IMG/VR virus record: IMGVR_UViG_3300033076_001139
Span: 64,001-128,000 of that record
Length of the DNA: 64,000 nucleotides
Source of the DNA: a virus
Lineage: Duplodnaviria > Caudoviricetes
Reading direction: 5' to 3' (one strand)
Shown here: in pieces, positions 1-64,000 of the stretch
Numbering within the stretch: the stretch's first letter is position 1
How the letters are laid out: the number at the start of each line of letters is the position of its first letter
Program-made: the position numbers and the translations under genes
The notes under the pieces: generated by a model
The model's input: the letters and a program-made list of their open reading frames with translations, nothing else
Database searches by the model: none
What the model was told of the DNA's origin: nothing

Positions 1-1
1 A

Positions 2-460
2 CTGCACGGTGGCGGAGACGAGTGTCTCTTTATCTGCCGTCGTCAGCGTGGCGCAGGCGGCAAGCCGTTTGACGTCATGGGCAAGGAAGTGAAGTCGCCC
101 ATGGGCTGCGGCGGGTTCATCACAGGCGATCTGGTATCCGAGGAGGGAACCATGATTTGTCCTCACTGCCTGCTTCCCCACAAGAGCACGGAGGTTGGAG
201 ACAGCGTGTTCTTCCGGCTCCCAGTAGATAAAGCAGCAGCCGTACTTGAGCAGTGGTGGTACAAGTTGGGCGGGGACGCGGACGTGTACATGAAGTACTC
301 GCCGTTTGATGTACGCGTGAAGATGATGCAGGATGCCTACGGGGTGCGTAAAGCCCGAGAGCTGAAGGGCATGACGATCTACCCCCTTGAGAACATCCTC
401 AAGGACACGGCAACTGGTGCATCTGTCCAATCTCGGTTCCGCGCGCTAATATTGGCGTGA
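2..460 (+). CDS. 5'-truncated hypothetical protein with Cys motifs (LHGGGD...C...GCG...CPHC)
   Basis: The frame of ORF 77..460 is open back to base 2 (LHGGGDECLFICRR...), so the gene starts before the window. Confidence 0.7.
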   Translation: MHGGGDECLFICRRQRGAGGKPFDVMGKEVKSPMGCGGFITGDLVSEEGTMICPHCLLPHKSTEVGDSVFFRLPVDKAAAVLEQWWYKLGGDADVYMKYSPFDVRVKMMQDAYGVRKARELKGMTIYPLENILKDTATGASVQSRFRALILA

Positions 461-472
461 CCTGAGGCCGTC

Positions 473-706
473 ATGCAGAAGATCGCGAAGCCGGGCGAGG
501 CACCTAACTATCGCCCGGCAGAGAACTCAAACGCCAGTTGCCAGACTTGCTTCTACTTCGGCAAGTACAACAACGGATCTGGGTACTGCAACCAGTACAA
601 GTTCTCCGCGCGTGAGGCCTTTACGTGTGATGGCTTTACTCCTTCGGCGCAAAAATCGGCGTCTGTTGCAGATAGCGGGCCGTTCCTAAAGGGGCGGTAC
701 TCATGA
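473..706 (+). CDS. Small 4-Cys protein, HiPIP-like Fe-S/metal-binding domain
   Basis: NYR...CQTCFYF...GYC...FTCDGF matches HiPIP-type Cys spacing. GAGG RBS upstream. ATGA overlap with the next gene. Confidence 0.55.
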   Translation: MQKIAKPGEAPNYRPAENSNASCQTCFYFGKYNNGSGYCNQYKFSAREAFTCDGFTPSAQKSASVADSGPFLKGRYS

Positions 707-1128
707 GCCCCGAGGTTCTTTCCGCGTTTGCACGCGAGATAGTCAAGGTTGCGGCGTTGTCCGGTTCCAAAGAGGACATCAGCTCGGGCCGAAAGGTCGA
801 TGCCTTCTTCCTTTCTGCGGAACCTAAAAAGAAGTGGGACGAGTTCAAAGAGAACGTTGCACGACGCTCCTTCGTCCAGAAGGTGCTGGCGGACCCCCGC
901 ACAGACCAGAAGCTCCTCGTACACGCGGACTCCATGAACCGCCTTGCCACTGGGCAGCGTCTTGGCATGGTTCCGGGAGCTAACGGCGAGACCTACGAGA
1001 TCAAGCGGCTACGGGGGTCCAGCGAGCTGGGCTGTACCTGCGCGGACTGGCGCTACAAGAAGTCAGTTGCCCCTGCGGGACAGCGCGAGTGCAAGCACAT
1101 CCGCATGTTCCAGGGTGGTAAAAATTGA
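703..1128 (+). CDS. SWIM zinc-finger protein with N-terminal K-x-A leader
   Basis: YEIK...GCTCADW...ECKHI is the SWIM CxC-xn-CxH motif. Confidence 0.8.
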   Translation: MSPEVLSAFAREIVKVAALSGSKEDISSGRKVDAFFLSAEPKKKWDEFKENVARRSFVQKVLADPRTDQKLLVHADSMNRLATGQRLGMVPGANGETYEIKRLRGSSELGCTCADWRYKKSVAPAGQRECKHIRMFQGGKN

Positions 1129-1285
1129 CTCCCTGCTTGGACGGTTCACCGCTTCTCCCAGGGAGGCTCCTACTTCCCTCTCGGTTCGTGGGCCAGCCAT
1201 CCTCCCTCAACACGAGGTGAGTGGTTTTCTGAGCATAGACTTTATAACTGTTTTTCGTTTCTTTTAGTCCCAAGAGGAAGGACAC

Positions 1286-1543
1286 ATGAGCAAGACTGTT
1301 GGCGAGGTTCTACAGGAGGTACGCGAGCTGAAGGAGCGGGCGACGGTGCATCAGGCACTCGCGAGCTACCTGCGGACGTACTACATGGGTCGGGACTCTG
1401 GGAAGTCGCAGAAGCAGCTCAGCTGCGAAGCGGCCCCAGTTGCCGAGCGGGTGATCGAAGAGATCGCCTGTGAACTTGAGGAGACTGCCAAGGAGGCAGT
1501 CTCTATCGCTAACAGCACACTCTCGGAGAAGTATGATGGGTAG
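1286..1543 (+). CDS. Hypothetical helical protein
   Basis: GAGGAAGG RBS upstream; 85-aa ORF overlapping the next start. Confidence 0.7.
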   Translation: MSKTVGEVLQEVRELKERATVHQALASYLRTYYMGRDSGKSQKQLSCEAAPVAERVIEEIACELEETAKEAVSIANSTLSEKYDG

Positions 1544-1967
1544 CCCCACGCGCAGCGCACGCAACCTTGCCGCCTCTGCCACTGAAGTCGCAAATCAGGC
1601 TGTTGAGGTCACCAAGGACAACCAGTTCCTGCTGACGCAAGTACTTGATGAAATGTCCAAGCTGACCGAGGCCATCGACATCATCTGGGCGCAGCAGGAG
1701 GCTATGCGTGGGGCAATGGAGGCGATGGATACCACGCTTGCCGCCCTCAAGCAGACGGTGCTTCGCTCGGGTAACGCTGCCAGCGCGCAGTTCGATGAGG
1801 CGGAACGTTCTTTTGCAGAGAAGAAGGCTAAGCTTCGCGCCGCGCGAGAAGTTGCGCTTCAGCAGGCAGAACTTGCAAATACCCCCGCACCGGTAGAGAA
1901 TAAGCCCTCACCGGTTTCCCCTGGTAGCTCCAGCTACCCATCAGAAGCTTTTGTTTTCGGAGGCTAG
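1536..1967 (+). CDS. Hypothetical coiled-coil protein (start 1533 or 1536)
   Basis: Heptad-rich sequence, Pro/Ser-rich tail ending AFVFGG; start overlaps the upstream stop. Confidence 0.7.
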   Translation: MGSPTRSARNLAASATEVANQAVEVTKDNQFLLTQVLDEMSKLTEAIDIIWAQQEAMRGAMEAMDTTLAALKQTVLRSGNAASAQFDEAERSFAEKKAKLRAAREVALQQAELANTPAPVENKPSPVSPGSSSYPSEAFVFGG

Positions 1968-1968
1968 C

Positions 1969-2517
1969 ATGCCCAACCAAGAAGCCCTCGTAGCCCACGC
2001 CGACCTGGCCCTAGACTTCCTAGGACATATGCGAATGATGCACCTCTGGTTCCACGGGGCGCATCACCTAGTTAGCGGGGTGTCTTTTTCGGGAGATCAC
2101 GTAAACCTGTTCGGAACGATCTACACAGAGATCGAGGAGCAGATCGACGGGGCCATCGAGAAGTTCGTAGGGCTGATTGGCGAGGACATGGGCGACCCGC
2201 TCGCAATCACCTCCAAGGCCCTTGAGGCCATGCAGGGGTACCAGTCTCCGGCGCACCGTAGCGCAACGGCGATTGCCCTGACTGGTCTTCAGATTGAGAA
2301 GGACTTCCTCAACCTGTGCGAAGAGATGTACGCTGTCCTCAAGCAGAACGACGCCATGACGCTGGGGCTGGACGACTTCATTATGACGACGGCCAGCGCA
2401 CACGAGACGTTCGTCTACCTGCTACAGCAGCGTGTTCGCGAGGCGATGCAGCAGCAGGCACAGACGCAGGGGATGGCCCCGCAGCCTGCTGCAATTCCGG
2501 CCATCCCCGGCCACTAG
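1969..2517 (+). CDS. Ferritin/Dps-like four-helix-bundle protein
   Basis: HxxHxxVxG-x-F-xx-H-xLF-xxxY-xxxxxQID-xxxE is the Dps ferroxidase pattern. GGAGG RBS before ATG 1969. Confidence 0.8.
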   Translation: MPNQEALVAHADLALDFLGHMRMMHLWFHGAHHLVSGVSFSGDHVNLFGTIYTEIEEQIDGAIEKFVGLIGEDMGDPLAITSKALEAMQGYQSPAHRSATAIALTGLQIEKDFLNLCEEMYAVLKQNDAMTLGLDDFIMTTASAHETFVYLLQQRVREAMQQQAQTQGMAPQPAAIPAIPGH

Positions 2518-2528
2518 TGGGTTATACT

Positions 2529-2575
2529 GACTACGGCGGGGGACTCCCTCCATGAAAGTCCTGCCGTAGTCTTTT
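2529..2575 (+). terminator. Intrinsic terminator-like hairpin after the Dps-like gene
   Basis: GACTACGGCG..GGACT pairs with AGTCC.TGCCGTAGTC, followed by TTTT. Confidence 0.6.
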
Positions 2576-2681
2576 CCCCCGCCCGCTTGGTCGTTCGCGA
2601 TGCATCATGAGAGACGCAGTAGGCTAGGCCCGCTCTGAGCCAAAATCAGCACCTGTTGGAAGGAGCTGTGCAGAGCTAAAT

Positions 2682-2713
2682 AAATGCCGCCGAGGAGCAC
2701 CTCGGCGGCATTT
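2682..2713. terminator. Bidirectional terminator at the ligase 3' end
   Basis: Perfect 14-bp inverted repeat AAATGCCGCCGAGG-agca-CCTCGGCGGCATTT with A/T tracts on both sides. Confidence 0.85.
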
Positions 2714-2715
2714 CT

Positions 2716-4065
2716 TCATAGGCGCGGGTTCACACACTCCGACACGTGCTTGTCTGTCCGCACGCAGAGGAAGCGTGGGAACCGCAGAGCATTGGTGTCT
2801 CCGCCCTCGGAGATGTACGTTCGGGAGTCGTACTCTACCACGAACACCGCAGGGTAGATGTCCTCGTTACTGAGGGCGCGCAGGTCTGCCTCAGTAAAGC
2901 CGTTACCAACTTCGCTGATGGGCACGAGCGTTCCGTTGTTGTCCAGTTGGTAGAGCTGAACGCTACCGACCAGCTTCTGGTACTTGCCCGTCCCGTAGCT
3001 GCCCTCTCCCTGCCCTGGATGCCAGACGGCGATGAAGTCGTCGCTGAACGTCGGCTTCAGCTTGCCACAAGCCGTACCTGGACGATCCACCTTGCCGCGC
3101 AGGTTGAAGGCCTTGTCGCCGTAAACCCCGTTCGGGTCTACAACGACAAACCCCTCCCACCCGTTCTCGTACGCAGTAGCCGCAACGCAGTTCCAAACAC
3201 GGCCTTTTGTTGCGTTGTACGTGGGAGACTCCTTGGGATCCTCGCACTCAAGGAAGTCGCCCGACGCAAGAACCTCAACCGGCAGGAGAGCGTTGCTGTC
3301 TAGGTTCACCAGCTCAAAGATCAGGTCGTACCGGTCTCTCACTGGACGCGTGCGGCACATGGGCTCTCCGCCAAAGAACGCAATGTCCCAGACATAGAAC
3401 TGGAGAAAGCCCTGCTCTTGCTGAAGGGCCAAGGACTTCTCAGAGAGGGACTTCACGACGCGCGAGACGTACTTGAAGTCATCCTTCTCGGAAGGCGGAA
3501 CCATCTCGCCAAGAAGGATAGTGCGCGGCGGGAGATCCATGTTGGCGATCTCCGCTGCCACTCCAGGGTACCGAACTTCCCAAGGGACGCCCGGTTCCTT
3601 GTCGTGACAACGGAGCATCGTGCGCGAGTAGGCCTGTACCTGCCCCTCGTCGTTCACGACCCAAACCATCATGTCTCCGTCGCGCTTGCGCGCTAGGAAG
3701 GCATCGCCCTTCTCAAGCAGCTTCTCCAGCTTTGCCGACAGGTCGTTGTCCGGTTTGTAGAATCGCAGGGACTCGGGGAGGATGTCCCACGTGAACTCCT
3801 CAGCCCGCTGCGCGGACGGAGGCAGGTAGCCTTCCCGCGTTTTCAGTTCGATCTGCCGTTCGACCATGTCCTGCGCCACCAGCTCGGGAGAGCGGTAGTT
3901 GGACTTGCCCACGTTGACGGCAATTGCCGTGTCCACGACGCGCTGGAACTTACCGCCCAGTTCTCCAAACTCGGTGATTACCTGATCACCGTCTGCGCCA
4001 ATCCGCCAGACGCGCACCTTGCCTGTGCGCGAAATGTTATGCAGTTCCGTCATCGGAGGGTTCAT
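2716..4065 (-). CDS. lig: ATP-dependent DNA ligase with WGR-like N-terminal domain (start 4065 or 4053)
   Basis: Motifs KRDG (I), GEM (III), FYVWD (IIIa), EGFVV (IV), KLKP (V), LRFPRF..RTDK (VI). Confidence 0.93.
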   Translation of the reverse strand: MNPPMTELHNISRTGKVRVWRIGADGDQVITEFGELGGKFQRVVDTAIAVNVGKSNYRSPELVAQDMVERQIELKTREGYLPPSAQRAEEFTWDILPESLRFYKPDNDLSAKLEKLLEKGDAFLARKRDGDMMVWVVNDEGQVQAYSRTMLRCHDKEPGVPWEVRYPGVAAEIANMDLPPRTILLGEMVPPSEKDDFKYVSRVVKSLSEKSLALQQEQGFLQFYVWDIAFFGGEPMCRTRPVRDRYDLIFELVNLDSNALLPVEVLASGDFLECEDPKESPTYNATKGRVWNCVAATAYENGWEGFVVVDPNGVYGDKAFNLRGKVDRPGTACGKLKPTFSDDFIAVWHPGQGEGSYGTGKYQKLVGSVQLYQLDNNGTLVPISEVGNGFTEADLRALSNEDIYPAVFVVEYDSRTYISEGGDTNALRFPRFLCVRTDKHVSECVNPRL

Positions 4066-4276
4066 GCTGATTATCCGTGGTGTTGATGGTGCGCACAAAA
4101 ACAGTCTTCAGAAGGACATTGAGCAGGAGATCGAGGCCTTCGACGCCGCGTTTACGAAGCTTGGAAACGCGCCGTTGGTTCGATCAGAAAAGGCCTTGAT
4201 CCGGACTTTCCTGGTTGCCCGGCTGACAGGGCGCGTATCTTCTCCCCAAGAGGATTCGAAAACATCCGGTCAATGA
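4064..4276 (+). CDS. Small helical hypothetical protein, antisense to both neighbours
   Basis: GGAGG just before ATG 4064. Protein-like amphipathic sequence EIEAFDAAFTKLGNAPLVRSEKALIRTFL. Confidence 0.45.
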   Translation: MLIIRGVDGAHKNSLQKDIEQEIEAFDAAFTKLGNAPLVRSEKALIRTFLVARLTGRVSSPQEDSKTSGQ

Positions 4277-4646
4277 GGCTGGGCGTGTCCGGAGGCATGT
4301 CCCACTTCTCTGGGCTGAGGACGACGATGGGGAGCGGAAGATTAGGGAAGTTTTCTGGATTGTCCTCATAACCCAGCATTTCTTCCTTGAGTCCACGCAG
4401 CGCCTTTCCTTCCTCGTTTACGTGCCACGCTAGGGCAGTGACGATGTAGCCCTCTCGCTTGCTCTTGAAGCGGAAACAAAGGGCACGGATTTCGTCACCG
4501 TCTACTTCAACGTCTGCAAAACAGAAGTAGCCACGGTGGCCCTGCGTCGAGGGTCCGTAGCCGCAACGCCCGCACTGGTAGACACCAGGGGCGATCTGTG
4601 CCGTGTCGTAACGGCAGATAGGGCAGAAGAGAACGAGCTTATCCAT
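4152..4646 (-). CDS. Zinc-ribbon hypothetical protein
   Basis: CPIC...CGRCG at the N-terminus. GGAGG RBS before ATG 4646. Confidence 0.7.
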   Translation of the reverse strand: MDKLVLFCPICRYDTAQIAPGVYQCGRCGYGPSTQGHRGYFCFADVEVDGDEIRALCFRFKSKREGYIVTALAWHVNEEGKALRGLKEEMLGYEDNPENFPNLPLPIVVLSPEKWDMPPDTPSLIDRMFSNPLGEKIRALSAGQPGKSGSRPFLIEPTARFQAS

Positions 4647-4661
4647 CTGAGCCTCCGCACT

Positions 4662-4689
4662 CTTATGGCTAATAAAGAACAAGTCTTTG
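4662..4689 (-). promoter_or_regulatory. Putative sigma28-like promoter CAAA-N15-AGCCATAAG
   Basis: Same architecture as the sites at 5233 and 58667; ends 15 nt before the start codon. Confidence 0.55.
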
Positions 4690-4718
4690 CGCGCAAGGCG
4701 CAAGACAGCGCCCGAGCC

Positions 4719-5210
4719 TTACAGCCCGAGCACCGCCTTGCGCCTATCCGTCCACTGCATGATCCTCCGCAGGACAAGCGCATACTCGCGCTTGTCCTCC
4801 TTGTTCAGGAGGGCCTGGAGAATTCTCTCCTCGCCCTCCGTGAGGATTGCGGGCTGCTCCTTGGGGAGCGGAAATGCCTCCTCGGTCCGAAGGCGGGAGG
4901 CGGGGCCTACGGGGGCCCCAGCCTTCCCACCCATCTGGGCGATCGTTAGTGGCCAGTCAACGGCGTCAAGCACGCCGTTGACAAACTCGTCCTCCTCCTC
5001 TGTGGCGGGAGTTGTGAGGATGCCGATGATTAGCGCCGCGTCGCGGCGTAGTTTCTCGGAAGCCTCCTCCTTGCGGAGGTGCTGCCGGCAGGCCTCCAGG
5101 CCCGGAGTGACGGCCGCCGCTGCGGCGCGAGGGGCGACAACCCCCGACATGAAGGCCGTGGGGATGGCAGCGCACAGGCTGCCAAAGATAGCAAGGCTGA
5201 TCGGGTCCAT
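4719..5210 (-). CDS. Hypothetical protein with N-terminal hydrophobic anchor
   Basis: AAGGAG RBS before ATG 5210; MDPISLAIFGSLCAAIPTAFMSGVV is hydrophobic. Confidence 0.7.
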   Translation of the reverse strand: MDPISLAIFGSLCAAIPTAFMSGVVAPRAAAAAVTPGLEACRQHLRKEEASEKLRRDAALIIGILTTPATEEEDEFVNGVLDAVDWPLTIAQMGGKAGAPVGPASRLRTEEAFPLPKEQPAILTEGEERILQALLNKEDKREYALVLRRIMQWTDRRKAVLGL

Positions 5211-5232
5211 GAGATACTCCTTTCTCATGTAT

Positions 5233-5260
5233 CTTATGACCGATTTTGCCCTTCCTTTTA
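5233..5260 (-). promoter_or_regulatory. Putative sigma28-like promoter TAAA-N15-GGTCATAAG
   Basis: Spacing matches the FliA consensus TAAA-N15-GCCGATAA; intergenic. Confidence 0.6.
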
Positions 5261-5274
5261 GACTCTGCTATGGT
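5246..5274 (+). promoter_or_regulatory. Putative sigma70-like promoter TTGCCC-N17-TATGGT with extended -10 TGn
   Basis: Ends 8 nt before ATG 5283, which has no SD sequence. Confidence 0.5.
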
Positions 5275-5282
5275 GGGTGCGC

Positions 5283-8200
5283 ATGATCACGTCCCAAGAA
5301 ATCAACGCGATGATCTCCATGCAGCAGCAACAAGCGGGCTACATGGGGGGCGTCCCCATGGCTGTCCCGATGTCTGGGGCGTCACAATACCCGCCGCAGT
5401 TTAATTATGCCCCACGCCCAATGGGTGCCGCGCAGCTAGGACAGGCCGCAGCGGGCGGCCTTATGAATTCTTTTGGACCAACTGCCGGCGGCATGACCAA
5501 CATGGCCATGAACATCGGCATGGCTGCCGGTGTCGGTGGATGGGCAGCCAATAAAATGGGATTTGCGGGTGCAGGAAACGCGCTAGGTTCCTTGGCGGGT
5601 AATCGATTCCTGACAGGAGTGAGTAACCTAAATCCCATGAACGCAGCGTTCAGTGGGGCGTGGGGCGCAGGAGAGGCAGCAGTTGCTAGTGGTGGCTGGG
5701 GAAGTCTCCTTACTGGGGCAGGTGCCCGGTCTATCGCATTAGGCGCAGCCGAGGGAATTTTAGCCAGTCCGGCCGCTATGATTGGTATTGCAGCAGCACC
5801 AATTGCCATAGGGATGCACCGAGGAGCGCAGCAGTACAGCCAGACCGCCTCGATGCTGGGTGCGTACAATCAGTTTGCAAATCCGTTTGCATCGACAGGG
5901 CGTGGGTTCTCCGAGAACCAGATGTCCTCGATTGTCTCGGGAATGCGCGCGTTACAGGCAAACGACCCGTTCTTGTCTATGCGAGACATGCAGCAGGCAA
6001 TGTCCCGTTTTAACGAAATGGGCATGAATCAGGGGGAACGTGACGCAGAGCAGGTGATGAAGAAATTCACCGCCATGACCAAGAGCATGCAGGCCATGTC
6101 CAAGATGATGGGCACGACCATGGATGAGGCGTCTAAGGTATTTGCCCAGATGCGCGGAGTTGGGTTCTACAGCGGCGCAGACGTCATGCAGAACACCCTG
6201 CTGGGCGGTACGATGCGCGGCCAGGGTATCTCAGGGAATACCATGCTTGGGGCGCAGGCCGCAGGCGGCGGAATTTCGCGTGCAGGAGGTCTCGGTACTA
6301 CGCCAGGAGCCAAGTCCGTTGGTGGGGTCATGGCGATGCTCACCGGAGGTAGGGGAGTTGGTGCCCTGACAAATGAAGAGATGATGAACATCACCGGAGC
6401 TGCTACCCCGGATCAGGCTATCGCACAGCTCAGTACCACGATGGCTGGTAGCCTTACGGGGTTCTACACGCAGACGGGAGTTGGGCAGGCAATGCTCGCT
6501 GCCCTCGGGGAGACCAACGCGCGCGGAGAGTTTACAGGTGGGCTAGACAGCGAGGCGATAGAGGGGCTTCGTACCGGCCGTATCGATATCAACAATCTTG
6601 TGTCTAAGGGACGCGGTAAGGTCTCGACTCGTAATGCCGCCCTTTCCTTCAAGACGCGCGGGCAGGACGTGGCTGGTGCCCTGATCTCGGAGGGAGATCC
6701 CACGGCCGCAATTGGTGCAATTATGCAGAGCGTGGCCGGTGACAAGTTCAGGGACATGGACCCCGAGAACCTCGTCACGCTTCTCACCGAACGTATTCAG
6801 GGTCTAGGCCGCAAAGAGGCCGAGGCCATGACGAAGCTCTACCGAGAAGGGGAGAAGATCCGGCGCGAGTCCCAGCAGCAAATACGTGCCGAAATGCAAG
6901 CAGGTATATTCTCTACTGACATCAGGGAGTACCACTCTCTTGAGGGGTACAAACGTAGAGTGCTCGGCGGGCTTTCTGATCGCTTCACCCCTATATTAGA
7001 GGCCGGACAAGCCCTATCTGTGATGGGCGGCCGGATGACAGAGCGGGCTTCGGATGCCATCTTCGGAGTCACACGCGTGCGCACCGGAAATGACGTTGTG
7101 GACGCTAGACTAGAGAGACTGTCCGAGGGCAGGTTTGACGAAAGCGCAACCGGGGCCGTGGACAAGGGAATGGCCGATACCACGCTTAGTGGTTTGCTGC
7201 GGAGAAGGGACTACGTAGGCGCAACCGCAGAATTTAATAAGACAGACTCACGAGTCCGCGCAGGGAAAAACCTCAATGACCTGTTTGGGAGTCCAGACGC
7301 GGCCGGGAGACAGGTAGTTGCCGGGTCTCTGGGAATGAAGCTTATCAATTATAGTTCTGATATCCGCGCCGGTAAGAGTGCTGCGGACATTGTCCGGGGA
7401 ATGCGGCTAGAAGTTCCAGAGGCAGGAGGTATTGACCAGCTGCTCGGCAGTACAGATACGCTTTCTATTGAGGAGTACCTAGCCGGCGGCGCCGATACCC
7501 TTGGGGGTACCTCGGCGGAGCGACGACAAGCACTAGTAGACGAAGCTATGAGCCTTGGGCGCCCAGAGGTGGCCGCTCTTATTGCCGACATGGGAGTAGG
7601 CAACACAAGGTCGCTGGAGCAAATTAAGTCCTCAGGTACGGATATCCTCAATAAATATGGGTACGTAAACTCGTATACCGCTCGTTCCGGCTACGACAAA
7701 TTGATGGAGTCCGAGAGCCTCGGTGCCGCAGGACGCCTGGGCAAGGCAGGCGTAGACCTAAGTTCCTTCTACAAGATGACGCAGGAAGCTTATGGCGGTG
7801 CCGGCGTAACAAACCAGAGTCAGGGTTACGGCCGTCTGTTGGACGCACTCAGGGCCAAGGGCGTTGATGTGGCGGGTATGACAAAGACCCAACTAGACGC
7901 GCTCATGGAGGTAGCACAGGATACCGGTGCTGGACTCGGGGAAAGCCTAACTGCCGCAGACCTAATGTCGCTGGGCGAGGGGGCAAGTGCCGCGCAGTCT
8001 CAGATGGATCTGGCAAATCTGACCGCAATGGCAACCGCAGCGTCAGAAAGTGCGTACGAAGGCATATCAAACGCGGCCGGAGCAGACGAACTGGCGGCCC
8101 TTGCGGGTTCTAGTACGGAGACTGACGTAGCCAAGAACACGTCGGCCCTGCTTGATACGCTAGAGAAGGCTATTGGGTCCGGCGACCTTACGCTGGGTGA

Positions 8201-8612
8201 CATAGGAAAAGAAGGGTCACGCTACGGTGCCTTCGGAAAGACATTAGCCCAGCTTTTACAGACTCGAAAGTCTATAGCCGCTGTCGGAGCTGGGGAGGTA
8301 TCCGATGCGGATAGAAAGGCATTGCTCGGTATGGGGTTCAGCGAGAAGTACATCAGCAGCCTCGGTACCGACATAGATGGCGGGGAACTCGTAAAGCTAC
8401 AAACAGGTGCAGAGCAGCGGAGGCTCGCGGAGCTTACCGGCGGGGGCACAGCGGGAGCATTTACCGACACAACGCAGGCAGAGGCAGTCAAGTACTACGA
8501 CAGCCTTGCAAAGAGCGTCGTTGTTGTAAATGACCAAGTCCTGCGGATGCAGGACCGCGAACAGGCCTACCAAGCGCAGCGCGCAGCCGCACCCCTCAAG
8601 CCGGAGGAATAA
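5283..8612 (+). CDS. Tape-measure-like protein
   Basis: About 1110 aa, Gly/Ala/Met-rich and helical with hydrophobic GxxxG segments; first gene of the tail block. Confidence 0.7.
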   Translation: MITSQEINAMISMQQQQAGYMGGVPMAVPMSGASQYPPQFNYAPRPMGAAQLGQAAAGGLMNSFGPTAGGMTNMAMNIGMAAGVGGWAANKMGFAGAGNALGSLAGNRFLTGVSNLNPMNAAFSGAWGAGEAAVASGGWGSLLTGAGARSIALGAAEGILASPAAMIGIAAAPIAIGMHRGAQQYSQTASMLGAYNQFANPFASTGRGFSENQMSSIVSGMRALQANDPFLSMRDMQQAMSRFNEMGMNQGERDAEQVMKKFTAMTKSMQAMSKMMGTTMDEASKVFAQMRGVGFYSGADVMQNTLLGGTMRGQGISGNTMLGAQAAGGGISRAGGLGTTPGAKSVGGVMAMLTGGRGVGALTNEEMMNITGAATPDQAIAQLSTTMAGSLTGFYTQTGVGQAMLAALGETNARGEFTGGLDSEAIEGLRTGRIDINNLVSKGRGKVSTRNAALSFKTRGQDVAGALISEGDPTAAIGAIMQSVAGDKFRDMDPENLVTLLTERIQGLGRKEAEAMTKLYREGEKIRRESQQQIRAEMQAGIFSTDIREYHSLEGYKRRVLGGLSDRFTPILEAGQALSVMGGRMTERASDAIFGVTRVRTGNDVVDARLERLSEGRFDESATGAVDKGMADTTLSGLLRRRDYVGATAEFNKTDSRVRAGKNLNDLFGSPDAAGRQVVAGSLGMKLINYSSDIRAGKSAADIVRGMRLEVPEAGGIDQLLGSTDTLSIEEYLAGGADTLGGTSAERRQALVDEAMSLGRPEVAALIADMGVGNTRSLEQIKSSGTDILNKYGYVNSYTARSGYDKLMESESLGAAGRLGKAGVDLSSFYKMTQEAYGGAGVTNQSQGYGRLLDALRAKGVDVAGMTKTQLDALMEVAQDTGAGLGESLTAADLMSLGEGASAAQSQMDLANLTAMATAASESAYEGISNAAGADELAALAGSSTETDVAKNTSALLDTLEKAIGSGDLTLGDIGKEGSRYGAFGKTLAQLLQTRKSIAAVGAGEVSDADRKALLGMGFSEKYISSLGTDIDGGELVKLQTGAEQRRLAELTGGGTAGAFTDTTQAEAVKYYDSLAKSVVVVNDQVLRMQDREQAYQAQRAAAPLKPEE

Positions 8613-8615
8613 TCT

Positions 8616-8816
8616 ATGAGGTCCCGCGTAGTTTCTGAGGAGGTCACGAACGTAACGGGTGTACGCGTGACTACCGCCGTAGTTACGTACCCAACGGCAG
8701 AAGACGTACTGGGTGTGTTGTCCAGAGCCGTAGCCCGCGAAAAACAAACAGCGCAGTATGCGTACGTATCCCCCTCAAAAGGCGTACGGGACTCTATATT
8801 TAGATTTTCCGAATAG
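8616..8816 (+). CDS. Small hypothetical protein
   Basis: Fills the gap between two large co-oriented genes; GGAGG upstream. Confidence 0.55.
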   Translation: MRSRVVSEEVTNVTGVRVTTAVVTYPTAEDVLGVLSRAVAREKQTAQYAYVSPSKGVRDSIFRFSE

Positions 8817-8825
8817 GAGGCGTGT

Positions 8826-10541
8826 ATGGCTGAGCCAGTTCCCGCAAGTCCGGCTGCGCCTGCCATGGTAGCTACCTGGCCGGAGGTTCTTCCGGGTAGT
8901 TCCGAGAATCTACCGCACTACGAGGCCGCAGAGCCGGTGCGTCGTCCTGTGCGCGGTATCCAGCTCAAGGGCGAGACCTTTGCGCGCATCTCGTTGCCGG
9001 GTCGGTCACTTTACGATTCTTCGGGCCAGCCCCTTGCAGGCCCGGAGGGCGCACAGCGTACTACTGCGGACGGAAAAACCCCTCCCGCAGATAAGTGGCA
9101 GGGTATGTCACATAAGTACGCCAACTTTCTACTCCAGAGTGTCGCAATTGACATGGAGGAGAAGTTCCAACCTGTTCCCACATTTGGCCTGACTTACGGC
9201 TTCTTCTTTGGGGAGCGACCCCATATCTACTCTTTCAACGCGGTACTGGTAGACAGTGGAGACTTCCGTTGGGTCAGCGACTGGCTTGGAAACTACGAAG
9301 ATAAGCTGCGTGGCACTAAACTGGCAATGGCAAATACGCCCGTTACTGTGGAGTTTGAGGACCACAAAATCGAGGGGTACATTATCCGCTCGGTACTAAA
9401 TAAGGATGCCTCCACACCTCTCTACATGCAGTTATCCTTTAGCCTCTGGGTAATACGCCACGAAACCCCGGAGCACGAGGCAGGAGATACGCGTTTCCCT
9501 TATAGTGCTGGCGGTACGCCGGTAGTTCACCGTCTTCCTTTCAGTACGACTGATGCGGTGCGTAGGGCCAACATTGACCTACTCAAGAAGTCACAGAACC
9601 CGGGATGGCTACGCAAGATCATTAATCAGGTATCCGAGCTAAAGAATAAATACGACAGCGTTGTCCAAGGGGTTGAGAACTTCCTGTACAATCGCAATAT
9701 TGTTCCGGCTAACCAATATGTCAACGCAGCTACAATAGCGGCGGAGCAAGGCACGTTAGCAGCAATTCTGGCAGGACAGAGCTACACTGTCACGTTCAAG
9801 AAGCCGCCTTACTACGCACACGAGCAGGGAGGATTTATCTTCCAGAACCGCGACGAGTACATGCTGGGCGGTTGGATTGACGCCTTAGAATCGTATGGTT
9901 CAGCTGACCCGACGAAACTAAAACTTGCAGACGGTAGGTCTGTAACCGCTGCGGCGCTTGTCGCTGAAGCAGAGGCCGCCTGGGCGGCGCAGGTAGAGAA
10001 GCAGCCGGTAACCCTGAGTTCTGAGTCCCTCCTTGAGAAAATTGGTAGGACGGTGCTTTCCCGTGCCGCCCTCTACGCAACTCAAGTACTGCTTCAAGAG
10101 GACGGAATTGTAGCAATCACGAGTGGTAGCGTAGAAGGGACCATGCTTGGGCAGTCGGACAAGCTTCAGTTCACGAAGGACATACTGCTCCCCTCCCTGC
10201 ACACCCTTGAAACCATCGCAGTAGACGCAGTGGGCGCGCGCACCCTGACAGACCGACTTCGTACGCAGGCGCAGAGCAGGGAACAGCTAGAGCGACAGAA
10301 CGCAGCTTCTCAAGCAGCCCGTATGGCCGCGTCCTCGGAGCTAAGCCGCACGTCCAGACTACAGGCCTTACAGAACGCGGCTAACGCCATCATCGGTACC
10401 ACGACTTCCTCGGCGGTCGCCGACGCCGCGTTACAAGAGCAGCTTACCGCAACACGGGCAGAAGAACGTAGACAGCAGCAGGACGCGGCTTCAGAAAGAG
10501 ACGCGCAGCGGCAGGCCTTGTTACGTGCCTTCGCATCATGA
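8826..10541 (+). CDS. Putative tail tube-initiator/baseplate protein
   Basis: AGGAGG RBS. Beta-rich N-terminal domain (NFLLQSV..EEKFQ..TFG..FFGERP) and coiled-coil C-terminus. Follows the tape measure gene. Confidence 0.5.
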   Translation: MAEPVPASPAAPAMVATWPEVLPGSSENLPHYEAAEPVRRPVRGIQLKGETFARISLPGRSLYDSSGQPLAGPEGAQRTTADGKTPPADKWQGMSHKYANFLLQSVAIDMEEKFQPVPTFGLTYGFFFGERPHIYSFNAVLVDSGDFRWVSDWLGNYEDKLRGTKLAMANTPVTVEFEDHKIEGYIIRSVLNKDASTPLYMQLSFSLWVIRHETPEHEAGDTRFPYSAGGTPVVHRLPFSTTDAVRRANIDLLKKSQNPGWLRKIINQVSELKNKYDSVVQGVENFLYNRNIVPANQYVNAATIAAEQGTLAAILAGQSYTVTFKKPPYYAHEQGGFIFQNRDEYMLGGWIDALESYGSADPTKLKLADGRSVTAAALVAEAEAAWAAQVEKQPVTLSSESLLEKIGRTVLSRAALYATQVLLQEDGIVAITSGSVEGTMLGQSDKLQFTKDILLPSLHTLETIAVDAVGARTLTDRLRTQAQSREQLERQNAASQAARMAASSELSRTSRLQALQNAANAIIGTTTSSAVADAALQEQLTATRAEERRQQQDAASERDAQRQALLRAFAS

Positions 10542-12214
10542 GTTCACGTACCCTCGGCGAAGCACAAGTTCTTGGACTCCGGCTCTTTCTAGAAGGGCTG
10601 GAAGTCCCCGTCATATCAGCGACGGTTGACATCAACGAGGGCGCAGCAGCGGTCGCACAGATCGAGATTGTCGGTCTTGACTCTGCAATGAAGTTCAAGC
10701 CTCGGACTATGGTTCACCTGTTCTTTTTTGACGGCGCAGACTACAAGTACGGACCACAAACCGTAAAGAAAACAACAGACGCTCGCAGAACGGACCCTTC
10801 GGACCCTTTTTCCCCGATGGTGCCGTCTAAGACGGAAACTACTCGCAGAACATTAGACGACCGGTACCGTCTGTTGTTCATGGGTGAGCTGTTCTCATAT
10901 ACCTATCAAAAGGCGGGAAGCGGGGCGAGATCCGTCATCCTGAACTGTATCGACTTCAGCAACTACTGGGACACCTCGTTTATCTTTCAGGTAACCGGAG
11001 AAGAGAGTCTTCTGGACGTCCCGCAGATCCAGCCGTTCATCACCGGATCTGACGCCTTCGCAAGCAATCTTGTGGAGGGAAACGTAGGCCTGCTGATTAC
11101 GCAGCTCAAGGCGCAGACACAACTCTCGCAATCGGTATTGCCGGGGGACGGCAGCGTACAATTCCTTTCCTCCCTAGTCGGCATACTAGAGATGCTCGGA
11201 GGTGTGTCAGTCCTCGATGACTCCAAGCCTCCGGACCCTAAAGACCCGAAAAGCACGTATACGCGTTATAGCGTCCACGGAGGCCTCACCCCGTGGCATA
11301 CGCTATCCGAGCGGCGGGTACGCTTGCTCGACCAAATCGCAACAGACGACGGAAAGACAGCCTCGAATATGTTCGAGCAAGAAAAGTTTGAGCAGTTCCT
11401 AAAGCGCCAGAGTGATTTGACCAGTTCTGTCCTCAGCTTTCGGGATATTCTCAACCTGTTGTTAGGACATATCTACTACGCTACTTTCCCAAACCCCTGC
11501 GGGCGTCTGTTGACCGGAGAGCCGTTTACGCCGAAACCTATGGACGCGGGACCTACAAGTAACTGGGCCGCACCTGCCTATGTGTTTCCGACCAACCTCT
11601 CTGTAGACCCTAGGTACTTGGCTCCAGGCCTTACAACCGCAGATGCGTTGCAAGCATCTAGGGAACTATATGCTACGTCTACCCCGGCTCAGGTAGCCCA
11701 AGAGCTATCCAAGAATTTCACGTTTGACGAGCTTACAAACTCCGGCAAGCACAAAAACCTTGTCGCACAAAACCGAGTAGAGGCACTACAGGTTTACAAC
11801 TTCCTGCGGGATCTTTGCCTCTACATCCTAGAGCCGCTCCTTGAGAAATTCCCCAAACTGTCTGTAACCTCAGGATTTAGGGGACCCGAACTTAACGCCG
11901 CAGTCGGGGGGTCCGACGGCTCTCAGCACAAACTAGGGCAGGCGGCAGACCTAGACTTCGGTAGCGCGCAGGCCAACTGGGAAGCGTACAAGTATCTAGC
12001 ATTCGCGCCCCATAGTATCCCTTTTGGGCAGGTTATTTTCGAGAAGCAAGGGGGGCGTCCTTGGGTGCACGTGAGCCTCGGACAGCCGTGGTTTCACCTG
12101 TCTAATGACGTGCGGAGAAGCGTACCTAACCCCAGCACAGGCAAACTCGACTGCCCGCCCGCTCCCCCAAGCTGGAACGCACAAACTCCCCTCCCGCCCG
12201 AGTATGCAGGATGA
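10538..12214 (+). CDS. Putative baseplate hub protein, N-terminal part, with C-terminal peptidase M15 domain
   Basis: LSKNFTFDEL...SGFR..ELNAAVGG...SQH..GQAAD...WVHVS are M15A Zn-peptidase motifs. The hub call rests on position. Confidence 0.75.
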   Translation: MSSRTLGEAQVLGLRLFLEGLEVPVISATVDINEGAAAVAQIEIVGLDSAMKFKPRTMVHLFFFDGADYKYGPQTVKKTTDARRTDPSDPFSPMVPSKTETTRRTLDDRYRLLFMGELFSYTYQKAGSGARSVILNCIDFSNYWDTSFIFQVTGEESLLDVPQIQPFITGSDAFASNLVEGNVGLLITQLKAQTQLSQSVLPGDGSVQFLSSLVGILEMLGGVSVLDDSKPPDPKDPKSTYTRYSVHGGLTPWHTLSERRVRLLDQIATDDGKTASNMFEQEKFEQFLKRQSDLTSSVLSFRDILNLLLGHIYYATFPNPCGRLLTGEPFTPKPMDAGPTSNWAAPAYVFPTNLSVDPRYLAPGLTTADALQASRELYATSTPAQVAQELSKNFTFDELTNSGKHKNLVAQNRVEALQVYNFLRDLCLYILEPLLEKFPKLSVTSGFRGPELNAAVGGSDGSQHKLGQAADLDFGSAQANWEAYKYLAFAPHSIPFGQVIFEKQGGRPWVHVSLGQPWFHLSNDVRRSVPNPSTGKLDCPPAPPSWNAQTPLPPEYAG

Positions 12215-13980
12215 CCACGCGCTCTCGTCTCATCACTACGGTATTTCGACCTGACGTGTGGTTTGTAATGCCACCGGCATGCAACGTTGTGTTCCCGGAG
12301 GAGTGCACGAATGTGTCGTATTCACGTCAGATGATGCGTGAAACGACTCGCCTAGAGCTACAGACATTCACGGGCATCCTTAAGACCTCAGGATCGCAGG
12401 TAGACGAAGAACTCATTCAGCAGTACTACTTTGCCCCTGCTCTTGTAGGCGCGGACGGCAGACCCACCCTGCCGGATAAGTTGGGCAAGCCCCAAGAGGA
12501 CGAGAAGGAGGCTGCCCCGCTTACGAACATCATGTACCTCCATGAGAAGTTCACGGGCATCATCCCGAAGATCGAGAGAATCTCGGATACTGCCTTCTAC
12601 GCAGCACTGGAGGCAAACGAGGCACAGGGTGCTACCTCTGTGACACGCGAATCGGAAGTAGCGACAATTGAGCAGTACGCCCAGCGTGTGGCACTGTTTA
12701 ACTTCCTACGCAACCGATACATGGCCAGGCAGGCGAGTGTGTCAGGTAGATTTATGCCACGCCTGGTTGCTGGGTTTCCGGCACTAGTTGTAAATCGACC
12801 AAAAGAAACGGATACCGACGACCCCACGCACTTTGTGGGAATGATCACGAACATTTCGCACACTTTGAACCAAGACGGCGGTACTACTTCTTTTGCGTTG
12901 TCCTACGCGCGCCCTCACACGATTGCAAGCGAGGAGGAGTCATTTCTTCAGTTCCTGCAATCTCTAGAGGAGAACGTACCAGCGATTGATAAATTGATTA
13001 CCTACGGAACCTCTGCGGAGAACACTGCGGACATTGTGCGGATTAATAAGCAACTTCAGGCACTTTCTGCCAAGCTTATAGCAGAAGGAAAAGACCCGAT
13101 TGCTGAGCTATACATCCCGCTATCTCAGGGAGACTATTTTGGGCCTGCGGGGTACGACCCTACGTTGATTCAGGCCAACCTACATCCTACGGCATTCAGC
13201 GCGACTATCGTACTTATGCGCGGAGCCGGCGCAGACTTAGACACCCCCGCTACCGTAGAGGCCCTGTTTGCGGAAGAGCCCTCGGATGCGATGCTTCAAT
13301 TCGCCTTTAGGGCGTACCTTCAGACGGACGATACTGGGCCTGAACCAGAAACCCCAGAGGCGTACGCTAAGCGAAATAACCTGCCTTCGGTTCAGTCTCC
13401 GGTACCTTGGCTTAAGTCTGCGGACGGGAATACCTACCCAATTGTTGTAGCCGTGTACATCAAGCAAGACGCCAGTACGGTAAAGAAGTCGTTTGAGGAG
13501 ATCATGACTCCTCCATGGTTTTCAGACACGTACAAGAACTCTGCTATTGGAAACTACTACCGCAGGCTGCTGGGCTGTGACTCAATGAGTGGACAATTTG
13601 GCGGCGACAGTAGCTCCGTAGAAGCCGCCGCTATCGCTGCCGTTGAGGCATACTCTGGGCTGGATAACGTCAAGTCCAACGCCGGAGACCCGCAGTTTGT
13701 CTACCTCAACACCAAACGAGAGATTCCAACCCAAGCGCAGGTACTAGAGTTTCACCGTTTTGCCTCGGCAGACGCTGGAAAGAGTCCGCTCTACGGGCTG
13801 GATGAGTCGGGCGGTGGTGTCACCGAGGGCAATGAAGGCCATATCGCCCGGAACCGTGTATCTACCGCAGATACGCTAGAACTTGTCGGCGCGGGCTCTC
13901 TAGATCCTCGACAAGAGCGGTATACTGCCGTAAAGTCGTACCACGATCAGCTACTAGGCCGACGGGCCTTTAGAGGTTAA
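12211..13980 (+). CDS. Putative baseplate hub protein, C-terminal part
   Basis: ATGA-coupled to the previous gene. SVSGRFMPRLVAGFP...VGMITNISHTL..GGTTSFAL resembles the gp27/gpD hub C-terminal barrel. Confidence 0.55.
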   Translation: MTTRSRLITTVFRPDVWFVMPPACNVVFPEECTNVSYSRQMMRETTRLELQTFTGILKTSGSQVDEELIQQYYFAPALVGADGRPTLPDKLGKPQEDEKEAAPLTNIMYLHEKFTGIIPKIERISDTAFYAALEANEAQGATSVTRESEVATIEQYAQRVALFNFLRNRYMARQASVSGRFMPRLVAGFPALVVNRPKETDTDDPTHFVGMITNISHTLNQDGGTTSFALSYARPHTIASEEESFLQFLQSLEENVPAIDKLITYGTSAENTADIVRINKQLQALSAKLIAEGKDPIAELYIPLSQGDYFGPAGYDPTLIQANLHPTAFSATIVLMRGAGADLDTPATVEALFAEEPSDAMLQFAFRAYLQTDDTGPEPETPEAYAKRNNLPSVQSPVPWLKSADGNTYPIVVAVYIKQDASTVKKSFEEIMTPPWFSDTYKNSAIGNYYRRLLGCDSMSGQFGGDSSSVEAAAIAAVEAYSGLDNVKSNAGDPQFVYLNTKREIPTQAQVLEFHRFASADAGKSPLYGLDESGGGVTEGNEGHIARNRVSTADTLELVGAGSLDPRQERYTAVKSYHDQLLGRRAFRG

Positions 13981-13982
13981 AA

Positions 13983-15242
13983 ATGGCCGAGTTTCCTCAG
14001 ATCCAGGCACCGTCCTTCAAGCTCTCTGATGAGAGCAAGGAGCGGCTGCGTAAGGTAGACACTGTGCGGCCCTACGCACACCGTGCTGCTATCTTTGGCC
14101 TGCCGGCGATGGCTTCGGCAAACTACATGCTTCCGCAGATGAAGCGCCGTGGGCTAGCTGTGGGGGCTATTGGGGCTGCGGGCGCTGGCCTGGGGCTGAT
14201 GGATCGCAAGATCGAGCAGCTTGCGGAAGAGCACGAGGAGCTGCGCCCTACTCTTAAGAACTACTCAAAAGGTACCCCCTCTTCTGGAATATCTATGTCG
14301 GCTAAAACTGCTTCCGTGTCTGATCGTGTCCGTCGTAATCAGGACGAGCTGGCGGCTGCTTTCCCGATGACAATGGCTCAACGGGTAGAGCTTCAGAAAG
14401 AGGCCCTCTTGCTGGACCCTAAGACAACGGCGAAAGCTACCGGACAGGCCTTGTCCTTTATGCGCGGTGCAAAGCCTACGCTGATTGGCGCAGGCGTGGG
14501 AGCCGTAGGGGGTGCCGCAGCTGATGGCGAGAACCGGGGCCGCGGAGCACTGACTGGCGCGCTCGTCGGCGGTGCTCTTGGCGGGGGAGCAACTGCCCTA
14601 ACGCGCGCGTACACCCCTGAGCTTCGGGCGGGCATGACTGCCGCTAACCGAGCTGCAATTAGGGGCGGTAAGCCTGTAGGCGCAGCCGACTACACCAAGA
14701 CCTTCAAAGAGGGCTTCAAGAACTACAAGCCTCCCGTTGCGCCTGAAGGCACCGCGAGCACAGCAGCGGTACAAAAACAGACAAGACGCAGTAGAAAGGC
14801 GACTTCTCCGGTTCAACAGCCGGTAACCCAGCCCGCAGTGCAGTCGACTCCTACCCAGACAGCGCAAGAACTGGGGGATATGCGGACGCGTGAGAAAACC
14901 CAATCTGCGCCTGCCTCCTCACTGCGGCATCGTCTACACCAAATGACCTCAAAGGAGGCAGGCATCAACACGATGCATGACGCACACCGCGCAATTGGGG
15001 GACGGCCTCCATACGCCCTCCTCACGATGGGCGGGGAAACCTCGAATGATGCGGTCATAAATCAAATGCTGCGCGCCCTTTTCGCGAACACTGACGCGAT
15101 GCGTAAGGCTACCGAGGATCAAGTCCTCGCAGCCTTCCCGCTATCGGCCCCGTATTCGTACGGGCGTCATCGCGCGATTGGCCGCACAGCGGACGACATT
15201 AAAGCAGAGATTGCGCTGGCTTATACACCTACGCAGAGGTAA
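13983..15242 (+). CDS. Glycine-zipper protein with three internal K-x-A motifs, putative internal virion protein
   Basis: GLAVGAIGAAGAGLG and GAGVGAVGGAAA..GALTGALVGGALGGGA; KTA, KEA, KEA. Confidence 0.6.
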   Translation: MAEFPQIQAPSFKLSDESKERLRKVDTVRPYAHRAAIFGLPAMASANYMLPQMKRRGLAVGAIGAAGAGLGLMDRKIEQLAEEHEELRPTLKNYSKGTPSSGISMSAKTASVSDRVRRNQDELAAAFPMTMAQRVELQKEALLLDPKTTAKATGQALSFMRGAKPTLIGAGVGAVGGAAADGENRGRGALTGALVGGALGGGATALTRAYTPELRAGMTAANRAAIRGGKPVGAADYTKTFKEGFKNYKPPVAPEGTASTAAVQKQTRRSRKATSPVQQPVTQPAVQSTPTQTAQELGDMRTREKTQSAPASSLRHRLHQMTSKEAGINTMHDAHRAIGGRPPYALLTMGGETSNDAVINQMLRALFANTDAMRKATEDQVLAAFPLSAPYSYGRHRAIGRTADDIKAEIALAYTPTQR

Positions 15243-15244
15243 GC

Positions 15245-16018
15245 GTGTCACTCCGCGACGCACTCGAGCAGATGCTCGACAAAGCAGCGGCGGCAGGTCC
15301 TGAACGGGCCGGTCGCCGACAGAAGGAACTTGAGCTTTGGAAGACGTGGAAGGACTCCAACCACGATCCAGAGCACCTGGATCCTTTGCTGACTTCGTTG
15401 CAGCCGTTGATGACGCAGCACGTGAATCGGTACGCAGGGAACGTACCCATCTCACGCCCCGCATTAGAGAATGAGGTCACCCGGCTGACCGTCCGTGCGC
15501 TCAAGAGCTACAAGCCCGACCGGGGTGCCCAGCTCAGTACGTTCGTGACAGGCCAGCTCAAGGGCATCAACCGCTTCGTGACGCAGCACCAAAACGTGTC
15601 GCGCATCACGGAGGAACGGTCGCAGAAGATCGGTCGTTACCAGCGCGCGCACACCGCGCTGAACGAGTCCCTTGGTCGCCCGCCCACGGCACAGGAAGTT
15701 GCCGACGAAATGAAGGTCTCCGTGCGTATGGTCAATCGCCTCTCGCAAGAGATGCGGTCTGACCTTCTGGGCTCCGGCTCAGAGCACGACCCATTCTTGG
15801 ACGAAGAGCCCAAATCCCGCGAAGTGCTGCGGCTGATGTACCCGTACGCCTTCTCACCTGATGAGCAGAAGGTGTTTGAATACCTTCTCGGCCTTAACGG
15901 CAAGGAGAAGGAACTGAAGACGGGCAAGATTGCTCGTGCGTTGGGCTGGTCGGACTCCAAGGTCAGCCAGACTCGCGCTGCAATTGCGAACAAGGTTAAA
16001 CCGTACCTCAATGGGTAA
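15245..16018 (+). CDS. RNA polymerase sigma factor, sigma70 family, FliA/WhiG/SigB-like
   Basis: Region 2 ALKSYKPDRGAQLSTF, region 3 LGRPPTAQEVADEM, region 4 FSPDEQKVF..KIARALGWSDSKVSQ. Confidence 0.9.
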   Translation: MSLRDALEQMLDKAAAAGPERAGRRQKELELWKTWKDSNHDPEHLDPLLTSLQPLMTQHVNRYAGNVPISRPALENEVTRLTVRALKSYKPDRGAQLSTFVTGQLKGINRFVTQHQNVSRITEERSQKIGRYQRAHTALNESLGRPPTAQEVADEMKVSVRMVNRLSQEMRSDLLGSGSEHDPFLDEEPKSREVLRLMYPYAFSPDEQKVFEYLLGLNGKEKELKTGKIARALGWSDSKVSQTRAAIANKVKPYLNG

Positions 16019-16235
16019 GTGGAAAAACGGTGCGCCGCTTGATGCGAACGGTTCTACGACCGGGCGCGAAGGGCTGCGCACCGCGATTCGCACCTACATC
16101 GATGATGCACGAAAGGTGTTGGAGAAGGACAGGGATTACCTTGTGGAATATTCCAAACGACTTTCAAACCGTGACATCCTTGAAAAGGACATGTCGCAAC
16201 TGACGGCCGACGAATTGGACAAGATACTGTCCTGA
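16011..16235 (+). CDS. Small hypothetical protein
   Basis: ATG overlaps the sigma gene 3' end; followed by a terminator. Confidence 0.6.
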   Translation: MGKWKNGAPLDANGSTTGREGLRTAIRTYIDDARKVLEKDRDYLVEYSKRLSNRDILEKDMSQLTADELDKILS

Positions 16236-16244
16236 CGAAGAGCG

Positions 16245-16272
16245 AGGGCAGCTAGGTGCTGCCTTCCTTTTA
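16245..16272 (+). terminator. Intrinsic terminator
   Basis: GAGGGCAGC-taggt-GCTGCCTTC followed by CTTTT. Confidence 0.65.
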
Positions 16273-16314
16273 GCTGGGTGTGCTTGTATCCTGCGAGGTG
16301 CGCAGGAGGCGCAC

Positions 16315-16539
16315 ATGTCAATCGAGTTCAAGTGTGACAACATAGCGTTCTCAGCGTTCTTGTTGTCGCGTGGGGTGCCGACTAGTTCGCACTTCCAACG
16401 CGGCCGCAAGATCGTCTGGGTTTTCAACATCAATCAGGAGGATCTAGCTCAGGCCCAGGCCGACTGGCCGCAGTCCGCGGAATGTCGGTTCTTCAACAGC
16501 TACCTCACCCTAAAATCTCATCTTCGCGAAAGGGCTTGA
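16315..16539 (+). CDS. Small conserved-type phage protein, DUF5659-like
   Basis: AGGAGG RBS; pattern DNIAFSAFLLSRG...IVWVF. Confidence 0.6.
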   Translation: MSIEFKCDNIAFSAFLLSRGVPTSSHFQRGRKIVWVFNINQEDLAQAQADWPQSAECRFFNSYLTLKSHLRERA

Positions 16540-16563
16540 CGCTAGATGATCCGCGTGTATAGT
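16536..16563 (+). promoter_or_regulatory. sigma70-like promoter TTGACG-N16-TATAGT
   Basis: 5/6 match in both hexamers, about 110 nt upstream of the fibre gene. Confidence 0.7.
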
Positions 16564-16673
16564 CATCTCACTACAGCGCCCAAGGCGCCCCGCCAGAAGT
16601 AGCGGTGAATAGATCGCACCAATGAAGTGCGCGACGGGAATCTCGTCACCATTCACCATAAAGGACTACTATC

Positions 16674-18815
16674 ATGGCTACCCGCTTGTTCGAGCGCGTC
16701 GTTAAGGCTAACGACACCGCTCAGTTCCAGTTTGCCGGCAATGCTGCTGGCGAGACCTGGACCCCGCACCTCTTCGAGGTTGCGGCCGATGGAACGGTTG
16801 TTGAGCTTCAGGCTGGCCTGAACCTCGCCTCCGCCTCCGCTATCGCCAACAGCAAGTACTACAAGGTCTCCGTTGCCCCCGCGGCGATGACGGCCGGTCG
16901 TACGTACTTCGTGGAGATGATCCGCGAGGGTGACAACGCCTCGATCCGCCTGCCCGCGTACGCGTACGATGCGGCCGATGACATCGGTCTTGCTTCGGAC
17001 GGTACCGACAAGGCAACGGTCTTTGGCAAGATCGCCAAGGCGCGTACCGATATCGGCAGCGACATCTCGGCACTGTCTAACAAGATCGGCCCGATGGGCG
17101 CGAGCACTCTTACGTCGCTGTCACTCGTTCTTGGTGTTGCCGGGTTCGAGACAGCACAAAAGAGCCTGCACAGCTACCTCACGGACCCGACCTTCGGTCT
17201 CTCGCAGCTGCGCACGCAGATTGACGAGCTATCGAAGGACCTGAACAACGAGGTCGCCACCTCGTTCAACGGCGTAGCCGGAGTCACCACGACAGCTACG
17301 GCCCTCCGCAAGATCTACGATGCCGTCGACCAGGTCGAGGGCTGGGTAGACCAGGCCGAGGCTAAGAGCGACGACATTCTCGGTCGCCTTGGTGGCAGTG
17401 CGTCAGCTATGGCGTTCACTGCGCCTATCCTCTCAGGGATCACGAACGTTCAGGGTGCCCTGAACGCTCTTGGTCTGGAGATGGGCGACACGAGCGGCGG
17501 TGACTGGGGTACCAAGATCGTTAATGGCAGCCCCGTAGCGGTTACCGCTCCCGAGACGCAGGCAGCAGCACTTGCCAAGATCTACAAGGACACGATGCTT
17601 GCCTTCGGGGACATCCGTGGTCTGGTCGATCAGGTTGAGGGCTACACCGACCAGCTAGAGGGACTCGTTGGCACGTCCTCACTGACCGTCAACGGCACGG
17701 TGTTCGGCGATATCGAGAAGGTGTACAACCGTATCGGCTCCGCGTCTGGCATCTCCAACGGCAACACGGTAGCGCAGGACCTGAAGGCTCTCTACGACGT
17801 CCTGAAGACTGCAAACACCGGTATGGAGGCCGTGCTCGGGGCGGTCAAGCTTGAGCAGGGCCAGCTCGCTGGTACGGGTAAGCCGTTCCAGGGCATCATG
17901 CTGAACAACGTGCAGGTAGCCAACCAGGCTGAGGCGCTCAAGGTCATCTACGACGCAGTTGGCAATGCGAACTCCGCAGTGTCTAACAACGTGTGGCAGA
18001 CCGAGATCGTCGCAGCGTCGGCTCCCGGAGCAAACGATGCGGTTGATGCGAAGGCGGCTCTTGCCGACGTGTACACCGAGATCAACAGTGCGGCCCACGG
18101 CCTCGCTGCGATCAAGCAGGACACCTATAACCTCGGGCAGGCCGTCGGCACCAAGCCGGAGGGTAAGGACCTGTTCGGGCTTATCGGTCTTCCGGCCGAT
18201 ACCGCGGCCGCGACTACGATCTTTGGTCGTCTCGCTGCAATGCTCGACAAGGCTGATGCGACGAACAGCGGCCGTAACGCGGCGCTCACCCTGTCCCTAA
18301 TCCCGTCAATCTCGGCACCGCTCAGCGGATCGGTAGCCGTGAAGTTTGGGGTTAAGGTCACGAGCCCGTTCACGGTGCAGGGCGTTGCAGGTGCGCTTGA
18401 GGATCCGGATACGCACCTCACCGAGGGGTACACCTTCGCGCACGTCAAGGCCGAGGGGTCGGATGGCAAGTCCTGGGGCGCTCGTCTGTTCTCAGACGCT
18501 GCGATGACTCAGGCGCTTGTTGTGCGTTCGCACTCGGAAGAGCCCACTCAGTCAGCCGTAGCAGTCGACGACAAGTCGGGCACCCCCTCGGCTGTCGAGA
18601 TGTGGTACCGCCTTGCACGTACGTCTGTGGGCCTGTACCACTGCTTCGTGAAGGTCCTTGCTGCCGACGGCGGCAGCAAGGATGGCTCACGCGTCGAGCT
18701 AACTGCGCAGATCCGCGACAGCGATCCGACGCAGGTGCCGGCCGTGTTCAGCGACTCGAAGCCGCTGACCGTCCTGCCGCTCTCAGTCGGTAGCACCATC
18801 GGCTCGTTCCACTAA
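16674..18815 (+). CDS. Segmented coiled-coil fibre/whisker-like virion protein
   Basis: Repeats TVFGKIAK/TVFGDIEK/TIFGRLAA, ALRKIY/ALAKIY/ALKVIY and DQVEG x2, between beta-rich end domains. AAGGA RBS. Confidence 0.6.
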   Translation: MATRLFERVVKANDTAQFQFAGNAAGETWTPHLFEVAADGTVVELQAGLNLASASAIANSKYYKVSVAPAAMTAGRTYFVEMIREGDNASIRLPAYAYDAADDIGLASDGTDKATVFGKIAKARTDIGSDISALSNKIGPMGASTLTSLSLVLGVAGFETAQKSLHSYLTDPTFGLSQLRTQIDELSKDLNNEVATSFNGVAGVTTTATALRKIYDAVDQVEGWVDQAEAKSDDILGRLGGSASAMAFTAPILSGITNVQGALNALGLEMGDTSGGDWGTKIVNGSPVAVTAPETQAAALAKIYKDTMLAFGDIRGLVDQVEGYTDQLEGLVGTSSLTVNGTVFGDIEKVYNRIGSASGISNGNTVAQDLKALYDVLKTANTGMEAVLGAVKLEQGQLAGTGKPFQGIMLNNVQVANQAEALKVIYDAVGNANSAVSNNVWQTEIVAASAPGANDAVDAKAALADVYTEINSAAHGLAAIKQDTYNLGQAVGTKPEGKDLFGLIGLPADTAAATTIFGRLAAMLDKADATNSGRNAALTLSLIPSISAPLSGSVAVKFGVKVTSPFTVQGVAGALEDPDTHLTEGYTFAHVKAEGSDGKSWGARLFSDAAMTQALVVRSHSEEPTQSAVAVDDKSGTPSAVEMWYRLARTSVGLYHCFVKVLAADGGSKDGSRVELTAQIRDSDPTQVPAVFSDSKPLTVLPLSVGSTIGSFH

Positions 18816-18842
18816 TCTATAGTGGACGAACCCGAGTTGGGT

Positions 18843-18887
18843 GAGTAAGATGTCCGGGGAAGGCGACTTCCCCGGACATTCTTACTT
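18843..18887 (+). terminator. Long GNRA-capped hairpin after the fibre gene
   Basis: AGTAAGA.TGTCCGGGGAAG-gcga-CTTCCCCGGACA.TTCTTACT. Confidence 0.7.
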
Positions 18888-18902
18888 AGGAGCACGGGTT
18901 CA

Positions 18903-19313
18903 ATGAAGAGAAACTGGAAGTTTGTTGGCGGCCCCAAACCGGCACGCACTAGCCTTGCGGCGGCAGTATCTGCGGTCATGGAGAAGCACGAGGGAGAGGT
19001 CGCCATCTTCGACGCGGAGACGGGTAAGCTCTACGACCTCACGGGTTCTGCGTTTCCTGAGATCTCAGCATTTCAGCAGGGACATATTGTGACGCTGCTG
19101 GGCACGCTGTTCTCGCACCTGATGCACGACATGCCGGTGGAGCGCCAGTATTTCCTGCCGCTGATGCTCCGTATCGGTGACCCGATCATGGGTGAGGTAC
19201 GTGGTTTCGCTGCGGAGTATGGGCAGGCACTCCTTGAGCTACAGAAGCTTGAGGAAGCAAAGAAGGAGGCCGAGAATGTCGACGCACGTGGACCTGAGTC
19301 TAGCGAAGTCTGA
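18903..19313 (+). CDS. Hypothetical protein
   Basis: AGGAG RBS; 136 aa. Confidence 0.7.
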   Translation: MKRNWKFVGGPKPARTSLAAAVSAVMEKHEGEVAIFDAETGKLYDLTGSAFPEISAFQQGHIVTLLGTLFSHLMHDMPVERQYFLPLMLRIGDPIMGEVRGFAAEYGQALLELQKLEEAKKEAENVDARGPESSEV

Positions 19314-19815
19314 GGACGAAGTCCTGCTGATCTGGGCCAGATACCTGCTCGGCGAAGTAATGCGGCAGCGTGAGAACCAAGAAGAAGCCCTCACGTCCCG
19401 TATTTACGTATTCGAAAAGAATGATGACGGTGTCAGCATCCTGCCGACTATGCCGGATGCCCTCCTTGGCCTTCCATCTCGACCTGAGCCTGCACTAGCA
19501 GTTCTTGGGGAGAAAGCCGTAGGGTATCTGGTCATGTTGCCGACGGCTCCAATTCCGGAGGCGGCCTGGGCTGGTTTATCCCCCGTGTTGTCAAAGGAGC
19601 AGTCGGCCGGAATCCCACTCTCAGTACCGACTGAAATTCTTCCGTTCGACAAACCGTACACCCTGTGGCTATCGGCGGCGTTTTACTCGCAGACGATCGA
19701 GAGAACATTCTGCGCAGGGCTTCTGGACGATAAGTTCAGCGAACTGAAGGAAATCGACGGTTCATTTGGTGGGTCGCTTGCTAACCTACGAGGTATTGGA
19801 ATTCGCACCGCGTAG
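19276..19815 (+). CDS. Hypothetical protein
   Basis: AAGGAGG RBS before ATG 19276. Confidence 0.7.
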   Translation: MSTHVDLSLAKSEDEVLLIWARYLLGEVMRQRENQEEALTSRIYVFEKNDDGVSILPTMPDALLGLPSRPEPALAVLGEKAVGYLVMLPTAPIPEAAWAGLSPVLSKEQSAGIPLSVPTEILPFDKPYTLWLSAAFYSQTIERTFCAGLLDDKFSELKEIDGSFGGSLANLRGIGIRTA

Positions 19816-19849
19816 AGGGTATGTAGGTAGCTACACGCCGAGGCAACGA

Positions 19850-20503
19850 ATGCAGTACAGAGACCGCGTCCTAGTAGGAACTCCCATACCGTTGGTATTC
19901 AAGTTCCGACCTGGGGCGCAGGTCTCTTGTGCTATTCAGCACTCCGACAATCCAGCGGTGTCCGTTCAAATTGATCTAGTAGAGGTTCCGTCTCCGGCAG
20001 CAGAGACGTGCTTTTATGTAGGCTCGTATGTCCCAGCAACAGTCGGCTGGTACTACGCCACCGCGCTGCTAGTCGCGGGGGACGCGTCAGTTGGAATGGA
20101 CGCTACTAGGTTTTACTGCTACGCGCAGGAGGACGACCTGCCATCCAATATCGGGGAAGCGGTCGTCCAAGAAATACAGGTAAAGGTTGGCAGCCAGGCA
20201 TCCCTGGCGTATCGGGGCCTTCCTGACCTTACAGTAGTCGGCCGCGCAGTTTACGAGGCCGACACGGCTACCCCTGACGCCTCTGGTCTTGCGGTTCCAT
20301 TTTCGCCGCAAACTGTGCCTACGGGGTTCTCTCCCCTGTACCTTGCCTCGTTCACTCCGACTCGAGAAGGCAAGTACTACGTATACGTCAAGACGACCCC
20401 AGCGGGCGGTGAGGCGTTAATCGTAGTGAACGCGTTCAAGACGCTTCCCTACAGCCGCGCGGCTGGTACCATTAAGTCTTCCGCTACCTCTACGGTGACC
20501 TGA
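19850..20503 (+). CDS. Tandem Ig-like beta-sandwich virion protein
   Basis: Two copies of Y-x-x-S-[YF]-x-P-x-x-x-G-x-Y-Y. Confidence 0.6.
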   Translation: MQYRDRVLVGTPIPLVFKFRPGAQVSCAIQHSDNPAVSVQIDLVEVPSPAAETCFYVGSYVPATVGWYYATALLVAGDASVGMDATRFYCYAQEDDLPSNIGEAVVQEIQVKVGSQASLAYRGLPDLTVVGRAVYEADTATPDASGLAVPFSPQTVPTGFSPLYLASFTPTREGKYYVYVKTTPAGGEALIVVNAFKTLPYSRAAGTIKSSATSTVT

Positions 20504-21183
20504 TGGCACGAATTGTTGGACGCCCTAATGTCTTTACGCTGAGCATCGCGCTCTCTACTGGCTCGGGCGATATTCCTACGGACGCAGATGCTACACCTAC
20601 CGCCGTAATTACGACAGATACGGGCGCGTCCGTTATTTCGTTTTCCGCCTCCGACGTGTCTCATCCTGCGCTGGGTACCTACCGCGTGTCCTGGACGCCC
20701 CAGATTGCCGGTAGCTACACCATCGTCTGGGCATTTCTGGTTGACGGTTCCTCGTTTGAGAACCGGGAATCCTTCACAATTGTCCGCGTCACGTCGGACA
20801 ACACCGCTACCGAGCAGCAAGAGCCCAGTGTCGGATACGGAAATACCTGCAAAGTTACCGGCACATTTCTGAGTGCGCGCGGGGACTATCAGGTAGGGGT
20901 GCACGTCCGGTTTACCCCCGCGTTCGGCCCCACGTCGATTACGAACCTTGGCATTATCTCGCGGGAATCGACGGTCCAGACCGACACGCAAGGCCGGCTG
21001 GAGATGTACTTGCTCAAGGGCCAGCGAGGCACCATCGCGATCTCAAATCTAGGCCTCGTGCGCGAAGTCGAAATTCCGGACGCGGCTGAGATCGACATCT
21101 TCGAGCTGATGGCTACCGCCGATGACCCCCTAGCTGTGCAGGTTGCGGACACGTATCCCCTCATCCGCCGGAGCCTGCCATGA
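20503..21183 (+). CDS. Ig-like/carboxypeptidase-regulatory-like virion protein
   Basis: GTYRVSWTP..AGSYTIVW and VQTDTQGRLEMYL; translationally coupled to both neighbours. Confidence 0.6.
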   Translation: MARIVGRPNVFTLSIALSTGSGDIPTDADATPTAVITTDTGASVISFSASDVSHPALGTYRVSWTPQIAGSYTIVWAFLVDGSSFENRESFTIVRVTSDNTATEQQEPSVGYGNTCKVTGTFLSARGDYQVGVHVRFTPAFGPTSITNLGIISRESTVQTDTQGRLEMYLLKGQRGTIAISNLGLVREVEIPDAAEIDIFELMATADDPLAVQVADTYPLIRRSLP

Positions 21184-22082
21184 TCCCCGTAACGTTTGTT
21201 GTGGTGGATGACTCCATTCCTTCTGGTCTTGCACTGGAGGGCGTTCTTGTTCGTGTTTACTCCGAAGACGGCACAACGTTTATTACGGAGGCCAGCACGG
21301 ATGCAGACGGGCGCCTAACACTGGACCTGCCGGATCTCACGACCTACTGGGTTCGCTTTTTCAAGGTCGGCTACGCGTTTAACTCCCGTTCGACGATTTC
21401 CGTGGACGGTTCACTGCTGAACTCGTTTGATGTAGTGGCGCGCAACCTGACGACGCACTCCTCCGCTACGGACCTAAACCTGTGCAGGGTCAGTGGCTAC
21501 CTGCTAAACGGCTCCGGCGTGCCTACGCCAAACGTGACCCTGTACTTCATGCTCACAGGTAAACCGCGCGTAGTCGGCGGCCGAGCCATGCTGCCCTCAA
21601 AGGTCTACGCAACCACCGATAAAAGCGGAAAGGTGTCGGTGGACCTCGTACGGAACGGCGTCTATGACGTCTGGGCAGCGGGCACGGATGACACGGTCTA
21701 CCGCGCGGTTGTACCCGACTACCCGAATGTGGACATCACAGATCTGCTATTCCCTATTGTGACAACTCTATCCCTAGAAGTGCCCTCCGTAACAATCGCC
21801 AAGGAGGACTCCGTGAGCGTAGATGTCCTCGCTGAGTTGTCCAGCCGCGTAGACATCCCGTACCAGCTAGACGGAGGGGACAGTGTCAGCCTCTCGTCCA
21901 TCCTATCGATTGTTACTACTGGCTCCGCCGCCACGGCGTACTTCAAAGACAGTAGCTTATTTGTAGTAGGGCAGGCCGCTGGCACCTCAACTGTGACGCT
22001 GAGTGTCCGCAACAATATCTTCGCGTTACGGCAGCCGGCGGCAGATACCCTAACGGCTGACCTCGCTGTCACTGTGACTTGA
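21180..22082 (+). CDS. Carboxypeptidase-regulatory-like/Ig-like virion protein
   Basis: LEGVLVRVY..TDADG, a second TDKSG domain, and a C-terminal Big_2-like AGTSTVT. Confidence 0.65.
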   Translation: MIPVTFVVVDDSIPSGLALEGVLVRVYSEDGTTFITEASTDADGRLTLDLPDLTTYWVRFFKVGYAFNSRSTISVDGSLLNSFDVVARNLTTHSSATDLNLCRVSGYLLNGSGVPTPNVTLYFMLTGKPRVVGGRAMLPSKVYATTDKSGKVSVDLVRNGVYDVWAAGTDDTVYRAVVPDYPNVDITDLLFPIVTTLSLEVPSVTIAKEDSVSVDVLAELSSRVDIPYQLDGGDSVSLSSILSIVTTGSAATAYFKDSSLFVVGQAAGTSTVTLSVRNNIFALRQPAADTLTADLAVTVT

Positions 22083-22094
22083 CCAGGAACTCCA

Positions 22095-22340
22095 GTGGCA
22101 GATCGGGAAAAGATAGACCCAGACGCAGTGCGCGCACTTTGGACAGCCGTGCTTGCGCGGGCTGTGGAGGACTATCGGTATAAGGGAACCGCCAAGGAAT
22201 CTATTTCTTATAGGAAAGACGCGCGGCAGTGGGCTGCCTGCGACGACTACAAAGGGATAGGCTCGTTTACCTACGTATGCGAGGCACTTGATCTAGAGCC
22301 AGAAGCCGTACTTGACCGCCTAAGGAGAGGGGATGGCTAG
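22095..22340 (+). CDS. Small helical phage protein
   Basis: AGGA RBS with GTG start; pattern LW.AVL..AV.D...A..W....SF..VCEAL.LEP. Confidence 0.65.
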   Translation: MADREKIDPDAVRALWTAVLARAVEDYRYKGTAKESISYRKDARQWAACDDYKGIGSFTYVCEALDLEPEAVLDRLRRGDG

Positions 22341-23682
22341 TTTTACCGTAGAAAGAAAAGGGGCTTGGGCAACCGCAGCCTCTACTGGCGCCCTAGGTAC
22401 TCCTCGTGAGACAAAGACTGGAACCCCTTCTGTAGACGCAAAATGGAAAACCATTCGCGCACAGGTAGCCCGCGCGTTTATCGCAGACCCAGATTGCTTC
22501 TTCGCACAGATGCTACTCGCCAGCAACCGCCAATACGGCGCAGCCCTAGAGCTTAAAGACCTAGCCACATCTCTGGTGCAGTATGCCGAGGGAGCGCTCT
22601 ACCCAAGTCTCGCAACTCCCACCCTTCCTACCGCCCCTGAGTACCTTGCTGGCGCGGTATCTGTGGAGGGCGTTAACGAGACGGCGGATATTCTGGCTCA
22701 ACGGGCTACGGCAGCGGCTGCTAAAAGCAAGATAGGTCGAAGGCTCGCAGAGCGCGGAGACGAGGCGGCAGCACTTTACCTTGGGCGCATAGACAGCTTT
22801 GTGCAGAAGTATTTTAGCTTTCAAACTGCGGTATCTTGCTTGGCTGACGCCGTCCCAGACTTTGAGCCCCTAAGGCAACTCGCCCTTACTGATGTGCAGG
22901 CCTCCTCAGACGAAGCTGCTGCGGCACAGTACAAGCCCGCAAGCGCGGCGGAGTTTGCCGTACAAAATGCCGCTGCGGCGGCAGCCCTACGCACCGTAAA
23001 TAGAGTCCCGAACATCCAAACACGTTTGTCCTACACACAGGTATTTACTCCCGCCAACGTAGAAGTATCCGTAAGTGGCACAACAATTACGTTTACGACG
23101 CAAAGCCCTGCGTACTGCTACTTACGAGTAGGTGACGTGTTTTCCTGGGCGGGAGGGGAAACAACGATCACAGCCGTAGGAACCTCTACGGCTACCCTAG
23201 CAACAGACGTTGGTAGCCCCGCCACGTATGCAGTTGCGCCTAGCAGTTACTCGGCACTAACGGCCCTTCAAAAAGCCTGCGCCAGTTTCCTGGCTGCACA
23301 AGAAGTTGCAGACAAGGGCTTCCGTGCTGCTGTGGGCGACCTGTCTTCTCCGCAGCGAGTGCGCGATACGATCTTTCTGCTCGCGACCATCCAAAACGGC
23401 ATTACGGGGGTGTCCCCGGAAGTAGAAGAGACGCTGACACGCCTAGGACTGCCGGACCCTCCTACGACTTCCGCCATATCTTCAGCCCTCTACACGTATG
23501 CTCCCGCATTACCGAGTGGCACAAAAGAGACGACAAAGAGCTGCCTCGCCTTGCTCCAGCGTGAGGGTTTTCAGCTAGCGTCTCAGAGGTTTCTAGTTGG
23601 GGATCTGACATTCTTGTCTGAGGAGTCGGACAGCCAGCAGCTGTCCGGGCTCTTTACTGCGGTATCGGAGAATCGACTATGA
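22333..23682 (+). CDS. Putative baseplate-associated structural protein
   Basis: 449-aa ORF with overlapping start and stop in the baseplate block. Confidence 0.55.
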   Translation: MASFTVERKGAWATAASTGALGTPRETKTGTPSVDAKWKTIRAQVARAFIADPDCFFAQMLLASNRQYGAALELKDLATSLVQYAEGALYPSLATPTLPTAPEYLAGAVSVEGVNETADILAQRATAAAAKSKIGRRLAERGDEAAALYLGRIDSFVQKYFSFQTAVSCLADAVPDFEPLRQLALTDVQASSDEAAAAQYKPASAAEFAVQNAAAAAALRTVNRVPNIQTRLSYTQVFTPANVEVSVSGTTITFTTQSPAYCYLRVGDVFSWAGGETTITAVGTSTATLATDVGSPATYAVAPSSYSALTALQKACASFLAAQEVADKGFRAAVGDLSSPQRVRDTIFLLATIQNGITGVSPEVEETLTRLGLPDPPTTSAISSALYTYAPALPSGTKETTKSCLALLQREGFQLASQRFLVGDLTFLSEESDSQQLSGLFTAVSENRL

Positions 23683-23966
23683 GGTTCCGCCTTAACGAGA
23701 CGCAGCGGTTTACTGCGAATCTACGTCTGCTAGAGGACGTGCTTTCCTCAAGCATGGCCTACGCGCCGCCGCACACCGTTAGCCAGAGAGTCCTTGACGC
23801 CATCGCAGAAATAGACGGGCGGCCCTACAACCAGGAAACAGGCACCTTTGCCGGGGGGCTTTCCTTGAACCCGCGTGCTAAACTACAAGTTCTAGCTATG
23901 GCCGAGGCCCTCGCACTGCCCGACGGTGAGCTGCCTCCTCAATTTGCGAACTACTCCGAGGTCTGA
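23679..23966 (+). CDS. Hypothetical protein
   Basis: ATGA coupling with the upstream gene. Confidence 0.6.
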   Translation: MRFRLNETQRFTANLRLLEDVLSSSMAYAPPHTVSQRVLDAIAEIDGRPYNQETGTFAGGLSLNPRAKLQVLAMAEALALPDGELPPQFANYSEV

Positions 23967-23980
23967 GGTACACTCCGCCC

Positions 23981-24622
23981 GTGACTGACTTCCGTGCCAT
24001 CTCCTACCAAGGACTGACGTTCCCAACCTCGTACCGGCAAAGTGCCGACGCGGAGTTTTTGGATATCCGTGGCACCGGTTTTGAGGATGTCGCCAACGTC
24101 GTGATCAATGGGTACCGTTCCCCCAACTTCATCGTAGAGTCCTCACGGCGCATCTTCGCGGAAGTGCCGAGCGCTGTACGGGGAGAGCCCGTAAGCGACA
24201 TTCAGGTCCTACTTCTGTCTGCGGCGGCCGGGCAGGAGAGCGCGGTAGTTTTGGATGTAGGCGGAGGCAACGGCTACGTGTCCGGCACCGCCAAGCTGCT
24301 TCAGACAGTGATCAAGGTACTGCTGACTACGCCGGGATCGGACCTCTTCAACCCGCAGTTGGGCGGTGGTTTGCGTTCTGTACTCGGATCAAACTTCAAT
24401 GACGTAAATTCCGCAGAGTCGCGTGTAAGGCAGGCCATCTCCAATACGGAAAGCCAGCTCCAAGCCCTACATGCCGGGATGCCTCGCCTTCCACTTGCAG
24501 AGAAACTACGGAGCATTTCGGTGTTGTCCGTAAACATCTCTATTGACGATAGTGCCCTCTACGCACGAATTGCGGTGACGTCTCAGGACGGGAATCGCGT
24601 ATCCTCTGGAGTCACGCTGTAA
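23981..24622 (+). CDS. Baseplate wedge gp25/GPW-like protein with N-terminal IPT/TIG domain
   Basis: IRGTGFE..VVING (IPT); KLLQTVIKVLLTTPGSDLFNPQLGGGL (gp25-like); precedes baseplate J. Confidence 0.75.
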   Translation: MTDFRAISYQGLTFPTSYRQSADAEFLDIRGTGFEDVANVVINGYRSPNFIVESSRRIFAEVPSAVRGEPVSDIQVLLLSAAAGQESAVVLDVGGGNGYVSGTAKLLQTVIKVLLTTPGSDLFNPQLGGGLRSVLGSNFNDVNSAESRVRQAISNTESQLQALHAGMPRLPLAEKLRSISVLSVNISIDDSALYARIAVTSQDGNRVSSGVTL

Positions 24623-27600
24623 TGGCTACACAAGCTGAACGTGTCCAGGAGCTGCTGATTCAGCGGCTTGAGACGTACTACTCGGGTCGCACGATTGCCC
24701 CCGGCACCTCGCTATACGACACAGTCGTCACTCCTGTCGCCAACTATCTGGGCGTTGATGCAACGGATACCGACATTGCCGAGTTCCTGAAGACGCGTCT
24801 ACGCCAGGAGTACCCCTCTGTATCTGCCGAAGATGGCGATGCTATTGTCGACCTATTGATCAACCCGCTTAGCCTGCTCCTTGAAGCACTGAAGCGGGAG
24901 ACTGCGCTCATCAAACTTGGCCAGTCGGTGCAGTCCGCTGTTTCGATGCGTGAGTCAGATGCAGACGCACTTGCGGCCAACTTCTTTGTCAGCCGCCGCG
25001 TCGGCGGCAAGGCATACGGCGTTGTGCGGGTGTACTACGCCAACCCCACCTCCGTGTTCGTCGGGGTAAATGCCCGGTGGACTACGGCAGACGGCCTTGT
25101 ATTTCAGCCTGTCACGTCACAGACGTTTCCCGCAGAGCAGCTGCTCCTACAACGAGCAGGAAACTACTACTATATTGACGTGTCTCTTGTCAGTGCCGAT
25201 ACCGGCGCGCAGTACAACATCGGGCCGAACCAGCTTACGAGTGTCACTGGCCTTTCTGGGTATGTGAAGTTCACAAACCTAGCCGCGTTTGCCGGGGCCT
25301 CAGATCGAGAAACAAACGTAGAGCTGCTTACGCGTGTCCGTTCCGCGTTGACGGAGCGCTCTCTAAATACTCGGCGCGGAATTGTGTCTCGTATTCAGGG
25401 GCAGTTCCCCTCGGTGCGTGCCGTGGAGGTCGTTGGGTACGGCGACCCGGAGATGCGGCGTGACGTGGTTACTGGAACTTCCGAGGGGCACGCGGTAGCC
25501 TCCGGCACCTGCTTTATCGTAGGTCAGTTCTGCCTGATGCTTTCGCAGTTTGAGGACCGAGGACGGGACGGCACAACAACAATAAAGGTAGGGGATACCG
25601 TTGCGCTGAACTACTGGAACCTCCTCTACTCGCTGCCGCAGGCGGCACGCAATGAGGAGTTCAAGATCGCGGATATCGTGTTTGACACCCGCGATACTTT
25701 ACCGGATATCCCGTCGATTCTGTTGTTCCGGCTTGATTCCGCCCCGTCTCCGGAAAGCAGCACGCTCGGCATGTTGCCGGGTATGCTGCCGGGTGTTTTC
25801 TGCGTAGTTCGCTCGAACACCAAGATCACGATCTCAGGAATCCCTGGAGGAATCCAGGAGCCACAGACCCCTGCCGGCGAGCTGGAGATCTTCGACAATG
25901 AAGTGCATATTGGCGGGCATTACGACGTCTGGCTTCGCCCGAGCATAGATCAGTCTGCGACCGCTACGTTCGGGCAGATGCTGTCCAATTCAAGCGTCGC
26001 GGAGGGACGCCAGCTCTCGACCTTTGGCGGCGCAGACACCGGCAGAAACGTAGTATCTATTCCCTACTCTGTGTCTTTCAGGGACGGGTTTAGCAGCTCG
26101 TCTACCATCTTCACCCCCGGCACCGCCGTAGTTGGGTCGCGTAGCGGGGCAACCGCTACAGTTGCTACGGCGTCAATTATCCGTGCGACCGGCTCTGTTA
26201 CGCTCACGGCAGTTACCGGTGCGTTTGAGGTAGGTGAGGAGATTACCAACGTTGCGGCTACGGCGGGAGGGACGATCACCTACGTATCCTCTGACCTACA
26301 GACGCTGGGCGCACGCGCGGGCATGACCATCGTCCTTCTCACCGGAGCAGACGTTGGGTCGTACCGGATTCTAGATGTCGTAGGCGAGTTGGTCTACCTA
26401 GATACGGACCTGACAGAGTCAGAAACGCAGATACACTTCCGCGTCCTATCCGAGATTACGGAGGACCTGTTCGCACCCAAGGTTGTGCTTGTGCCATTCG
26501 CGGACGCGCTTGGGGATGACCTATCTACCGTAGTAGGCTCTCAGCGTCTTCGCCTGACAACTGATCTCCAGCAGTACGGCGTCGTTCCGGGAGACTCTAT
26601 CGAGATCTTTGGCGGCAACGATGCCGGTGTCTACGCGATTCAGTCGTTCGATACGGTACTCGGCGGTACTGCGCCAATTGTTAGCAGTGCTATGAGCGCG
26701 TCTAACTCGAAGCTGGCCTACCGGGTTTACCGCGCAGGAACTGGCGTTCAGCGCCCCCTTGTGCGCATCAAGCCAGAGGGCGTGCGCCTCCTTGATTCAG
26801 CAGGCAAGGACGCCAACATTGTTGTGCCGTACGCCCTGCCTCTTGGGGCGTATGCTCTTGGAGATTTCTCTGGAGCAAAGGAAGGACTCACTGGCCGCAA
26901 CGGTTTCGTGCTACCCGACCCGGGCACTTCATGGACCCCTACGGCAGATCTTACAGCCAGCCGGGATGAGTTCTCAGAAGCACTGTCCTGTTACTCCGAC
27001 GAATGTATTCCGTGCGACGGGTACATCGCTGTCGTGACGCTAATGGCAAATGGGCAGTTCTACCTGAACTCCAACATGCCGACAGCGGTAAAAGAGTTCT
27101 TCAGGAACATGCAGAACTGGCTACTCAACGTCGTAGATCAGTTCAATATTGGGCCAGATGCCAAGGCCTTTGTGCACGGCCTCACGCCCATCACGTTTGG
27201 CTCCCCTGTCGACGCAACAGAGTTCACAAGTACCGACGGAACCCTTCGCGCGGGCGAGACGCTCACAGTCGGATCTGTGAGCGCAACAATCTCCGATATT
27301 GAGCAGGAACTCGTGGTTGCATCCACGGCGGGGTTCAAGGACGGAGAGACGGTTACGCAGGGGAGTATGACGGGCTCTATTCGAGTCACGTCACCTACGA
27401 CCCTGTCTGTCTCCTCAATCACCGGCCCGGCGGCAGATGCGTTCCGAGTTGGTACGCCCGTTACCGGGGGAGCGACAGGGACAACCCAAACTCTAACGGG
27501 TGTTCGCGGTCGCTTTGTCGTTGCGGGGATGACCGGGGGTTCTATTGCTAGCGGCGACACTGTCAGCGCCACCGCCACCGGAGTGCAGGCCACAATTACG

Positions 27601-30600
27601 ATTCTTGTCGTGCCGGTGGCTCAGTTTGAAATTTGCCTACCCGGAGAGATGTTTGACGGGTGCAACAACGTGTTTGTTGCCCTCCCGGAGTTTGATTGGG
27701 AGGCCCTCCTTGCAACGACGGATACATTCGCAGAGGCGGTCAGCAAATATACGACGGGCCAGCTTTTCGGCCCCCCTCCTGCGCTAGCAACGGCCAAGCC
27801 CGGTGACGTTGTGTCTTTGCTTGCCGGCGCAAACGAGGGCCAGTACTCGATACACTCGGTCAAGAACTATAAAGTCGGCACTGCTGGGGCAATTGTTTCT
27901 GGTACGACCGACTTTACCAAGTTCTACCCAGTTACGGCGGTCGTGATTGACGGGGAGTTCCCAGTAGCCGCGTTTGGGGACCTAGCCTCTTTCTTTGCTG
28001 ACGGGATTCCAGACCTTGCAGCACTGCCGGTTCCCAACGATTTCCCAGGCATCTCTTACGATGAGACGGGGATGATCCAGTCTCCTTGGGACTGGATTGG
28101 GCAGTTCCTTACGTGGCTGTTCCGATTCCTAGACTCGATGGGCTTTGATCTCCCAGAGACGTTTAGTATCGACCCTGCGGAGACCATCAAAACGCTCTGG
28201 CAGATGCTGTTTACGGAGTACCGAGTCGGTCGCCGTACGGCAGACCAGACTGTCCGACTCTATTTTCAGGAGCCAACTTCCATTTCAGTTTTTGGTCCTC
28301 GGCCGTGTCGTAGATTCGTTTACGACGAGCCTGTGTACGCCCCAGCATCGATAACAACGACATATACGGCTACTACTATACCAAGCACTCCGACAGGGGG
28401 CGTTATCTCTGTCGAGTACACGGCTATGTCAACCCCTGCTGCGGCAGGGTATCTGCTCACCGTTGAAGTACACACCAACGTCGTTGACGGCGGCTATACC
28501 GGTGTTTCTGGGACCTATACGGCCGCTGCGGGAGACCTCAACAAGACCGCCGAAGAACTAGCTCCACTTATTCAGGCGCAGATCGATCCCTCGGGCAGCT
28601 TTGTGCTTATCACGGGCTCTGCCGGGACAATTACGTTTGAGTCGGTTGCAAAAGGAAGTGATGTACAGACCCTGATCTCTCTCACAGACTTTACGACTGC
28701 GGGTGTCTTTCCATCGGACATGGAGACTCTTGGGACGGGGACAACTCCACCAACGGGAGTACTTACCGTTGCAGTGATGTCCACCTACGCCAACAACTCT
28801 GGCACCTTTACAGCTGTTGCAGGGGACTTAAATAAGCCCGCTGCGGAACTTGCCGCGCTGATACAAACAGCAGTGGATGCGTCGCGCCTGTTTGTACTAG
28901 TAAGTGCGAATATTGCCACAAACGAGATTACTTTTGCCTCGGCGGAGAAGGGACAAGACGTCGTGCTGCTGCTGTCGTGCGGCGACTTTGTAGATGCAGG
29001 GGTGTTCTCGATGGACACAGAGACCTCCGCTACTGGCTCTAGCACCGCAGGTACGGTGATTACTCAAATCTACGAGCCGCATGCGCCGACGCTGTTCTCG
29101 GTCCCTGTGGGGTCGGAGCAGTTGCTATTTACGGCGTCTGCGGACGTTGCCCCTGTGCGCCTGTTCCCAAGCGCACAGGAAGTAGCAGGAGAGGATCCTC
29201 CGTTGCTGCCACGGGACTGCCGTATCCCTACAGCGCATACGGATGCTACAGCGCTACGGCTGACGTTTACGGAGCAGAATGGCGAGTCCTGGTTCTACCG
29301 TGGTCTTGAGCAAGGAGATCTTTTCCAGCTCTTTGAGCAAAAAGTAATGCTCAAGCCCACGCTAGACCCTGTGCCTGGCGGGGCTCTGGAGCGGTTTCCT
29401 GCCTTGATCACCACGGCCGGCTCCGCCAGCGTGCGGCTACCTGCACTCTACTCCCCAGAGTTCACATTCCTTACCCCAGCTCGCTGGATGGATGAGGACG
29501 TATTTGACTCGTTTGACGTCGTGCAGGTGGGGGACCTCCTCTACATTGAAGAGGGTGACGACACAGGCGTTTACCGTATCAGCAGCCGAGTATCCGCAAG
29601 TGAACTAGTGCTAGATAGGCCGCTTACGACCAGCAGCGGCACTGTCTACTTTAGCGGCAACAGAAGCGAAGTAGACATTTCGGACCCGCTAATTACAAAC
29701 CGCGTTGTTGTACGAAGCGTCGGAGGGACGCTGAACTCTTCGTACGTGGGTAAGTACCTAACAATCTGGGGATCTAACTACGCAGGGGTGGACGGCAGCT
29801 ACGAAATCACCGCCATCAGCGCCGTGGATGACGGGTACCAGCTTACGTTAGCTTCCGCGGATCTACAAAACCCGGAGATGGGACTTCACTGGGCTATTGT
29901 TCGCGCACCAAACACAACCCCTGCCGATTCTGCCTTGGGAGGTAAGACCGAACTTGTAGGCGTACGCCCCTTCCGTATCTATTCTGGGCGCGCAAAAGAA
30001 TGGCCTGTTGTAGCCGTAGAGCGCACGCTCGATGCGTCTGCTTGCTCAGTGCTAATTTCCATTGCGGAGGAGATTACCTCCTCAGGCGCATCAGATCCTA
30101 CGGAGCCCACACCCCGCGCCCCGCGTTTTGGGTTCCGCCAACCTTACGGCTTTGTACGCAATAGCGCGCAGCACATCTCCTCCACCGGAATGATGACGCA
30201 GCGCGAGGGGACACTCTACTACTTTGACGTGGTAGCGCACTCCCTTGACTCTCGTGACTTGAACAACATTACCCGAGGCACGAGGCTAGAACCTGTATTC
30301 GGGACGTATGACTCTGACGGCTACTACCTGACCGTGAGCGACGCGAACTACACGTTCTCTCCGCTGGAGCAGGTGCAGATAACCCTGACTCCTCGTATGC
30401 TCCCGGCGGGCAGGGATGACACAGCAGAAAACCTGCTTCTGATTGCCGGTAGGCGTGTCACAGTTCAGTATCAGCTAGCCCCGGCAGTCGCGCAGGTTCA
30501 GGATCTTCTGCGTAGCCAGGCCGATCGTGTGCTCTGCGCAAATCCTCTTGCACGTCATTTCTTGCCGTCGTACGTCTCGTTTACGGTCGCGCCCAGCGTA

Positions 30601-30942
30601 GTAGCCGAGGATGCGCAGCTCATCGCTACCAAGATCTCGGATTACATCGACGGCCTGTCGTCTACTCAGTATGTCGAGCTATCTAAGATCGAGGGCGTGA
30701 TGCAGTCGGGCGGGATCACGGACTACTCCCACCCGATCTACATGTACGCGGTAGCCCACGACCTAGACCGACGGCTTGTGTTGACAAGGTCGGAGAGCAG
30801 GATTGGGGACGTTATAAACCACAACGGAACCAACAAGATCACCTACTACATTCCCGGCCCGTCGGGCACTAGCGCCCCGACTGGAGCAGGCGAAGCAATC
30901 ACAGTCCTCTCTACTGGGACAGCTACGGCGACTCTACAGTGA
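24622..30942 (+). CDS. Giant baseplate J (gp6-like) wedge protein, 2106 aa
   Basis: DALAANFFVSRR.G.KA.G.V, GAQYNIGPNQLT, FAGASDRETNVELLTRV are Baseplate_J N-terminal motifs, followed by many inserted beta domains. Confidence 0.8.
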   Translation: MATQAERVQELLIQRLETYYSGRTIAPGTSLYDTVVTPVANYLGVDATDTDIAEFLKTRLRQEYPSVSAEDGDAIVDLLINPLSLLLEALKRETALIKLGQSVQSAVSMRESDADALAANFFVSRRVGGKAYGVVRVYYANPTSVFVGVNARWTTADGLVFQPVTSQTFPAEQLLLQRAGNYYYIDVSLVSADTGAQYNIGPNQLTSVTGLSGYVKFTNLAAFAGASDRETNVELLTRVRSALTERSLNTRRGIVSRIQGQFPSVRAVEVVGYGDPEMRRDVVTGTSEGHAVASGTCFIVGQFCLMLSQFEDRGRDGTTTIKVGDTVALNYWNLLYSLPQAARNEEFKIADIVFDTRDTLPDIPSILLFRLDSAPSPESSTLGMLPGMLPGVFCVVRSNTKITISGIPGGIQEPQTPAGELEIFDNEVHIGGHYDVWLRPSIDQSATATFGQMLSNSSVAEGRQLSTFGGADTGRNVVSIPYSVSFRDGFSSSSTIFTPGTAVVGSRSGATATVATASIIRATGSVTLTAVTGAFEVGEEITNVAATAGGTITYVSSDLQTLGARAGMTIVLLTGADVGSYRILDVVGELVYLDTDLTESETQIHFRVLSEITEDLFAPKVVLVPFADALGDDLSTVVGSQRLRLTTDLQQYGVVPGDSIEIFGGNDAGVYAIQSFDTVLGGTAPIVSSAMSASNSKLAYRVYRAGTGVQRPLVRIKPEGVRLLDSAGKDANIVVPYALPLGAYALGDFSGAKEGLTGRNGFVLPDPGTSWTPTADLTASRDEFSEALSCYSDECIPCDGYIAVVTLMANGQFYLNSNMPTAVKEFFRNMQNWLLNVVDQFNIGPDAKAFVHGLTPITFGSPVDATEFTSTDGTLRAGETLTVGSVSATISDIEQELVVASTAGFKDGETVTQGSMTGSIRVTSPTTLSVSSITGPAADAFRVGTPVTGGATGTTQTLTGVRGRFVVAGMTGGSIASGDTVSATATGVQATITILVVPVAQFEICLPGEMFDGCNNVFVALPEFDWEALLATTDTFAEAVSKYTTGQLFGPPPALATAKPGDVVSLLAGANEGQYSIHSVKNYKVGTAGAIVSGTTDFTKFYPVTAVVIDGEFPVAAFGDLASFFADGIPDLAALPVPNDFPGISYDETGMIQSPWDWIGQFLTWLFRFLDSMGFDLPETFSIDPAETIKTLWQMLFTEYRVGRRTADQTVRLYFQEPTSISVFGPRPCRRFVYDEPVYAPASITTTYTATTIPSTPTGGVISVEYTAMSTPAAAGYLLTVEVHTNVVDGGYTGVSGTYTAAAGDLNKTAEELAPLIQAQIDPSGSFVLITGSAGTITFESVAKGSDVQTLISLTDFTTAGVFPSDMETLGTGTTPPTGVLTVAVMSTYANNSGTFTAVAGDLNKPAAELAALIQTAVDASRLFVLVSANIATNEITFASAEKGQDVVLLLSCGDFVDAGVFSMDTETSATGSSTAGTVITQIYEPHAPTLFSVPVGSEQLLFTASADVAPVRLFPSAQEVAGEDPPLLPRDCRIPTAHTDATALRLTFTEQNGESWFYRGLEQGDLFQLFEQKVMLKPTLDPVPGGALERFPALITTAGSASVRLPALYSPEFTFLTPARWMDEDVFDSFDVVQVGDLLYIEEGDDTGVYRISSRVSASELVLDRPLTTSSGTVYFSGNRSEVDISDPLITNRVVVRSVGGTLNSSYVGKYLTIWGSNYAGVDGSYEITAISAVDDGYQLTLASADLQNPEMGLHWAIVRAPNTTPADSALGGKTELVGVRPFRIYSGRAKEWPVVAVERTLDASACSVLISIAEEITSSGASDPTEPTPRAPRFGFRQPYGFVRNSAQHISSTGMMTQREGTLYYFDVVAHSLDSRDLNNITRGTRLEPVFGTYDSDGYYLTVSDANYTFSPLEQVQITLTPRMLPAGRDDTAENLLLIAGRRVTVQYQLAPAVAQVQDLLRSQADRVLCANPLARHFLPSYVSFTVAPSVVAEDAQLIATKISDYIDGLSSTQYVELSKIEGVMQSGGITDYSHPIYMYAVAHDLDRRLVLTRSESRIGDVINHNGTNKITYYIPGPSGTSAPTGAGEAITVLSTGTATATLQ
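28507..29037 (+). repeat. Intragenic tandem duplication of a domain of about 95 aa
   Basis: SGTYTAAAGDLNKTAEELAPLIQ...AGVF versus SGTFTAVAGDLNKPAAELAALIQ...AGVF. Confidence 0.85.
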
Positions 30943-31171
30943 CCTTCCGGCAGTACCCGCACCTCCCTTGGTACACGAGGCCTTTGCCCCGAAACAGTAC
31001 TTCGGGCTTGGGGTGCGGCACTGGTTGGAGGTAATTACCGCAGGCCGGGCACGTTACTTGGCGTATCCGAGCCTTCTCCGCGTCGTTCGCCTGAGAAACG
31101 CCTTCAATGCTGCTTTTGTGGTCCTTGAGTAAATCAAGCAGAAGATCGGCAGGAAGGGGAGTGAATTCCAC
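30923..31171 (-). CDS. Small zinc-ribbon protein antisense to the tail operon
   Basis: GGAG RBS with GTG start; CPACG...CGYC; occupies the only gap between two giant genes. Confidence 0.7.
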   Translation of the reverse strand: MEFTPLPADLLLDLLKDHKSSIEGVSQANDAEKARIRQVTCPACGNYLQPVPHPKPEVLFRGKGLVYQGRCGYCRKVTVESP

Positions 31172-31207
31172 TGAAACTCCAATAGAATGCGGTGGAGAGG
31201 AGCGCAG

Positions 31208-34200
31208 ATGTCGGTCAGTATCGTACTAGCCCCAGCCGAGTTCGTTACGAGCCCGGGGGTTGCTGTCCGCCTTAACGCGTCGTCCTCGTACGATAGTGGC
31301 GGTGAAGTCATCAGTTTTACGTGGGAGTTTACGCAGATCCCCGTAGGCAGCCGCCTTACAGCAGCAGACATCGCATCTGCTGATCTTGAAAACAGCGTCG
31401 TCATCTTCACCCCAGACCAGGTGGGGACCTACGTCGTACAGCTGACGATTGAGAACGAAAGCGGCGCAACAGCCGTGGCAACCTCTACGGTAATGAGCCA
31501 GTACTCCCTTGGGTTTACCAAGGAGCCTACGACTCCCGATGCGTCGTACGTGTTCTCCCTCATTCCAGACTTCTGGAAGAGCGTCGCAAACAACGAGGTC
31601 TTCTCAGTCCTGTGGTCTGGCTATACGCAGGTGGTCGGTACGGACATTTCGCGTGCCTACCAGAACAGCGATGCTAAGTCACTAGCCACAGTCCGAGGCC
31701 TGTACGAGCGCCGGTGGCTCCCGTATCACCCGTTCTACTCGCTAGAGGGGGTAAACTACACGGCAATCGTTGGGGACGTTCAAGGCGGCCTAGGTGCGCG
31801 GACTACGGATGATTCGCAAGCCGCAACTGCCGTCGTAATCAGCCATCAAGAACTCCTGCTGTTGGGTGACGTACCGTCGGAGCGAGCCGTTGGGCAGCAA
31901 GTGGTCATCTCCTCCGGCGGAAACGCAGGAAGCTACTCCGTTCTTCGCGTGAACTCAGACAACACAGGATACGTTGTTCAGCGCAGTTCTTTGTCTCCCG
32001 CCGCAGACACCATTACGGCTGGATCAGATCTCTATGGCGTACGGACGTCCCCAGTATTTACCTCTGCAACAGTCGACTTTGTAGCCGCTGGTGTCGTAGC
32101 CGGGGATGTTCTTAAGCTCGTAGCAGGGGCCGACTCCGGCTACTACATCGTGCAAAAGGTTGGCCTGGCAGATGGTCTGTTGAGCGACCGACAGGTTCAA
32201 ATAGAGACCTCCCTGATTCGCAACAGAACCGGACTGTCGTTCACGGTTCTGCGTCCGTGCGCTCTATCGGTAGACTTCCCGGGTGCGGCCTACTCAACCC
32301 GCGTCTACCTGCCCACCGCAGAGGCAGACCTAGCTAAGTACCAGGCCCCCACATTCTCGGGCTCGGGAAACGTCCGTGGGTCCTATGAGATCGCGGTCGC
32401 ACCACGCCACGTCTTTGACTCCATGGTCGGCAAGCAGATCCTTGTCACTTCTGGGCCAGATGGTGGAGCAACTTTTGTAATCAGTGGAATAAATGGGGCA
32501 AGAGACGGGTACTTCTTGTCCTCAGCCTTATCGGCTGGGCCAGGGGCGTCCTTCTCTTACGTGCTCTCCGCGCCCTACGAGATCACAGATAGGCTGATAA
32601 CGGTTGGCGGGGTCACCGCGCCTATCCTCGGAGCAACTCTATCTGGGTCCGACTGGGTAATCACGGTCCCTTCTGAAACGGTGCCTGCGGGTCTGTCCAG
32701 CGCAGCGTGGTACATCGGCCACGTATGCACGCTGACGGGGACAGACATTGAAGAGCAAGGCGCAAGCCCTGGGGATGTTCTAGTTCTCACCGCGCGGGAA
32801 ACACGCACAGGGTACGCAACAGAGATCTCGGCTGCGGTGTTGGGCGCGTATGCAAACAAAGTCATGTTTGCTAACGGCACCCGCATGCCGACTTTGTTTT
32901 CCGGCAGCCCAGCTATCTCAGAGTTTACTGATGCGGAGAAGTACAAGTTCTTCAACGACTTGCTCGTTCCGACGGCCTCCTACGATGCGGCAACTGAAAC
33001 TGTCACGCTATCCCGGGTAGCTCTTTCCGTAGCGGCCGAAATAGGCTCGTTAGCCTTTCAGACGCGCAACTACAATTTGCCCCTCAGCGATGAGACGATA
33101 ATTACGGCCGATGCCGTGTCAGTCGTAGTCACGCTTGGCGGGTTGCTTCGCAATACGAAGATCAAAGTAGATAACTACCTGCGCAGTGCCCCCGCCTTGT
33201 TCGAGTACATACGAGATCCCGTGTTCCAGCAAAATGGGGCTTCCTTCACGGTAGCTGCACAGGACGGCACAACGACAGATCTCGCTCGTGCTCCAGCGGT
33301 GCTCCAGCATAACGACGAGTATGTCATCGACTATGACCTAGTTCTAAGGGGCTCCGACGCTTCGGTTATAGCCGGCGCAGACACTGTCACAATCCCAGAC
33401 ATCCGGCTTCTGAGCATCGGCGTCACAGCAGGCGACATGCTTAAGTTGCGGATTGGCTCTGCTTTTGGGAACTACGTAATCTGCAAGGTAACTGGGGAAG
33501 CAACGGTTGTGGTTAGGCCCACAGTGGGGGCGTCTACGACCTTTACGGCCACGAAAACGGGGCTTCATTACGAGATCGTTCGCAGGAAGGACTTTAACTT
33601 CCTTCGTATGCTGCCAGGGGTGTTCTCCAGTGCCCATGCAGCGCCTCGGCATCTTTGGGCAGAAATCTCCCTATTCGACAACTCACCCACTATTGAAGCC
33701 AACTTTGGAACTCTCGTAGGCATCACTAAGGCCGAGCTGGACGCGTACGGTACCTCTCAGGATTCCTACCTCACCGTGGTGCGGGGGCTTGCATATGGGC
33801 TGACGCACGGTCCCACCCTACTAAACGTAGTGACCTCCGCAAACTTGTTGCTTGGTGTCCCGGTTTCTCCAAAGACTGGAATTGTCTACGACATAGATGA
33901 GGAGTTTTCAGTCTCGCACGGCCGTATGACATTACAAGACATCTCTGACGACGGCATCCCTCAGGCGTCGTATCGGTCGTTCCTATACGCGCGGGAAGGG
34001 CACGCAGCTCCTGGGTTCTACGGGCTGGCCGTAAACCCGTTGACCGGTGCCTCCCTGTCCGTAGGGGATGTGGTCTTAGACAATCAGATCCTTTCGAGGG
34101 CTGTGGCCGTTACGGATTACGTAGATGATCCGAACTGGTGGCGTCGTTACGGATCGCTGAGCGGAAGAGAGCTAGAGAAGTACCATTCTTGGGAGGTCGT

Positions 34201-35911
34201 GGGAGACCTACTACAGATCCCGTCGGAGGACTTATCCCTCGTTACCGATTTCATGATGATGGCGCGGCCCGTCTATACACGGCCAAATGTCGTCGGTCTT
34301 CTCTACATAGTCGATGACGTAACGGTAGAGGACGACGTCTACTTTGACGGCACACTGCTTCTGTTTGACGATCCCGCGTTCAGCGTAGAGTCTACGCACA
34401 TGGTGGACGACTACGACGAGAGTAGCGTCTCGCTACGAACGCTAGACGTAGGCTCGTTCGGTACGCGAGTACTGTTCAGGGGCAGGGACCTGTCTACCGT
34501 CGGTGGTACGGGCAGTGGACTACTATCCGTGACCTCGGCCCGCGGTGGATTTGTTGAGCCGCTGACCTCTGCCGTCAACGGCTATTTCTCTTCTGTAGAA
34601 ACGCGAGGTGCTGGGTTTGTGAAGGGTGCGCAAGACGTCGTCAAGTTTCCTGGAGACGTTCTACGCATCCTTACTGGGCCAAATGCAGGAGTCTACGAAA
34701 TCCAAGAGGTCGTCAGCGACACTGAGTTAGTCGTTCGGGCCTTCGGTACGTACTTCTTCGCGGAAACAGGGGTTGAGGGACCAAACCCAGATGAGGCCTC
34801 CCCTGCGGACAATCAAGAGTTCACGATCCAACGCCTAAACGGCATGCTGGTTGCCTATGGCTCCGGTACTGTGCTGAACGGCTCACCCAGCATCTTTGAT
34901 AACTCCGGCAACTTCATCGTTAACAACGTCACCGTCGGAGATGTTGTGCTCGTCATTGACTCTGTCGGGGATGCGGTCGAGCGTTCGGTGCTGGATGTGG
35001 TTCGTGCGGCATCAGGAACGCAAGACTCGACAGAGATTGTTCTTAGCAAGGAGTTCCTCTCCGACGACGTAGTTGAGTACTACGTTTACCGAGAAGCTCT
35101 ATTTCAGAACCCGTTGCTGATTACCGACAAGGCAAGCACAAACGGGACTTCTGTAATCTCGACCCTTGGGCATCAAGGGTCTTTCCTGCGCGCCGGGGAC
35201 ATCCTTGAGATTGTCATGGGAGACCCCGCCGATATAGGTAAAACGTTTGAGATTGCTGGTATCCCCAACCCCGACGACATTATCGTGCTGCTTGGCTCGC
35301 AGACCCTCGCCACCGTCTCAAACGTGGCCATCAAGGTTACTCGCCCTTCGCTAGTCAACGCTGAAGACTCAGACTCCGCACTTGAGACACTATGGACGGG
35401 CGAAGAGACTACGTTTGACGTAATGAACCCTGTTGCGATTGTTGTGCCAGAGGGGGTCGTAACTGACGCAGTAGTGAGCGTATCCGCAAGCTCAGTGACC
35501 TCCGCGACGGACTTTGCCGCTGCGGGCGTAACCTCGGGAATGCGTGTGCAGTTTCCTGCCTCTTCTCCAAACGCCGGCGTCTACGAGATCGCCACTGTCA
35601 GTACGACAACTCTGACGCTGGCAACTCCGCCAAACGCAGATGAGTCAGGTGCCGACCTGACGGTCGTAGAAAACTCCGTCGAGTTCATTGTAGACGGGGT
35701 GGGTAACGTCACCTCCGTATCTGGATACAACTTCTTGGGGGATCTCAGCTACGATCCTTTCGTGGCAAGCCTAAGCCCCGGCGACATCTTCGAGTACGAG
35801 GGGATTCAAGTTATGATCGCAGATGTCTCTGCGACTAGCTTTCACCTTTGCTGGATACCTCCCTTTGCGGGGACGTATACTGGTCGGGTCTTCAGAACAC
35901 GAAGGACATGA
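31208..35911 (+). CDS. Large baseplate/tail protein with N-terminal PKD-like domain
   Basis: GAGGAG RBS; LNASSSYD..FTWEF..P..S..FTPDQVGTYVVQLTI; gpI-like segment VRGLAYGLTHGPT..NV...LLGVP. Confidence 0.65.
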   Translation: MSVSIVLAPAEFVTSPGVAVRLNASSSYDSGGEVISFTWEFTQIPVGSRLTAADIASADLENSVVIFTPDQVGTYVVQLTIENESGATAVATSTVMSQYSLGFTKEPTTPDASYVFSLIPDFWKSVANNEVFSVLWSGYTQVVGTDISRAYQNSDAKSLATVRGLYERRWLPYHPFYSLEGVNYTAIVGDVQGGLGARTTDDSQAATAVVISHQELLLLGDVPSERAVGQQVVISSGGNAGSYSVLRVNSDNTGYVVQRSSLSPAADTITAGSDLYGVRTSPVFTSATVDFVAAGVVAGDVLKLVAGADSGYYIVQKVGLADGLLSDRQVQIETSLIRNRTGLSFTVLRPCALSVDFPGAAYSTRVYLPTAEADLAKYQAPTFSGSGNVRGSYEIAVAPRHVFDSMVGKQILVTSGPDGGATFVISGINGARDGYFLSSALSAGPGASFSYVLSAPYEITDRLITVGGVTAPILGATLSGSDWVITVPSETVPAGLSSAAWYIGHVCTLTGTDIEEQGASPGDVLVLTARETRTGYATEISAAVLGAYANKVMFANGTRMPTLFSGSPAISEFTDAEKYKFFNDLLVPTASYDAATETVTLSRVALSVAAEIGSLAFQTRNYNLPLSDETIITADAVSVVVTLGGLLRNTKIKVDNYLRSAPALFEYIRDPVFQQNGASFTVAAQDGTTTDLARAPAVLQHNDEYVIDYDLVLRGSDASVIAGADTVTIPDIRLLSIGVTAGDMLKLRIGSAFGNYVICKVTGEATVVVRPTVGASTTFTATKTGLHYEIVRRKDFNFLRMLPGVFSSAHAAPRHLWAEISLFDNSPTIEANFGTLVGITKAELDAYGTSQDSYLTVVRGLAYGLTHGPTLLNVVTSANLLLGVPVSPKTGIVYDIDEEFSVSHGRMTLQDISDDGIPQASYRSFLYAREGHAAPGFYGLAVNPLTGASLSVGDVVLDNQILSRAVAVTDYVDDPNWWRRYGSLSGRELEKYHSWEVVGDLLQIPSEDLSLVTDFMMMARPVYTRPNVVGLLYIVDDVTVEDDVYFDGTLLLFDDPAFSVESTHMVDDYDESSVSLRTLDVGSFGTRVLFRGRDLSTVGGTGSGLLSVTSARGGFVEPLTSAVNGYFSSVETRGAGFVKGAQDVVKFPGDVLRILTGPNAGVYEIQEVVSDTELVVRAFGTYFFAETGVEGPNPDEASPADNQEFTIQRLNGMLVAYGSGTVLNGSPSIFDNSGNFIVNNVTVGDVVLVIDSVGDAVERSVLDVVRAASGTQDSTEIVLSKEFLSDDVVEYYVYREALFQNPLLITDKASTNGTSVISTLGHQGSFLRAGDILEIVMGDPADIGKTFEIAGIPNPDDIIVLLGSQTLATVSNVAIKVTRPSLVNAEDSDSALETLWTGEETTFDVMNPVAIVVPEGVVTDAVVSVSASSVTSATDFAAAGVTSGMRVQFPASSPNAGVYEIATVSTTTLTLATPPNADESGADLTVVENSVEFIVDGVGNVTSVSGYNFLGDLSYDPFVASLSPGDIFEYEGIQVMIADVSATSFHLCWIPPFAGTYTGRVFRTRRT

Positions 35912-36105
35912 TGGGCGCGTTCTCTAAGTTCCTTGAGGCCCCTAGGGTAGTAGACAGCCTACGCATTGTGGGAAAAGGCCTGCTGCCGAAGACTTCCTCT
36001 GCAAAGTACACAATTAACGGCAAACTCCCTACTGCCGAAGACATCATGGCGCGTTTTGGGGTAGACAGGGAATACGCTGACGCGTTCCTCCGGAGAAATG
36101 CATGA
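35908..36105 (+). CDS. Small hypothetical protein (start 35908 or 35911)
   Basis: ATGA overlaps at both ends. Confidence 0.55.
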   Translation: MMGAFSKFLEAPRVVDSLRIVGKGLLPKTSSAKYTINGKLPTAEDIMARFGVDREYADAFLRRNA

Positions 36106-36719
36106 ACCCGCTTTTCAGGATCTTCTCGCCCTCCGTATGGCGCTCTGTCATCCACCATGACCCTATGGTGGAGGGGCGTTTTCGCGCGGAGACACGCGAG
36201 GGCGGAAAGCGGCGGCAGGTAGTTGAGGGTAAGAATATCTGGACGCTGACCGGCCGTGAATATCTGGCAGAGATGATTGCCCTTAGCTCCCGCAGCCCGC
36301 GCACTACGTTCCGAGAGGACCGCGTCTCGTACATCGGCCTAGGAATCGGCTCGCAAGCCGAAGTCGCAAACATCGAGTCTCTAGTAGACCCAGTTCCCTA
36401 CGCGACCGCCGAGTTTCTTGCGACTACGCAGACGCCTGCTCTGTTTCCGGCCTCGGGAACCGGAACTCCGATCACAAGCGTTCAGTTTGTGCGCGAGTTT
36501 GGAACTGACGAGATCAGCTACGACGGCTCCGCAGTTGTACTGACTGAGGCCGGGCTGTTTACCGACGGGGACCCCAATAATGACTGGGCTCTCGGCTCAC
36601 TAGACACGACGTTTGCGGTCGCCTCTGGGCGGGCCCCGGTTGCCTACAAGACTTTTGAGCCCATCACAAAGACCACGAGCTTTACCATGCGCGTGATCTG
36701 GGAGATTCGATTCGTATGA
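36102..36719 (+). CDS. Tail fibre-attachment/collar-like protein
   Basis: N.WTLTGRE.LA...YIGLG.G...LTEAGLF...AYKTFEPITKT..F...WEIRF, a pattern seen in myovirus tail-collar domains. Confidence 0.6.
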   Translation: MNPLFRIFSPSVWRSVIHHDPMVEGRFRAETREGGKRRQVVEGKNIWTLTGREYLAEMIALSSRSPRTTFREDRVSYIGLGIGSQAEVANIESLVDPVPYATAEFLATTQTPALFPASGTGTPITSVQFVREFGTDEISYDGSAVVLTEAGLFTDGDPNNDWALGSLDTTFAVASGRAPVAYKTFEPITKTTSFTMRVIWEIRFV

Positions 36720-39700
36720 GCACCCCTTACGTTCGTCGTCCTAACCTCGAAGGAAACACCGATGTCCCTGTCCAGGTGCAGCCGTACCTTCAGGGAACGG
36801 TTCGTAAGACCTCTGCGGGAATCGTCCCCGGGTTTGCAGCATTAGTTGCTACTGACGCGGCAGATCTTGTAGTTGAGTCCGATCTTTCAGGCGGAGGGCC
36901 GATTACGGTCACATTTACGCCCGGTCACTCCGACCTACTCACGGACATCATCTCGACGATCAATGGGTACGTGTCTGGGGCTGTGACTGCATCTGAGAGA
37001 GACGGCTGTCTGCGGATTCAGACGGACGGGGTCGGGGAGACCGTACTGGGCGTCAAGTCCTTTATCCGCGTATATCCAGCCACGAATAATTACCTTGGCA
37101 CGGGGATTCCGCAGGACTGCGCACCACTTTTCGGGTTTGCGTGCCATCCTGACCCGGCCGCAACGGTAACTGCTGGAGATATAGAATCAGCTGCTACGCG
37201 TCCGGTAGAGCAGGGAAATCTTCCTGGTACGCGGTTTGTGGCGCGAGGCGAGGATCGCACGTCGGCGGCGTTCAATCGCGCACTCTCTCAACTTGCCTTG
37301 AACGCGGATGTGACGCGTACTGCCGCTGTGCGGGAGGCCTACTACCCCGTTGAGGTTGAACTAGATTTCAACGACGCGTACGCTGCCGGCTGGCTAAGAT
37401 TCGATGCAAGCGGGAATACCACTCAGATCAAGCTGTCTGCGTTGTCCGACCTGTTCCCACTCCTCACTGGGCGCCTGTACGTAGGAAACCTCTCAAACAC
37501 CTCTACTCTTCGAGAGATTGCAAAGTATTGGAGTGTGTCTGACGTTGAAGGGCGTGCTCTCTCCGTCTATGACGCGTACTACGAGACTACGAGGACCCTG
37601 AGAATCGGTGCGGTTACGCGCGGAGAGCAGGGTTTTGGGCGGATGCACTTCCCCGACGAGGACTCTGCGCCCACTAGCACAGTTCCCGACACGCAATACG
37701 TAGTGGCCGACGGCAGGAACGCTCTAGGAGTCTCCCGCCTGAAGCAGCCTACTGCTGCGATCACGGAGATTCGCGGAAGGACAAATGTTGTATGCGGGTC
37801 TCTTGCAACCCCGGCTGTCACCCCTACTTCTACAACATCTCCAACGGCAGGCGTTGGATTTAAGTCCCACGGCGTAACAAAAGGCGACATCGCCGTAATT
37901 GCAAGTGCGACAGTCACGTCGCCGTTTTGCCACAACGGCACCTACTACGTCGAGGACGTGGTATCCGAGCAGGAGCTAATCCTGCGCCCTATCGCAGACA
38001 CTGATGTAGAGTCCCTCAACCCAAGCGATGCTGGTTCATTTGGCGAGATCACAATCTACAGCAGCAAGGAGTGGGAAGCAGAGGCCTGGGTCACTCTCGA
38101 CCCGCCGCTGCCCCGGTTCCCGAACAATAAGCTGGTTATCTCCTTCGGGCTGGAGCGTGAAACGCTTAACCAGCGCGAGGACGTTTACGCCTCGTACACG
38201 GACACCTCTGCGGTACCGGAGAATGTAGAGCTTACCGCATTTCAGGGCTTACAGTTCCGCCAGCGGCAAAGCCTTGGCGGGGCGTACGCGGGTATGTCCG
38301 CAGACAGAACCGCAGACGCGGGCTCAATCATTAAGGAGAGAACCCGCCCGGTTACCCTTGTTGCGCCAGAGAAAACCCCGCCCTCGGCAGGAACGTACGT
38401 GCGGGGTCCATTTTCGGGTAGTTTGCTTGGAGATGGCGTACTAGCTGCTTTGGGGGGTACACCTCCGACGTACGACGACACCTTCACAATTGGCGATGTT
38501 GGGCGAGTTGTTAAGCTGTCAGGAGTGGGCGTTTTGTTTGATCAGGAGCCATTCCTGATTACTGAGTTTATTGACGGCGCGCACGTGCGCCTGTCCCCAC
38601 TTGGCGCGCTGCCAGGAGTAGAGCTTTCTAACTACGGCGCAGCAACATATGAGGTGTACGACGACGTGGTGGACTACCCCACACCGCTCCTAACCCTAAT
38701 TGCGCCTGAGATGGATCGAGATGGCAGGGATTTGGCCGACGTAGGCGTGCTTTATATTCGCGAACAAAACGATGCAGCCCCTCCGTATATGATGCCCACT
38801 AGGCGGCACGGACGGTCCCTGCTGCACCTAGAACGCGTAGCTATCGGGCACAATTCTGGGACTGCTTCAGATCTGCTGTTTAAGCTTATAACAAGCAACA
38901 CAGCCACGACTGTGACGCTACCTATCAACATAGAGGCGTTTCAAAACATCTTTGCGGTAGAGGGCGGAGACACACGTCCAGTAGAGCCTCCGTACAACGG
39001 AGGATCAGTATTCCGGATCATAAACGGCCCTAATGCCGGCTTTTATCTGCTGCAAAAGACTACAAGTGCGGGCGAACTGACACTGCGGACACTGGATGGA
39101 GACCCCGTATCTCTAGATACTTCGGTGACCGTTGACCAGTTTGGCGTGTTCTACAACGCGCATGTGTCTATCGGCCACACACTGGCTGGGGCAGGATACG
39201 GCGATGTCGCCTACCGTACTGCCAAGCTACGCGTCTTTTTCGACTCACTTGAGCAGGGTGAGGAGGCAGGCGTAGGCCTTTCTCTAGACTGGCGCGGGCA
39301 AGGCGCGGGCATAGCTGCGCAACTTAATGATGCCGACTTTGTCGCGTATGACTCCGGTGCTGGGGCTATCGGCTACTTTCAGCACGTAAAAGGCTATGCT
39401 CCTGCCCACGGGGAGCTATTTGACCTAAAAGGAGCTACATCAGGAGATTTAGACCGCCGTTCCGTTCGCGGCGGCACATGGGTAGTGGAATCAAATAGCC
39501 GAGACCTTGCCGTATTTGGTGTGACGTCTGATACTCCAAACGCGTGGGCAGGCTGGTTTGCGCAGACAGGCCTAGACGGCACCCTAGTGGTCACCAAGGT
39601 AGAGCCTTCGCGTTCCTGGGCGTACCATACGGCTCCCGCAAACGGGGCACCGCTGGAACTCGGGGACATGGCCCCCACAGCTGCTCTATCCGTAATTTAC

Positions 39701-42193
39701 GATGGAACCTCTCAAGCCCGAAACGCTGCAATTGACGTAGTAGGGTCTATTTATCAGCGCACTCGTGAGACGGGCAGTGTAGACCAGGGGGATGTGGGCC
39801 ACGGCGGTATATTCTCTGAGTCGGGGGTGGGAGCTGGGCGTTGGGCACACCCAATTCCGTCCGGTGTGCCCTTTATCGGCATACTTGGTTTAGACGGTAG
39901 CCGCCCAACTACTCTCGGAGAGCCAGGAGTGATGTACCCGTACACGGGCGCAGCTCCTGTGAATGCAGCCACCTTACCCCCCGATTATGGTAGGTTTAAC
40001 CAACCACATAACGGGTTTATTGTGCTTCCCGCTGATGCCCTAGACCGCCCGTGGTCCCGGTGGGTTGGTCAGCGTGCTCATGTAGACTACCCAGGAATTG
40101 GTGTTGTAACTCATGAGATTTGCTCAGTAGTCGTAAACGGTCCTATGCAGTACGTGGCGGTGTACAACCACGGGTTCGCTGACCTCCCGAACAATCCAGG
40201 CGTAACTGTCTGGATAAGTGGGGAACGGTGGGAGCGTGCCTACGTAAACGTGGCAGACTACGCGTTTGTGGGCACGCACGATACGAGTACCGACTCCGAA
40301 AAGGCGTATCTACCCTTTATAACATCTGCAGAAACGCCCAGCGTGTCGCGGGTGCCTACTCCTATTCCGGGGGGTTTTTCGCACCGAGTAGACGGCCTAT
40401 TGAGTCCGCCTAGGATAGAGGCCGGAACGGCCGGGGTTGGTGTAGGAGCGGTTAACGCACTAAGCGACGCTCCCCTTACCGCTGGTAAATCCTTGGCCGG
40501 ATATACCGAAACGTACGTCGATAACGTCCACATAGGAGACTGGCAGTACGACGCCGAGGAGCCACGCAGCGGGTACCCGAATAAAGGCATATCAATAGGC
40601 GGCATTAATAATAGCCATCCGGGGGTCTTTCCCGTTGACGACGTATCTGTGACGTACGTCAGCCACGGCTGCGATATTGCCGCAGGGTACTCCCCATTAT
40701 TGGGAGGTTCCCTGCATGTACATGCCAGCGGCGGCACTGGTGACTCCGTCGCACGGGTATGGAGCTACCCGTTTACTCTCTCTGAAAACGTATACGCGGT
40801 TCGCGCCCACGTTATCATGAACCCGTACCTTTCCCCGCGACGAAACCTGGTACTCGCTCTTCGTAGAACGGACGGAACTCTTATTGCGGCCTCCCATACT
40901 TACGGAGTAAATGGAGACGAGGTTCAGGAGATCGACCATACTTTTGACCTGTGCGATCTTGTACAACGTGGCGGAGATGCGCTGTCTGGTGAGGTAGTAA
41001 GCGCGTGTCTTACCCTAGATGTACAAATAAAAGATACGGAAAACCCTGCTTACGTAGTTCATTCGGGGTTTTACCTGATGCAGCTTGCGGCTCGGCCGCT
41101 TGCAAAAGTGCTGCGCGCTGGGTCGTTATCCGTAGACGGCCTTATGACGGTTGGGGTGCTGCGGGCTAGCACGGCAGTAAAGGGGTATTCTACAGTAGGC
41201 CCTGCGCAGGCCGGGTGGCTTATCAACTCGGAGTACGCTTTAGTAGACGGGGCGGGTAGTACGTCTGTCTCGGCCTACCAAGAGTACGCGAGTCAGGAAG
41301 GGCGTACTGGGTTCATCGTAGTGGGAGGCCAGACGTATTCGTTGCTGCCAGAGGCAGGTAGATACTTCAACCGTGGCAGGCACTCAGCCGCGATCGTTGG
41401 CTACCATCCGGCATTTGATCCGTTCTTCTTCAGGCACTCAGTCGATATAGCGGACGGCGTAGTACCGGGACGTACGGGTTTTGTGCTACCTGTGGAGATC
41501 CCGCACGGTGCGCGTATTGTGTCAATTTCTCACATGTGTAGCCTGCGTCCGTGCTACTCAAACAACGTGGGGTCTGGAGCTACTGCATCACCGGATCATT
41601 CCGACTTCCAAGTATGGCACACAGATCCGTTTGCTTCGAGCGCCATTCCGACGACCGCGGATAATAAGCCTGATTGGGATTCATCCGAGGGGTACAGGAT
41701 AACGCTCTTCCGACAAAATTGTGTACCCTTCGACGTGGAAATGGAGCAGTTTACTACGTCAGGCGCACTACCCGAGGGGTTTGCCGAACCACTATGGACA
41801 AAGATCATCGACCTATCCTCCACAACCGAGCCAGCTGCTGCCGACCTAGAAGAGCACTCAATTAAGGATTTTTCCGCCCTGTTTGATACGTCTGCCGCCA
41901 CAATCCCCGCCTACTTGATCGCAGACCGCCGGCAGTACGACTACTTTGTAACAATAGAGTTCTATATAGGTTGTCGGGTAAACAACAGTGGCGTCTACGA
42001 GTACCGTACGGGATTCTCTCCCGTACCTACCACGCTATCCCTAGCTAGCGGGGCGGAGATCGGCGCCACACCTACTGGAGAGTTCCGTAGTGGTGTGTTC
42101 TCTGAGGAATTCCCTAGACCCCCCGTTTTTAAGTTTAGAGGACTTCGTGTAGGCTGGGTAAACGACCGGGTAGGTAACGGAGGATGGGGATGA
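36716..42193 (+). CDS. Large tail fibre/receptor-binding-like protein, 1825 aa
   Basis: Beta-rich, last large gene of the tail block; GEDRTSAAFNRAL..L..N anchor-like motif. Confidence 0.6.
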   Translation: MSTPYVRRPNLEGNTDVPVQVQPYLQGTVRKTSAGIVPGFAALVATDAADLVVESDLSGGGPITVTFTPGHSDLLTDIISTINGYVSGAVTASERDGCLRIQTDGVGETVLGVKSFIRVYPATNNYLGTGIPQDCAPLFGFACHPDPAATVTAGDIESAATRPVEQGNLPGTRFVARGEDRTSAAFNRALSQLALNADVTRTAAVREAYYPVEVELDFNDAYAAGWLRFDASGNTTQIKLSALSDLFPLLTGRLYVGNLSNTSTLREIAKYWSVSDVEGRALSVYDAYYETTRTLRIGAVTRGEQGFGRMHFPDEDSAPTSTVPDTQYVVADGRNALGVSRLKQPTAAITEIRGRTNVVCGSLATPAVTPTSTTSPTAGVGFKSHGVTKGDIAVIASATVTSPFCHNGTYYVEDVVSEQELILRPIADTDVESLNPSDAGSFGEITIYSSKEWEAEAWVTLDPPLPRFPNNKLVISFGLERETLNQREDVYASYTDTSAVPENVELTAFQGLQFRQRQSLGGAYAGMSADRTADAGSIIKERTRPVTLVAPEKTPPSAGTYVRGPFSGSLLGDGVLAALGGTPPTYDDTFTIGDVGRVVKLSGVGVLFDQEPFLITEFIDGAHVRLSPLGALPGVELSNYGAATYEVYDDVVDYPTPLLTLIAPEMDRDGRDLADVGVLYIREQNDAAPPYMMPTRRHGRSLLHLERVAIGHNSGTASDLLFKLITSNTATTVTLPINIEAFQNIFAVEGGDTRPVEPPYNGGSVFRIINGPNAGFYLLQKTTSAGELTLRTLDGDPVSLDTSVTVDQFGVFYNAHVSIGHTLAGAGYGDVAYRTAKLRVFFDSLEQGEEAGVGLSLDWRGQGAGIAAQLNDADFVAYDSGAGAIGYFQHVKGYAPAHGELFDLKGATSGDLDRRSVRGGTWVVESNSRDLAVFGVTSDTPNAWAGWFAQTGLDGTLVVTKVEPSRSWAYHTAPANGAPLELGDMAPTAALSVIYDGTSQARNAAIDVVGSIYQRTRETGSVDQGDVGHGGIFSESGVGAGRWAHPIPSGVPFIGILGLDGSRPTTLGEPGVMYPYTGAAPVNAATLPPDYGRFNQPHNGFIVLPADALDRPWSRWVGQRAHVDYPGIGVVTHEICSVVVNGPMQYVAVYNHGFADLPNNPGVTVWISGERWERAYVNVADYAFVGTHDTSTDSEKAYLPFITSAETPSVSRVPTPIPGGFSHRVDGLLSPPRIEAGTAGVGVGAVNALSDAPLTAGKSLAGYTETYVDNVHIGDWQYDAEEPRSGYPNKGISIGGINNSHPGVFPVDDVSVTYVSHGCDIAAGYSPLLGGSLHVHASGGTGDSVARVWSYPFTLSENVYAVRAHVIMNPYLSPRRNLVLALRRTDGTLIAASHTYGVNGDEVQEIDHTFDLCDLVQRGGDALSGEVVSACLTLDVQIKDTENPAYVVHSGFYLMQLAARPLAKVLRAGSLSVDGLMTVGVLRASTAVKGYSTVGPAQAGWLINSEYALVDGAGSTSVSAYQEYASQEGRTGFIVVGGQTYSLLPEAGRYFNRGRHSAAIVGYHPAFDPFFFRHSVDIADGVVPGRTGFVLPVEIPHGARIVSISHMCSLRPCYSNNVGSGATASPDHSDFQVWHTDPFASSAIPTTADNKPDWDSSEGYRITLFRQNCVPFDVEMEQFTTSGALPEGFAEPLWTKIIDLSSTTEPAAADLEEHSIKDFSALFDTSAATIPAYLIADRRQYDYFVTIEFYIGCRVNNSGVYEYRTGFSPVPTTLSLASGAEIGATPTGEFRSGVFSEEFPRPPVFKFRGLRVGWVNDRVGNGGWG

Positions 42194-42561
42194 GTGGAAT
42201 AGACGGGCTCCTGACTCTGTTCGGTAGCGAGGCGTTTCTCATGAACTGCCTCGCTACTTACGCCGTAGTCCACGTTGCCCGCGCAAATACGTCGGTCATC
42301 TCGGTAGAGAACCGGCGCTGGGCCAAACTTGCTATCGACGTCGCCAACCTCGTGGTTGGCGTGTCGGTATCCTTGATGGTGAAGTACTCCGACAGTCCGG
42401 CAACCAACGTAGTTGTTGGATTAATCGCAGCACTATTTTCTGCGCAAGTGTACAACACGGTGAAGCGGTATCTGCCTGAGAAGTTAGGCGGAGAAAACGA
42501 CGCAATCATCGTTGAGCGCGAGGAGCGTCGTCGTAGGAAGACGGACTCCGCAGGAAACTAG
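42190..42561 (+). CDS. Holin-like membrane protein
   Basis: Three hydrophobic segments and a highly charged C-terminus (EREERRRRK), located after the fibre gene. Confidence 0.55.
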   Translation: MSGIDGLLTLFGSEAFLMNCLATYAVVHVARANTSVISVENRRWAKLAIDVANLVVGVSVSLMVKYSDSPATNVVVGLIAALFSAQVYNTVKRYLPEKLGGENDAIIVEREERRRRKTDSAGN

Positions 42562-42564
42562 GCC

Positions 42565-43059
42565 ATGATCATCGTCCACTCGTCTGCGTTCAGCCCCAAC
42601 CAGGTGGCCGCCTTCATGGCGGCTCACATGGACAGACTCTCTGCCACTTACATAACGCAGGCCGATATTGACGCAGGAAGAAGCACCGACGGCGTCACAT
42701 GGGTCTCAGACCTCATTGGCGTGCTAGCAGACGAAATCGCCAGTGTGGTCGGTGACAAGGTCTGCCTTGTCGCGCATACCTCGCATTTCGACACGCCGTA
42801 CCCGGTCCTGCGCGGGGTGCTCATCGCCACGTGCCATGGGGAACTGGCGGACGTAGAGGACATCGTGATCCACGCCGACTATCGTGGGTCGGGCGTAGGT
42901 CGCGCATTACTCGATAAGTTTTGCAACATTGCAAAGTCACGGGGCTGCGTAGAGGCCGAAGGGCACATAAACCCGGGCAACCGCGGATCGCTTATTGCCG
43001 CGCAGTCCTGGGGATTTGAGCACGTGGGCGACACACGAGTCATCAGGAAGCTAAAATAA
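42565..43059 (+). CDS. GNAT family acetyltransferase
   Basis: DIVIHADYRGSGVGRALL (motif A); N..S.....SWGF (motif B). Confidence 0.88.
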   Translation: MIIVHSSAFSPNQVAAFMAAHMDRLSATYITQADIDAGRSTDGVTWVSDLIGVLADEIASVVGDKVCLVAHTSHFDTPYPVLRGVLIATCHGELADVEDIVIHADYRGSGVGRALLDKFCNIAKSRGCVEAEGHINPGNRGSLIAAQSWGFEHVGDTRVIRKLK

Positions 43060-43082
43060 AAGCCCCTCCGTAGAGGGGCCTT
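43053..43082. terminator. Terminator between convergent operons
   Basis: AAAATAAAA-GCCCCTC-cgta-GAGGGGC-CTT; the U-tract is strong on the - strand. Confidence 0.8.
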
Positions 43083-43085
43083 GCT

Positions 43086-43244
43086 TCAACGACGCCCGAG
43101 GGCCTCTTCGACAATGCGCAGTCGGTAGATCTGCTGCACCATCCACTCCCTCGACTTGTCAGGATCAAGGGAGATACTCAGCTCGCGGTAAGCAAAGTCG
43201 GATAGTTCCTCTTTGCTCATCCCATCCAGCTCAGACGTCTCCAT
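43086..43244 (-). CDS. Small HeH/Rho-N-like helical protein
   Basis: METSELDGMSKEELSDFA..LSI......SRE.MV..I; start reassigned to ATG 43244. Confidence 0.55.
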   Translation of the reverse strand: METSELDGMSKEELSDFAYRELSISLDPDKSREWMVQQIYRLRIVEEALGRR

Positions 43245-43253
43245 GTACACGAA

Positions 43254-43302
43254 GGCCCCGGAGGTATCCGGTTTCTCGGGGGCCTCCGGGGCTACGTCAG
43301 GG
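43254..43302. other. GC-rich intergenic hairpin
   Basis: GCCCCGGAGG...CCTCCGGGGC, a perfect 10-bp stem between co-oriented genes. Confidence 0.6.
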
Positions 43303-43314
43303 CTATTGCCCCGG

Positions 43315-44289
43315 TTAGCGCAGGAACTGCGACCAGTCGATGTTCTCGATGCTCTCGCCGTCCTCGTCGCCGCTGGCCGTGGCGTAGAGGAAGCTGAGCG
43401 CGCCAACAATTGCGGAGATCCGGTCATCCTGCGTGCCAAAGGCATCCTCAACGCGCTTGACGCGCGTGTTGAGGTCCTTGACCGCAGTGTTGATCAGGTC
43501 GCTCTGCTGCCCGATCACATCGATGCGCTTGCGGAGATCCTCAAGGGCAACGAGCACAGGGCCGAGATCGACGGCTGCGGTAACCGCAACAGGCGCCGGA
43601 GTCTCCGTAGTCTGGACAACCTCAGCCTGCTGCGTCACAGGGCCGCGGCGAAGCGGGACCTTGGGACCGGCCTTCACGACCTTCGAGAGCACGGGCTCCT
43701 CGGAAGCAACCGGCGTCTCCTCAACAACTTCCTCAACGGGCGCAGGCGTCGGTGCCGCCGAGCCGGGGGTCTTGGGCTTCGGCGGACGGCCGGGGCCGCG
43801 CTTGACAGGGGCAGGTGCCGCCTCCGCCTCGGGCTCAGCAACAGGCTTCGGCGTAGCAGCCTTGGGGGCTGCGACGACAGGAGCGGGAGTCGCGGGGCGG
43901 TTGCCGCTGGTCACGTCGGCGGCGAGAGCCTGGACTTCGTCGTAAGACATCTCTGCGATGTTCGGCACGTCCTGCTTGATCAGCTCCTGGAGCTGCGGGA
44001 CAGTCATGCGGATCGCATCCAACTCCTTCTCGACCTTGCCAAGGGCCTTGGCAATCTGACGGAGGGGAAGGCGGAACTTGAAGGTTTCGGTGGTGTCAGC
44101 CATTGGCTTATCTTTCTCCGGATGATGGGTAAGCAGGGCACTCGGCCCGAAGTCACAAATTGCTCTCTCACGTGCGTAGAGTGTTCCTAGGTCCGTGAGT
44201 GTGAACAGCGCGCAGATAGGGCCGTCAAAGACCATCTCTGTCGTCACCGACTCGCACTTACGGAGCCTGGAACACTCAATGCACCTCAA
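43315..44289 (-). CDS. Pro/Ala-rich protein with AT-hook-like motif and C-terminal coiled coil; second in-frame start at 44103
   Basis: N-terminal CIEC..C; GGAG RBS before internal MADTT; KRGPGRPPKPK; heptads LEDLRKRID...VKRVED. Confidence 0.7.
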   Translation of the reverse strand: MRCIECSRLRKCESVTTEMVFDGPICALFTLTDLGTLYARERAICDFGPSALLTHHPEKDKPMADTTETFKFRLPLRQIAKALGKVEKELDAIRMTVPQLQELIKQDVPNIAEMSYDEVQALAADVTSGNRPATPAPVVAAPKAATPKPVAEPEAEAAPAPVKRGPGRPPKPKTPGSAAPTPAPVEEVVEETPVASEEPVLSKVVKAGPKVPLRRGPVTQQAEVVQTTETPAPVAVTAAVDLGPVLVALEDLRKRIDVIGQQSDLINTAVKDLNTRVKRVEDAFGTQDDRISAIVGALSFLYATASGDEDGESIENIDWSQFLR

Positions 44290-44591
44290 AGGATGTCTCC
44301 GTCAAAACCCTTCCAACAGCGTTGAACGATGATGTTGGGACACCCGTACGAGACGCATTTACCGGTGCACCCCGGTAATTGAGTACGTAACCTTCTCCAG
44401 TTCTTCTCGATATGCTGCTGCATCATTTTTCTTTTGCCCTCAAGAGGGCACTCGATTTCCGATGGGTCAGCAGAACCCTCAAGCACTGCGTAAATCTGCT
44501 CACGGTCTTGAGTACGCCCGACGCTCCCGAGACCGGCAGCGCGACACGTCTCCACAAGTTCCGTGCGGTTCAGGTCGTCGATGCCACTCAT
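44286..44591 (-). CDS. HeH-like plus Cys-rich hypothetical protein
   Basis: LNRTELVETCRAAGL and C..C...C......C; coupled to both neighbours. Confidence 0.7.
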   Translation of the reverse strand: MSGIDDLNRTELVETCRAAGLGSVGRTQDREQIYAVLEGSADPSEIECPLEGKRKMMQQHIEKNWRRLRTQLPGCTGKCVSYGCPNIIVQRCWKGFDGDIL

Positions 44592-45097
44592 TACGGCCTC
44601 GCTAGGAACGCAGCAGGGATGCCGAAGTCGGCGGGATTTACTTCCTCAAGGTAGAGAACCACTCGCGGATTTGTAGGGTCCATTGCTTTCACTAGGGTCA
44701 GTTCCATAGTGAGGGAGTCATCAAGACCCAACGCATCCGCAAGACAGTCTTCTATGAGCTTACGCCGGTTTCCGGCGTCCATCTTCTTATAGACGGTTTT
44801 CGCCCCTCTTTTACCGTCGCGCCCAATTTTTAGCCATCCCTCATTTACCAACGTCTCGAAGTAGAAGACGATGGTGAGCCGATAGGCCGCACAGGGGGTA
44901 TGCCCCTGGACGAATTTCTGAATGGGCAGGAAGTAATTCTTATGGGCGTGCGCCCGGAAGTTCGAGCGAAACTGCTCCGCTTCCTTGCTGTAGACCTCCC
45001 CGCCCTGCCGCCGATGCACCCGAATGTGGTTGTCACTCGGCGGCAAGTTGGGAAAGTGGATTTCAAGGTTACGGGCGGGCAAAGGGATTTCGGCCAT
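44591..45097 (-). CDS. rusA: RusA-like Holliday junction resolvase
   Basis: PPS.NH...; KMDAGNRRKLIED.L...G.DDS. Confidence 0.75.
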   Translation of the reverse strand: MAEIPLPARNLEIHFPNLPPSDNHIRVHRRQGGEVYSKEAEQFRSNFRAHAHKNYFLPIQKFVQGHTPCAAYRLTIVFYFETLVNEGWLKIGRDGKRGAKTVYKKMDAGNRRKLIEDCLADALGLDDSLTMELTLVKAMDPTNPRVVLYLEEVNPADFGIPAAFLARP

Positions 45098-45665
45098 TGT
45101 TCATCCCCGTCACACGACGGCCACCCTCCATCTCCATCTTCTTCGTCTCTAGGTGACGAGAAAGAATTCGGAGATCTCGGCTGGCAGCGTCAACCATCCC
45201 ATTGATGATCTCGTAGTACTCCGTTGCCTCAAGCCACTGGGCGTTGGCCTCGATGTACCGCGAGTCGCAAATCGTGGAATCGTCCTTGTCATCGTTATTG
45301 CCAATTTTCGACTTGCGAACCTTGGCCTTTACGAGGCGCAGACGCTCCTCCGCGTTCATCTTTTCTGCCTTGGCAAGCGTAGCCTTCGCACCCAAGAAGT
45401 CTGCGTGAGCCGTCATCATCTCGAACAGCTCACCGATCTGCTGGTTGTTTAGGCTGGCCCAGTTCGGCGGGAGGCGACCATCGAAGTACTGGTTGCCGCG
45501 CTTAGGACGAGTGTCGTGCGGGCGCAGCCCCTCGTCCATGACGCGCAGAAGTGCCTTCTCCGAGGCCTCAAGGTACCGGTTCAATCCCTCGTCAAGAGGC
45601 GTATCGTAGAGATCCGCCTTTCCGGGCTCGTCAACGACGAGTGCCCGTGCTCCGCGTGGCGGCAT
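45069..45665 (-). CDS. UvsY-like helical recombination mediator, putative
   Basis: Long helical protein with D.RY...LSR pattern, in the RecA cluster. Confidence 0.45.
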   Translation of the reverse strand: MPPRGARALVVDEPGKADLYDTPLDEGLNRYLEASEKALLRVMDEGLRPHDTRPKRGNQYFDGRLPPNWASLNNQQIGELFEMMTAHADFLGAKATLAKAEKMNAEERLRLVKAKVRKSKIGNNDDKDDSTICDSRYIEANAQWLEATEYYEIINGMVDAASRDLRILSRHLETKKMEMEGGRRVTGMNNGRNPFARP

Positions 45666-45668
45666 TAA

Positions 45669-46508
45669 TTACCTCGAAAACGGGTTGCGGGATCCACCAC
45701 CAAGACGCTGAGAGCAGTGCTCGCGGTAACCGCAGCCCTTGCACTCATACTTGCCGGCATCAGCAATTGGCTCAGTGCCCGTCTCAAGTGCCTTCTCAAG
45801 CGGCTCGATCTTGTCGCGACGCCAGTTCTGGTACACCCGCTCGTCGTACACCATCGGGTACTGCTTCATCGAACCGGTTCCCTTGTCCACGTACAGGAAG
45901 CACATGAACGGGACATTCAGGGCTCGGCAGTAAATCGAGGCCTGGAGGATGTGCTCCTCCTTTGGCTTCGAGAGCTTGCTGTACCCATCCGAGCTGATGG
46001 TCTTGATCTCGATGACGTAGGTGTGGTCTACCTGCTCCACGACACCGTCAGCGTGGCCGTTCTCGATGAACGACTCCGGCAGGTCAACGGTTACTTCATC
46101 CGCAAAGTTATTCGGAAGGGCGCGATGAATTGCCTTCTGAATAGTTGCGTGGATTGCATGGCCGATATCGAAGATGAACTGGAGTTCGGGAGAAATCTCC
46201 TCCTCTCCTTCGATCTCAGCAAGCACGTCGTAGTACAGCTTCAGGCGGCAGCGGTGTGCCGACGACGGGTGCACGGTTCCGATGCTACGGAAGTGCGGCT
46301 GAATCTCGCCCTGTCCGTCACAGGCCTTGCACTTGTGCGGACGCGCGTTGGCGACTACGGCCTCAAACACGTCACGGGTCATGCTCCGGCGTCGGCCGTC
46401 TTTCGACAGCTGGCGGTAGACCAAGCCCTTCAGGTCAATTCGGTTGAGCACGGATTCAACGTCAGCGGGCGTTGCGTGCTCTAGGTCAGCAATCGTGTGG
46501 ATGTTCAC
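45669..46508 (-). CDS. PD-(D/E)xK exonuclease, Cas4/AddB-like, with 4-Cys cluster
   Basis: HPS..RC, G.AIH, GHADG, EIKT, Q..IY, C..C.Y...C. Confidence 0.88.
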   Translation of the reverse strand: MNIHTIADLEHATPADVESVLNRIDLKGLVYRQLSKDGRRRSMTRDVFEAVVANARPHKCKACDGQGEIQPHFRSIGTVHPSSAHRCRLKLYYDVLAEIEGEEEISPELQFIFDIGHAIHATIQKAIHRALPNNFADEVTVDLPESFIENGHADGVVEQVDHTYVIEIKTISSDGYSKLSKPKEEHILQASIYCRALNVPFMCFLYVDKGTGSMKQYPMVYDERVYQNWRRDKIEPLEKALETGTEPIADAGKYECKGCGYREHCSQRLGGGSRNPFSR

Positions 46509-46975
46509 GTTTTGTCCTGCTTGTAGGTTTCAAGTAGCTCTTTGAACCAGGCGTCCGGGAGTACCACGTACTGCTCGTATTTCCCGGCACGGTCTTGTGG
46601 CCGGAATTCGATAGTAAATGCGGGGATCTCGCCGTCGTTTGCCTGCGCGATGAGCTTGTGTAGGTCTTCTAGTTTTAGCGAAAAGGACTTCTTCTCTGTG
46701 CTCTTGCACTCCATGCGGAACCCTTCCCCCTTAACATCGCCCTTGTCGACTGGGGTAGAGCCGGAGGCGATAGTGCGGCGGCCTTCATACCGCTTCGCAT
46801 TTATCTTCTCCTGCCTGTCCGAAATCGTACGGGTGGGACGTGTAAGAGGAGGAGGGGCCGCATCCTCAAGTTGAGATGGCCGGAGAACGCTCCCGCAGCC
46901 ACCACAAGAGAATGACGACCCGCTCCAGTGCCGCAGGTCCGTGCTCCCGCAGTTAGGGCAGCACTTCTGCGCCAT
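46505..46975 (-). CDS. Hjc-like PD-(D/E)xK resolvase with N-terminal zinc ribbon
   Basis: CPNC..CGGC; QE...A...G....SG....KGDV....ECKST. Confidence 0.75.
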   Translation of the reverse strand: MAQKCCPNCGSTDLRHWSGSSFSCGGCGSVLRPSQLEDAAPPPLTRPTRTISDRQEKINAKRYEGRRTIASGSTPVDKGDVKGEGFRMECKSTEKKSFSLKLEDLHKLIAQANDGEIPAFTIEFRPQDRAGKYEQYVVLPDAWFKELLETYKQDKT

Positions 46976-48198
46976 TAGTCCATGTCCTCGTCAGTGTAAT
47001 TGCACTTGATGCCCGCCTCGTGCAGCGTGAGGCGTTCAATCTCGGCAAGCACTTCGGGGCCAAGCTCACGAACCTTTTCCGTGAACGCGTCGATGCCGCG
47101 CACAGTGAGGTCCCCGAATTCGTACATCGCACCGTTCTTGCTGACCACGTCGTAGTCGGCAGCAACGCGGATGGACTCCTTCACGCGGTCAAACCCGACG
47201 AGGGAGAAGATGAAGTCATAATTGCCCTTGCCGCCTTCGTGGCCGCCGGCCTTTTGCTTCATGATCTCGTACTCGATGGTCTTTCCGATGCGAACCTGAG
47301 ACTCGCCGATCTTCTTGTTCACATAAGCAAGCCGACGTAGCTGGATGGTGACCCAGCGTGCGTGCTTGAGTGCGTGGCCGCCTGCCTCAATCGTGTCCGG
47401 AGAAAACGGCGTAGCCTTCTTCATGTTGTCTCGGACCTGGTTGATGCCGAGGATGCATGTGAGGTTGGGCATGCCGTTCTTGTCGGGAGCAGTCGCAGCA
47501 TTGATGCGCTTCGCAAACTGGCTGTTCACAATCGACGCGCCGCCTGGGCGGACGTTGTCCTCAAGTGTGTTCTGGTCTTCGAGTTCCGTCAGCATAGAGC
47601 CGAAGGAGTCGATCATCACCACATTGAACTCGCGCGAGGCGACCATCTCCGTAGCGATGGACAACGCACGCTCTGCCGTGTCGGGCGGACAGACCACGAA
47701 CTCCCCAATCTGGTCGGAGAACGCGGCGCGCTCTTCGGCAGAGAAACGGAAAGACTCGTCCTGCCTAGATGCGGCCTCGGCACGCTCGATTGAGCGAATT
47801 TCCTGTGGCGAAAGTGCGATGCGAACACCGCAGTCACGCGCAAAGAGCTTGTCGTACGGCATCTCAAGAGAGACAACGCCAATGCGACAACGATCACCAA
47901 ACAGGATCTGCTGGTTCTTGATGACCTGATTGCAAAGCCAGTTCTTGCCGATGCCTTCCGGAGCAACAAGCATCGTCATGCCGCCGGCGGGAAGCCCACC
48001 GCGCAGATCAATATCCAACTTCAGGATGCCCGTGGGCAGACGACGCATCGCCCACGGCATCGTGTACTCGTCGCCCTTGAAGATGCGGCCCGGATACTTT
48101 GTCTTTAGGGTGTTCATCAGGTTTAGAAAACCTGTGTTGTCCGCGCCGCGAATGGGCTGTTCCGCGCGAGTGGACTCTGCTTTCTTACGAGGGGGCAC
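46975..48198 (-). CDS. recA: RecA/UvsX recombinase
   Basis: TGILKLDIDL.GGLP.G, Walker A APEGIGKN, IDS, INQVR, GGHALKH. GGAGG RBS with GTG start. Confidence 0.93.
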   Translation of the reverse strand: MPPRKKAESTRAEQPIRGADNTGFLNLMNTLKTKYPGRIFKGDEYTMPWAMRRLPTGILKLDIDLRGGLPAGGMTMLVAPEGIGKNWLCNQVIKNQQILFGDRCRIGVVSLEMPYDKLFARDCGVRIALSPQEIRSIERAEAASRQDESFRFSAEERAAFSDQIGEFVVCPPDTAERALSIATEMVASREFNVVMIDSFGSMLTELEDQNTLEDNVRPGGASIVNSQFAKRINAATAPDKNGMPNLTCILGINQVRDNMKKATPFSPDTIEAGGHALKHARWVTIQLRRLAYVNKKIGESQVRIGKTIEYEIMKQKAGGHEGGKGNYDFIFSLVGFDRVKESIRVAADYDVVSKNGAMYEFGDLTVRGIDAFTEKVRELGPEVLAEIERLTLHEAGIKCNYTDEDMD

Positions 48199-48225
48199 GT
48201 TTCCTCCGAATGGGAGGGACGGCTC

Positions 48226-48405
48226 CTACCGACGGAAGTCCTTGTTGATCTTCCGAGGTTCCCACGGAGCCGTCCCGCAGGTGGGACAGTGGGGCGTCTG
48301 GTAGCGGTAATCCACGCTCTTGCTGCCACAGGACGGGCAAGGACGCCCGGCCAAAGATGCAACCTTCGTGGCCTCTTCCTCAATCACTACTGCGAACTTG
48401 TCCAT
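48226..48405 (-). CDS. 59-aa zinc-ribbon protein, absent from the ORF track
   Basis: Manual translation MDKFAVVIEEEATKVASLAGRPCPSCGSKSVDYRYQTPHCPTCGTAPWEPRKINKDFRR*; GAGG RBS. Confidence 0.8.
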   Translation of the reverse strand: MDKFAVVIEEEATKVASLAGRPCPSCGSKSVDYRYQTPHCPTCGTAPWEPRKINKDFRR

Positions 48406-48688
48406 CGGTTACCTCGGAGCCCCACTGGTTCAGGAGCTTTCGCAAGCTCACGTAGGGCCGTACATAGAGTACTAACCGTTTCACCTTTCGGCGAGGTTTT
48501 CCGGGAGCGGCAACAGACAAGGTTCGTTCTTCCGTGTGGACACGGAAAAGTGTGCGGAAAACAATTTCTTCTTGGGCAACGAGGGCGTCCCGGAGCACCC
48601 GGATCTGCGCCTGAAGCAGATGCCTCACCGTGGGCTCCGGGTACCCAGACTCCTTCACCATGCGGCGAATGAGTTCTTCGTGGGTCAT
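48380..48688 (-). CDS. HU/IHF-like DNA-binding protein, divergent
   Basis: MT..ELI......G.......L......L..AL...E.I.F..LF...RP...LRK.LN. Confidence 0.75.
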   Translation of the reverse strand: MTHEELIRRMVKESGYPEPTVRHLLQAQIRVLRDALVAQEEIVFRTLFRVHTEERTLSVAAPGKPRRKVKRLVLYVRPYVSLRKLLNQWGSEVTDGQVRSSD

Positions 48689-51102
48689 TTTGCCTCACCC
48701 CAGGTCTTCGCAGCGTGGATCGAGACGGTCAGGGGAACCGACAGATCCTCGTCAAAGGGATGCTCCATCAAGAACTTGATGCGCTCCTTCGCCGCAGCCA
48801 CGTACTCAGGGATGTCAGGAACCTCGAAAACCAACTCGTCGTGGATCTGCAAGAGCATGCGCGCTCCGAACTCTCGGAGGTAAGGATCGCGCTCGCACTT
48901 GAGCATCGCAGCCTGTGCAACGTCCGCAGCAGAACCTTGGATGCGGGAGTTGAACGCTTGACGCTCAGCCTGAGAAGCCACACCGCGGTCGTCGGAGATA
49001 ATGTCCGGCAGACGACGGAACCGGCCCGTGATCGTCTGGACGTACAGCTTCTCTGCGCACTCTTCGTGGGTGGCGTCAATGGCTTCCTTGAGTCCGGGGT
49101 AAACCTCAAACACGCCGTCAATAATCGCCTGCGCTTCGGGACAAGTCTCGCGAATCTTTCCATTACGCTGCTTCGTGCGAACAATCGGCTTTCCTAGCTG
49201 CGTGCCCAGCTTGGCCGCTCCGATGCCGTAGAAAATGCCGAACAGTGCGCTCTTGTTGCCGGAGCGAATGTCGATCAGCCTCTCCTGCTCTGGAGTCGGG
49301 TTGTCCGCCTTCTTTGCTGCAATGAAGTCTGCGTACGGAATTCCGGTAAGGCTGGCCGAGGTCTTGGAGTGAACGTCCAGTCCCTGCCGCAGCGTGTCGA
49401 TAAGTACCTCGTCCCCACTGACGTGCGCCGCAATCTTGACCTCAAGCTGATCGTAGTCAGCCACGATCAACGTCATGGGCGTATCGTCGGGGAGAATCGG
49501 CACGGGAATATCCGCGACCTCTGGCATGCACCAGGCAGGGTCACAGTCGCCCCACTTGCCGGCAATGAACAACTTGCGAATGACGCGACCCCAGTCTCCC
49601 TTTGCGGGGATGTTCTGTAGGTTTGGATCACCGGAAGAAAGGCGGCCAGTACGCGCGCCGTGTGCCTTCAAGTCGGTGTGGATGCGGTTGCGGAAATCGA
49701 CCCACTGTGGAAGACCGGAGAAGTACGTACCCTCCAGCTTGCTCAACTCTCTGTGAGCGATGATTTCTTTCGCGAGGAAATTGCCCCGCTCTGCCCACTC
49801 CTCAAGTGTCTCGGCATCGGTGGACGGAAGCTTTGTTCCTGTCTCTCCGCCGCTCGTCCATCGCTTTGGGGCATCCCCAAACGGATCAAACCACCCCGTG
49901 CTGTTCTGCGTGTAGAACAGTTTACGAAGCTGGATAGGGCTGTTGAGGTTTACATCCGGGTTTTTCGTCAGCTTGACGACCTTCCGCTCGATGGCCTCAA
50001 TGTCCTTCTTCATCTGCACCGCGTGTGCGTTGATCTGATCGAGGTCGATGGCGAACCCACGACGCTCGCAGTTCCAGAGAACGCGCAGGAACGGGGCAGC
50101 AACCTGTTCGTACCGTTCTCGGGTATTTCGACCCTCACCCTCATCAATTGCGGCAAGCTCCTCACGCAGAACGGTGGACAACTCGTAGGAGGCCCAGGCG
50201 TCAAGCGAGGCATAGTCCGCCACCGACAGCGTAAGCATGTCGAGCGGATCGTCGTCCACCTGAACACGCTTCATCAGCGCGTACTGGAGGACATGCGCCA
50301 TCTCTGAGGCGATTGCAGACGTATTCGCCTCAAGCTCCTTCTCTGCTCGTGGGAAATCCACAGGAGACAACGGGACGCCAAGAAGGGCAAATGCTTCTAC
50401 GACCGACCCGTACTTCTTTACCGTGCTCTTTTCTACCAACCCGTGAAGGCGGGCCATGGAGAGCATCTTCTTGATGGGCAGAGGTTCCCCGCTCTGGCGC
50501 GCAAGGGACAGCTTCTTAAGACTGTCCATCACTTCCTCATCGCCAGAAGCGCGCTTCAGGGTAACGAGGATTTCCGCAGCCTTCTCATGGTCCTGCGCCT
50601 CAATGACATCGTGGAAAAGACAGACGGCTGCCACCTCGTCATTCTTCCTTCCAAGCTTTCCGAAGACCTCGGTAAACGGGGCCATCCGGAGGCCGAGGAA
50701 TTCCTTGGAGCACTCCTTCAAGCCGTGCTGGCCCATCCGGTTCTCGTCGTAGTGCCAGCTCATGTGAACCGTATCTACGATGTGTCCCTGGACCAGAATT
50801 CCGTGGTTAGCCACCATGTGCATGTCGAATTTCGCATTCGACATACGCTTTTCAATTTCCGGATCCTGCAAGATTGGCGCAAAGACGTCCAACAATTCTA
50901 CTGGCGCAGCAATACGACTCGACCCGTCCGAGAACGAGAAGAACTTGATGCGTGCCTCGGTCTTGCTCAGACCCGTAGTCTCAGTGTCGAAGGCGACAGA
51001 GTCGCAGGCAGCGTAGCGAGCAGCCCACTTCTTTGCCTCTTCGAGCGTTGAGACGTACACAGGGTCCGGCGTGCGAACGAACTGATACCCGTGCGTGCTC
51101 AT
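48685..51102 (-). CDS. polA: Family A DNA polymerase with 3'-5' exonuclease
   Basis: FDTETTG, NAKFD, YASLDA; TGRLSS.DPNLQNIP, ADYDQLE, R...K...FG..YG, QIHDELVFE. GGAGG RBS before ATG 51102. Confidence 0.96.
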   Translation of the reverse strand: MSTHGYQFVRTPDPVYVSTLEEAKKWAARYAACDSVAFDTETTGLSKTEARIKFFSFSDGSSRIAAPVELLDVFAPILQDPEIEKRMSNAKFDMHMVANHGILVQGHIVDTVHMSWHYDENRMGQHGLKECSKEFLGLRMAPFTEVFGKLGRKNDEVAAVCLFHDVIEAQDHEKAAEILVTLKRASGDEEVMDSLKKLSLARQSGEPLPIKKMLSMARLHGLVEKSTVKKYGSVVEAFALLGVPLSPVDFPRAEKELEANTSAIASEMAHVLQYALMKRVQVDDDPLDMLTLSVADYASLDAWASYELSTVLREELAAIDEGEGRNTRERYEQVAAPFLRVLWNCERRGFAIDLDQINAHAVQMKKDIEAIERKVVKLTKNPDVNLNSPIQLRKLFYTQNSTGWFDPFGDAPKRWTSGGETGTKLPSTDAETLEEWAERGNFLAKEIIAHRELSKLEGTYFSGLPQWVDFRNRIHTDLKAHGARTGRLSSGDPNLQNIPAKGDWGRVIRKLFIAGKWGDCDPAWCMPEVADIPVPILPDDTPMTLIVADYDQLEVKIAAHVSGDEVLIDTLRQGLDVHSKTSASLTGIPYADFIAAKKADNPTPEQERLIDIRSGNKSALFGIFYGIGAAKLGTQLGKPIVRTKQRNGKIRETCPEAQAIIDGVFEVYPGLKEAIDATHEECAEKLYVQTITGRFRRLPDIISDDRGVASQAERQAFNSRIQGSAADVAQAAMLKCERDPYLREFGARMLLQIHDELVFEVPDIPEYVAAAKERIKFLMEHPFDEDLSVPLTVSIHAAKTWGEAK

Positions 51103-51169
51103 GCCTACCCTCCGAGATAAAAAATGCCGGTCTTTCCCGGCTGTCAGCACTAACTGTGCAAGTTGCTAA

Positions 51170-52324
51170 TCAGCGTCCGAAACGCTTCACGCCGCCGGCC
51201 GGGCCGTTGCCCTGCGCGCCGTAAGAACGCGTCTGTGGCTTGGCGGGCTCTCCAAAGGGATTGTTGATCCCAAGGAGCGACGACACGTACTGACTGTCGG
51301 AGGCTGCAAAGACCTGCTCGAAGTCGAACTGCGTCATCGAGCCCGCGACGTTGTCGGCCCACACAGGGGTCACGCCTTCGGCACCAACGTCCCAGTCCTT
51401 CACAAGGGCGTTGTTGTCCGCGAGCGTGAACTCCGTGAGCGGAACGATCTTCTCGACCATGATGGTCGAGGCGGTGTTCTCGCCGTGCTTGCGGACATAC
51501 GCAACCACGTCAAACACGCTCATCGGCGACGGCTCCTCGCAGGAGTCACAGATCGTGATGATCTTCGTGAACCCGAGGTGGCCACAGGACGAGCAACGCT
51601 GACGGCTGCCGGAGTACTCGTTGACCTGCTTGGCGGTCATGTTCGAGTTCTCCACGTCGCACAGCAGCTCGTCGCAGCTCTCGCAGTGGAACGCCGTCGG
51701 AGCAAGAGACCCGCCGCAGAAGCAGAGCTTCGAGGCAAGCTCGTCAATCGCCATAAGGGCTTCAAGGTGGTTGCGGCCCAGGTCGAGGTACTTCCGGCGG
51801 AACAGCGACACGTCACCAGAGGCAACGGCGGCTGCGGGGTTTGCCATGATGTCCTTACGGTCCTTACGGCCCGTAACCTCGTTCCAGCCCATCACCGCGT
51901 CGCCACGGCGATGATCCTTGCCGTCCTCACTGTAGGTAACAACCTTGCCGTCCTTGTCCTTGATCGGCTCCTTCCGGTAGATCGAAAGATGCAGGACGTT
52001 CAACGCGAACTTGTCGCGCGTCGTAACGCGGGGGTCGCCGCCGTCCTTGGCGTAGCAGCCAACGCACTCGTGCCCAGAGCACGGGATCTCTCGGAAAGAG
52101 CCAGGACCAGAGGCCGCCAGCTTCAGCGAGTGAACCGTGTGCGGGTAGTAGGCCAGCTCACCCTGCTGCTTGCCACGGGGATCCTCGTACTTGCCGCGAA
52201 GAAGGAGGATAGGCGTCGCCTCATCCTTCGGCACGTCGAGGCGGTCGCGGAAAGAGCCGCGCCATCCCTTGCCATTCTTTTCCTTGCGCTCTCCCATGAC
52301 GGAGTTGCGAAACGTACTGCGCAT
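51170..52324 (-). CDS. Putative ssDNA-binding protein, gp32-like, with extra zinc ribbons
   Basis: Lies between primase and polymerase; H...C...C..C followed by four further CxC/CxxC pairs. GGAG RBS before ATG 52324. Confidence 0.5.
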   Translation of the reverse strand: MRSTFRNSVMGERKEKNGKGWRGSFRDRLDVPKDEATPILLLRGKYEDPRGKQQGELAYYPHTVHSLKLAASGPGSFREIPCSGHECVGCYAKDGGDPRVTTRDKFALNVLHLSIYRKEPIKDKDGKVVTYSEDGKDHRRGDAVMGWNEVTGRKDRKDIMANPAAAVASGDVSLFRRKYLDLGRNHLEALMAIDELASKLCFCGGSLAPTAFHCESCDELLCDVENSNMTAKQVNEYSGSRQRCSSCGHLGFTKIITICDSCEEPSPMSVFDVVAYVRKHGENTASTIMVEKIVPLTEFTLADNNALVKDWDVGAEGVTPVWADNVAGSMTQFDFEQVFAASDSQYVSSLLGINNPFGEPAKPQTRSYGAQGNGPAGGVKRFGR

Positions 52325-53294
52325 GTTGTTTGCTCCAGATAGATAGGGACAAAGCCCTGTGTACAGCGTCCTGCAAAGCTTCGGTAGATAGCCCATCGGG
52401 CTGCTGAACTTCAGGCGGATACCGCATAACTAGGACGCGGGCTCCACTAAGCCTATAACCGATTCGCGCCGTGCCTTTGATCCCTGCGGGATTATTGTCG
52501 AGGCATAGGATGATCGGCCCGCCAAGGCGTTCAAGGAACATCTTCTGTACGTCGGTCATGCTGGAGCCCATGAGTGCGACGGTGTTCGGAAACCCGTTCT
52601 GTACCATCCAGAGGCAAGCCTTGAATCCCTCTGTCACGTAAACAGGCGGGCGATCAGGATTGCCGTAGACGTTTGGGTACACGCGATCCCACCGCCAGAG
52701 ATAGTGCCCCTTCTCGATGCGGTAGTTGCGAAAGCCTAGGTCTTGCAGCTCTCGCTGGTAGACCTTGTACTTCTCAAGAGCGTGGCCCGTCACATCTCTG
52801 CCAGAGATCCCAGCCAGGGTCCCGCTGAGGTCGCGGATCGGGAAGGTGATCCTCTGTTGCTCCTCGTCAAACCCCACGTCGTGCGTCCACAGAGTCTCCT
52901 CTGTAAACCCTGCCTCGATGAGGTTGATAGGGCACTCCTCGTACAGACCAAGAATCTTCTCAGGCAGAGGATAGGGCGTCTGAAATAGCCCCCGTGCCTG
53001 TGTAAGATCCTGCTTCTTCTCAACCGGGGTTAGGTGCGGCTTTAGCCGCTCCATCATCGAGTCGACGCGAGGACGCGGCACGTCGAGAAGTTTCAGGAAG
53101 GTGGGAAGCCCTCCTCCGCCACAACCTGCAAAGCAGTACCACATTCCTGTGGCTGCGTTGAAGCTGAAGGAGGGCTTACTCTTTCCTGCCTGCTCTCCGT
53201 GAATCGGACAGAACCCGATCCAGTTGTTGCCGGCTCCTTTCTTTAGCCCCGGTACGTACTTCGAAATCTCGTCGACGACCGGGCCTTGGTTCAT
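52221..53294 (-). CDS. dnaG: DnaG-type primase (CHC2 zinc finger plus TOPRIM)
   Basis: CPIH...PSF.....W.CFAGCG; RITFPIRD..G....SGR; VTEG; LDNN.AG. Confidence 0.9.
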   Translation of the reverse strand: MNQGPVVDEISKYVPGLKKGAGNNWIGFCPIHGEQAGKSKPSFSFNAATGMWYCFAGCGGGGLPTFLKLLDVPRPRVDSMMERLKPHLTPVEKKQDLTQARGLFQTPYPLPEKILGLYEECPINLIEAGFTEETLWTHDVGFDEEQQRITFPIRDLSGTLAGISGRDVTGHALEKYKVYQRELQDLGFRNYRIEKGHYLWRWDRVYPNVYGNPDRPPVYVTEGFKACLWMVQNGFPNTVALMGSSMTDVQKMFLERLGGPIILCLDNNPAGIKGTARIGYRLSGARVLVMRYPPEVQQPDGLSTEALQDAVHRALSLSIWSKQHAQYVSQLRHGRAQGKEWQGMARLFPRPPRRAEG

Positions 53295-54691
53295 ACGCGG
53301 AACATGGGCGTCCTAGGCGGACGCTTCTGTCCCGGCGCAAGGCGATTATTCCCCTGCGCAGCACCCGGCCCCTTGCTGTCCTCTTCTTGGTCCATCGCAC
53401 GCTTGTCGCGAAGGAAAGCCGCGACATCAACGCTAGTCTGGAGCAAGGAGAAGTCAGTGCCCGGAACCGCGTTGATGAGAAACGGGTTGAGCTGCGCCTC
53501 ACGCATACCGGGAAAGGTAAGCATGACTGCGCAGCGTCCGTTCGGCCCACGACCGCGGAAGCATCGCATGACAAGGTCGGCATCCTGACCAATCGCGTCA
53601 GAGCCAGCCAACTCGGAGAGGTCATCTCCGTGAGACTGGTTCGCAGTACGGTTGGCCTGCGTCGTGCCGAGAACGGGGACCTTCAGAGCACGAGCCATCA
53701 GCTTCAGGTCTTGGCTGATGTGAGCGATGTTCTTCCAGTCCGCCGTACGCGTATTCGTGCGGCCGTCTCGCATGAGGTAGAACGCGTCTGCAATTACAAG
53801 GTCGGCACCGAAACGCTCTGCCTTTGCAGCCAGTGCGTCAACCGTGCCACCCTTCTTGTCGGCGTCACCCACGAACATCAAGGACCGCTTGCGCTGCCCG
53901 TTCTGCGTGGCGTTCTCAAGGTTCGTCAGCTCCTCAAGGAACTCGAAGAACTCCTGCTGCTTCTGCGGACTGAGCTTTGCCGTGCGGAGAAGCTCGTAGT
54001 CAATCTTGCAGAGGATCGACGCCGAACGGCGAAGCGTCTGCTCCTTCGACATTTCCTTCGAGTACACGAGGACGCGGCGGTTGCTTTCGTAGGCGTGAAC
54101 GCCCATCGCCAGCGCGAGCCAGGACTTCATGTTCTTGGGGCGGCCGTAGAGCACGAGCAATTCTTCAGGCTGCATACCGCACGTTGCAACGTTCAGCGGG
54201 TCCCACGGGTACGGAATACCCGTGATGCCTCCGGCAAGATGCTTTGTCTCGTACTCCTGACGGAGCAGAGCAGCAGAGCCGGCCATGAGCAGGCCGTCGG
54301 TGTCTGCGGACTGCGAGTTCAAGTCGCGCATGCGGGGCAGAAACGCCGTGAGGACGAGGTAGGGATCTTCGCCCGCGTCCAGCAACTCCTGCACCTCAAG
54401 GCTGACCATCGTCAGCTCCTCTCGCATCTTGTTGGAGAGGATTTCCTGCGTCAGCGCCTCGATGCTGTTCCGGCTCGGGCGGTAGTCGAAGTTCGGAAAC
54501 TTGCGACGAAGCCGCTCCTTGTCGGGAACCTCACCGGGGTGCGCCGGGGAATGAAACTCGTCCCACAACCACCGGAAAACCGTCTTGGCCTCATCCGTGG
54601 AGAAGGTCTCCTGGTTGATGCCCTTCTTTCGCACCGTACTGAAGTCAGCGCGGTCGATAATATTCGAAATCAGCTCGAGTTCGACGTTCAC
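53291..54691 (-). CDS. dnaB: DnaB-like replicative helicase
   Basis: GRPKNMKS, SKEM, VIAD..YLM, ISQDLK.MA....VPV...QANR, SDAIGQDAD. Confidence 0.93.
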   Translation of the reverse strand: MNVELELISNIIDRADFSTVRKKGINQETFSTDEAKTVFRWLWDEFHSPAHPGEVPDKERLRRKFPNFDYRPSRNSIEALTQEILSNKMREELTMVSLEVQELLDAGEDPYLVLTAFLPRMRDLNSQSADTDGLLMAGSAALLRQEYETKHLAGGITGIPYPWDPLNVATCGMQPEELLVLYGRPKNMKSWLALAMGVHAYESNRRVLVYSKEMSKEQTLRRSASILCKIDYELLRTAKLSPQKQQEFFEFLEELTNLENATQNGQRKRSLMFVGDADKKGGTVDALAAKAERFGADLVIADAFYLMRDGRTNTRTADWKNIAHISQDLKLMARALKVPVLGTTQANRTANQSHGDDLSELAGSDAIGQDADLVMRCFRGRGPNGRCAVMLTFPGMREAQLNPFLINAVPGTDFSLLQTSVDVAAFLRDKRAMDQEEDSKGPGAAQGNNRLAPGQKRPPRTPMFRV

Positions 54692-54985
54692 TCACAGCTC
54701 CCAGTCGGGTTCGGTTTGCATGGGTTCGGCAGGAATAGGCGAAGACGACAGCCCAACCGCAGAGTTGATCCTGTCTTGAATCGCCGTTGCCAAGCCGTCC
54801 GCCAGACGAAGAAGGTCCTCGTCGGCGACGCTCGTTGTGCCCGCACCGACTGACCCGGAGAACTCCTCGGTGGCGAGGTCAACAGTGTATCCCACGCGAA
54901 CGGCGATGAGACCATTCGCGTTGCGGTGCACCGTAACTTCGTTGAGAACCAAGGTTACAGGCGCGTCTTTCGGAATGGGCTTCAT
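54692..54985 (-). CDS. Hypothetical protein
   Basis: GAGG RBS; coupled within the operon. Confidence 0.7.
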   Translation of the reverse strand: MKPIPKDAPVTLVLNEVTVHRNANGLIAVRVGYTVDLATEEFSGSVGAGTTSVADEDLLRLADGLATAIQDRINSAVGLSSSPIPAEPMQTEPDWEL

Positions 54986-55317
54986 CGACCCCTCACCTGC
55001 TGGTAACGCTCCCCTGCAAGAAGGAACGCCTCGTGCACAAAAGCCGCAGCTAGGTCCGACGCCTCGGCGTAGGCCTGCTCAACGGTGTCCGTGTCCTGCC
55101 GACAGGCGAGAGACACGGAGGCAAACGCCCCAAAGCCACGACCGTAGTCGTTGTCCTTCATCTCCATAGAGATGGTCACTCGGGCAGCGCCCGTATCATC
55201 AAGACCCTTCAGAGAATCCTTCGGCATATGTACGTCCTCCGCGCTTAGGTCACGTTCGGCAATAAGGTCAGGCTGCCCCGGCACGCGCACGTCGTGCCGG
55301 AGCCTCCCCACAATCAC
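54982..55317 (-). CDS. Hypothetical protein
   Basis: 4-bp overlaps at both ends. Confidence 0.7.
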   Translation of the reverse strand: MIVGRLRHDVRVPGQPDLIAERDLSAEDVHMPKDSLKGLDDTGAARVTISMEMKDNDYGRGFGAFASVSLACRQDTDTVEQAYAEASDLAAAFVHEAFLLAGERYQQVRGR

Positions 55318-55751
55318 TGCTTGAACCGAGACGGCATGTAGACGCGGGGAGTGTCCTCCTCAACGCGGACAAACTCGGAGTACTCACTCTGCAAGTCGGA
55401 GGGCAGACGGGCCAGCTGGTCCGTGTTGACCTCGAAATACAGAAGGCCAAAATCCTCAACAAGACGCGTCAACTCCCCGCGAGCGCGGGCCTTCTCGATC
55501 AGGTTTGCTCGATCAACAACCGTCTTCTTGTACGGCTTCACCTGAAACGTGAACCCAGCAGCCTCAACCGTCTTCTTTCCCTGCCGCAGCAGATCCTCAA
55601 CCGTCTTTCGCTCGCGCGCGATCTCCGCGCCAAGAAAGTCGATGCGCTCGAAGTCCTCAGCATGCTGCTCACGGATCTCGTTGAGGATCAGTTCCTTCTC
55701 TTCGGTAAACTCGACCAGCTTCGCGATGGCCTCGGCCATTTCATCGGTCAT
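55314..55751 (-). CDS. Coiled-coil protein, Gam/Gp157-like architecture
   Basis: N-terminal coiled coil followed by short beta strands; ATGA overlap. Confidence 0.55.
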   Translation of the reverse strand: MTDEMAEAIAKLVEFTEEKELILNEIREQHAEDFERIDFLGAEIARERKTVEDLLRQGKKTVEAAGFTFQVKPYKKTVVDRANLIEKARARGELTRLVEDFGLLYFEVNTDQLARLPSDLQSEYSEFVRVEEDTPRVYMPSRFKQ

Positions 55752-56497
55752 TTTTGATACCCCTCTGGGCGGTGTGGAAAAGACTGTCCAAATGCGTCCT
55801 TGTACTCCGCGTCAAGCAGAGTGAGCGCCTGCTTCAAGTCTTGCAACGTCTTGTAGGTGTCTCCCTTTTTCTCGGCGACAAGAGACTGGTCACCCTTCTT
55901 CAGCAGAAAACCGGGAGCAAGGAGGGCCATCATCGGGTACCGCACCTCCGTCCCAGAGATGGGGCTAGCTACGGTGACATCGAAGATGCTACCTCTTTTG
56001 TCCGTAATCTGGACTGTTTTGCCGACCACGGCGGATGCCGCCGTCTTGCCGAGGGCGATGATCAGCAACGGGTCTACAGCGTAGATGATCCGCTGTAGGC
56101 GATCGTTGCAGGCCTCGATCTCGACGTTAGTCGGGGTACGCCCCTCTGGGGTTCGACAACCGACTACGTTCGTCCAGAAGATATGGCGGTCGAGGTACTC
56201 CCTGAGGTCAAGGAAGTACCCCTCGTTATCCTCCGTGTCGTAGGAGCGGAAGCGCAGCATCTCTTCCGTGTCGGGCCACACCATCGCAAGCATGTCCATC
56301 AGGAGACGGCCAGACTTCCCGAGAAACGGGATGCCCTGGTTCTCGTCTTCCTCAGACGGAGCCTCTCCTACTACGAGGATGTCCGCGCTCGCACTTCCGC
56401 TGCCGAACACGACCTGAAGACGCCTCTCGCAGAGTCCACAAGCCGCACAGTCCGCGTATTTCTCAAAGGTATCTTCAAGGGCGGAGATACCGCTCAT
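55748..56497 (-). CDS. Family-4 uracil-DNA glycosylase-like protein lacking the motif-B His
   Basis: CAACGLC, VVFGSG...DILVVGEAP, PFLGKSGRLL, TNVVGCR.P, EIEAC, IIALGKTA. Confidence 0.9.
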   Translation of the reverse strand: MSGISALEDTFEKYADCAACGLCERRLQVVFGSGSASADILVVGEAPSEEDENQGIPFLGKSGRLLMDMLAMVWPDTEEMLRFRSYDTEDNEGYFLDLREYLDRHIFWTNVVGCRTPEGRTPTNVEIEACNDRLQRIIYAVDPLLIIALGKTAASAVVGKTVQITDKRGSIFDVTVASPISGTEVRYPMMALLAPGFLLKKGDQSLVAEKKGDTYKTLQDLKQALTLLDAEYKDAFGQSFPHRPEGYQK

Positions 56498-56856
56498 CGG
56501 TAGTTCACGCCGGGTGCGGGAAGCACGATCCCCGAACGTCCCGTCATCGCGCGGTAAATGTCGATGAAGTCCTTGTGGTCCTCGACAGAGAAATGCGCGC
56601 ACGGGGGAAGCCAGATCGTCATTGGCTTGTTTGCCGGTACTATCGGACTGGGAGCGACCTGCATCACTGGAGCGCGTGGGTCGCCCGCCATCTGGATCCG
56701 TAGCTCAATCGCGTCAAGGACATTGATGCCCCTCTTCATCAACTCCTCGGTGCTGTGGGAATCGGGCCAGAGCCCGAGAAAGCAGCGGCTGTTGTACATG
56801 AAGACCGTCAGGTTCTTCAGGTACGCCCCATCGGATTGCGTCGTTTTTGATTCCAC
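56494..56856 (-). CDS. Hypothetical protein
   Basis: 120-aa ORF inside the operon, ATGA-coupled to the UDG-like gene. Confidence 0.65.
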   Translation of the reverse strand: MESKTTQSDGAYLKNLTVFMYNSRCFLGLWPDSHSTEELMKRGINVLDAIELRIQMAGDPRAPVMQVAPSPIVPANKPMTIWLPPCAHFSVEDHKDFIDIYRAMTGRSGIVLPAPGVNYR

Positions 56857-58217
56857 GTAGAGTTCCTGAACGGGTAGTTCTTAGATTTCAAGTAGTTCAA
56901 GACGCTGTAGGTAAGGCCCTTGCACTCATCGATATTCCTGTCGAGGAAGATGATGACCTCGGGCGTCTTCTTTCCCTGCGCCGCTCGCTGAACGCGGCCG
57001 ATGGCCTGGCGGAGTTGCGGGGCCTCCGCATAACCGTCTGCCGCTAGGGGCGTTAGCATGAACAAGCAGTCAAGGTCTTTACGGTTGTAGTTCTCGGTCG
57101 CGACCCCGAACGTCGCAAAGACGATCTTGCTCTTGTTCAGCTCCTTCAGTCGTTCCTCGCTTGGCGTCTCACCGGTAATGAGGCCGCTGCCGGGAAACAT
57201 CGCGGACAAGGTCTTCACGTGCTCGACGCTATGGCTGAGCGCGTAGATCGTCCGGCCCTCAGCTATGGCTTTGGTCAGCCTCCGGCTTATAGCCGCATTC
57301 CGCTCCGTATTCTGGGCCAACCAGGACTTCAGCATGGCAAGGTTTCGCTGCTTGCTGCGGTCCTGCACCAGCTTCTCGTCAGCGTCCGTCAGCTCCGTAT
57401 CCAGTTCGATGACCTCGATCTCGGGGATCATCTCCTGCGTGTCGTCGCTGTAGACGATGGGGCCGATATGGGAGAGGAACACACCCTCGTTTCGGTCTGT
57501 GCGCTTCGGAGTAGCGGTGAGTCCGTACCGATTTCCGATGCACAAGTCGATGCTGCGGGCGAACCACTCTGCGCTCATGTGGTGGCACTCGTCAAAGATG
57601 ATCGTCCCAAAGCGGTGCGCGAAGTCGATAGGAAGCTTTCCGTCTTCCGCACGAGTCGCGAGAGTCTGGACGGTACAGAGAACTACCTCGCGGTCGTACT
57701 CCATCTTCCCGTCCCCCACGCGCCCTGGCTCCGAGTCCAGATCGAAAAACTGGCTCAGCTCTGCCAACCAGTTGTCGAGGTGAGCCGCCTGTGGGGAAAC
57801 AATGAGCGTCGTCAATCCTTCATGCGCTGCCTTGTAGAGACCCATCACAGTCTTACCGGCGCCGCAGGGTAAATGAAGAACGCTACCCTTGCTGTCCTTG
57901 AATGCGGCCCACGGCTCAAGTTGACGATCCCGAAGGGCAAAACCCGGTTTGGGACGTAAACTAGAACGCGGAAACTGCTTGGGGCGGAGGTCTACGACCT
58001 CGATCCCAAGGTCTTCGTGTATCTGCTGCGGGGTGAGAAACCCGCGCGGCACTTCTAAATGCGTAGGATGGTTTTTGACTAAAACTCTGGGCTCGTTGTC
58101 CTTGCCAAGGCCGAAAGTGAGGGCCCCACGAATGGGGCCCTCTGATACTTTCGACAACGGAAGGAACAAGGAAGCCCCGATGTACGCCTTGTCCGGGTGT
58201 AATCGAGGCAACTTCAT
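56817..58217 (-). CDS. Superfamily 2 helicase, UvsW/XPB-like
   Basis: LPCGAGKT, DECHH, GLTATP, QAIGRVQR. Confidence 0.92.
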   Translation of the reverse strand: MKLPRLHPDKAYIGASLFLPLSKVSEGPIRGALTFGLGKDNEPRVLVKNHPTHLEVPRGFLTPQQIHEDLGIEVVDLRPKQFPRSSLRPKPGFALRDRQLEPWAAFKDSKGSVLHLPCGAGKTVMGLYKAAHEGLTTLIVSPQAAHLDNWLAELSQFFDLDSEPGRVGDGKMEYDREVVLCTVQTLATRAEDGKLPIDFAHRFGTIIFDECHHMSAEWFARSIDLCIGNRYGLTATPKRTDRNEGVFLSHIGPIVYSDDTQEMIPEIEVIELDTELTDADEKLVQDRSKQRNLAMLKSWLAQNTERNAAISRRLTKAIAEGRTIYALSHSVEHVKTLSAMFPGSGLITGETPSEERLKELNKSKIVFATFGVATENYNRKDLDCLFMLTPLAADGYAEAPQLRQAIGRVQRAAQGKKTPEVIIFLDRNIDECKGLTYSVLNYLKSKNYPFRNSTWNQKRRNPMGRT

Positions 58218-58225
58218 CTTCTCAC

Positions 58226-58642
58226 CTACTTGAACGGGTTTGGATACTTGCGACGCGGGATCGACCGGACGCTGTAAACTGCCTCGTGCATTACTGCCTC
58301 AAGCGCGCTGAGGAAGCTGTTGTGCGCCAACGCCCCCATGAACGTGTCCTCTGCCTGCACCGCTGTTCGAAGGTGGTCAGCAACCGGCGCAGGAACAGAT
58401 GTACTCCCTTGCACAGTTGCAGCCTGTGTCGTGGTGGGGCGAATTGCAGTTGACGCAGTACTTGTGTAGGCTGACTGCGACCTACTGATCTTCTGCTCTA
58501 CTTGATACCGACACGTACCGCGGAAGGGACAAGCCCGGCACTCAGCATCCGAATCATCGTACTTCGTAACGTCCGCATAGCAGGGCGGTTTGTTGATTGT
58601 CCCCGTGGCTCCAAAGCTCCTTCCGTAAAGACCCTCTGCCAA
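58226..58642 (-). CDS. 4-Cys hypothetical protein, first gene of the replication operon
   Basis: GGAGG RBS with TTG start; PPCY....YD....ECRACPF...C. Confidence 0.7.
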   Translation of the reverse strand: MAEGLYGRSFGATGTINKPPCYADVTKYDDSDAECRACPFRGTCRYQVEQKISRSQSAYTSTASTAIRPTTTQAATVQGSTSVPAPVADHLRTAVQAEDTFMGALAHNSFLSALEAVMHEAVYSVRSIPRRKYPNPFK

Positions 58643-58666
58643 TAGCTACCTCCGGTGTAGCAACTA

Positions 58667-58694
58667 CTTATGCCCGCGTTGTCGTTATACTTCG
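58667..58694 (-). promoter_or_regulatory. Putative sigma28-like promoter CGAA-N15-GGGCATAAG
   Basis: In the divergent intergenic region heading the 15.5-kb replication operon. Confidence 0.55.
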
Positions 58695-58746
58695 TACCCT
58701 TCTTCTTCGGGGGATAGTATGATAGGCACGCCTAGGAGAATCCGCC

Positions 58747-59355
58747 GTGAACGCATTTGACCTCATCGAAGACCTGAAGCACCGGTGGCATGATCTCGAC
58801 TCATACGACCGCCACGATCTCTCGGTTGCTGCTGCTAAACTGGCGTCTGCGCACGGAGCACAGGTCCCTGACGAAATCTACCGCTACAGCGGTGAGAGCG
58901 TCAGCCAGAATTTCAGCACCTACATGCGTCAGCGGCAAGAGTTTACGGCGAATGCGGATATCCAGGAGGCTTACGGCCGTCTGGCTAAGGTGGCGTCCGC
59001 AATTAACCCCGACGAGCTTGTAAACCTTATTTACAAGCTTGACGACGATGCGGGCCTCATTCACCGTTACGGCAAGAACCTCCCTGACCCGCACCTCTGC
59101 GTGTTTGACCGCACGAAGGAAGCCTCGTGGTCCTGGATCCACGGGGGGCACTACGTCAATGAGGATCAGCTTCGTCGCCTTGCTACGGGGCCGACTCGCG
59201 ATCAAATGGAGAAGCTATTTGACTGTGACTTCGTGACGGAGTTCCGCAAGGATCCGCTTGGCAAGTTCCGGGACCTTGCGCCCGAGGCGCAGATCATCAT
59301 TGCTAATATGGCGTCACAGTCACAGCTCCGTAACGACGGAGGCTTCCGTTCGTGA
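58747..59355 (+). CDS. Putative head morphogenesis protein with three K-x-A-S motifs
   Basis: AGGAG RBS with GTG start; KLAS, KVAS, KEAS; same operon as the portal. Confidence 0.6.
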   Translation: MNAFDLIEDLKHRWHDLDSYDRHDLSVAAAKLASAHGAQVPDEIYRYSGESVSQNFSTYMRQRQEFTANADIQEAYGRLAKVASAINPDELVNLIYKLDDDAGLIHRYGKNLPDPHLCVFDRTKEASWSWIHGGHYVNEDQLRRLATGPTRDQMEKLFDCDFVTEFRKDPLGKFRDLAPEAQIIIANMASQSQLRNDGGFRS

Positions 59356-60146
59356 AGTTATTGACGGACGATACAACCTCTCCCGTCGTTCTGTTTTTCT
59401 ACTGCACAAAGAAATACGGACACGAGTGGATGAAGTGGGCACCGGAGGTCCTCAAGCGCACGCTTGAGCTAGACCACCCGGGCGTCGTGCTATCCAAGAA
59501 AGCCCTCAACAGGGCTCTTGCAGCGGCGGTAGTTGCGTCTCGTGACTCGTTTTTTGAGGACTGGGAGCCTTTTCATTTTCTGACGCAGGCCCTCGTCCTC
59601 GGTACGCCTACCGCCGACACAATGCAGGAGCACTCAGTTGGAGAGATGATGGCGGCGGTAGATGACGCGATCTACATTCGTGATCACCTCGGTAAGCTTG
59701 TTGCGCGCCCGTCCTTCTCGGATACCGTGGCACGCTACGTCGCTGCGCAGGCACTGAATCAGGGAGTCTGGTACCTTCCCGCACCTCTAGATTTTGCAAG
59801 CGACTACGCGGGCATGAAGCGGTATCACTGCCGCGACTGCGGACATGAGGGAGAGATTTTCGCAAACGACGGCCTCTGTGACGTATGCACAGAGCGGTTC
59901 GACACGGATAGCCTGCGTGAGTTCAAACCGAGCACGAGCACCGCAGCACGTGGCTTGGGCAGAAATACACAGATTATCTTTAAGAATCCGCAGGACGGCG
60001 TAAAGGCTCGGTTACGCGCTCTCCAGCAGAATCCTGCATCATTTAATGGCACGCAGGATGATGTGTGTGCTGCAAAGCTGCTAGAGGCTATCGACTACAC
60101 GAACCATCGCCGCGTTCAGCGCGATCTTGAGATGCGAGGGCTGTGA
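59352..60146 (+). CDS. Putative head-associated protein with zinc ribbon
   Basis: CRDCG...CDVC; coupled within the portal operon. Confidence 0.6.
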   Translation: MKLLTDDTTSPVVLFFYCTKKYGHEWMKWAPEVLKRTLELDHPGVVLSKKALNRALAAAVVASRDSFFEDWEPFHFLTQALVLGTPTADTMQEHSVGEMMAAVDDAIYIRDHLGKLVARPSFSDTVARYVAAQALNQGVWYLPAPLDFASDYAGMKRYHCRDCGHEGEIFANDGLCDVCTERFDTDSLREFKPSTSTAARGLGRNTQIIFKNPQDGVKARLRALQQNPASFNGTQDDVCAAKLLEAIDYTNHRRVQRDLEMRGL

Positions 60147-60892
60147 TGGACGCACGTATACTGCGGGCTTTTGGCTCAGAACTAGAAAAAATAGCGGTCA
60201 TGTCCGAGGACAAGCCGGGATTCTGGTCTGCGGCTAAGGCTCCGTTTACTGAGACGGCCAAGCTTGTCCGACCAAGTACTGCCAAAGACGCGTGGAAAGA
60301 CCTGTGGCATGGCTCGTCTAACGCACACCCCTTAAACCGAGAGTTCCTGCACGAAGAACTACACGGCACCGTAAACCCAAAAACTGGACGTAGAGAAGGC
60401 GGGGCAATTGCTGGACTGAAAGGCAAGGGTACGTACGTCGATGACATTTCGCATGCTAAAGGCGTGCGCGCGGACCTACGCCGCGGTGGCTGGCTTGCCA
60501 ACATGGCTAAGTATGAGGGCCCCAGCACCTGGCGAAAAGGAATAAACGCAGTGACTCGCCACCTTCCCGGGCAGCGCACCCTTCTGCTGGGCGGTACTGC
60601 CCTGGGGCTTCATTCTGATTTACAGAAAAAAGACCCCACTACCGGCCGCGAAAGAGGGGCGGCTGAGCGCGTGCTTGGGGCAACGGGCGGAGTAGCGGGC
60701 AGCCTAGGTGCAAGCGCACCCGGTGCTGTTCGCGCTATGTCTCGCGGAGGTATGAAAGGAATGGTGGGCGGCATACTTGGCTCTACCGTCCTTGGTATCG
60801 GCGGAAGCATGGGCGGCGGTTATCTTGGTCGTAAGATCGACGAGGCGCGGGGTTTTAAGCCTAGCGCCCCTCCTAACCAGGTGCCCGGATGA
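60146..60892 (+). CDS. Glycine-zipper protein with N-terminal K-x-A leader
   Basis: MDARILRAFGSELEKIA; LGATGGVAGSLGA and MVGGILGSTVLGIGGSMGGGYLG. Confidence 0.7.
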   Translation: MDARILRAFGSELEKIAVMSEDKPGFWSAAKAPFTETAKLVRPSTAKDAWKDLWHGSSNAHPLNREFLHEELHGTVNPKTGRREGGAIAGLKGKGTYVDDISHAKGVRADLRRGGWLANMAKYEGPSTWRKGINAVTRHLPGQRTLLLGGTALGLHSDLQKKDPTTGRERGAAERVLGATGGVAGSLGASAPGAVRAMSRGGMKGMVGGILGSTVLGIGGSMGGGYLGRKIDEARGFKPSAPPNQVPG

Positions 60893-63042
60893 ACTTCTTC
60901 AGCGGCTCGGTAGACTCGGGCGACCGGTTTAATACCCGGAATCTACAAGCAAATGGGCAGCGGAGCTTTGGCGTCCGCTACCCTTCGCCATTCTTCGATG
61001 TCGCGCAGCAGTTCCTACCTGACAACGTCCACCAGCTCCTCACGTGGTGTAGGTTCTACTTCTTGTCGAACCCCATCATCAATGTGGCGTGCTCAAAGAT
61101 GGCGGAGTACCCGGTTACTCCCATTATCTTTGACACGGATGACGCAGGTAAAAAGAAGCTCTACAAGGACTTAGAGGAGCAGCTCAACCTGCGCCAGTTC
61201 CAGGTCGAGGCTGGGCTGGACTACTTTGCTTACGGAAACGCATTTGTTTCCGTGTACTACCCGTTTGTTAAATACCTTGCTTGCCGTCACTGCAAGGAGC
61301 GGTACCGCGCAGAGACAAACCGCTCCCTGTACAAATGGCGTAACAATCGCTTTTTCCTGAATTGTCCGGGCTGTCGCAAGGCAGACTACGCAGAAGAGCG
61401 GGATGTCTACATTCGTTCCGTCCGTGACATTCGCCTTGTGCGTTGGAACCCGGAAAATATCCAGATCAAGCACAACGAAGTTACCGGACAGAGCAGGTAC
61501 TACTACAAGCTTTCGCGCGCAATTATCAACGATATCACAATGGGAGATCCCGATACTATCGAGAAACTGCCCATCGAGTTCCTTGAGGCGGCGCGCAAGA
61601 ATAAGGCACTGCGCTTCAGCACGGACAACTTCTTCCACCTGAAGCGGCCTACTCTGGCGCAGAAGGACCAGGGCTGGGGTTCCCCGCTTATCTATCCGCT
61701 CCTCAAGGACGCGTTCTACCTTCAGACATTGAAGAAGGCGCAGGAAAGCATCGCGATGGAGCATATCGTTCCACTGCGTATGATCTTCCCCGGGCCGTCC
61801 ACCGGAGGAAACGACCAGCCGTACGGTTCGTACAACCTTACGAACTGGAAATCCAAGATTGAGACGGAACTCTCTATTTGGAAGCGCGACAATAACTACA
61901 TCCCCATCCTGCCTGTGAATATTGGTTTCCAGCAGTTTGGCGGAGATGCCCGCGCTCTCATGTTGCATCAGGAATTCCGCCTCGTCGCGGAACAGATGCT
62001 TGTTGGTGCGGGCATCCCGATTGAATTCGTATTCGGCGGACTGTCCTGGAGCGGCAGCAACACGTCGTTGCGCGCTCTTGAGAACATGTTCCTTGGGTAC
62101 AACCGTGCCCGTCACCACATGGTGAACGAGTTCATCTTCGGCAACATCGCGGCATTCATGCGGTGGCCTACCGTCACTTGTCGCTTTGACCGCTTCAAGA
62201 TGGCGGACGACCTTCAGCGGTCGATGTTCTACCTCCAGCTCAATCAGGCGCTCAAGATCTCCGACAAGCGTCTTCACGAGGAGCTGGGGGAGGACACAGA
62301 TACAGAAGTACGCCGTATGCGCGACGAGATGAAAATCCAGCTCGATGTGCAGCGGAAGATGCAGGTTGCCACCGCGGATATCCAGGGCGAGGCTCAGCTT
62401 CGTTCCTCGCGTTACTCCATCAAGGCGCAGGAGCTTCAGGGCAAAGCGCAGATGGCACAGCAGCAGGAAATGGCCGCTATGCAGCAGCAACAGGCACAGG
62501 AGCAGGCCGCCGCACAGGGCGGACAGCCACAGTCCCCCCTTACGCCTGCACAGCGTGCGCCAAACGCGCAAACCCCAGAAGCTGCACAGCAAAACGAAGC
62601 TGCACAGCAACAGCAGCCGCAGGAGCAGGCTCCCGAGCAGGAGCAGCCTGCGCAAGAGCAACCGCAAGAGCAAGCGCAGCAGACCGCAGGAATGCCCCAG
62701 GGCGCAACTGCGTACGATGAGAACGCGCAGACGCCCAACGGGGCACTTCCCGTTGCGATGGCCGGCATGACCTCGCCGCTAGCGGCAGGCGCGGGTGGGG
62801 TGGATCTCCGCTACGTAGCTCAGCGCGCCAAGGCGTTCCTCGACACAATCGGAGAGGAGCAGGGTGAGGCGCAGAAGCAGCAAGAGCTGATGAAGATGCG
62901 TGTAGAGAATCCCGCGCTGTACCAACTAGTCATACAGCTAATGAATGAGACCGCAGGGTCTCAAGTAAATCCCCTCAACGCCATGAAGGCGCCAGTGCCC
63001 GCTGGTGGAACCCAGCGGGCAGCTGGACGTCAGATTGGCTAA
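60889..63042 (+). CDS. Portal-like protein with zinc-ribbon insertion and Gln-rich tail
   Basis: NPII......MAEYPV, LDYF.YGNAF, FFHLK.......GWG.P.I, GIP.EF..G are portal-type motifs. Confidence 0.8.
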   Translation: MNFFSGSVDSGDRFNTRNLQANGQRSFGVRYPSPFFDVAQQFLPDNVHQLLTWCRFYFLSNPIINVACSKMAEYPVTPIIFDTDDAGKKKLYKDLEEQLNLRQFQVEAGLDYFAYGNAFVSVYYPFVKYLACRHCKERYRAETNRSLYKWRNNRFFLNCPGCRKADYAEERDVYIRSVRDIRLVRWNPENIQIKHNEVTGQSRYYYKLSRAIINDITMGDPDTIEKLPIEFLEAARKNKALRFSTDNFFHLKRPTLAQKDQGWGSPLIYPLLKDAFYLQTLKKAQESIAMEHIVPLRMIFPGPSTGGNDQPYGSYNLTNWKSKIETELSIWKRDNNYIPILPVNIGFQQFGGDARALMLHQEFRLVAEQMLVGAGIPIEFVFGGLSWSGSNTSLRALENMFLGYNRARHHMVNEFIFGNIAAFMRWPTVTCRFDRFKMADDLQRSMFYLQLNQALKISDKRLHEELGEDTDTEVRRMRDEMKIQLDVQRKMQVATADIQGEAQLRSSRYSIKAQELQGKAQMAQQQEMAAMQQQQAQEQAAAQGGQPQSPLTPAQRAPNAQTPEAAQQNEAAQQQQPQEQAPEQEQPAQEQPQEQAQQTAGMPQGATAYDENAQTPNGALPVAMAGMTSPLAAGAGGVDLRYVAQRAKAFLDTIGEEQGEAQKQQELMKMRVENPALYQLVIQLMNETAGSQVNPLNAMKAPVPAGGTQRAAGRQIG
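62452..62690 (+). repeat. Gln/Ala/Pro/Glu low-complexity coding repeats
   Basis: GAAGCTGCACAGCAA twice at an 18-bp period (62578, 62596); QEQ[AP] units. Confidence 0.8.
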
Positions 63043-63503
63043 CCGGCCTGCCTCCTCGGAAAGAAGCAGGAGTCGGCGTGCGCAAAGAAGCAGTTGGTGT
63101 GGAACAACCGCTCGTCATCTCCGTGGGGAAAGGTAACCGGGGCCAGAAATAGGCCCCCATGCCTTTTGCTCACGGCCACTCTGTGCGGGGTCAGAGATAT
63201 GACACCCTCCTCAAACTGAAACGGGTTGTCGCACCACGCGCACTTCCCGTTCATCTTTGAGGAATGGTCCATCAGGTTTGTGCCTACCGCGGCGTGCAGG
63301 CACCAGCGGTGCATCAGCATCTCGTGCGAGCCATTCTCCAGTTGGCTCTCCACTAGGCACAGGTTTAGGGTCCTTACCCCAATCCCCATCTCGAACGCTG
63401 CTATATTTACGGCATCTTCCTCAAGGTAGATTGCCGTAGCGCACCAGTCGCAGCGATAGTCTAGTTCTTCCAGAGACTGAGTACCGGGCTCTCCTCCCCG
63501 CAT
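63039..63503 (-). CDS. Protein with two tandem CxxC...HxxC zinc-finger units; start uncertain (63503 ATG or 63473 CTG)
   Basis: CDWC...HRWC and CAWC...HTNC. Confidence 0.65.
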   Translation of the reverse strand: MRGGEPGTQSLEELDYRCDWCATAIYLEEDAVNIAAFEMGIGVRTLNLCLVESQLENGSHEMLMHRWCLHAAVGTNLMDHSSKMNGKCAWCDNPFQFEEGVISLTPHRVAVSKRHGGLFLAPVTFPHGDDERLFHTNCFFAHADSCFFPRRQAG

Positions 63504-63775
63504 TTTGTGCATGCTCCGTCGGTGTAGTAGGACAAGGTTGCCTCGTTTTTTGCACAAGTCGAACAAAGCCAGCCCTGCCCTTCGGGCGTGAACTGGCAGT
63601 TGCCACAGTCTGGGTTGCCACAAAGACCACGGTCAGTGTGCTCAAACAACATCGGGCAGAACGCTAGGCGCCCGCCCTCCGTTGTTCCTGCTTCCGAACT
63701 GGGGATCTCTGCCGCAGGGAGAAGCCCGCCTGTCCCCTCTTTCATCAGGCGGGCAAGCGGGCTCCGCTTTACCAT
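63461..63775 (-). CDS. Cys-rich zinc-finger protein
   Basis: C...C...C..C...C..C...C..C; start overlaps the upstream stop. Confidence 0.65.
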   Translation of the reverse strand: MVKRSPLARLMKEGTGGLLPAAEIPSSEAGTTEGGRLAFCPMLFEHTDRGLCGNPDCGNCQFTPEGQGWLCSTCAKNEATLSYYTDGACTKCGEESPVLSLWKN

Positions 63776-63861
63776 GCGTCGTCGGCCATTAGTTGTGGTA
63801 GGGTGTCGACATAGAACTGGAAGAACCCCACGAGGAATGAGAAGAAAAACAGCGAGAGCAT
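63769..63861 (-). CDS. 30-aa hydrophobic peptide, absent from the ORF track
   Basis: MLSLFFFSFLVGFFQFYVDTLPQLMADDAW*; GGAGG RBS; stop overlaps the next ATG. Confidence 0.55.
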   Translation of the reverse strand: MLSLFFFSFLVGFFQFYVDTLPQLMADDAW

Positions 63862-63862
63862 C

Positions 63863-63979
63863 CTAGCTGTCCTCCCCAGAGGGTGAGCTGTCGTCAGTGT
63901 CCCAGCCGGCTACCGCGTCGTCACACATGTCGGCAAAGTCTTCAAGGCTGTTGTAGTCATCGTCGTTATCTTCGGCCAC
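63863..63979 (-). CDS. 38-aa highly acidic peptide, absent from the ORF track
   Basis: MAEDNDDDYNSLEDFADMCDDAVAGWDTDDSSPSGEDS*; AGGA RBS with GTG start; ends 1 nt before the next ATG. Confidence 0.55.
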   Translation of the reverse strand: MAEDNDDDYNSLEDFADMCDDAVAGWDTDDSSPSGEDS

Positions 63980-64000
63980 GTGTTCCTATGCACTACGGCG

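Follow-up and report, generated by a model that had tools for sequence, protein, structure and literature searches.

The window, by which we mean the whole 64,000-nucleotide stretch analysed here, encodes two proteins with unrelated bodies that open with a similar 17-residue sequence, hereafter the tag. The first is a 141-residue SWIM-like protein (703..1128, + strand), in which a C-terminal C-x-C...C-x-H pattern was recognised by eye; its tag (703..753, +; MSPEVLSAFAREIVKVA) is a weak variant that starts 4 residues past the ATG and has a profile score of 10.8 bits. The body of this protein reappears, as a homologous region, at the C-terminus of a strongly tagged protein in the relative G031 (G031_30728-32095). 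The second is a basic, Gly-rich protein of 248 residues with a Gly-zipper-like C-terminal region (60146..60892, +), whose tag (60146..60196, +; MDARILRAFGSELEKIA) scores 19.6 bits and is predicted to form a helix at residues 3–17, followed by coil at residues 18–25. Translation bears out the sequence-only reading that first paired these leaders: seven of the 17 residues are identical (M1, L6, A8, F9, E12, K15 and A17) and three more form conservative pairs, and this is the only seven-identity pair among the 1596 pairs of N-terminal 17-mers from the window's ORFs. That reading also had the likeness stop at A17; the drop there is indeed sharp, but some faint similarity continues as far as residue 20 (AALS against AVMS). 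Homologues of the 60146 protein keep the tag: in 15 of 16, A8, F9, E12, K15 and A17 are each at least 90% conserved, and past the tag comes a linker with insertions and deletions. Neither tagged protein matched Pfam or PHROG, and cultured phages gave no BLAST match, at DNA or protein level, for the portal region or for either tagged protein.

The stop codon of the 60146 gene overlaps the start of the portal gene (60889..63042, +), whose 717-residue product shares 30–33% identity with two portals, the one annotated in Salmonella phage Arash and that of Vibrio phage D69. This portal family occurs in 31 of 32 large tag-bearing records, and seven relatives (G030, G005, G032, G016, G010, G012 and G025) have a tagged gene directly upstream of the portal. 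On the other side of the tagged gene lie gene B (59352..60146, +), which encodes a conserved 264-residue protein with a Zn-ribbon, and, upstream of it, gene A (58747..59355, +; 202 residues). Genes A and B have no Pfam or PHROG match; both are conserved beside the portal in all six tag-bearing genomes compared, and neither was detected in Arash or D69.

The consensus of the tag is M-x5-7-[A/G]-F-x-D-E-L-x-K-I-A, mostly 15–18 residues from Met to Ala; it is predicted to be an amphipathic helix that is acidic (D, E and E against one K) and has a near-invariant hydrophobic face (F-L-I). A six-frame search of the 151-kb record with the regular expression [AG]F..E[LIVMF].K[LIVMAT]A gave 7 matches against 0.025 expected from triplet shuffles, all seven beginning 1–8 residues past a start codon. 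With a looser DNA pattern, 32 related records yielded 143 matches, clustered and strand-coherent, against a single match with a reversed-pattern control. A profile built from the leaders, as had been proposed, found further tagged proteins both in this genome and in its relatives: there are about 95 copies in seven genomes, nearly all of them 1–13 residues past the start codon, and the relatives have 7–16 tags per genome, gene calls being crude where the genome is GC-rich. AT-rich and GC-rich relatives use freely differing synonymous codons for a peptide that stays conserved; selection thus works at the peptide level. We conclude that the tag exists as an N-terminal element, conserved as protein, on unrelated bodies.

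Tags are present in more than 118 IMG/VR stretches; this phage, itself uncultured, is put at 150–190 kb. No tag-bearing phage was found in the cultured phage collection, and a full-text literature search on ELEKIA/ELEKLA retrieved only author and plant names. Among cellular genomes, 596 Gb of sequence yielded 17 tag-pattern matches and no pointer to a host; from their flanking sequence (PhoU-like and transketolase-like N-termini) we take most of these to be coincidence. About 25 other pattern matches, of the form RLQRAFxSELEKIAVVHLF, were set aside as unrelated; they are internal, in proteins that look to us, from their sequence, like T4-like portals.

The bodies behind the tags are diverse and mostly basic. 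Seventy-seven of them fall into 69 BLAST clusters, 62 of which are singletons; their median pI is 10.3, and 89% have a pI above 9, against 45% of background ORFs (P 1.6e-15). Several have Gly-zipper or hydrophobic, transmembrane-like runs, such that some of the tagged proteins could be membrane proteins. The set also includes a Zn-finger protein and SNF2 helicases (in L018, L026, L064, L111 and G031), the latter weakly matching a DarB-like PHROG. The other tagged proteins of this genome gave nothing in Pfam or the PHROGs save for two unnamed PHROGs.

Another key observation concerns how the tag ends: L-x-K-I-A, the final five residues, conforms to a motif, phi-x-K-x-A followed by S, A or G, which we infer to be a putative protease cut site. 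In the form [LIMV]-x-K-x-A-[ASG], a definition whose exact residue classes were set after inspecting head-module N-termini (the K-x-A idea itself came earlier, from the sequence-only reading), this motif is 8–15 times enriched in head-module proteins: observed and expected counts are 19 and 1.28 in Arash, 23 and 1.5 in D69, 17 and 1.36 in G030, 13 and 1.19 in G021, 11 and 0.96 in G006, and 6 and 0.73 in this genome. Beyond the head module, motif counts are at expectation in Arash and D69, and this genome has 18 matches against 10.4 expected. When head modules are pooled, phi-x-K-x-A is found 150 times against 26 expected (5.7 times), with six control motifs at about 1x. Thus, the enrichment of K-x-A for which the sequence-only reading had proposed a test is strong, and specific to head-module proteins relative to the rest of the genome. 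The same reading had drawn a parallel with T4 while supposing a different system from those of T4 and phiKZ; the parallel is apt, and neither the T4 rule (L/I-x-E) nor the phiKZ rule ([A/S/G]-x-E) is enriched in these head modules (about 1x), phi-x-E being found 277 times against 243 expected. The further K-x-A variants that it had listed fared unevenly: those in the sigma factor N-terminus (LDKAAA) and in gene A (AAKLAS, 58831-58848; LAKVAS, 58981-58998) fit the motif, but those in the ORFs at 13983, 48405 and 473 are indistinguishable from chance.

Within the head module, the capsid protein has one site at about residue 25–30, the protease has one at about residue 25–37 (in 141 of 150 diverse family representatives), and a scaffold-like protein has up to nine. 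The tag and the head-module motif have the same preferences at P5, P4, P3 and P1; at P4 the head-module sites mainly have E and at P1' they have S, A, E or G. The tag agrees in both, with a wider spread at P1' (A 27%, S 11%, E 11%, F 8%, V 7%). The common part amounts to just 5–6 residues: the tag profile does not match the capsid protein, the protease or the scaffold, and nothing in the head-module motif corresponds to the N-terminal half of the tag ([A/G]-F-x-D-E). The conservation of the tag ends sharply at its final Ala. Instead of marking the scissile bond, the repeated motif might serve in docking. We also considered the tag as a copy of the capsid protein N-terminus ('EAFLEKIA' in G021, 'LFFEKVA' in G031); the profile left this likeness unscored, and it serves as a lead only.

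A search for the prohead protease gene, also prompted by the earlier reading, found a candidate outside the window (genome 148149-150008), which matches PHROG 18299 'head maturation protease' (E 1.3e-7) and is predicted to be a serine protease of the gp21/assemblin fold. With it, all the computational checks that the earlier reading had called for came out on its side. In relatives this gene lies 4–5 kb upstream of the capsid gene, within the head module, and the family comprises 4188 representatives at 50% identity. The structural model (pLDDT 82.6; below 50 in the motif-bearing N-terminal segment) superimposes on T4 gp21 (5jbl_C) with a Z score of 8.9 and an rmsd of 2.9 Å over 133 residues, and on approximately 35 herpesvirus proteases with Z scores of 4.9–7.1, against 4.0 or less for unrelated entries. 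Foldseek E values were 0.04 or weaker before this structural realignment, and a profile search of PDB sequences returned nothing. As modelled, then, the protease has the fold of T4 gp21 and herpesvirus assemblin. His138 and Ser194, putatively catalytic, are invariant in 46 sequences, and His220 is nearly so.

The two cultured relatives, Arash and D69, are instructive in that they have the same portal and protease families and the same head-module motif, and no tag; in an unrooted portal tree they fall among the tag-bearing lineages. The tagged SNF2 helicases are orthologues of Gp217, an abundant virion protein of Arash, and the Arash sigma factor Gp10, an orthologue of the sigma factor of tag-bearing genomes, is likewise a virion protein. 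Helicase, sigma factor and RNA polymerase are packaged by Arash and D69 without a tag, which therefore is not the sole route into such heads. In the window, the phage sigma factor (15245..16018, +) has an N-terminal extension of about 20 residues that holds its LDKAAA motif (15275-15292). Four of seven tag-bearing genomes have sigma orthologues with a motif-holding extension of this kind, and it is absent from the sigma factors of Arash and D69.

Bearing in mind that the end motif of the tag crowds into capsid-assembly proteins, we take the tag to be most likely one that directs its protein into the head and is then cut off; that it is a capsid-targeting propeptide of the T4 type (CTS), with its own sequence and its own predicted cut rule, strikes us as reasonably probable. 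By this mechanism, the tag helix would dock a newly made protein into the core of the assembling prohead, and the prohead protease would cut after phi-x-K-x-A and before S, A or G, such that the tag is removed once the head is assembled. The same protease would break down the scaffold with its many sites and shorten the capsid protein. A mix of mostly small, basic proteins would be left in the head beside the DNA and enter the host when the virion RNA polymerase is ejected; for some relatives the ejected set would include the SNF2 helicase and, probably, the sigma factor.

The principle, a targeting propeptide plus a prohead protease, is already known from T4. The T4 CTS is an N-terminal propeptide of 10–20 residues that binds the prohead core, occurs on diverse internal proteins and is removed by gp21 (PMC7411985; PMC3012670). 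Like the CTS of IPI, IPII, IPIII and Alt, the tag is short and N-terminal, sits on diverse, fast-changing and mostly small basic proteins, and ends in a motif that recurs in the scaffold, the capsid protein and the gp21-fold protease, here matched by sequence. Unlike the CTS, it bears no likeness to MKTYQEFIAE, its predicted rule is phi-x-K-x-A then S/A/G rather than L/I-x-E, and it labels far more proteins: at 7–16 per genome, there are at least 69 families in seven genomes, helicases included. Giant phages of the SPN3US/phiKZ type have N-terminal propeptides on head and ejection proteins; a role in prohead targeting is ascribed to these propeptides, and the prohead protease (gp245/gp175) removes them by cutting at A/S/G-x-E (PMC7411985). 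These phages too are large, carry an RNA polymerase in the virion and have numerous ejection proteins, but their propeptides exceed 100 residues and have no common short tag, their A-x-E rule is not enriched here, and their portal, capsid and polymerase belong to a different lineage. For DarB of phage P1, 30 residues at the N-terminus are enough to bring into the capsid either a reporter or a large protein of the helicase/methylase type (PMC9024508). The DarB-like match of the tagged helicases recalls this case, but the P1 signal has been described for a single protein, without a family of common motifs or a reported connection to a protease. Herpesvirus assemblins cut at (V/L/I)-x-A followed by Ser. 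Their fold is that modelled for the protease here, and the predicted cut between Ala and Ser/Ala is reminiscent of Asn-Ala-Ser-Ser, the core of the HCMV protease substrate (PMC13486704), a resemblance rather than a test of specificity. The Lys at P3 and the hydrophobic residue at P5 are features of this phage clade alone.

A more far-reaching version of this reading, which we advance tentatively, is that in an uncultured clade of 130–210 kb phages, relatives of Arash with a virion RNA polymerase, one portable 17-residue address may bring into the head, for injection, dozens of unrelated proteins that evolve fast (helicases, sigma factor, small basic proteins and Gly-zipper proteins of a channel-like kind), with phi-x-K-x-A then S/A as the cut rule of a protease family of more than 4000 members.

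Could the tag instead stay uncleaved and act as a docking helix that brings many proteins to another common hub, whether a host factor, the virion RNA polymerase complex or the products of genes A and B, and resemble the head-module motif partly by coincidence? The co-occurrence of genes A and B with the tag, in all six genomes compared and neither in Arash nor in D69, is consistent with such a hub, as are the loose P1' and the N-terminal half that lacks a head-module counterpart. However, docking leaves unexplained why the tag ends exactly in a motif so enriched in scaffold, protease and capsid proteins and why conservation stops so sharply at the Ala; furthermore, no evidence connects either of the two genes with the tag, and we regard this alternative as fairly unlikely. 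The acidity of the tag, set against the high pI of the bodies and the Gly-zipper or hydrophobic runs in several of them, would also suit a protease-removable mask that keeps basic, DNA-binding or membrane-active proteins inactive until late in infection and has no part in head addressing. Yet a 17-residue helix with a net charge of about -2 is too small to mask bodies of up to 600–750 residues, helicases for example; the near-invariant hydrophobic face suggests a fixed binding partner; and the prohead protease works inside the prohead, so its substrates must reach it regardless. We judge such a mask distinctly unlikely. An amphipathic helix on many bodies with Gly-zipper or transmembrane-like segments might alternatively be a membrane-targeting or export signal for envelope-acting proteins, e.g., lysis or superinfection-exclusion factors, but we find this highly improbable: the tag is acidic, unlike known basic or hydrophobic signal or anchor peptides, it also precedes cytoplasmic SNF2 helicases and a Zn-finger protein, and its end matches the head-module motif. 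Finally, chance, or a conserved nucleotide element (a translation start region or a recombination site) of the kind that identical tags on different bodies might suggest, is refuted as the main explanation by the shuffle and reversed-pattern controls and by the freedom of synonymous codons around a constant peptide.

If the tag is indeed a capsid-targeting propeptide, it offers a sequence-only means of listing the injected cargo of a large uncultured phage clade, with its many unrelated families. T4 internal proteins of this kind are anti-restriction weapons, and injected tagged proteins would be candidate effectors of anti-defence and host takeover. The tag would also be a second natural protein-packaging tag beside the T4 CTS and the P1 DarB signal, and a cut rule would be predicted for a very large protease family, with better annotation of mature capsid proteins.

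Also of interest is that a small Pro-rich tagged gene lies within the head/packaging block, and that at L015/L055 and L100 neighbouring genes carry identical tags on different bodies, which suggests recombination at the tag.

Two unrelated proteins of the window, a SWIM-like protein (703) and a Gly-rich protein (60146) that adjoins the portal, share a 17-residue N-terminal tag that the sequence-only reading had proposed as a capsid-targeting leader; our translation agrees with its version of both N-termini. Among 1596 pairs of N-terminal 17-mers in the window, this is the sole pair with 7 identities, which taken alone is suggestive but not compelling. In a six-frame translation of the whole record, the pattern [AG]F..E[LIVMF].K[LIVMAT]A has 7 matches versus 0.025 in triplet shuffles, and all 7 lie a few residues past a start codon. 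Outside the window, copies occur in three tandem genes (genome 4362, 4571 and 5013), as a minus-strand pattern match (genome 46147), and, 1.6 kb ahead of the terminase, in a Pro/Ala-rich protein of 55 residues (genome 141405). In homologues of the 60146 protein, A8, F9, E12, K15 and A17 are kept in at least 90%; past A17 there is a linker of variable length (with a 22-residue insertion in one case) and then a conserved body. AlphaFold places a helix at residues 3–17 and coil at 18–25 of this protein, with low confidence. We also noted two neighbouring small proteins, 17 kb before the window on the minus strand (genome 46475–46720 and 46895–47260), that have their first 32 residues in common (M..EFAK[IT]ASVDDVYDIYELALLDKEA[AS], with two cut-site-like motifs inside) and diverge afterwards; this N-terminus is a putative second type of tag in the same genome.

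A DNA pattern back-translated from A-F-x-x-E-L-E-K-I-A is found in more than 118 stretches of IMG/VR. Among the matches listed, all except about 25 internal ones lie 1–13 residues past a start codon, and what follows the tags is a mixture of small basic proteins, peptides rich in Pro, proteins with Gly zippers, and SNF2 helicases. The internal matches (loci L004, L006, L009 and L012, for example) read RLQRAF[VML]SELEKIAVVHLF and were rejected as tags: they lie in proteins that look like T4-like portals, and because the motif is an internal, conserved piece of such a protein, it probably has nothing to do with the tag. Scanning 596 Gb of cellular genomes gave 17 matches only, mostly coincidences. 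A looser pattern, applied to 32 large records (100–208 kb), yielded 143 matches (at most 14 in one genome) versus 1 when the pattern was reversed; the matches are clustered, strand-coherent and freely variable in their codons, and 31 of the 32 records contain the portal family of the window's phage. A profile built from tags recovered 7–16 copies in each of six of these genomes taken whole, none in the cultured relative Salmonella phage Arash, and nothing above control level in a second one, Vibrio phage D69. We found no paper describing the tag, and no copy of it in the cultured phages of the collections searched. At three IMG/VR loci (L015 653–935, L055 65–347, and L100 6431 and 7785), neighbouring genes with unrelated bodies have the same tag (MNFQEAFFDELEKIA; MFQKIY.DAFKDELEKIALST). 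This gives the impression of bodies exchanged behind a constant tag and is reminiscent of the variable internal-protein loci of T-even phages.

BLAST sorts the 77 tagged proteins of seven genomes into 69 clusters. They have a median length of 152 residues and, beyond the tag, a median pI of 10.3, with a pI above 9 in 89% of them versus 45% of background ORFs (P 1.6e-15). Numbered back from the predicted cut, the tag logo has A/G at P10, F at P9, D at P7, E at P6, L at P5, E at P4, K at P3, I at P2 and A at P1, where conservation stops; bearing in mind that the copies were lined up by a pattern fixing P9, P6 and P3, only the remaining positions count as independent evidence. An Arash homologue was found for one tagged body only, the SNF2 helicase. 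In Arash the orthologue, Gp217, is abundant in the virion (38 unique peptides, 1148 spectra) and begins at the helicase core; the orthologues of tag-bearing genomes have an N-terminal extension with a full or decayed tag. Sigma-factor orthologues are likewise extended in four of seven tag-bearing genomes, with LDKAAA, LGKIAA, LGKLAA or LTKEAG; those of Arash and D69 are without the extension, and the Arash sigma factor (Gp10) is a virion protein. Directly upstream of the sigma gene, a 419-residue protein (window 13983–15242) has a weak match to Pfam Gly-zipper_YMGG (E 9e-5, below the cut-off).

The prohead protease gene, which the sequence-only reading had proposed to look for, lies at genome 148149–150008; its 619-residue product is a homologue of Arash Gp222. 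The copy in the IMG/VR record G031 matches the PHROG 'head maturation protease' (E 1.3e-7), and the family comprises 4188 representatives at 50% identity, with His138 and Ser194 invariant. The N-terminal 330 residues have a predicted fold (pLDDT 82.6) that best matches T4 gp21 (Z 8.9, rmsd 2.9 Å over 133 residues), followed by about 35 herpesvirus proteases (Z 4.9–7.1), with unrelated entries at 4.0 or less.

A concentration of K-x-A in head-module proteins, also proposed earlier, was borne out: phi-x-K-x-A (phi, hydrophobic) occurs 150 times in pooled head modules versus 26 expected. The control motifs (Arg for Lys, Gly for Ala, the reversed motif and two shifted motifs) are all at about 1x there, and neither the T4 rule phi-x-E nor the phiKZ rule [ASG]-x-E is enriched (about 1x). 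The K-x-A idea itself goes back to the sequence-only reading and to other DNA; the exact residue classes were picked after inspection of head-module N-termini, and the enrichment is far beyond any effect of that choice. For [LIMV]xKxA[ASG], observed and expected head-module counts are 19 and 1.28 in Arash (P 3e-16), 23 and 1.5 in D69 (P 1e-19), 17 and 1.36 in G030, 13 and 1.19 in G021, 11 and 0.96 in G006, and 6 and 0.73 in the window's phage. In the rest of the genome, the motif is at expectation in the tagless Arash (15 versus 13.05) and D69 (13 versus 11.55) and elevated in G006 (39 versus 12.04), G030 (26 versus 12.7) and the window's phage (18 versus 10.36), a rise that the presence of tags would produce; G021 does not show it (11 versus 11.71).

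In the head modules of nine genomes, almost all proteins between the protease and capsid genes have phi-x-K-x-A repeated or near the N-terminus. Glu occupies P4 in one third of head-module sites, and the commonest residues at P1' are Ser (33%), Ala (18%), Glu (11%) and Gly (9%). In the capsid protein, which has roughly 2400 homologues, a single site lies at about residue 25–30, in the same position in Arash (LVKEA, in Gp226) as in the G031 group (KDKIA); the protease has one at about residue 25–37 in 141 of 150 diverse representatives, within a segment modelled at pLDDT <50, and in Arash Gp222 a site reads LTKQA; and acidic scaffold-like proteins have as many as nine. A scaffold-like protein of the window's phage is encoded at genome 150073–150906. 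In these three kinds of protein the motif is laid out as gp21 sites are in T4. Its repeats could serve for docking instead of cleavage. The large subunit of the virion RNA polymerase begins MPKSAS in Arash (130093, Gp206) and MPKKAS in D69 (143288), that is, with K-x-A-S at the extreme N-terminus. A small head-module protein (G031 149610–150062; G030 115741–116502) begins MPEWIHQRADHIRAKNPxMSESQSFAIATQQ, and in G031 it has an internal tag-like motif, MVMWAGFSDELQKIAF, that may be a separate start.

The T4 scheme written in different letters is the simplest account of tag, motif and protease together: the tag helix would dock into the prohead core, and its end would be the recognition site of the prohead protease. 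The T4 CTS is an N-terminal propeptide of 10–20 residues; it binds to the core of the prohead, gp21 removes it (PMC7411985), and it is the sole conserved part of highly diverse internal proteins (PMC3012670). DarB of phage P1 illustrates that even a large protein of helicase type can be loaded by way of an N-terminal signal (PMC9024508). We give somewhat better than even chances to the tag being a cleavable head-loading propeptide. Against certainty stands the packaging of the same enzymes by tagless relatives, and most of the remaining probability goes jointly to an uncleaved hub-docking helix, a masking propeptide and a membrane signal. The principle of such tags is already known; the tag sequence, the predicted cutting rule and the scale are new.

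The source record is an IMG/VR virus of 151,105 bp (estimated completeness 81%), of which the window covers bases 64001–128000 and for which we found no near relative among cultured phages. Its 717-residue portal (60889–63042) is 30–33% identical to the annotated portals of Arash (genome size 180.8 kb) and of Vibrio phages D69, D148 and D181. By synteny with Arash, the terminase lies at genome 143178–144938 and a fused RNA polymerase at genome 128051–134251; the same comparison shows that the contig lacks the capsid-protein region. Two genes (window 58747–60146), the second of which encodes a CxxC...CxxC Zn-ribbon, precede the tagged gene and the portal, a position conserved in each of the six tag-bearing genomes compared; neither gene was detected by BLAST in Arash or D69. 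Portal homologues in G002, G007 and G009 lie in open frames of 1121–1634 residues with the portal match in 2–3 pieces, and many protease homologues (P0141, P0142, P0161 and others) run to 900–1500 residues, the match being interrupted near profile position 169–183; both patterns suggest inteins inserted into head genes.

What the first reader, a model, noticed from the sequence alone, without database searches (positions are those of the whole stretch)
15245..16018. Possible virion-packaged sigma factor and inverted transcription programme
Seen: a FliA/WhiG-like sigma gene sits inside the virion morphogenesis block, 2 nt after a putative internal virion protein gene, and starts with a K-x-A leader variant (MSLRDALEQMLDKAA). 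The sigma28-like promoters I found precede - strand accessory and replication genes. Structural genes have sigma70-like promoters (5246-5274, 16536-16563). Known: phage sigma factors (T4 gp55, SPO1 gp28/gp34) are made after infection and drive middle or late genes, whereas N4 injects its own RNAP for early genes and uses host sigma70 late. Inference: this sigma is made late, packaged, injected, and redirects host core RNAP to early promoters.
Basis: partly seen in the sequence, partly recalled or inferred. Interest (0 to 1): 0.88.

Follow-up and report, generated by a model that had tools for sequence, protein, structure and literature searches.

The report
Phage sigma factor, probably virion-carried
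This gene is a real sigma factor of an uncultured 151-kb phage that most likely works with the phage's own one-piece RNA polymerase, not the host's, and probably travels in the virus particle to switch on the phage's early genes.

Summary
The ORF at 15245-16018 (+) is a real but divergent sigma-70-family gene. It is the only sigma found in this 151-kb phage contig. It lies at the end of an 11-kb tail/baseplate-hub operon, and that position is conserved in 27 related contigs and in the cultured Salmonella phage Arash.

About 16 two-part promoters (CTAAA, then 19 nt, then ATAAG) have the geometry of sigma-28 promoters. All lie on the minus strand, ahead of accessory and replication genes.

The sigma and this polymerase co-occur in 12 of 13 near-complete relatives. 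In Arash virion proteomics, the sigma orthologue has the highest unique-peptide density of the proteins I computed, close to the polymerase and the capsid protein.

My reading is therefore: late synthesis, packaging and delivery are supported indirectly, but the partner is the phage polymerase, not host core. Only one sigma-70-like "late" promoter (16536-16563) is convincing, and it is conserved. The N-terminal "leader" is a real recurrent motif, but cleavage or targeting is untested.

This scan reached the same reading earlier on other contigs of this phage clade. No experiment exists for this phage.

The parts
15245..16018 (+). Sigma-70-family gene (257 aa, GTG start). N-terminal helix about residues 3-37, sigma2 about 40-120, sigma3 about 123-177, disordered 3.2-type linker 174-189, sigma4 about 190-256.
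15245..15292 (+). N-terminal 16 residues carrying a degenerate copy (..MLDKAA) of the clade's N-terminal motif hydrophobic-x-x-x-L-[ED]-K-[ILV]-[AS].
5277..16235 (+). Tightly packed tail/baseplate-hub operon of the 7 ORFs listed (close relatives have one more small gene in the 8613-8825 gap). Products: 1111 aa, 571 aa, 558 aa M15 peptidase, 589 aa, 419 aa, sigma, 74 aa. Most junctions overlap or are 2 nt apart.
10538..12214 (+). 558-aa protein with a C-terminal M15 peptidase domain (tail lysin type). Weak homologue of Arash Gp8, annotated 'cell wall hydrolase, structural protein'.
12211..13980 (+). 589-aa conserved neighbour of the sigma gene. There is only a weak lead to Mu P / YqbQ-type baseplate hub proteins.
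13983..15242 (+). 419-aa glycine-zipper, low-complexity protein immediately upstream of sigma. Fast-evolving; function not established.
16011..16235 (+). 74-aa helical ORF whose ATG overlaps the sigma stop. A small coupled ORF (66-85 aa) holds this position in about 15 relatives. Candidate sigma partner or regulator (inference).
16244..16266 (+). Intrinsic terminator closing the sigma operon. The stem is kept by compensatory changes in a relative.
16536..16563 (+). Sigma-70-like promoter (TTGACG, 16 nt, TATAGT) ahead of the 713-aa repeat-rich, possibly fibrous, gene. Both hexamers are conserved while the spacer has diverged.
5229..5270 (-). Early-type two-part promoter (CTAAA, 19 nt, ATAAG) heading the minus-strand gene 4719-5228.
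4658..4699 (-). Weaker early-type promoter (GCAAAG ... GCCATAAG) heading the minus-strand gene 4152-4703.
58663..58704 (-). Early-type -10 element (GGCATAAG) at the head of the minus-strand replication module 44.3-58.6 kb.
44782..44823 (-). Variant site (TAAAAG ... TCTATAAG) scoring 26.5 bits with the promoter matrix.
60143..60892 (+). It carries the canonical N-terminal leader (..AFGSELEKIA..).
23981..30942 (+). gp25-like baseplate wedge gene (213 aa) and a 2106-aa Baseplate_J-like gene. They mark the block as tail/baseplate.

Best explanation
The gene encodes the promoter-specificity subunit of the phage's own bacterial-type RNA polymerase. That polymerase is a single 2066-aa beta-beta' chain, encoded 51 nt beyond the window's end, just downstream of the gene taken to be the portal.

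Proposed mechanism:
1. The sigma is made with the tail/baseplate proteins from one long operon (inferred).
2. It is packed into the particle together with the polymerase (inferred from proteomics of a distant cultured relative).
3. It enters the next cell with the DNA (inferred).
4. It directs the phage polymerase to minus-strand promoters of the form CTAAA, 19 nt, ATAAG, which head the accessory and replication genes (inferred).
5. Structural genes are then read by another route. At least one uses a conserved host-type sigma-70 promoter.

Shown here: the protein's identity, the gene order, the promoter class and its strand bias, and the sigma-polymerase co-occurrence. Inferred: the pairing, the promoter assignment, the timing, and packaging or injection.
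For: Identity.

Partner:
- The contig holds one sigma and one RNA polymerase. The polymerase has beta and beta' domains in one ORF, and its NADFDGD motif is invariant.
- 21 of 27 IMG/VR records with the sigma also carry the polymerase, including 4 of 4 that are at least 90% complete.
- 16 of 19 long records chosen by the polymerase carry the sigma, including 8 of 9 that are at least 90% complete.

Promoters:
- There are 17 matrix hits, 16 on the minus strand, against 0-2 in shuffles.
- The TAAA-to-ATAA spacing is 19 nt in 8 of the 15 CATAA[GT] sites with any upstream TAAA. This equals the P. aeruginosa sigma-28 fliC promoter, (-36)TCTAAAG(-30) and (-15)GCCGATAA(-8) (PMC12784957).
- The same -10 core, GG[TC]ATAAG, is strand-specific in Arash and in a complete relative.

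Late synthesis:
- The sigma gene is coupled to the upstream gene by a 2-nt gap. The operon is closed by a conserved terminator and has no early-type site on its strand.
- The gene order is conserved in 27 loci and in Arash.

Packaging (Arash virion mass spectrometry), in unique peptides per 100 aa:
- Gp10 sigma: 24 unique peptides, 10.3 per 100 aa
- Polymerase Gp206: 8.4; polymerase Gp216: 6.6
- Capsid protein: 9.8
- Carry-over enzymes (ribonucleotide reductase, RNA ligase, dNMP kinase): 0.8-2.5
Against: - There is no direct data for this phage.
- Arash is distant (32% identity). Its particles were purified on a sucrose gradient only, and 116 proteins were called 'virion', including obvious carry-over.
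- Arash sigma lacks the N-terminal leader, so the leader cannot be required for packaging there.
- The contig is estimated at 81% complete, so a second factor could be missing. Two relatives have a weak second sigma-like match.
- A conserved sigma-70-like promoter would be available to host polymerase from time zero, so timing is not settled by sequence.
Confidence: 0.5

Rival explanations
1. The sigma is not packaged. It and the phage polymerase are made after infection, for example by host polymerase reading the plus-strand operons. They then transcribe the minus-strand CATAAG genes as a middle class.
For: A conserved host-type promoter exists on the plus strand. The Arash proteome is permissive (116 proteins) and its authors themselves raise carry-over as a possibility. 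There are no packaging data for this phage.
Against: Replication genes would then be expressed after tail and head genes. The sigma sits last in an 11-kb structural operon with no promoter of its own. The Arash sigma and polymerase have peptide densities like capsid protein, 4- to 10-fold above carry-over enzymes. Sigma-70-like sites are at chance level in the genome.
Confidence: 0.25
2. One reading: the sigma is packaged and injected, but it binds host core RNA polymerase and redirects it to the early promoters.
For: The protein keeps region 2 to region 4 similarity to bacterial sigmas. The promoter geometry equals that of bacterial sigma-28. Phage sigmas that use host core are well known (T4 gp55, SPO1 gp28 and gp34; general knowledge).
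Against: The phage carries its own intact polymerase, which would otherwise lack any specificity factor. The two genes are almost always together. The family spans relatives from Salmonella, Vibrio and diverse metagenomes, whose host cores differ.
Confidence: 0.1
3. The sigma is an ordinary late-gene factor for the plus-strand structural genes. The CATAAG promoters are read by host holoenzyme, either sigma-70 as extended -10 promoters or host sigma-28.
For: The gene lies among late genes. In Arash the -10 element reads TGGTATAAG, which resembles an extended -10 (TGnTATAAT).
Against: I found no shared motif upstream of the plus-strand operons. The last base of the hexamer is almost always G (a few sites have T), where sigma-70 requires T. 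The upstream element is CTAAA, not TTGACA. The extended -10 bases differ from host sigma-28 GCCG. The motif follows the phage clade across very different hosts.
Confidence: 0.08

Closest known systems
Salmonella phage Arash Gp10 (sigma) with Gp206 and Gp216 (RNA polymerase); PMC10585845
   Same: The sigma is an orthologue (32% identity, E 7e-22). It occupies the same position downstream of the cell-wall-hydrolase structural gene. The polymerase lies next to the portal. A minus-strand early arm has a G-N-[TC]ATAAG -10 element.
   Different: In Arash the polymerase is split into two genes by an inserted cassette, and its sigma has no N-terminal extension. Most other proteins are not detectably similar. 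The paper only lists the proteins in a virion proteome and gives no mechanism.
Bacterial sigma-28 (FliA / SigD / WhiG, group 3 sigma factors)
   Same: Similar size and a sigma2-sigma3-sigma4 architecture without region 1.1. The best NCBIfam model and the top structural hit are of this group. The promoter has the same -35 core (CTAAA) and the same 19-nt distance to ATAA.
   Different: It scores 40 bits against a 190-bit family cut-off. The extended -10 bases differ. It is phage-encoded and paired with a phage polymerase. No FlgM-type partner has been identified.
Virion RNA polymerases of phages N4, phiKZ/AR9 and crAss-like phages
   Same: The logic of a late-made, particle-delivered polymerase that reads phage-specific early promoters. 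In N4, host sigma-70 polymerase reads late genes (general knowledge; PMC7598289 listed).
   Different: Those enzymes are single-subunit T7-like (N4) or sigma-less multisubunit or two-barrel enzymes. Iyer et al. 2021 state that jumbo phages with their own multisubunit polymerase have no sigma, and that jumbo phages with sigmas have no polymerase (PMC7824862). Here a sigma-70-family factor accompanies a bacterial-type beta-beta' chain.
T4 gp55, SPO1 gp28/gp34 (phage sigma factors)
   Same: Phage-encoded sigma-70-family proteins that change promoter choice.
   Different: They are made after infection, bind host core, and drive middle or late genes (general knowledge). This one is encoded with structural genes, and its candidate promoters head early-type genes.

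Membership tests
Sigma-70 family | Sigma2 domain (core binding, -10 recognition) | tested here: met
   The family profile aligns from about residue 52 to regions 2.1-2.4 of RpoS/SigA chains. NF005809 covers residues 26-208. The model is confident over residues 40-120. Pfam Sigma70_r2 alone gave no hit.
Sigma-70 family | Sigma3 and sigma4 helix-turn-helix domains | tested here: met
   Pfam Sigma70_r3 is above its cut-off (30.4 against 25.3 bits). The r4 region is covered by the PDB profile alignment to residue 258 and by the model's helices 190-256.
Sigma-70 family | Binds RNA polymerase core and directs promoter-specific initiation | not testable with these tools
There is only co-occurrence with the phage polymerase.
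FliA/WhiG (sigma-28) subfamily | Score above the curated TIGR02479 / NF005809 cut-offs | tested here: not met
   39.6 bits against 189.6, and 40.6 against 326. All 26 family members hit the model, but only weakly.
FliA/WhiG (sigma-28) subfamily | Promoter of the form TAAA, N15, GCCGATAA | tested here: inconclusive
   The -35 core and the 19-nt geometry match, but the extended -10 reads C[TG]G[TC]C rather than GCCG. The assignment of these promoters to this sigma is an inference.
Virion-delivered transcription machinery (N4 / phiKZ type) | Protein present in purified virions | not testable with these tools
   Known only for the distant orthologue Arash Gp10: 24 unique peptides, 100% coverage, sucrose gradient.
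Virion-delivered transcription machinery (N4 / phiKZ type) | Gene co-transcribed with late or structural genes | tested here: met
   The operon structure, the terminator and the conserved gene order fit. Late timing itself is inferred.
Virion-delivered transcription machinery (N4 / phiKZ type) | Phage-specific promoters on early genes, independent of new protein synthesis | tested here: inconclusive
   The promoter class and its strand and gene bias are shown. Independence from protein synthesis cannot be tested here.
T4-type capsid-targeting / propeptide leader | Short N-terminal peptide shared by unrelated proteins of one phage | tested here: met
   The core motif has 9 six-frame hits in the genome, and 7-8 of them lie 10-15 residues after a start codon. 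The same holds in a complete relative. This sigma's own copy is degenerate, while orthologues carry RLEK[IL]A.
T4-type capsid-targeting / propeptide leader | Cleavage by a prohead protease and delivery into the head | not testable with these tools
   No prohead protease was recognised among the head-module genes. No peptide-level proteomics is available.

The most novel reading that the evidence does not exclude
The particle delivers a complete bacterial-type holoenzyme: a single-chain beta-beta' polymerase plus a sigma-70-family factor. The sigma, like at least six unrelated late proteins, is recruited through a short N-terminal peptide (hydrophobic-x-x-E-L-E-K-[IL]-A) on a flexible linker, which acts as a packaging or ejection signal. 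A small protein coupled to the sigma gene keeps the sigma silent late in infection.
Probability: 0.25. Interest if true: 0.8.

Novelty: new variant of a known kind. Interest (0 to 1): 0.6.

Why it matters
Particle-delivered RNA polymerases are known, and phage sigma factors are known. A phage lineage that carries a bacterial-type core enzyme together with its own sigma-70-family factor, and apparently packages both, has only been listed in one virion proteome and never studied.

The lineage is large. At least 512 IMG/VR contigs carry the polymerase, and 1812 clusters (at 50% identity) match the sigma. If the reading holds, it gives a minimal two-protein bacterial-type holoenzyme with a simple, portable promoter. 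It would also be a new example of host-independent early transcription, and a test case for how non-structural proteins are addressed to the particle.

Tried and rejected
- **Megablast** of 10 kb against phage records: no match.
- **PHROG and Pfam scans** of most structural genes: nothing. The portal, capsid protein and any prohead protease stay unidentified by sequence.
- **AlphaFold model of the 589-aa neighbour:** mean pLDDT 50, too poor to search with. Only a weak Atlas lead to baseplate hub proteins remains.
- **Rosetta-stone idea:** I tested whether the N-terminal extensions of longer sigma homologues equal the upstream glycine-zipper gene. BLASTP gave E 0.26, so I rejected it.
- **Shared late promoter on plus-strand operons:** none found by shared k-mers or TATAGT-type words. 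A TATAGT at 18818 is not conserved.
- **The 5246-5274 site:** could not be footprinted, because the one relative contig covering it has no DNA on file.
- **GNYATAAG alone:** not enriched in the window, 10 matches against 8 expected. Only the two-part intergenic sites count.
- **Literature searches:** no mechanistic study of this clade found.

Full report
**What is there.** The window is bases 64001-128000 of a 151,105-bp phage contig, estimated at 81% complete. The ORF at 15245-16018 (+) encodes 257 aa from a GTG start. The GTG lies 2 nt after the TAA stop of the upstream 419-aa gene, behind a GAGG ribosome-binding site. The start is conserved in two relatives at 86% protein identity.

**Identity of the protein.**
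- It hits Pfam Sigma70_r3 (E 4e-7, above the cut-off) and PHROG 351 'RNA polymerase sigma factor' (E 3e-14).
- A profile of 26 homologues matches solved RpoS and SigA chains across regions 2 to 4 at E about 1e-10. It matches WhiG at 3e-9 and Aquifex FliA at 1e-4.
- The AlphaFold model (pLDDT 85) shows three helical domains joined by a disordered 3.2-type linker. Its best Foldseek hits are sigma factors, with B. subtilis SigD first.
- NCBIfam ranks FliA/WhiG models first for all 26 members, but at about 40 bits against cut-offs of 190-326.
- It is therefore a true sigma-70-family protein of group-3 size, FliA-like but outside the curated FliA/WhiG family.
- The family is large: 1812 clusters at 50% identity with E up to 1e-3.

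**Where it sits.** Genes 5277-16235 form one tightly packed plus-strand unit. Its products are 1111 aa, 571 aa, a 558-aa M15 peptidase protein, 589 aa, a 419-aa glycine-zipper protein, the sigma, and a 74-aa ORF whose ATG overlaps the sigma stop.
- An intrinsic terminator closes the unit at 16244-16266. Its stem is kept by compensatory changes in a relative.
- Downstream lie a gp25-like wedge gene and a 2106-aa Baseplate_J-like gene.
- The order 1111 – 571 – M15 – 589 – (variable) – sigma – ... – wedge recurs in 27 IMG/VR loci, down to 32% sigma identity. It also recurs in Salmonella phage Arash (gp4 ... gp8 hydrolase, gp9, gp10 sigma).
- So 'inside the virion block' is right, and more precisely it is the tail/baseplate-hub module.
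- The upstream 419-aa gene is fast-evolving and has no support as an 'internal virion protein'.

**The promoters.** CATAA[GT] occurs 53 times in the genome. Most of the intergenic copies are on the minus strand and share an upstream CTAAA.
- The distance from TAAA to ATAA is 19 nt in 8 of the 15 such sites that have any upstream TAAA.
- A matrix built from nine sites finds 17 hits, 16 on the minus strand, against 0-2 in shuffled genomes. The consensus is GCCTAAAA, about 13 nt, TCC[TG]G[TC]CATAAG.
- This equals the geometry of the P. aeruginosa sigma-28 fliC promoter, (-36)TCTAAAG(-30) and (-15)GCCGATAA(-8) (PMC12784957). The bases just upstream of ATAA differ.
They head minus-strand accessory genes and the replication module (DNA polymerase, primase, helicases, ligase).
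- Arash and a complete 197-kb relative have the same strand-specific -10 core, GG[TC]ATAAG.
- No such site lies on the plus strand upstream of the sigma.

A 2066-aa ORF starts 51 nt past the window's end.
- It joins beta (Rpb2_6, E 6e-61) and beta' (Rpb1_1, Rpb1_2, Rpb1_5) in one chain, and its NADFDGD motif is invariant.
- It is the only RNA polymerase in the contig, and the sigma is the only sigma.
- Of 27 viral records found through the sigma, 21 carry this polymerase, including all 4 that are at least 90% complete. The 6 that lack it are fragments (19-65% complete).
- Of 19 long records found through the polymerase, 16 carry the sigma, including 8 of 9 that are at least 90% complete.
- At least 512 viral contigs encode the polymerase.
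- The natural partner of this sigma is therefore the phage enzyme, not host core. Direct modelling of the pair was not available.

**Is it packaged?** Nothing can show this for an uncultured phage. The only evidence is the virion proteome of Arash (PMC10585845).
- The Arash sigma orthologue Gp10 gave 24 unique peptides and 100% coverage. The polymerase Gp206 was the most detected protein.
- Using gene lengths from the record, unique peptides per 100 aa are:

| Protein | Unique peptides per 100 aa |
|---|---|
| Sigma (Gp10) | 10.3 |
| Capsid protein | 9.8 |
| Polymerase Gp206 | 8.4 |
| Adjacent helicase | 8.1 |
| Polymerase Gp216 | 6.6 |
| Ribonucleotide reductase, RNA ligase, dNMP kinase | 0.8-2.5 |

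- The last row lists enzymes that are evidently carry-over.
- Caveats: the particles were purified on a sucrose gradient only, 116 proteins were called structural, and the authors themselves raise carry-over as a possibility. Arash is also distant: few of its proteins match this phage.

**The leader.** A core motif, [ED][LIMF][EDKQ]K[LIVTAM][AS], occurs only 9 times in all six frames of the genome. Seven or eight of these lie 10-15 residues after a start codon.
- The proteins carrying it are unrelated, and most lie in plus-strand structural blocks. One sits beside the presumed portal gene (60143-60892).
- A complete relative shows the same pattern.
- This sigma has a degenerate copy (MLDKAA). 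Many orthologues have RLEK[IL]A or VLEKIS at the same place, followed by linkers of very different length.
- A strict form of the motif is present in the first 30 residues of 24 of 191 homologues, against about 1% expected.
- Distant orthologues, including Arash Gp10, lack the extension.
- The motif is therefore real and modular. Its role as a targeting or cleavage signal is untested, and no prohead protease was recognised.

**Late promoters.** The site at 16536-16563 (TTGACG, 16 nt, TATAGT) is the only plus-strand sigma-70-like match of 10 of 12 or better in the genome.
- Its hexamers are invariant in two relatives while the spacer is unalignable. This is the signature of a working promoter.
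- It drives a 713-aa repeat-rich, possibly fibrous, gene that also has its own terminator.
- Sigma-70-like sites are no more frequent than chance, and the 5246-5274 site failed the scanner. I found no shared motif for the other structural operons.
- The 'inverted programme' is thus plausible and resembles N4, but it rests on one site.

Literature in the held library has no study of this system. A jumbo-phage survey states that phages with their own multisubunit polymerase lack sigmas, and the reverse (PMC7824862).

Earlier follow-ups of this scan reached the same reading on other contigs of the clade and on this genome's promoters. I re-derived the promoter set, the polymerase, the co-occurrence and the Arash numbers independently.

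Noticed in passing
window 16564-16673: The roughly 110-nt leader between the sigma-70-like promoter and the 713-aa gene is almost invariant in two relatives (86% sigma identity). It is more conserved than the flanking coding sequence and may be a structured 5' UTR.
   Followed up: partly
window 16011-16235: A 74-aa helical ORF overlaps the sigma stop. A 66-85-aa ORF in the same coupled position, with a shared pattern, occurs in about 15 relatives. It could be a sigma partner or an anti-sigma factor.
   Followed up: partly
window 16674-18815 and 18816-18902: The 713-aa gene carries internal repeats (..A.AL.KIYDAV..) and varies in length among relatives (578-713 aa). It is a self-contained unit with its own promoter and a hairpin terminator. 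The terminator's sequence differs in each relative, but its structure is kept.
   Followed up: partly
window 16267-16275 and many minus-strand intergenic sites in the left arm: Terminator hairpins are followed by a recurring CCTTTTAGC tail. The same TTTTAGC word often sits just upstream of the next early promoter.
   Followed up: no
P0171, P0182 (sigma homologues): Some family members are fused to other domains: sigma plus KilA-N (728 aa) and sigma plus inorganic pyrophosphatase (442 aa). Others carry 100-230-aa proline- or glycine-rich N-terminal extensions.
   Followed up: partly
related records G020, G022, G026, G027, G024; loci L053, L056, L072, L077, L118: In more distant relatives the polymerase is split into 2-4 genes, and one copy has an in-frame TAG. 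In five contigs the match spans 7.2-8.8 kb instead of 6.2 kb, which suggests insertions (inteins or introns) in the gene.
   Followed up: no
related records G040 (118731-119273) and G041 (10962-11237): Two complete relatives have a second, weak sigma-like match (E 1e-8 to 4e-10). A second factor may therefore exist in parts of the clade. None was found in this contig.
   Followed up: no
L001 8676-8683 (Arash, plus strand): One GGTATAAG early-type -10 element lies on the plus strand, between the hydrolase gene gp8 and gp9, which is just upstream of the sigma gene gp10. It may be chance or an internal promoter that feeds the sigma gene.
   Followed up: no
window 63039-63623 (-), with a promoter just past the window's end at 64025: A minus-strand early-type cassette, with its own CATAAG promoter, is inserted between the presumed portal gene and the polymerase gene. 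Arash has a comparable minus-strand cassette, but there it lies inside its split polymerase gene (between gp206 and gp216).
   Followed up: no
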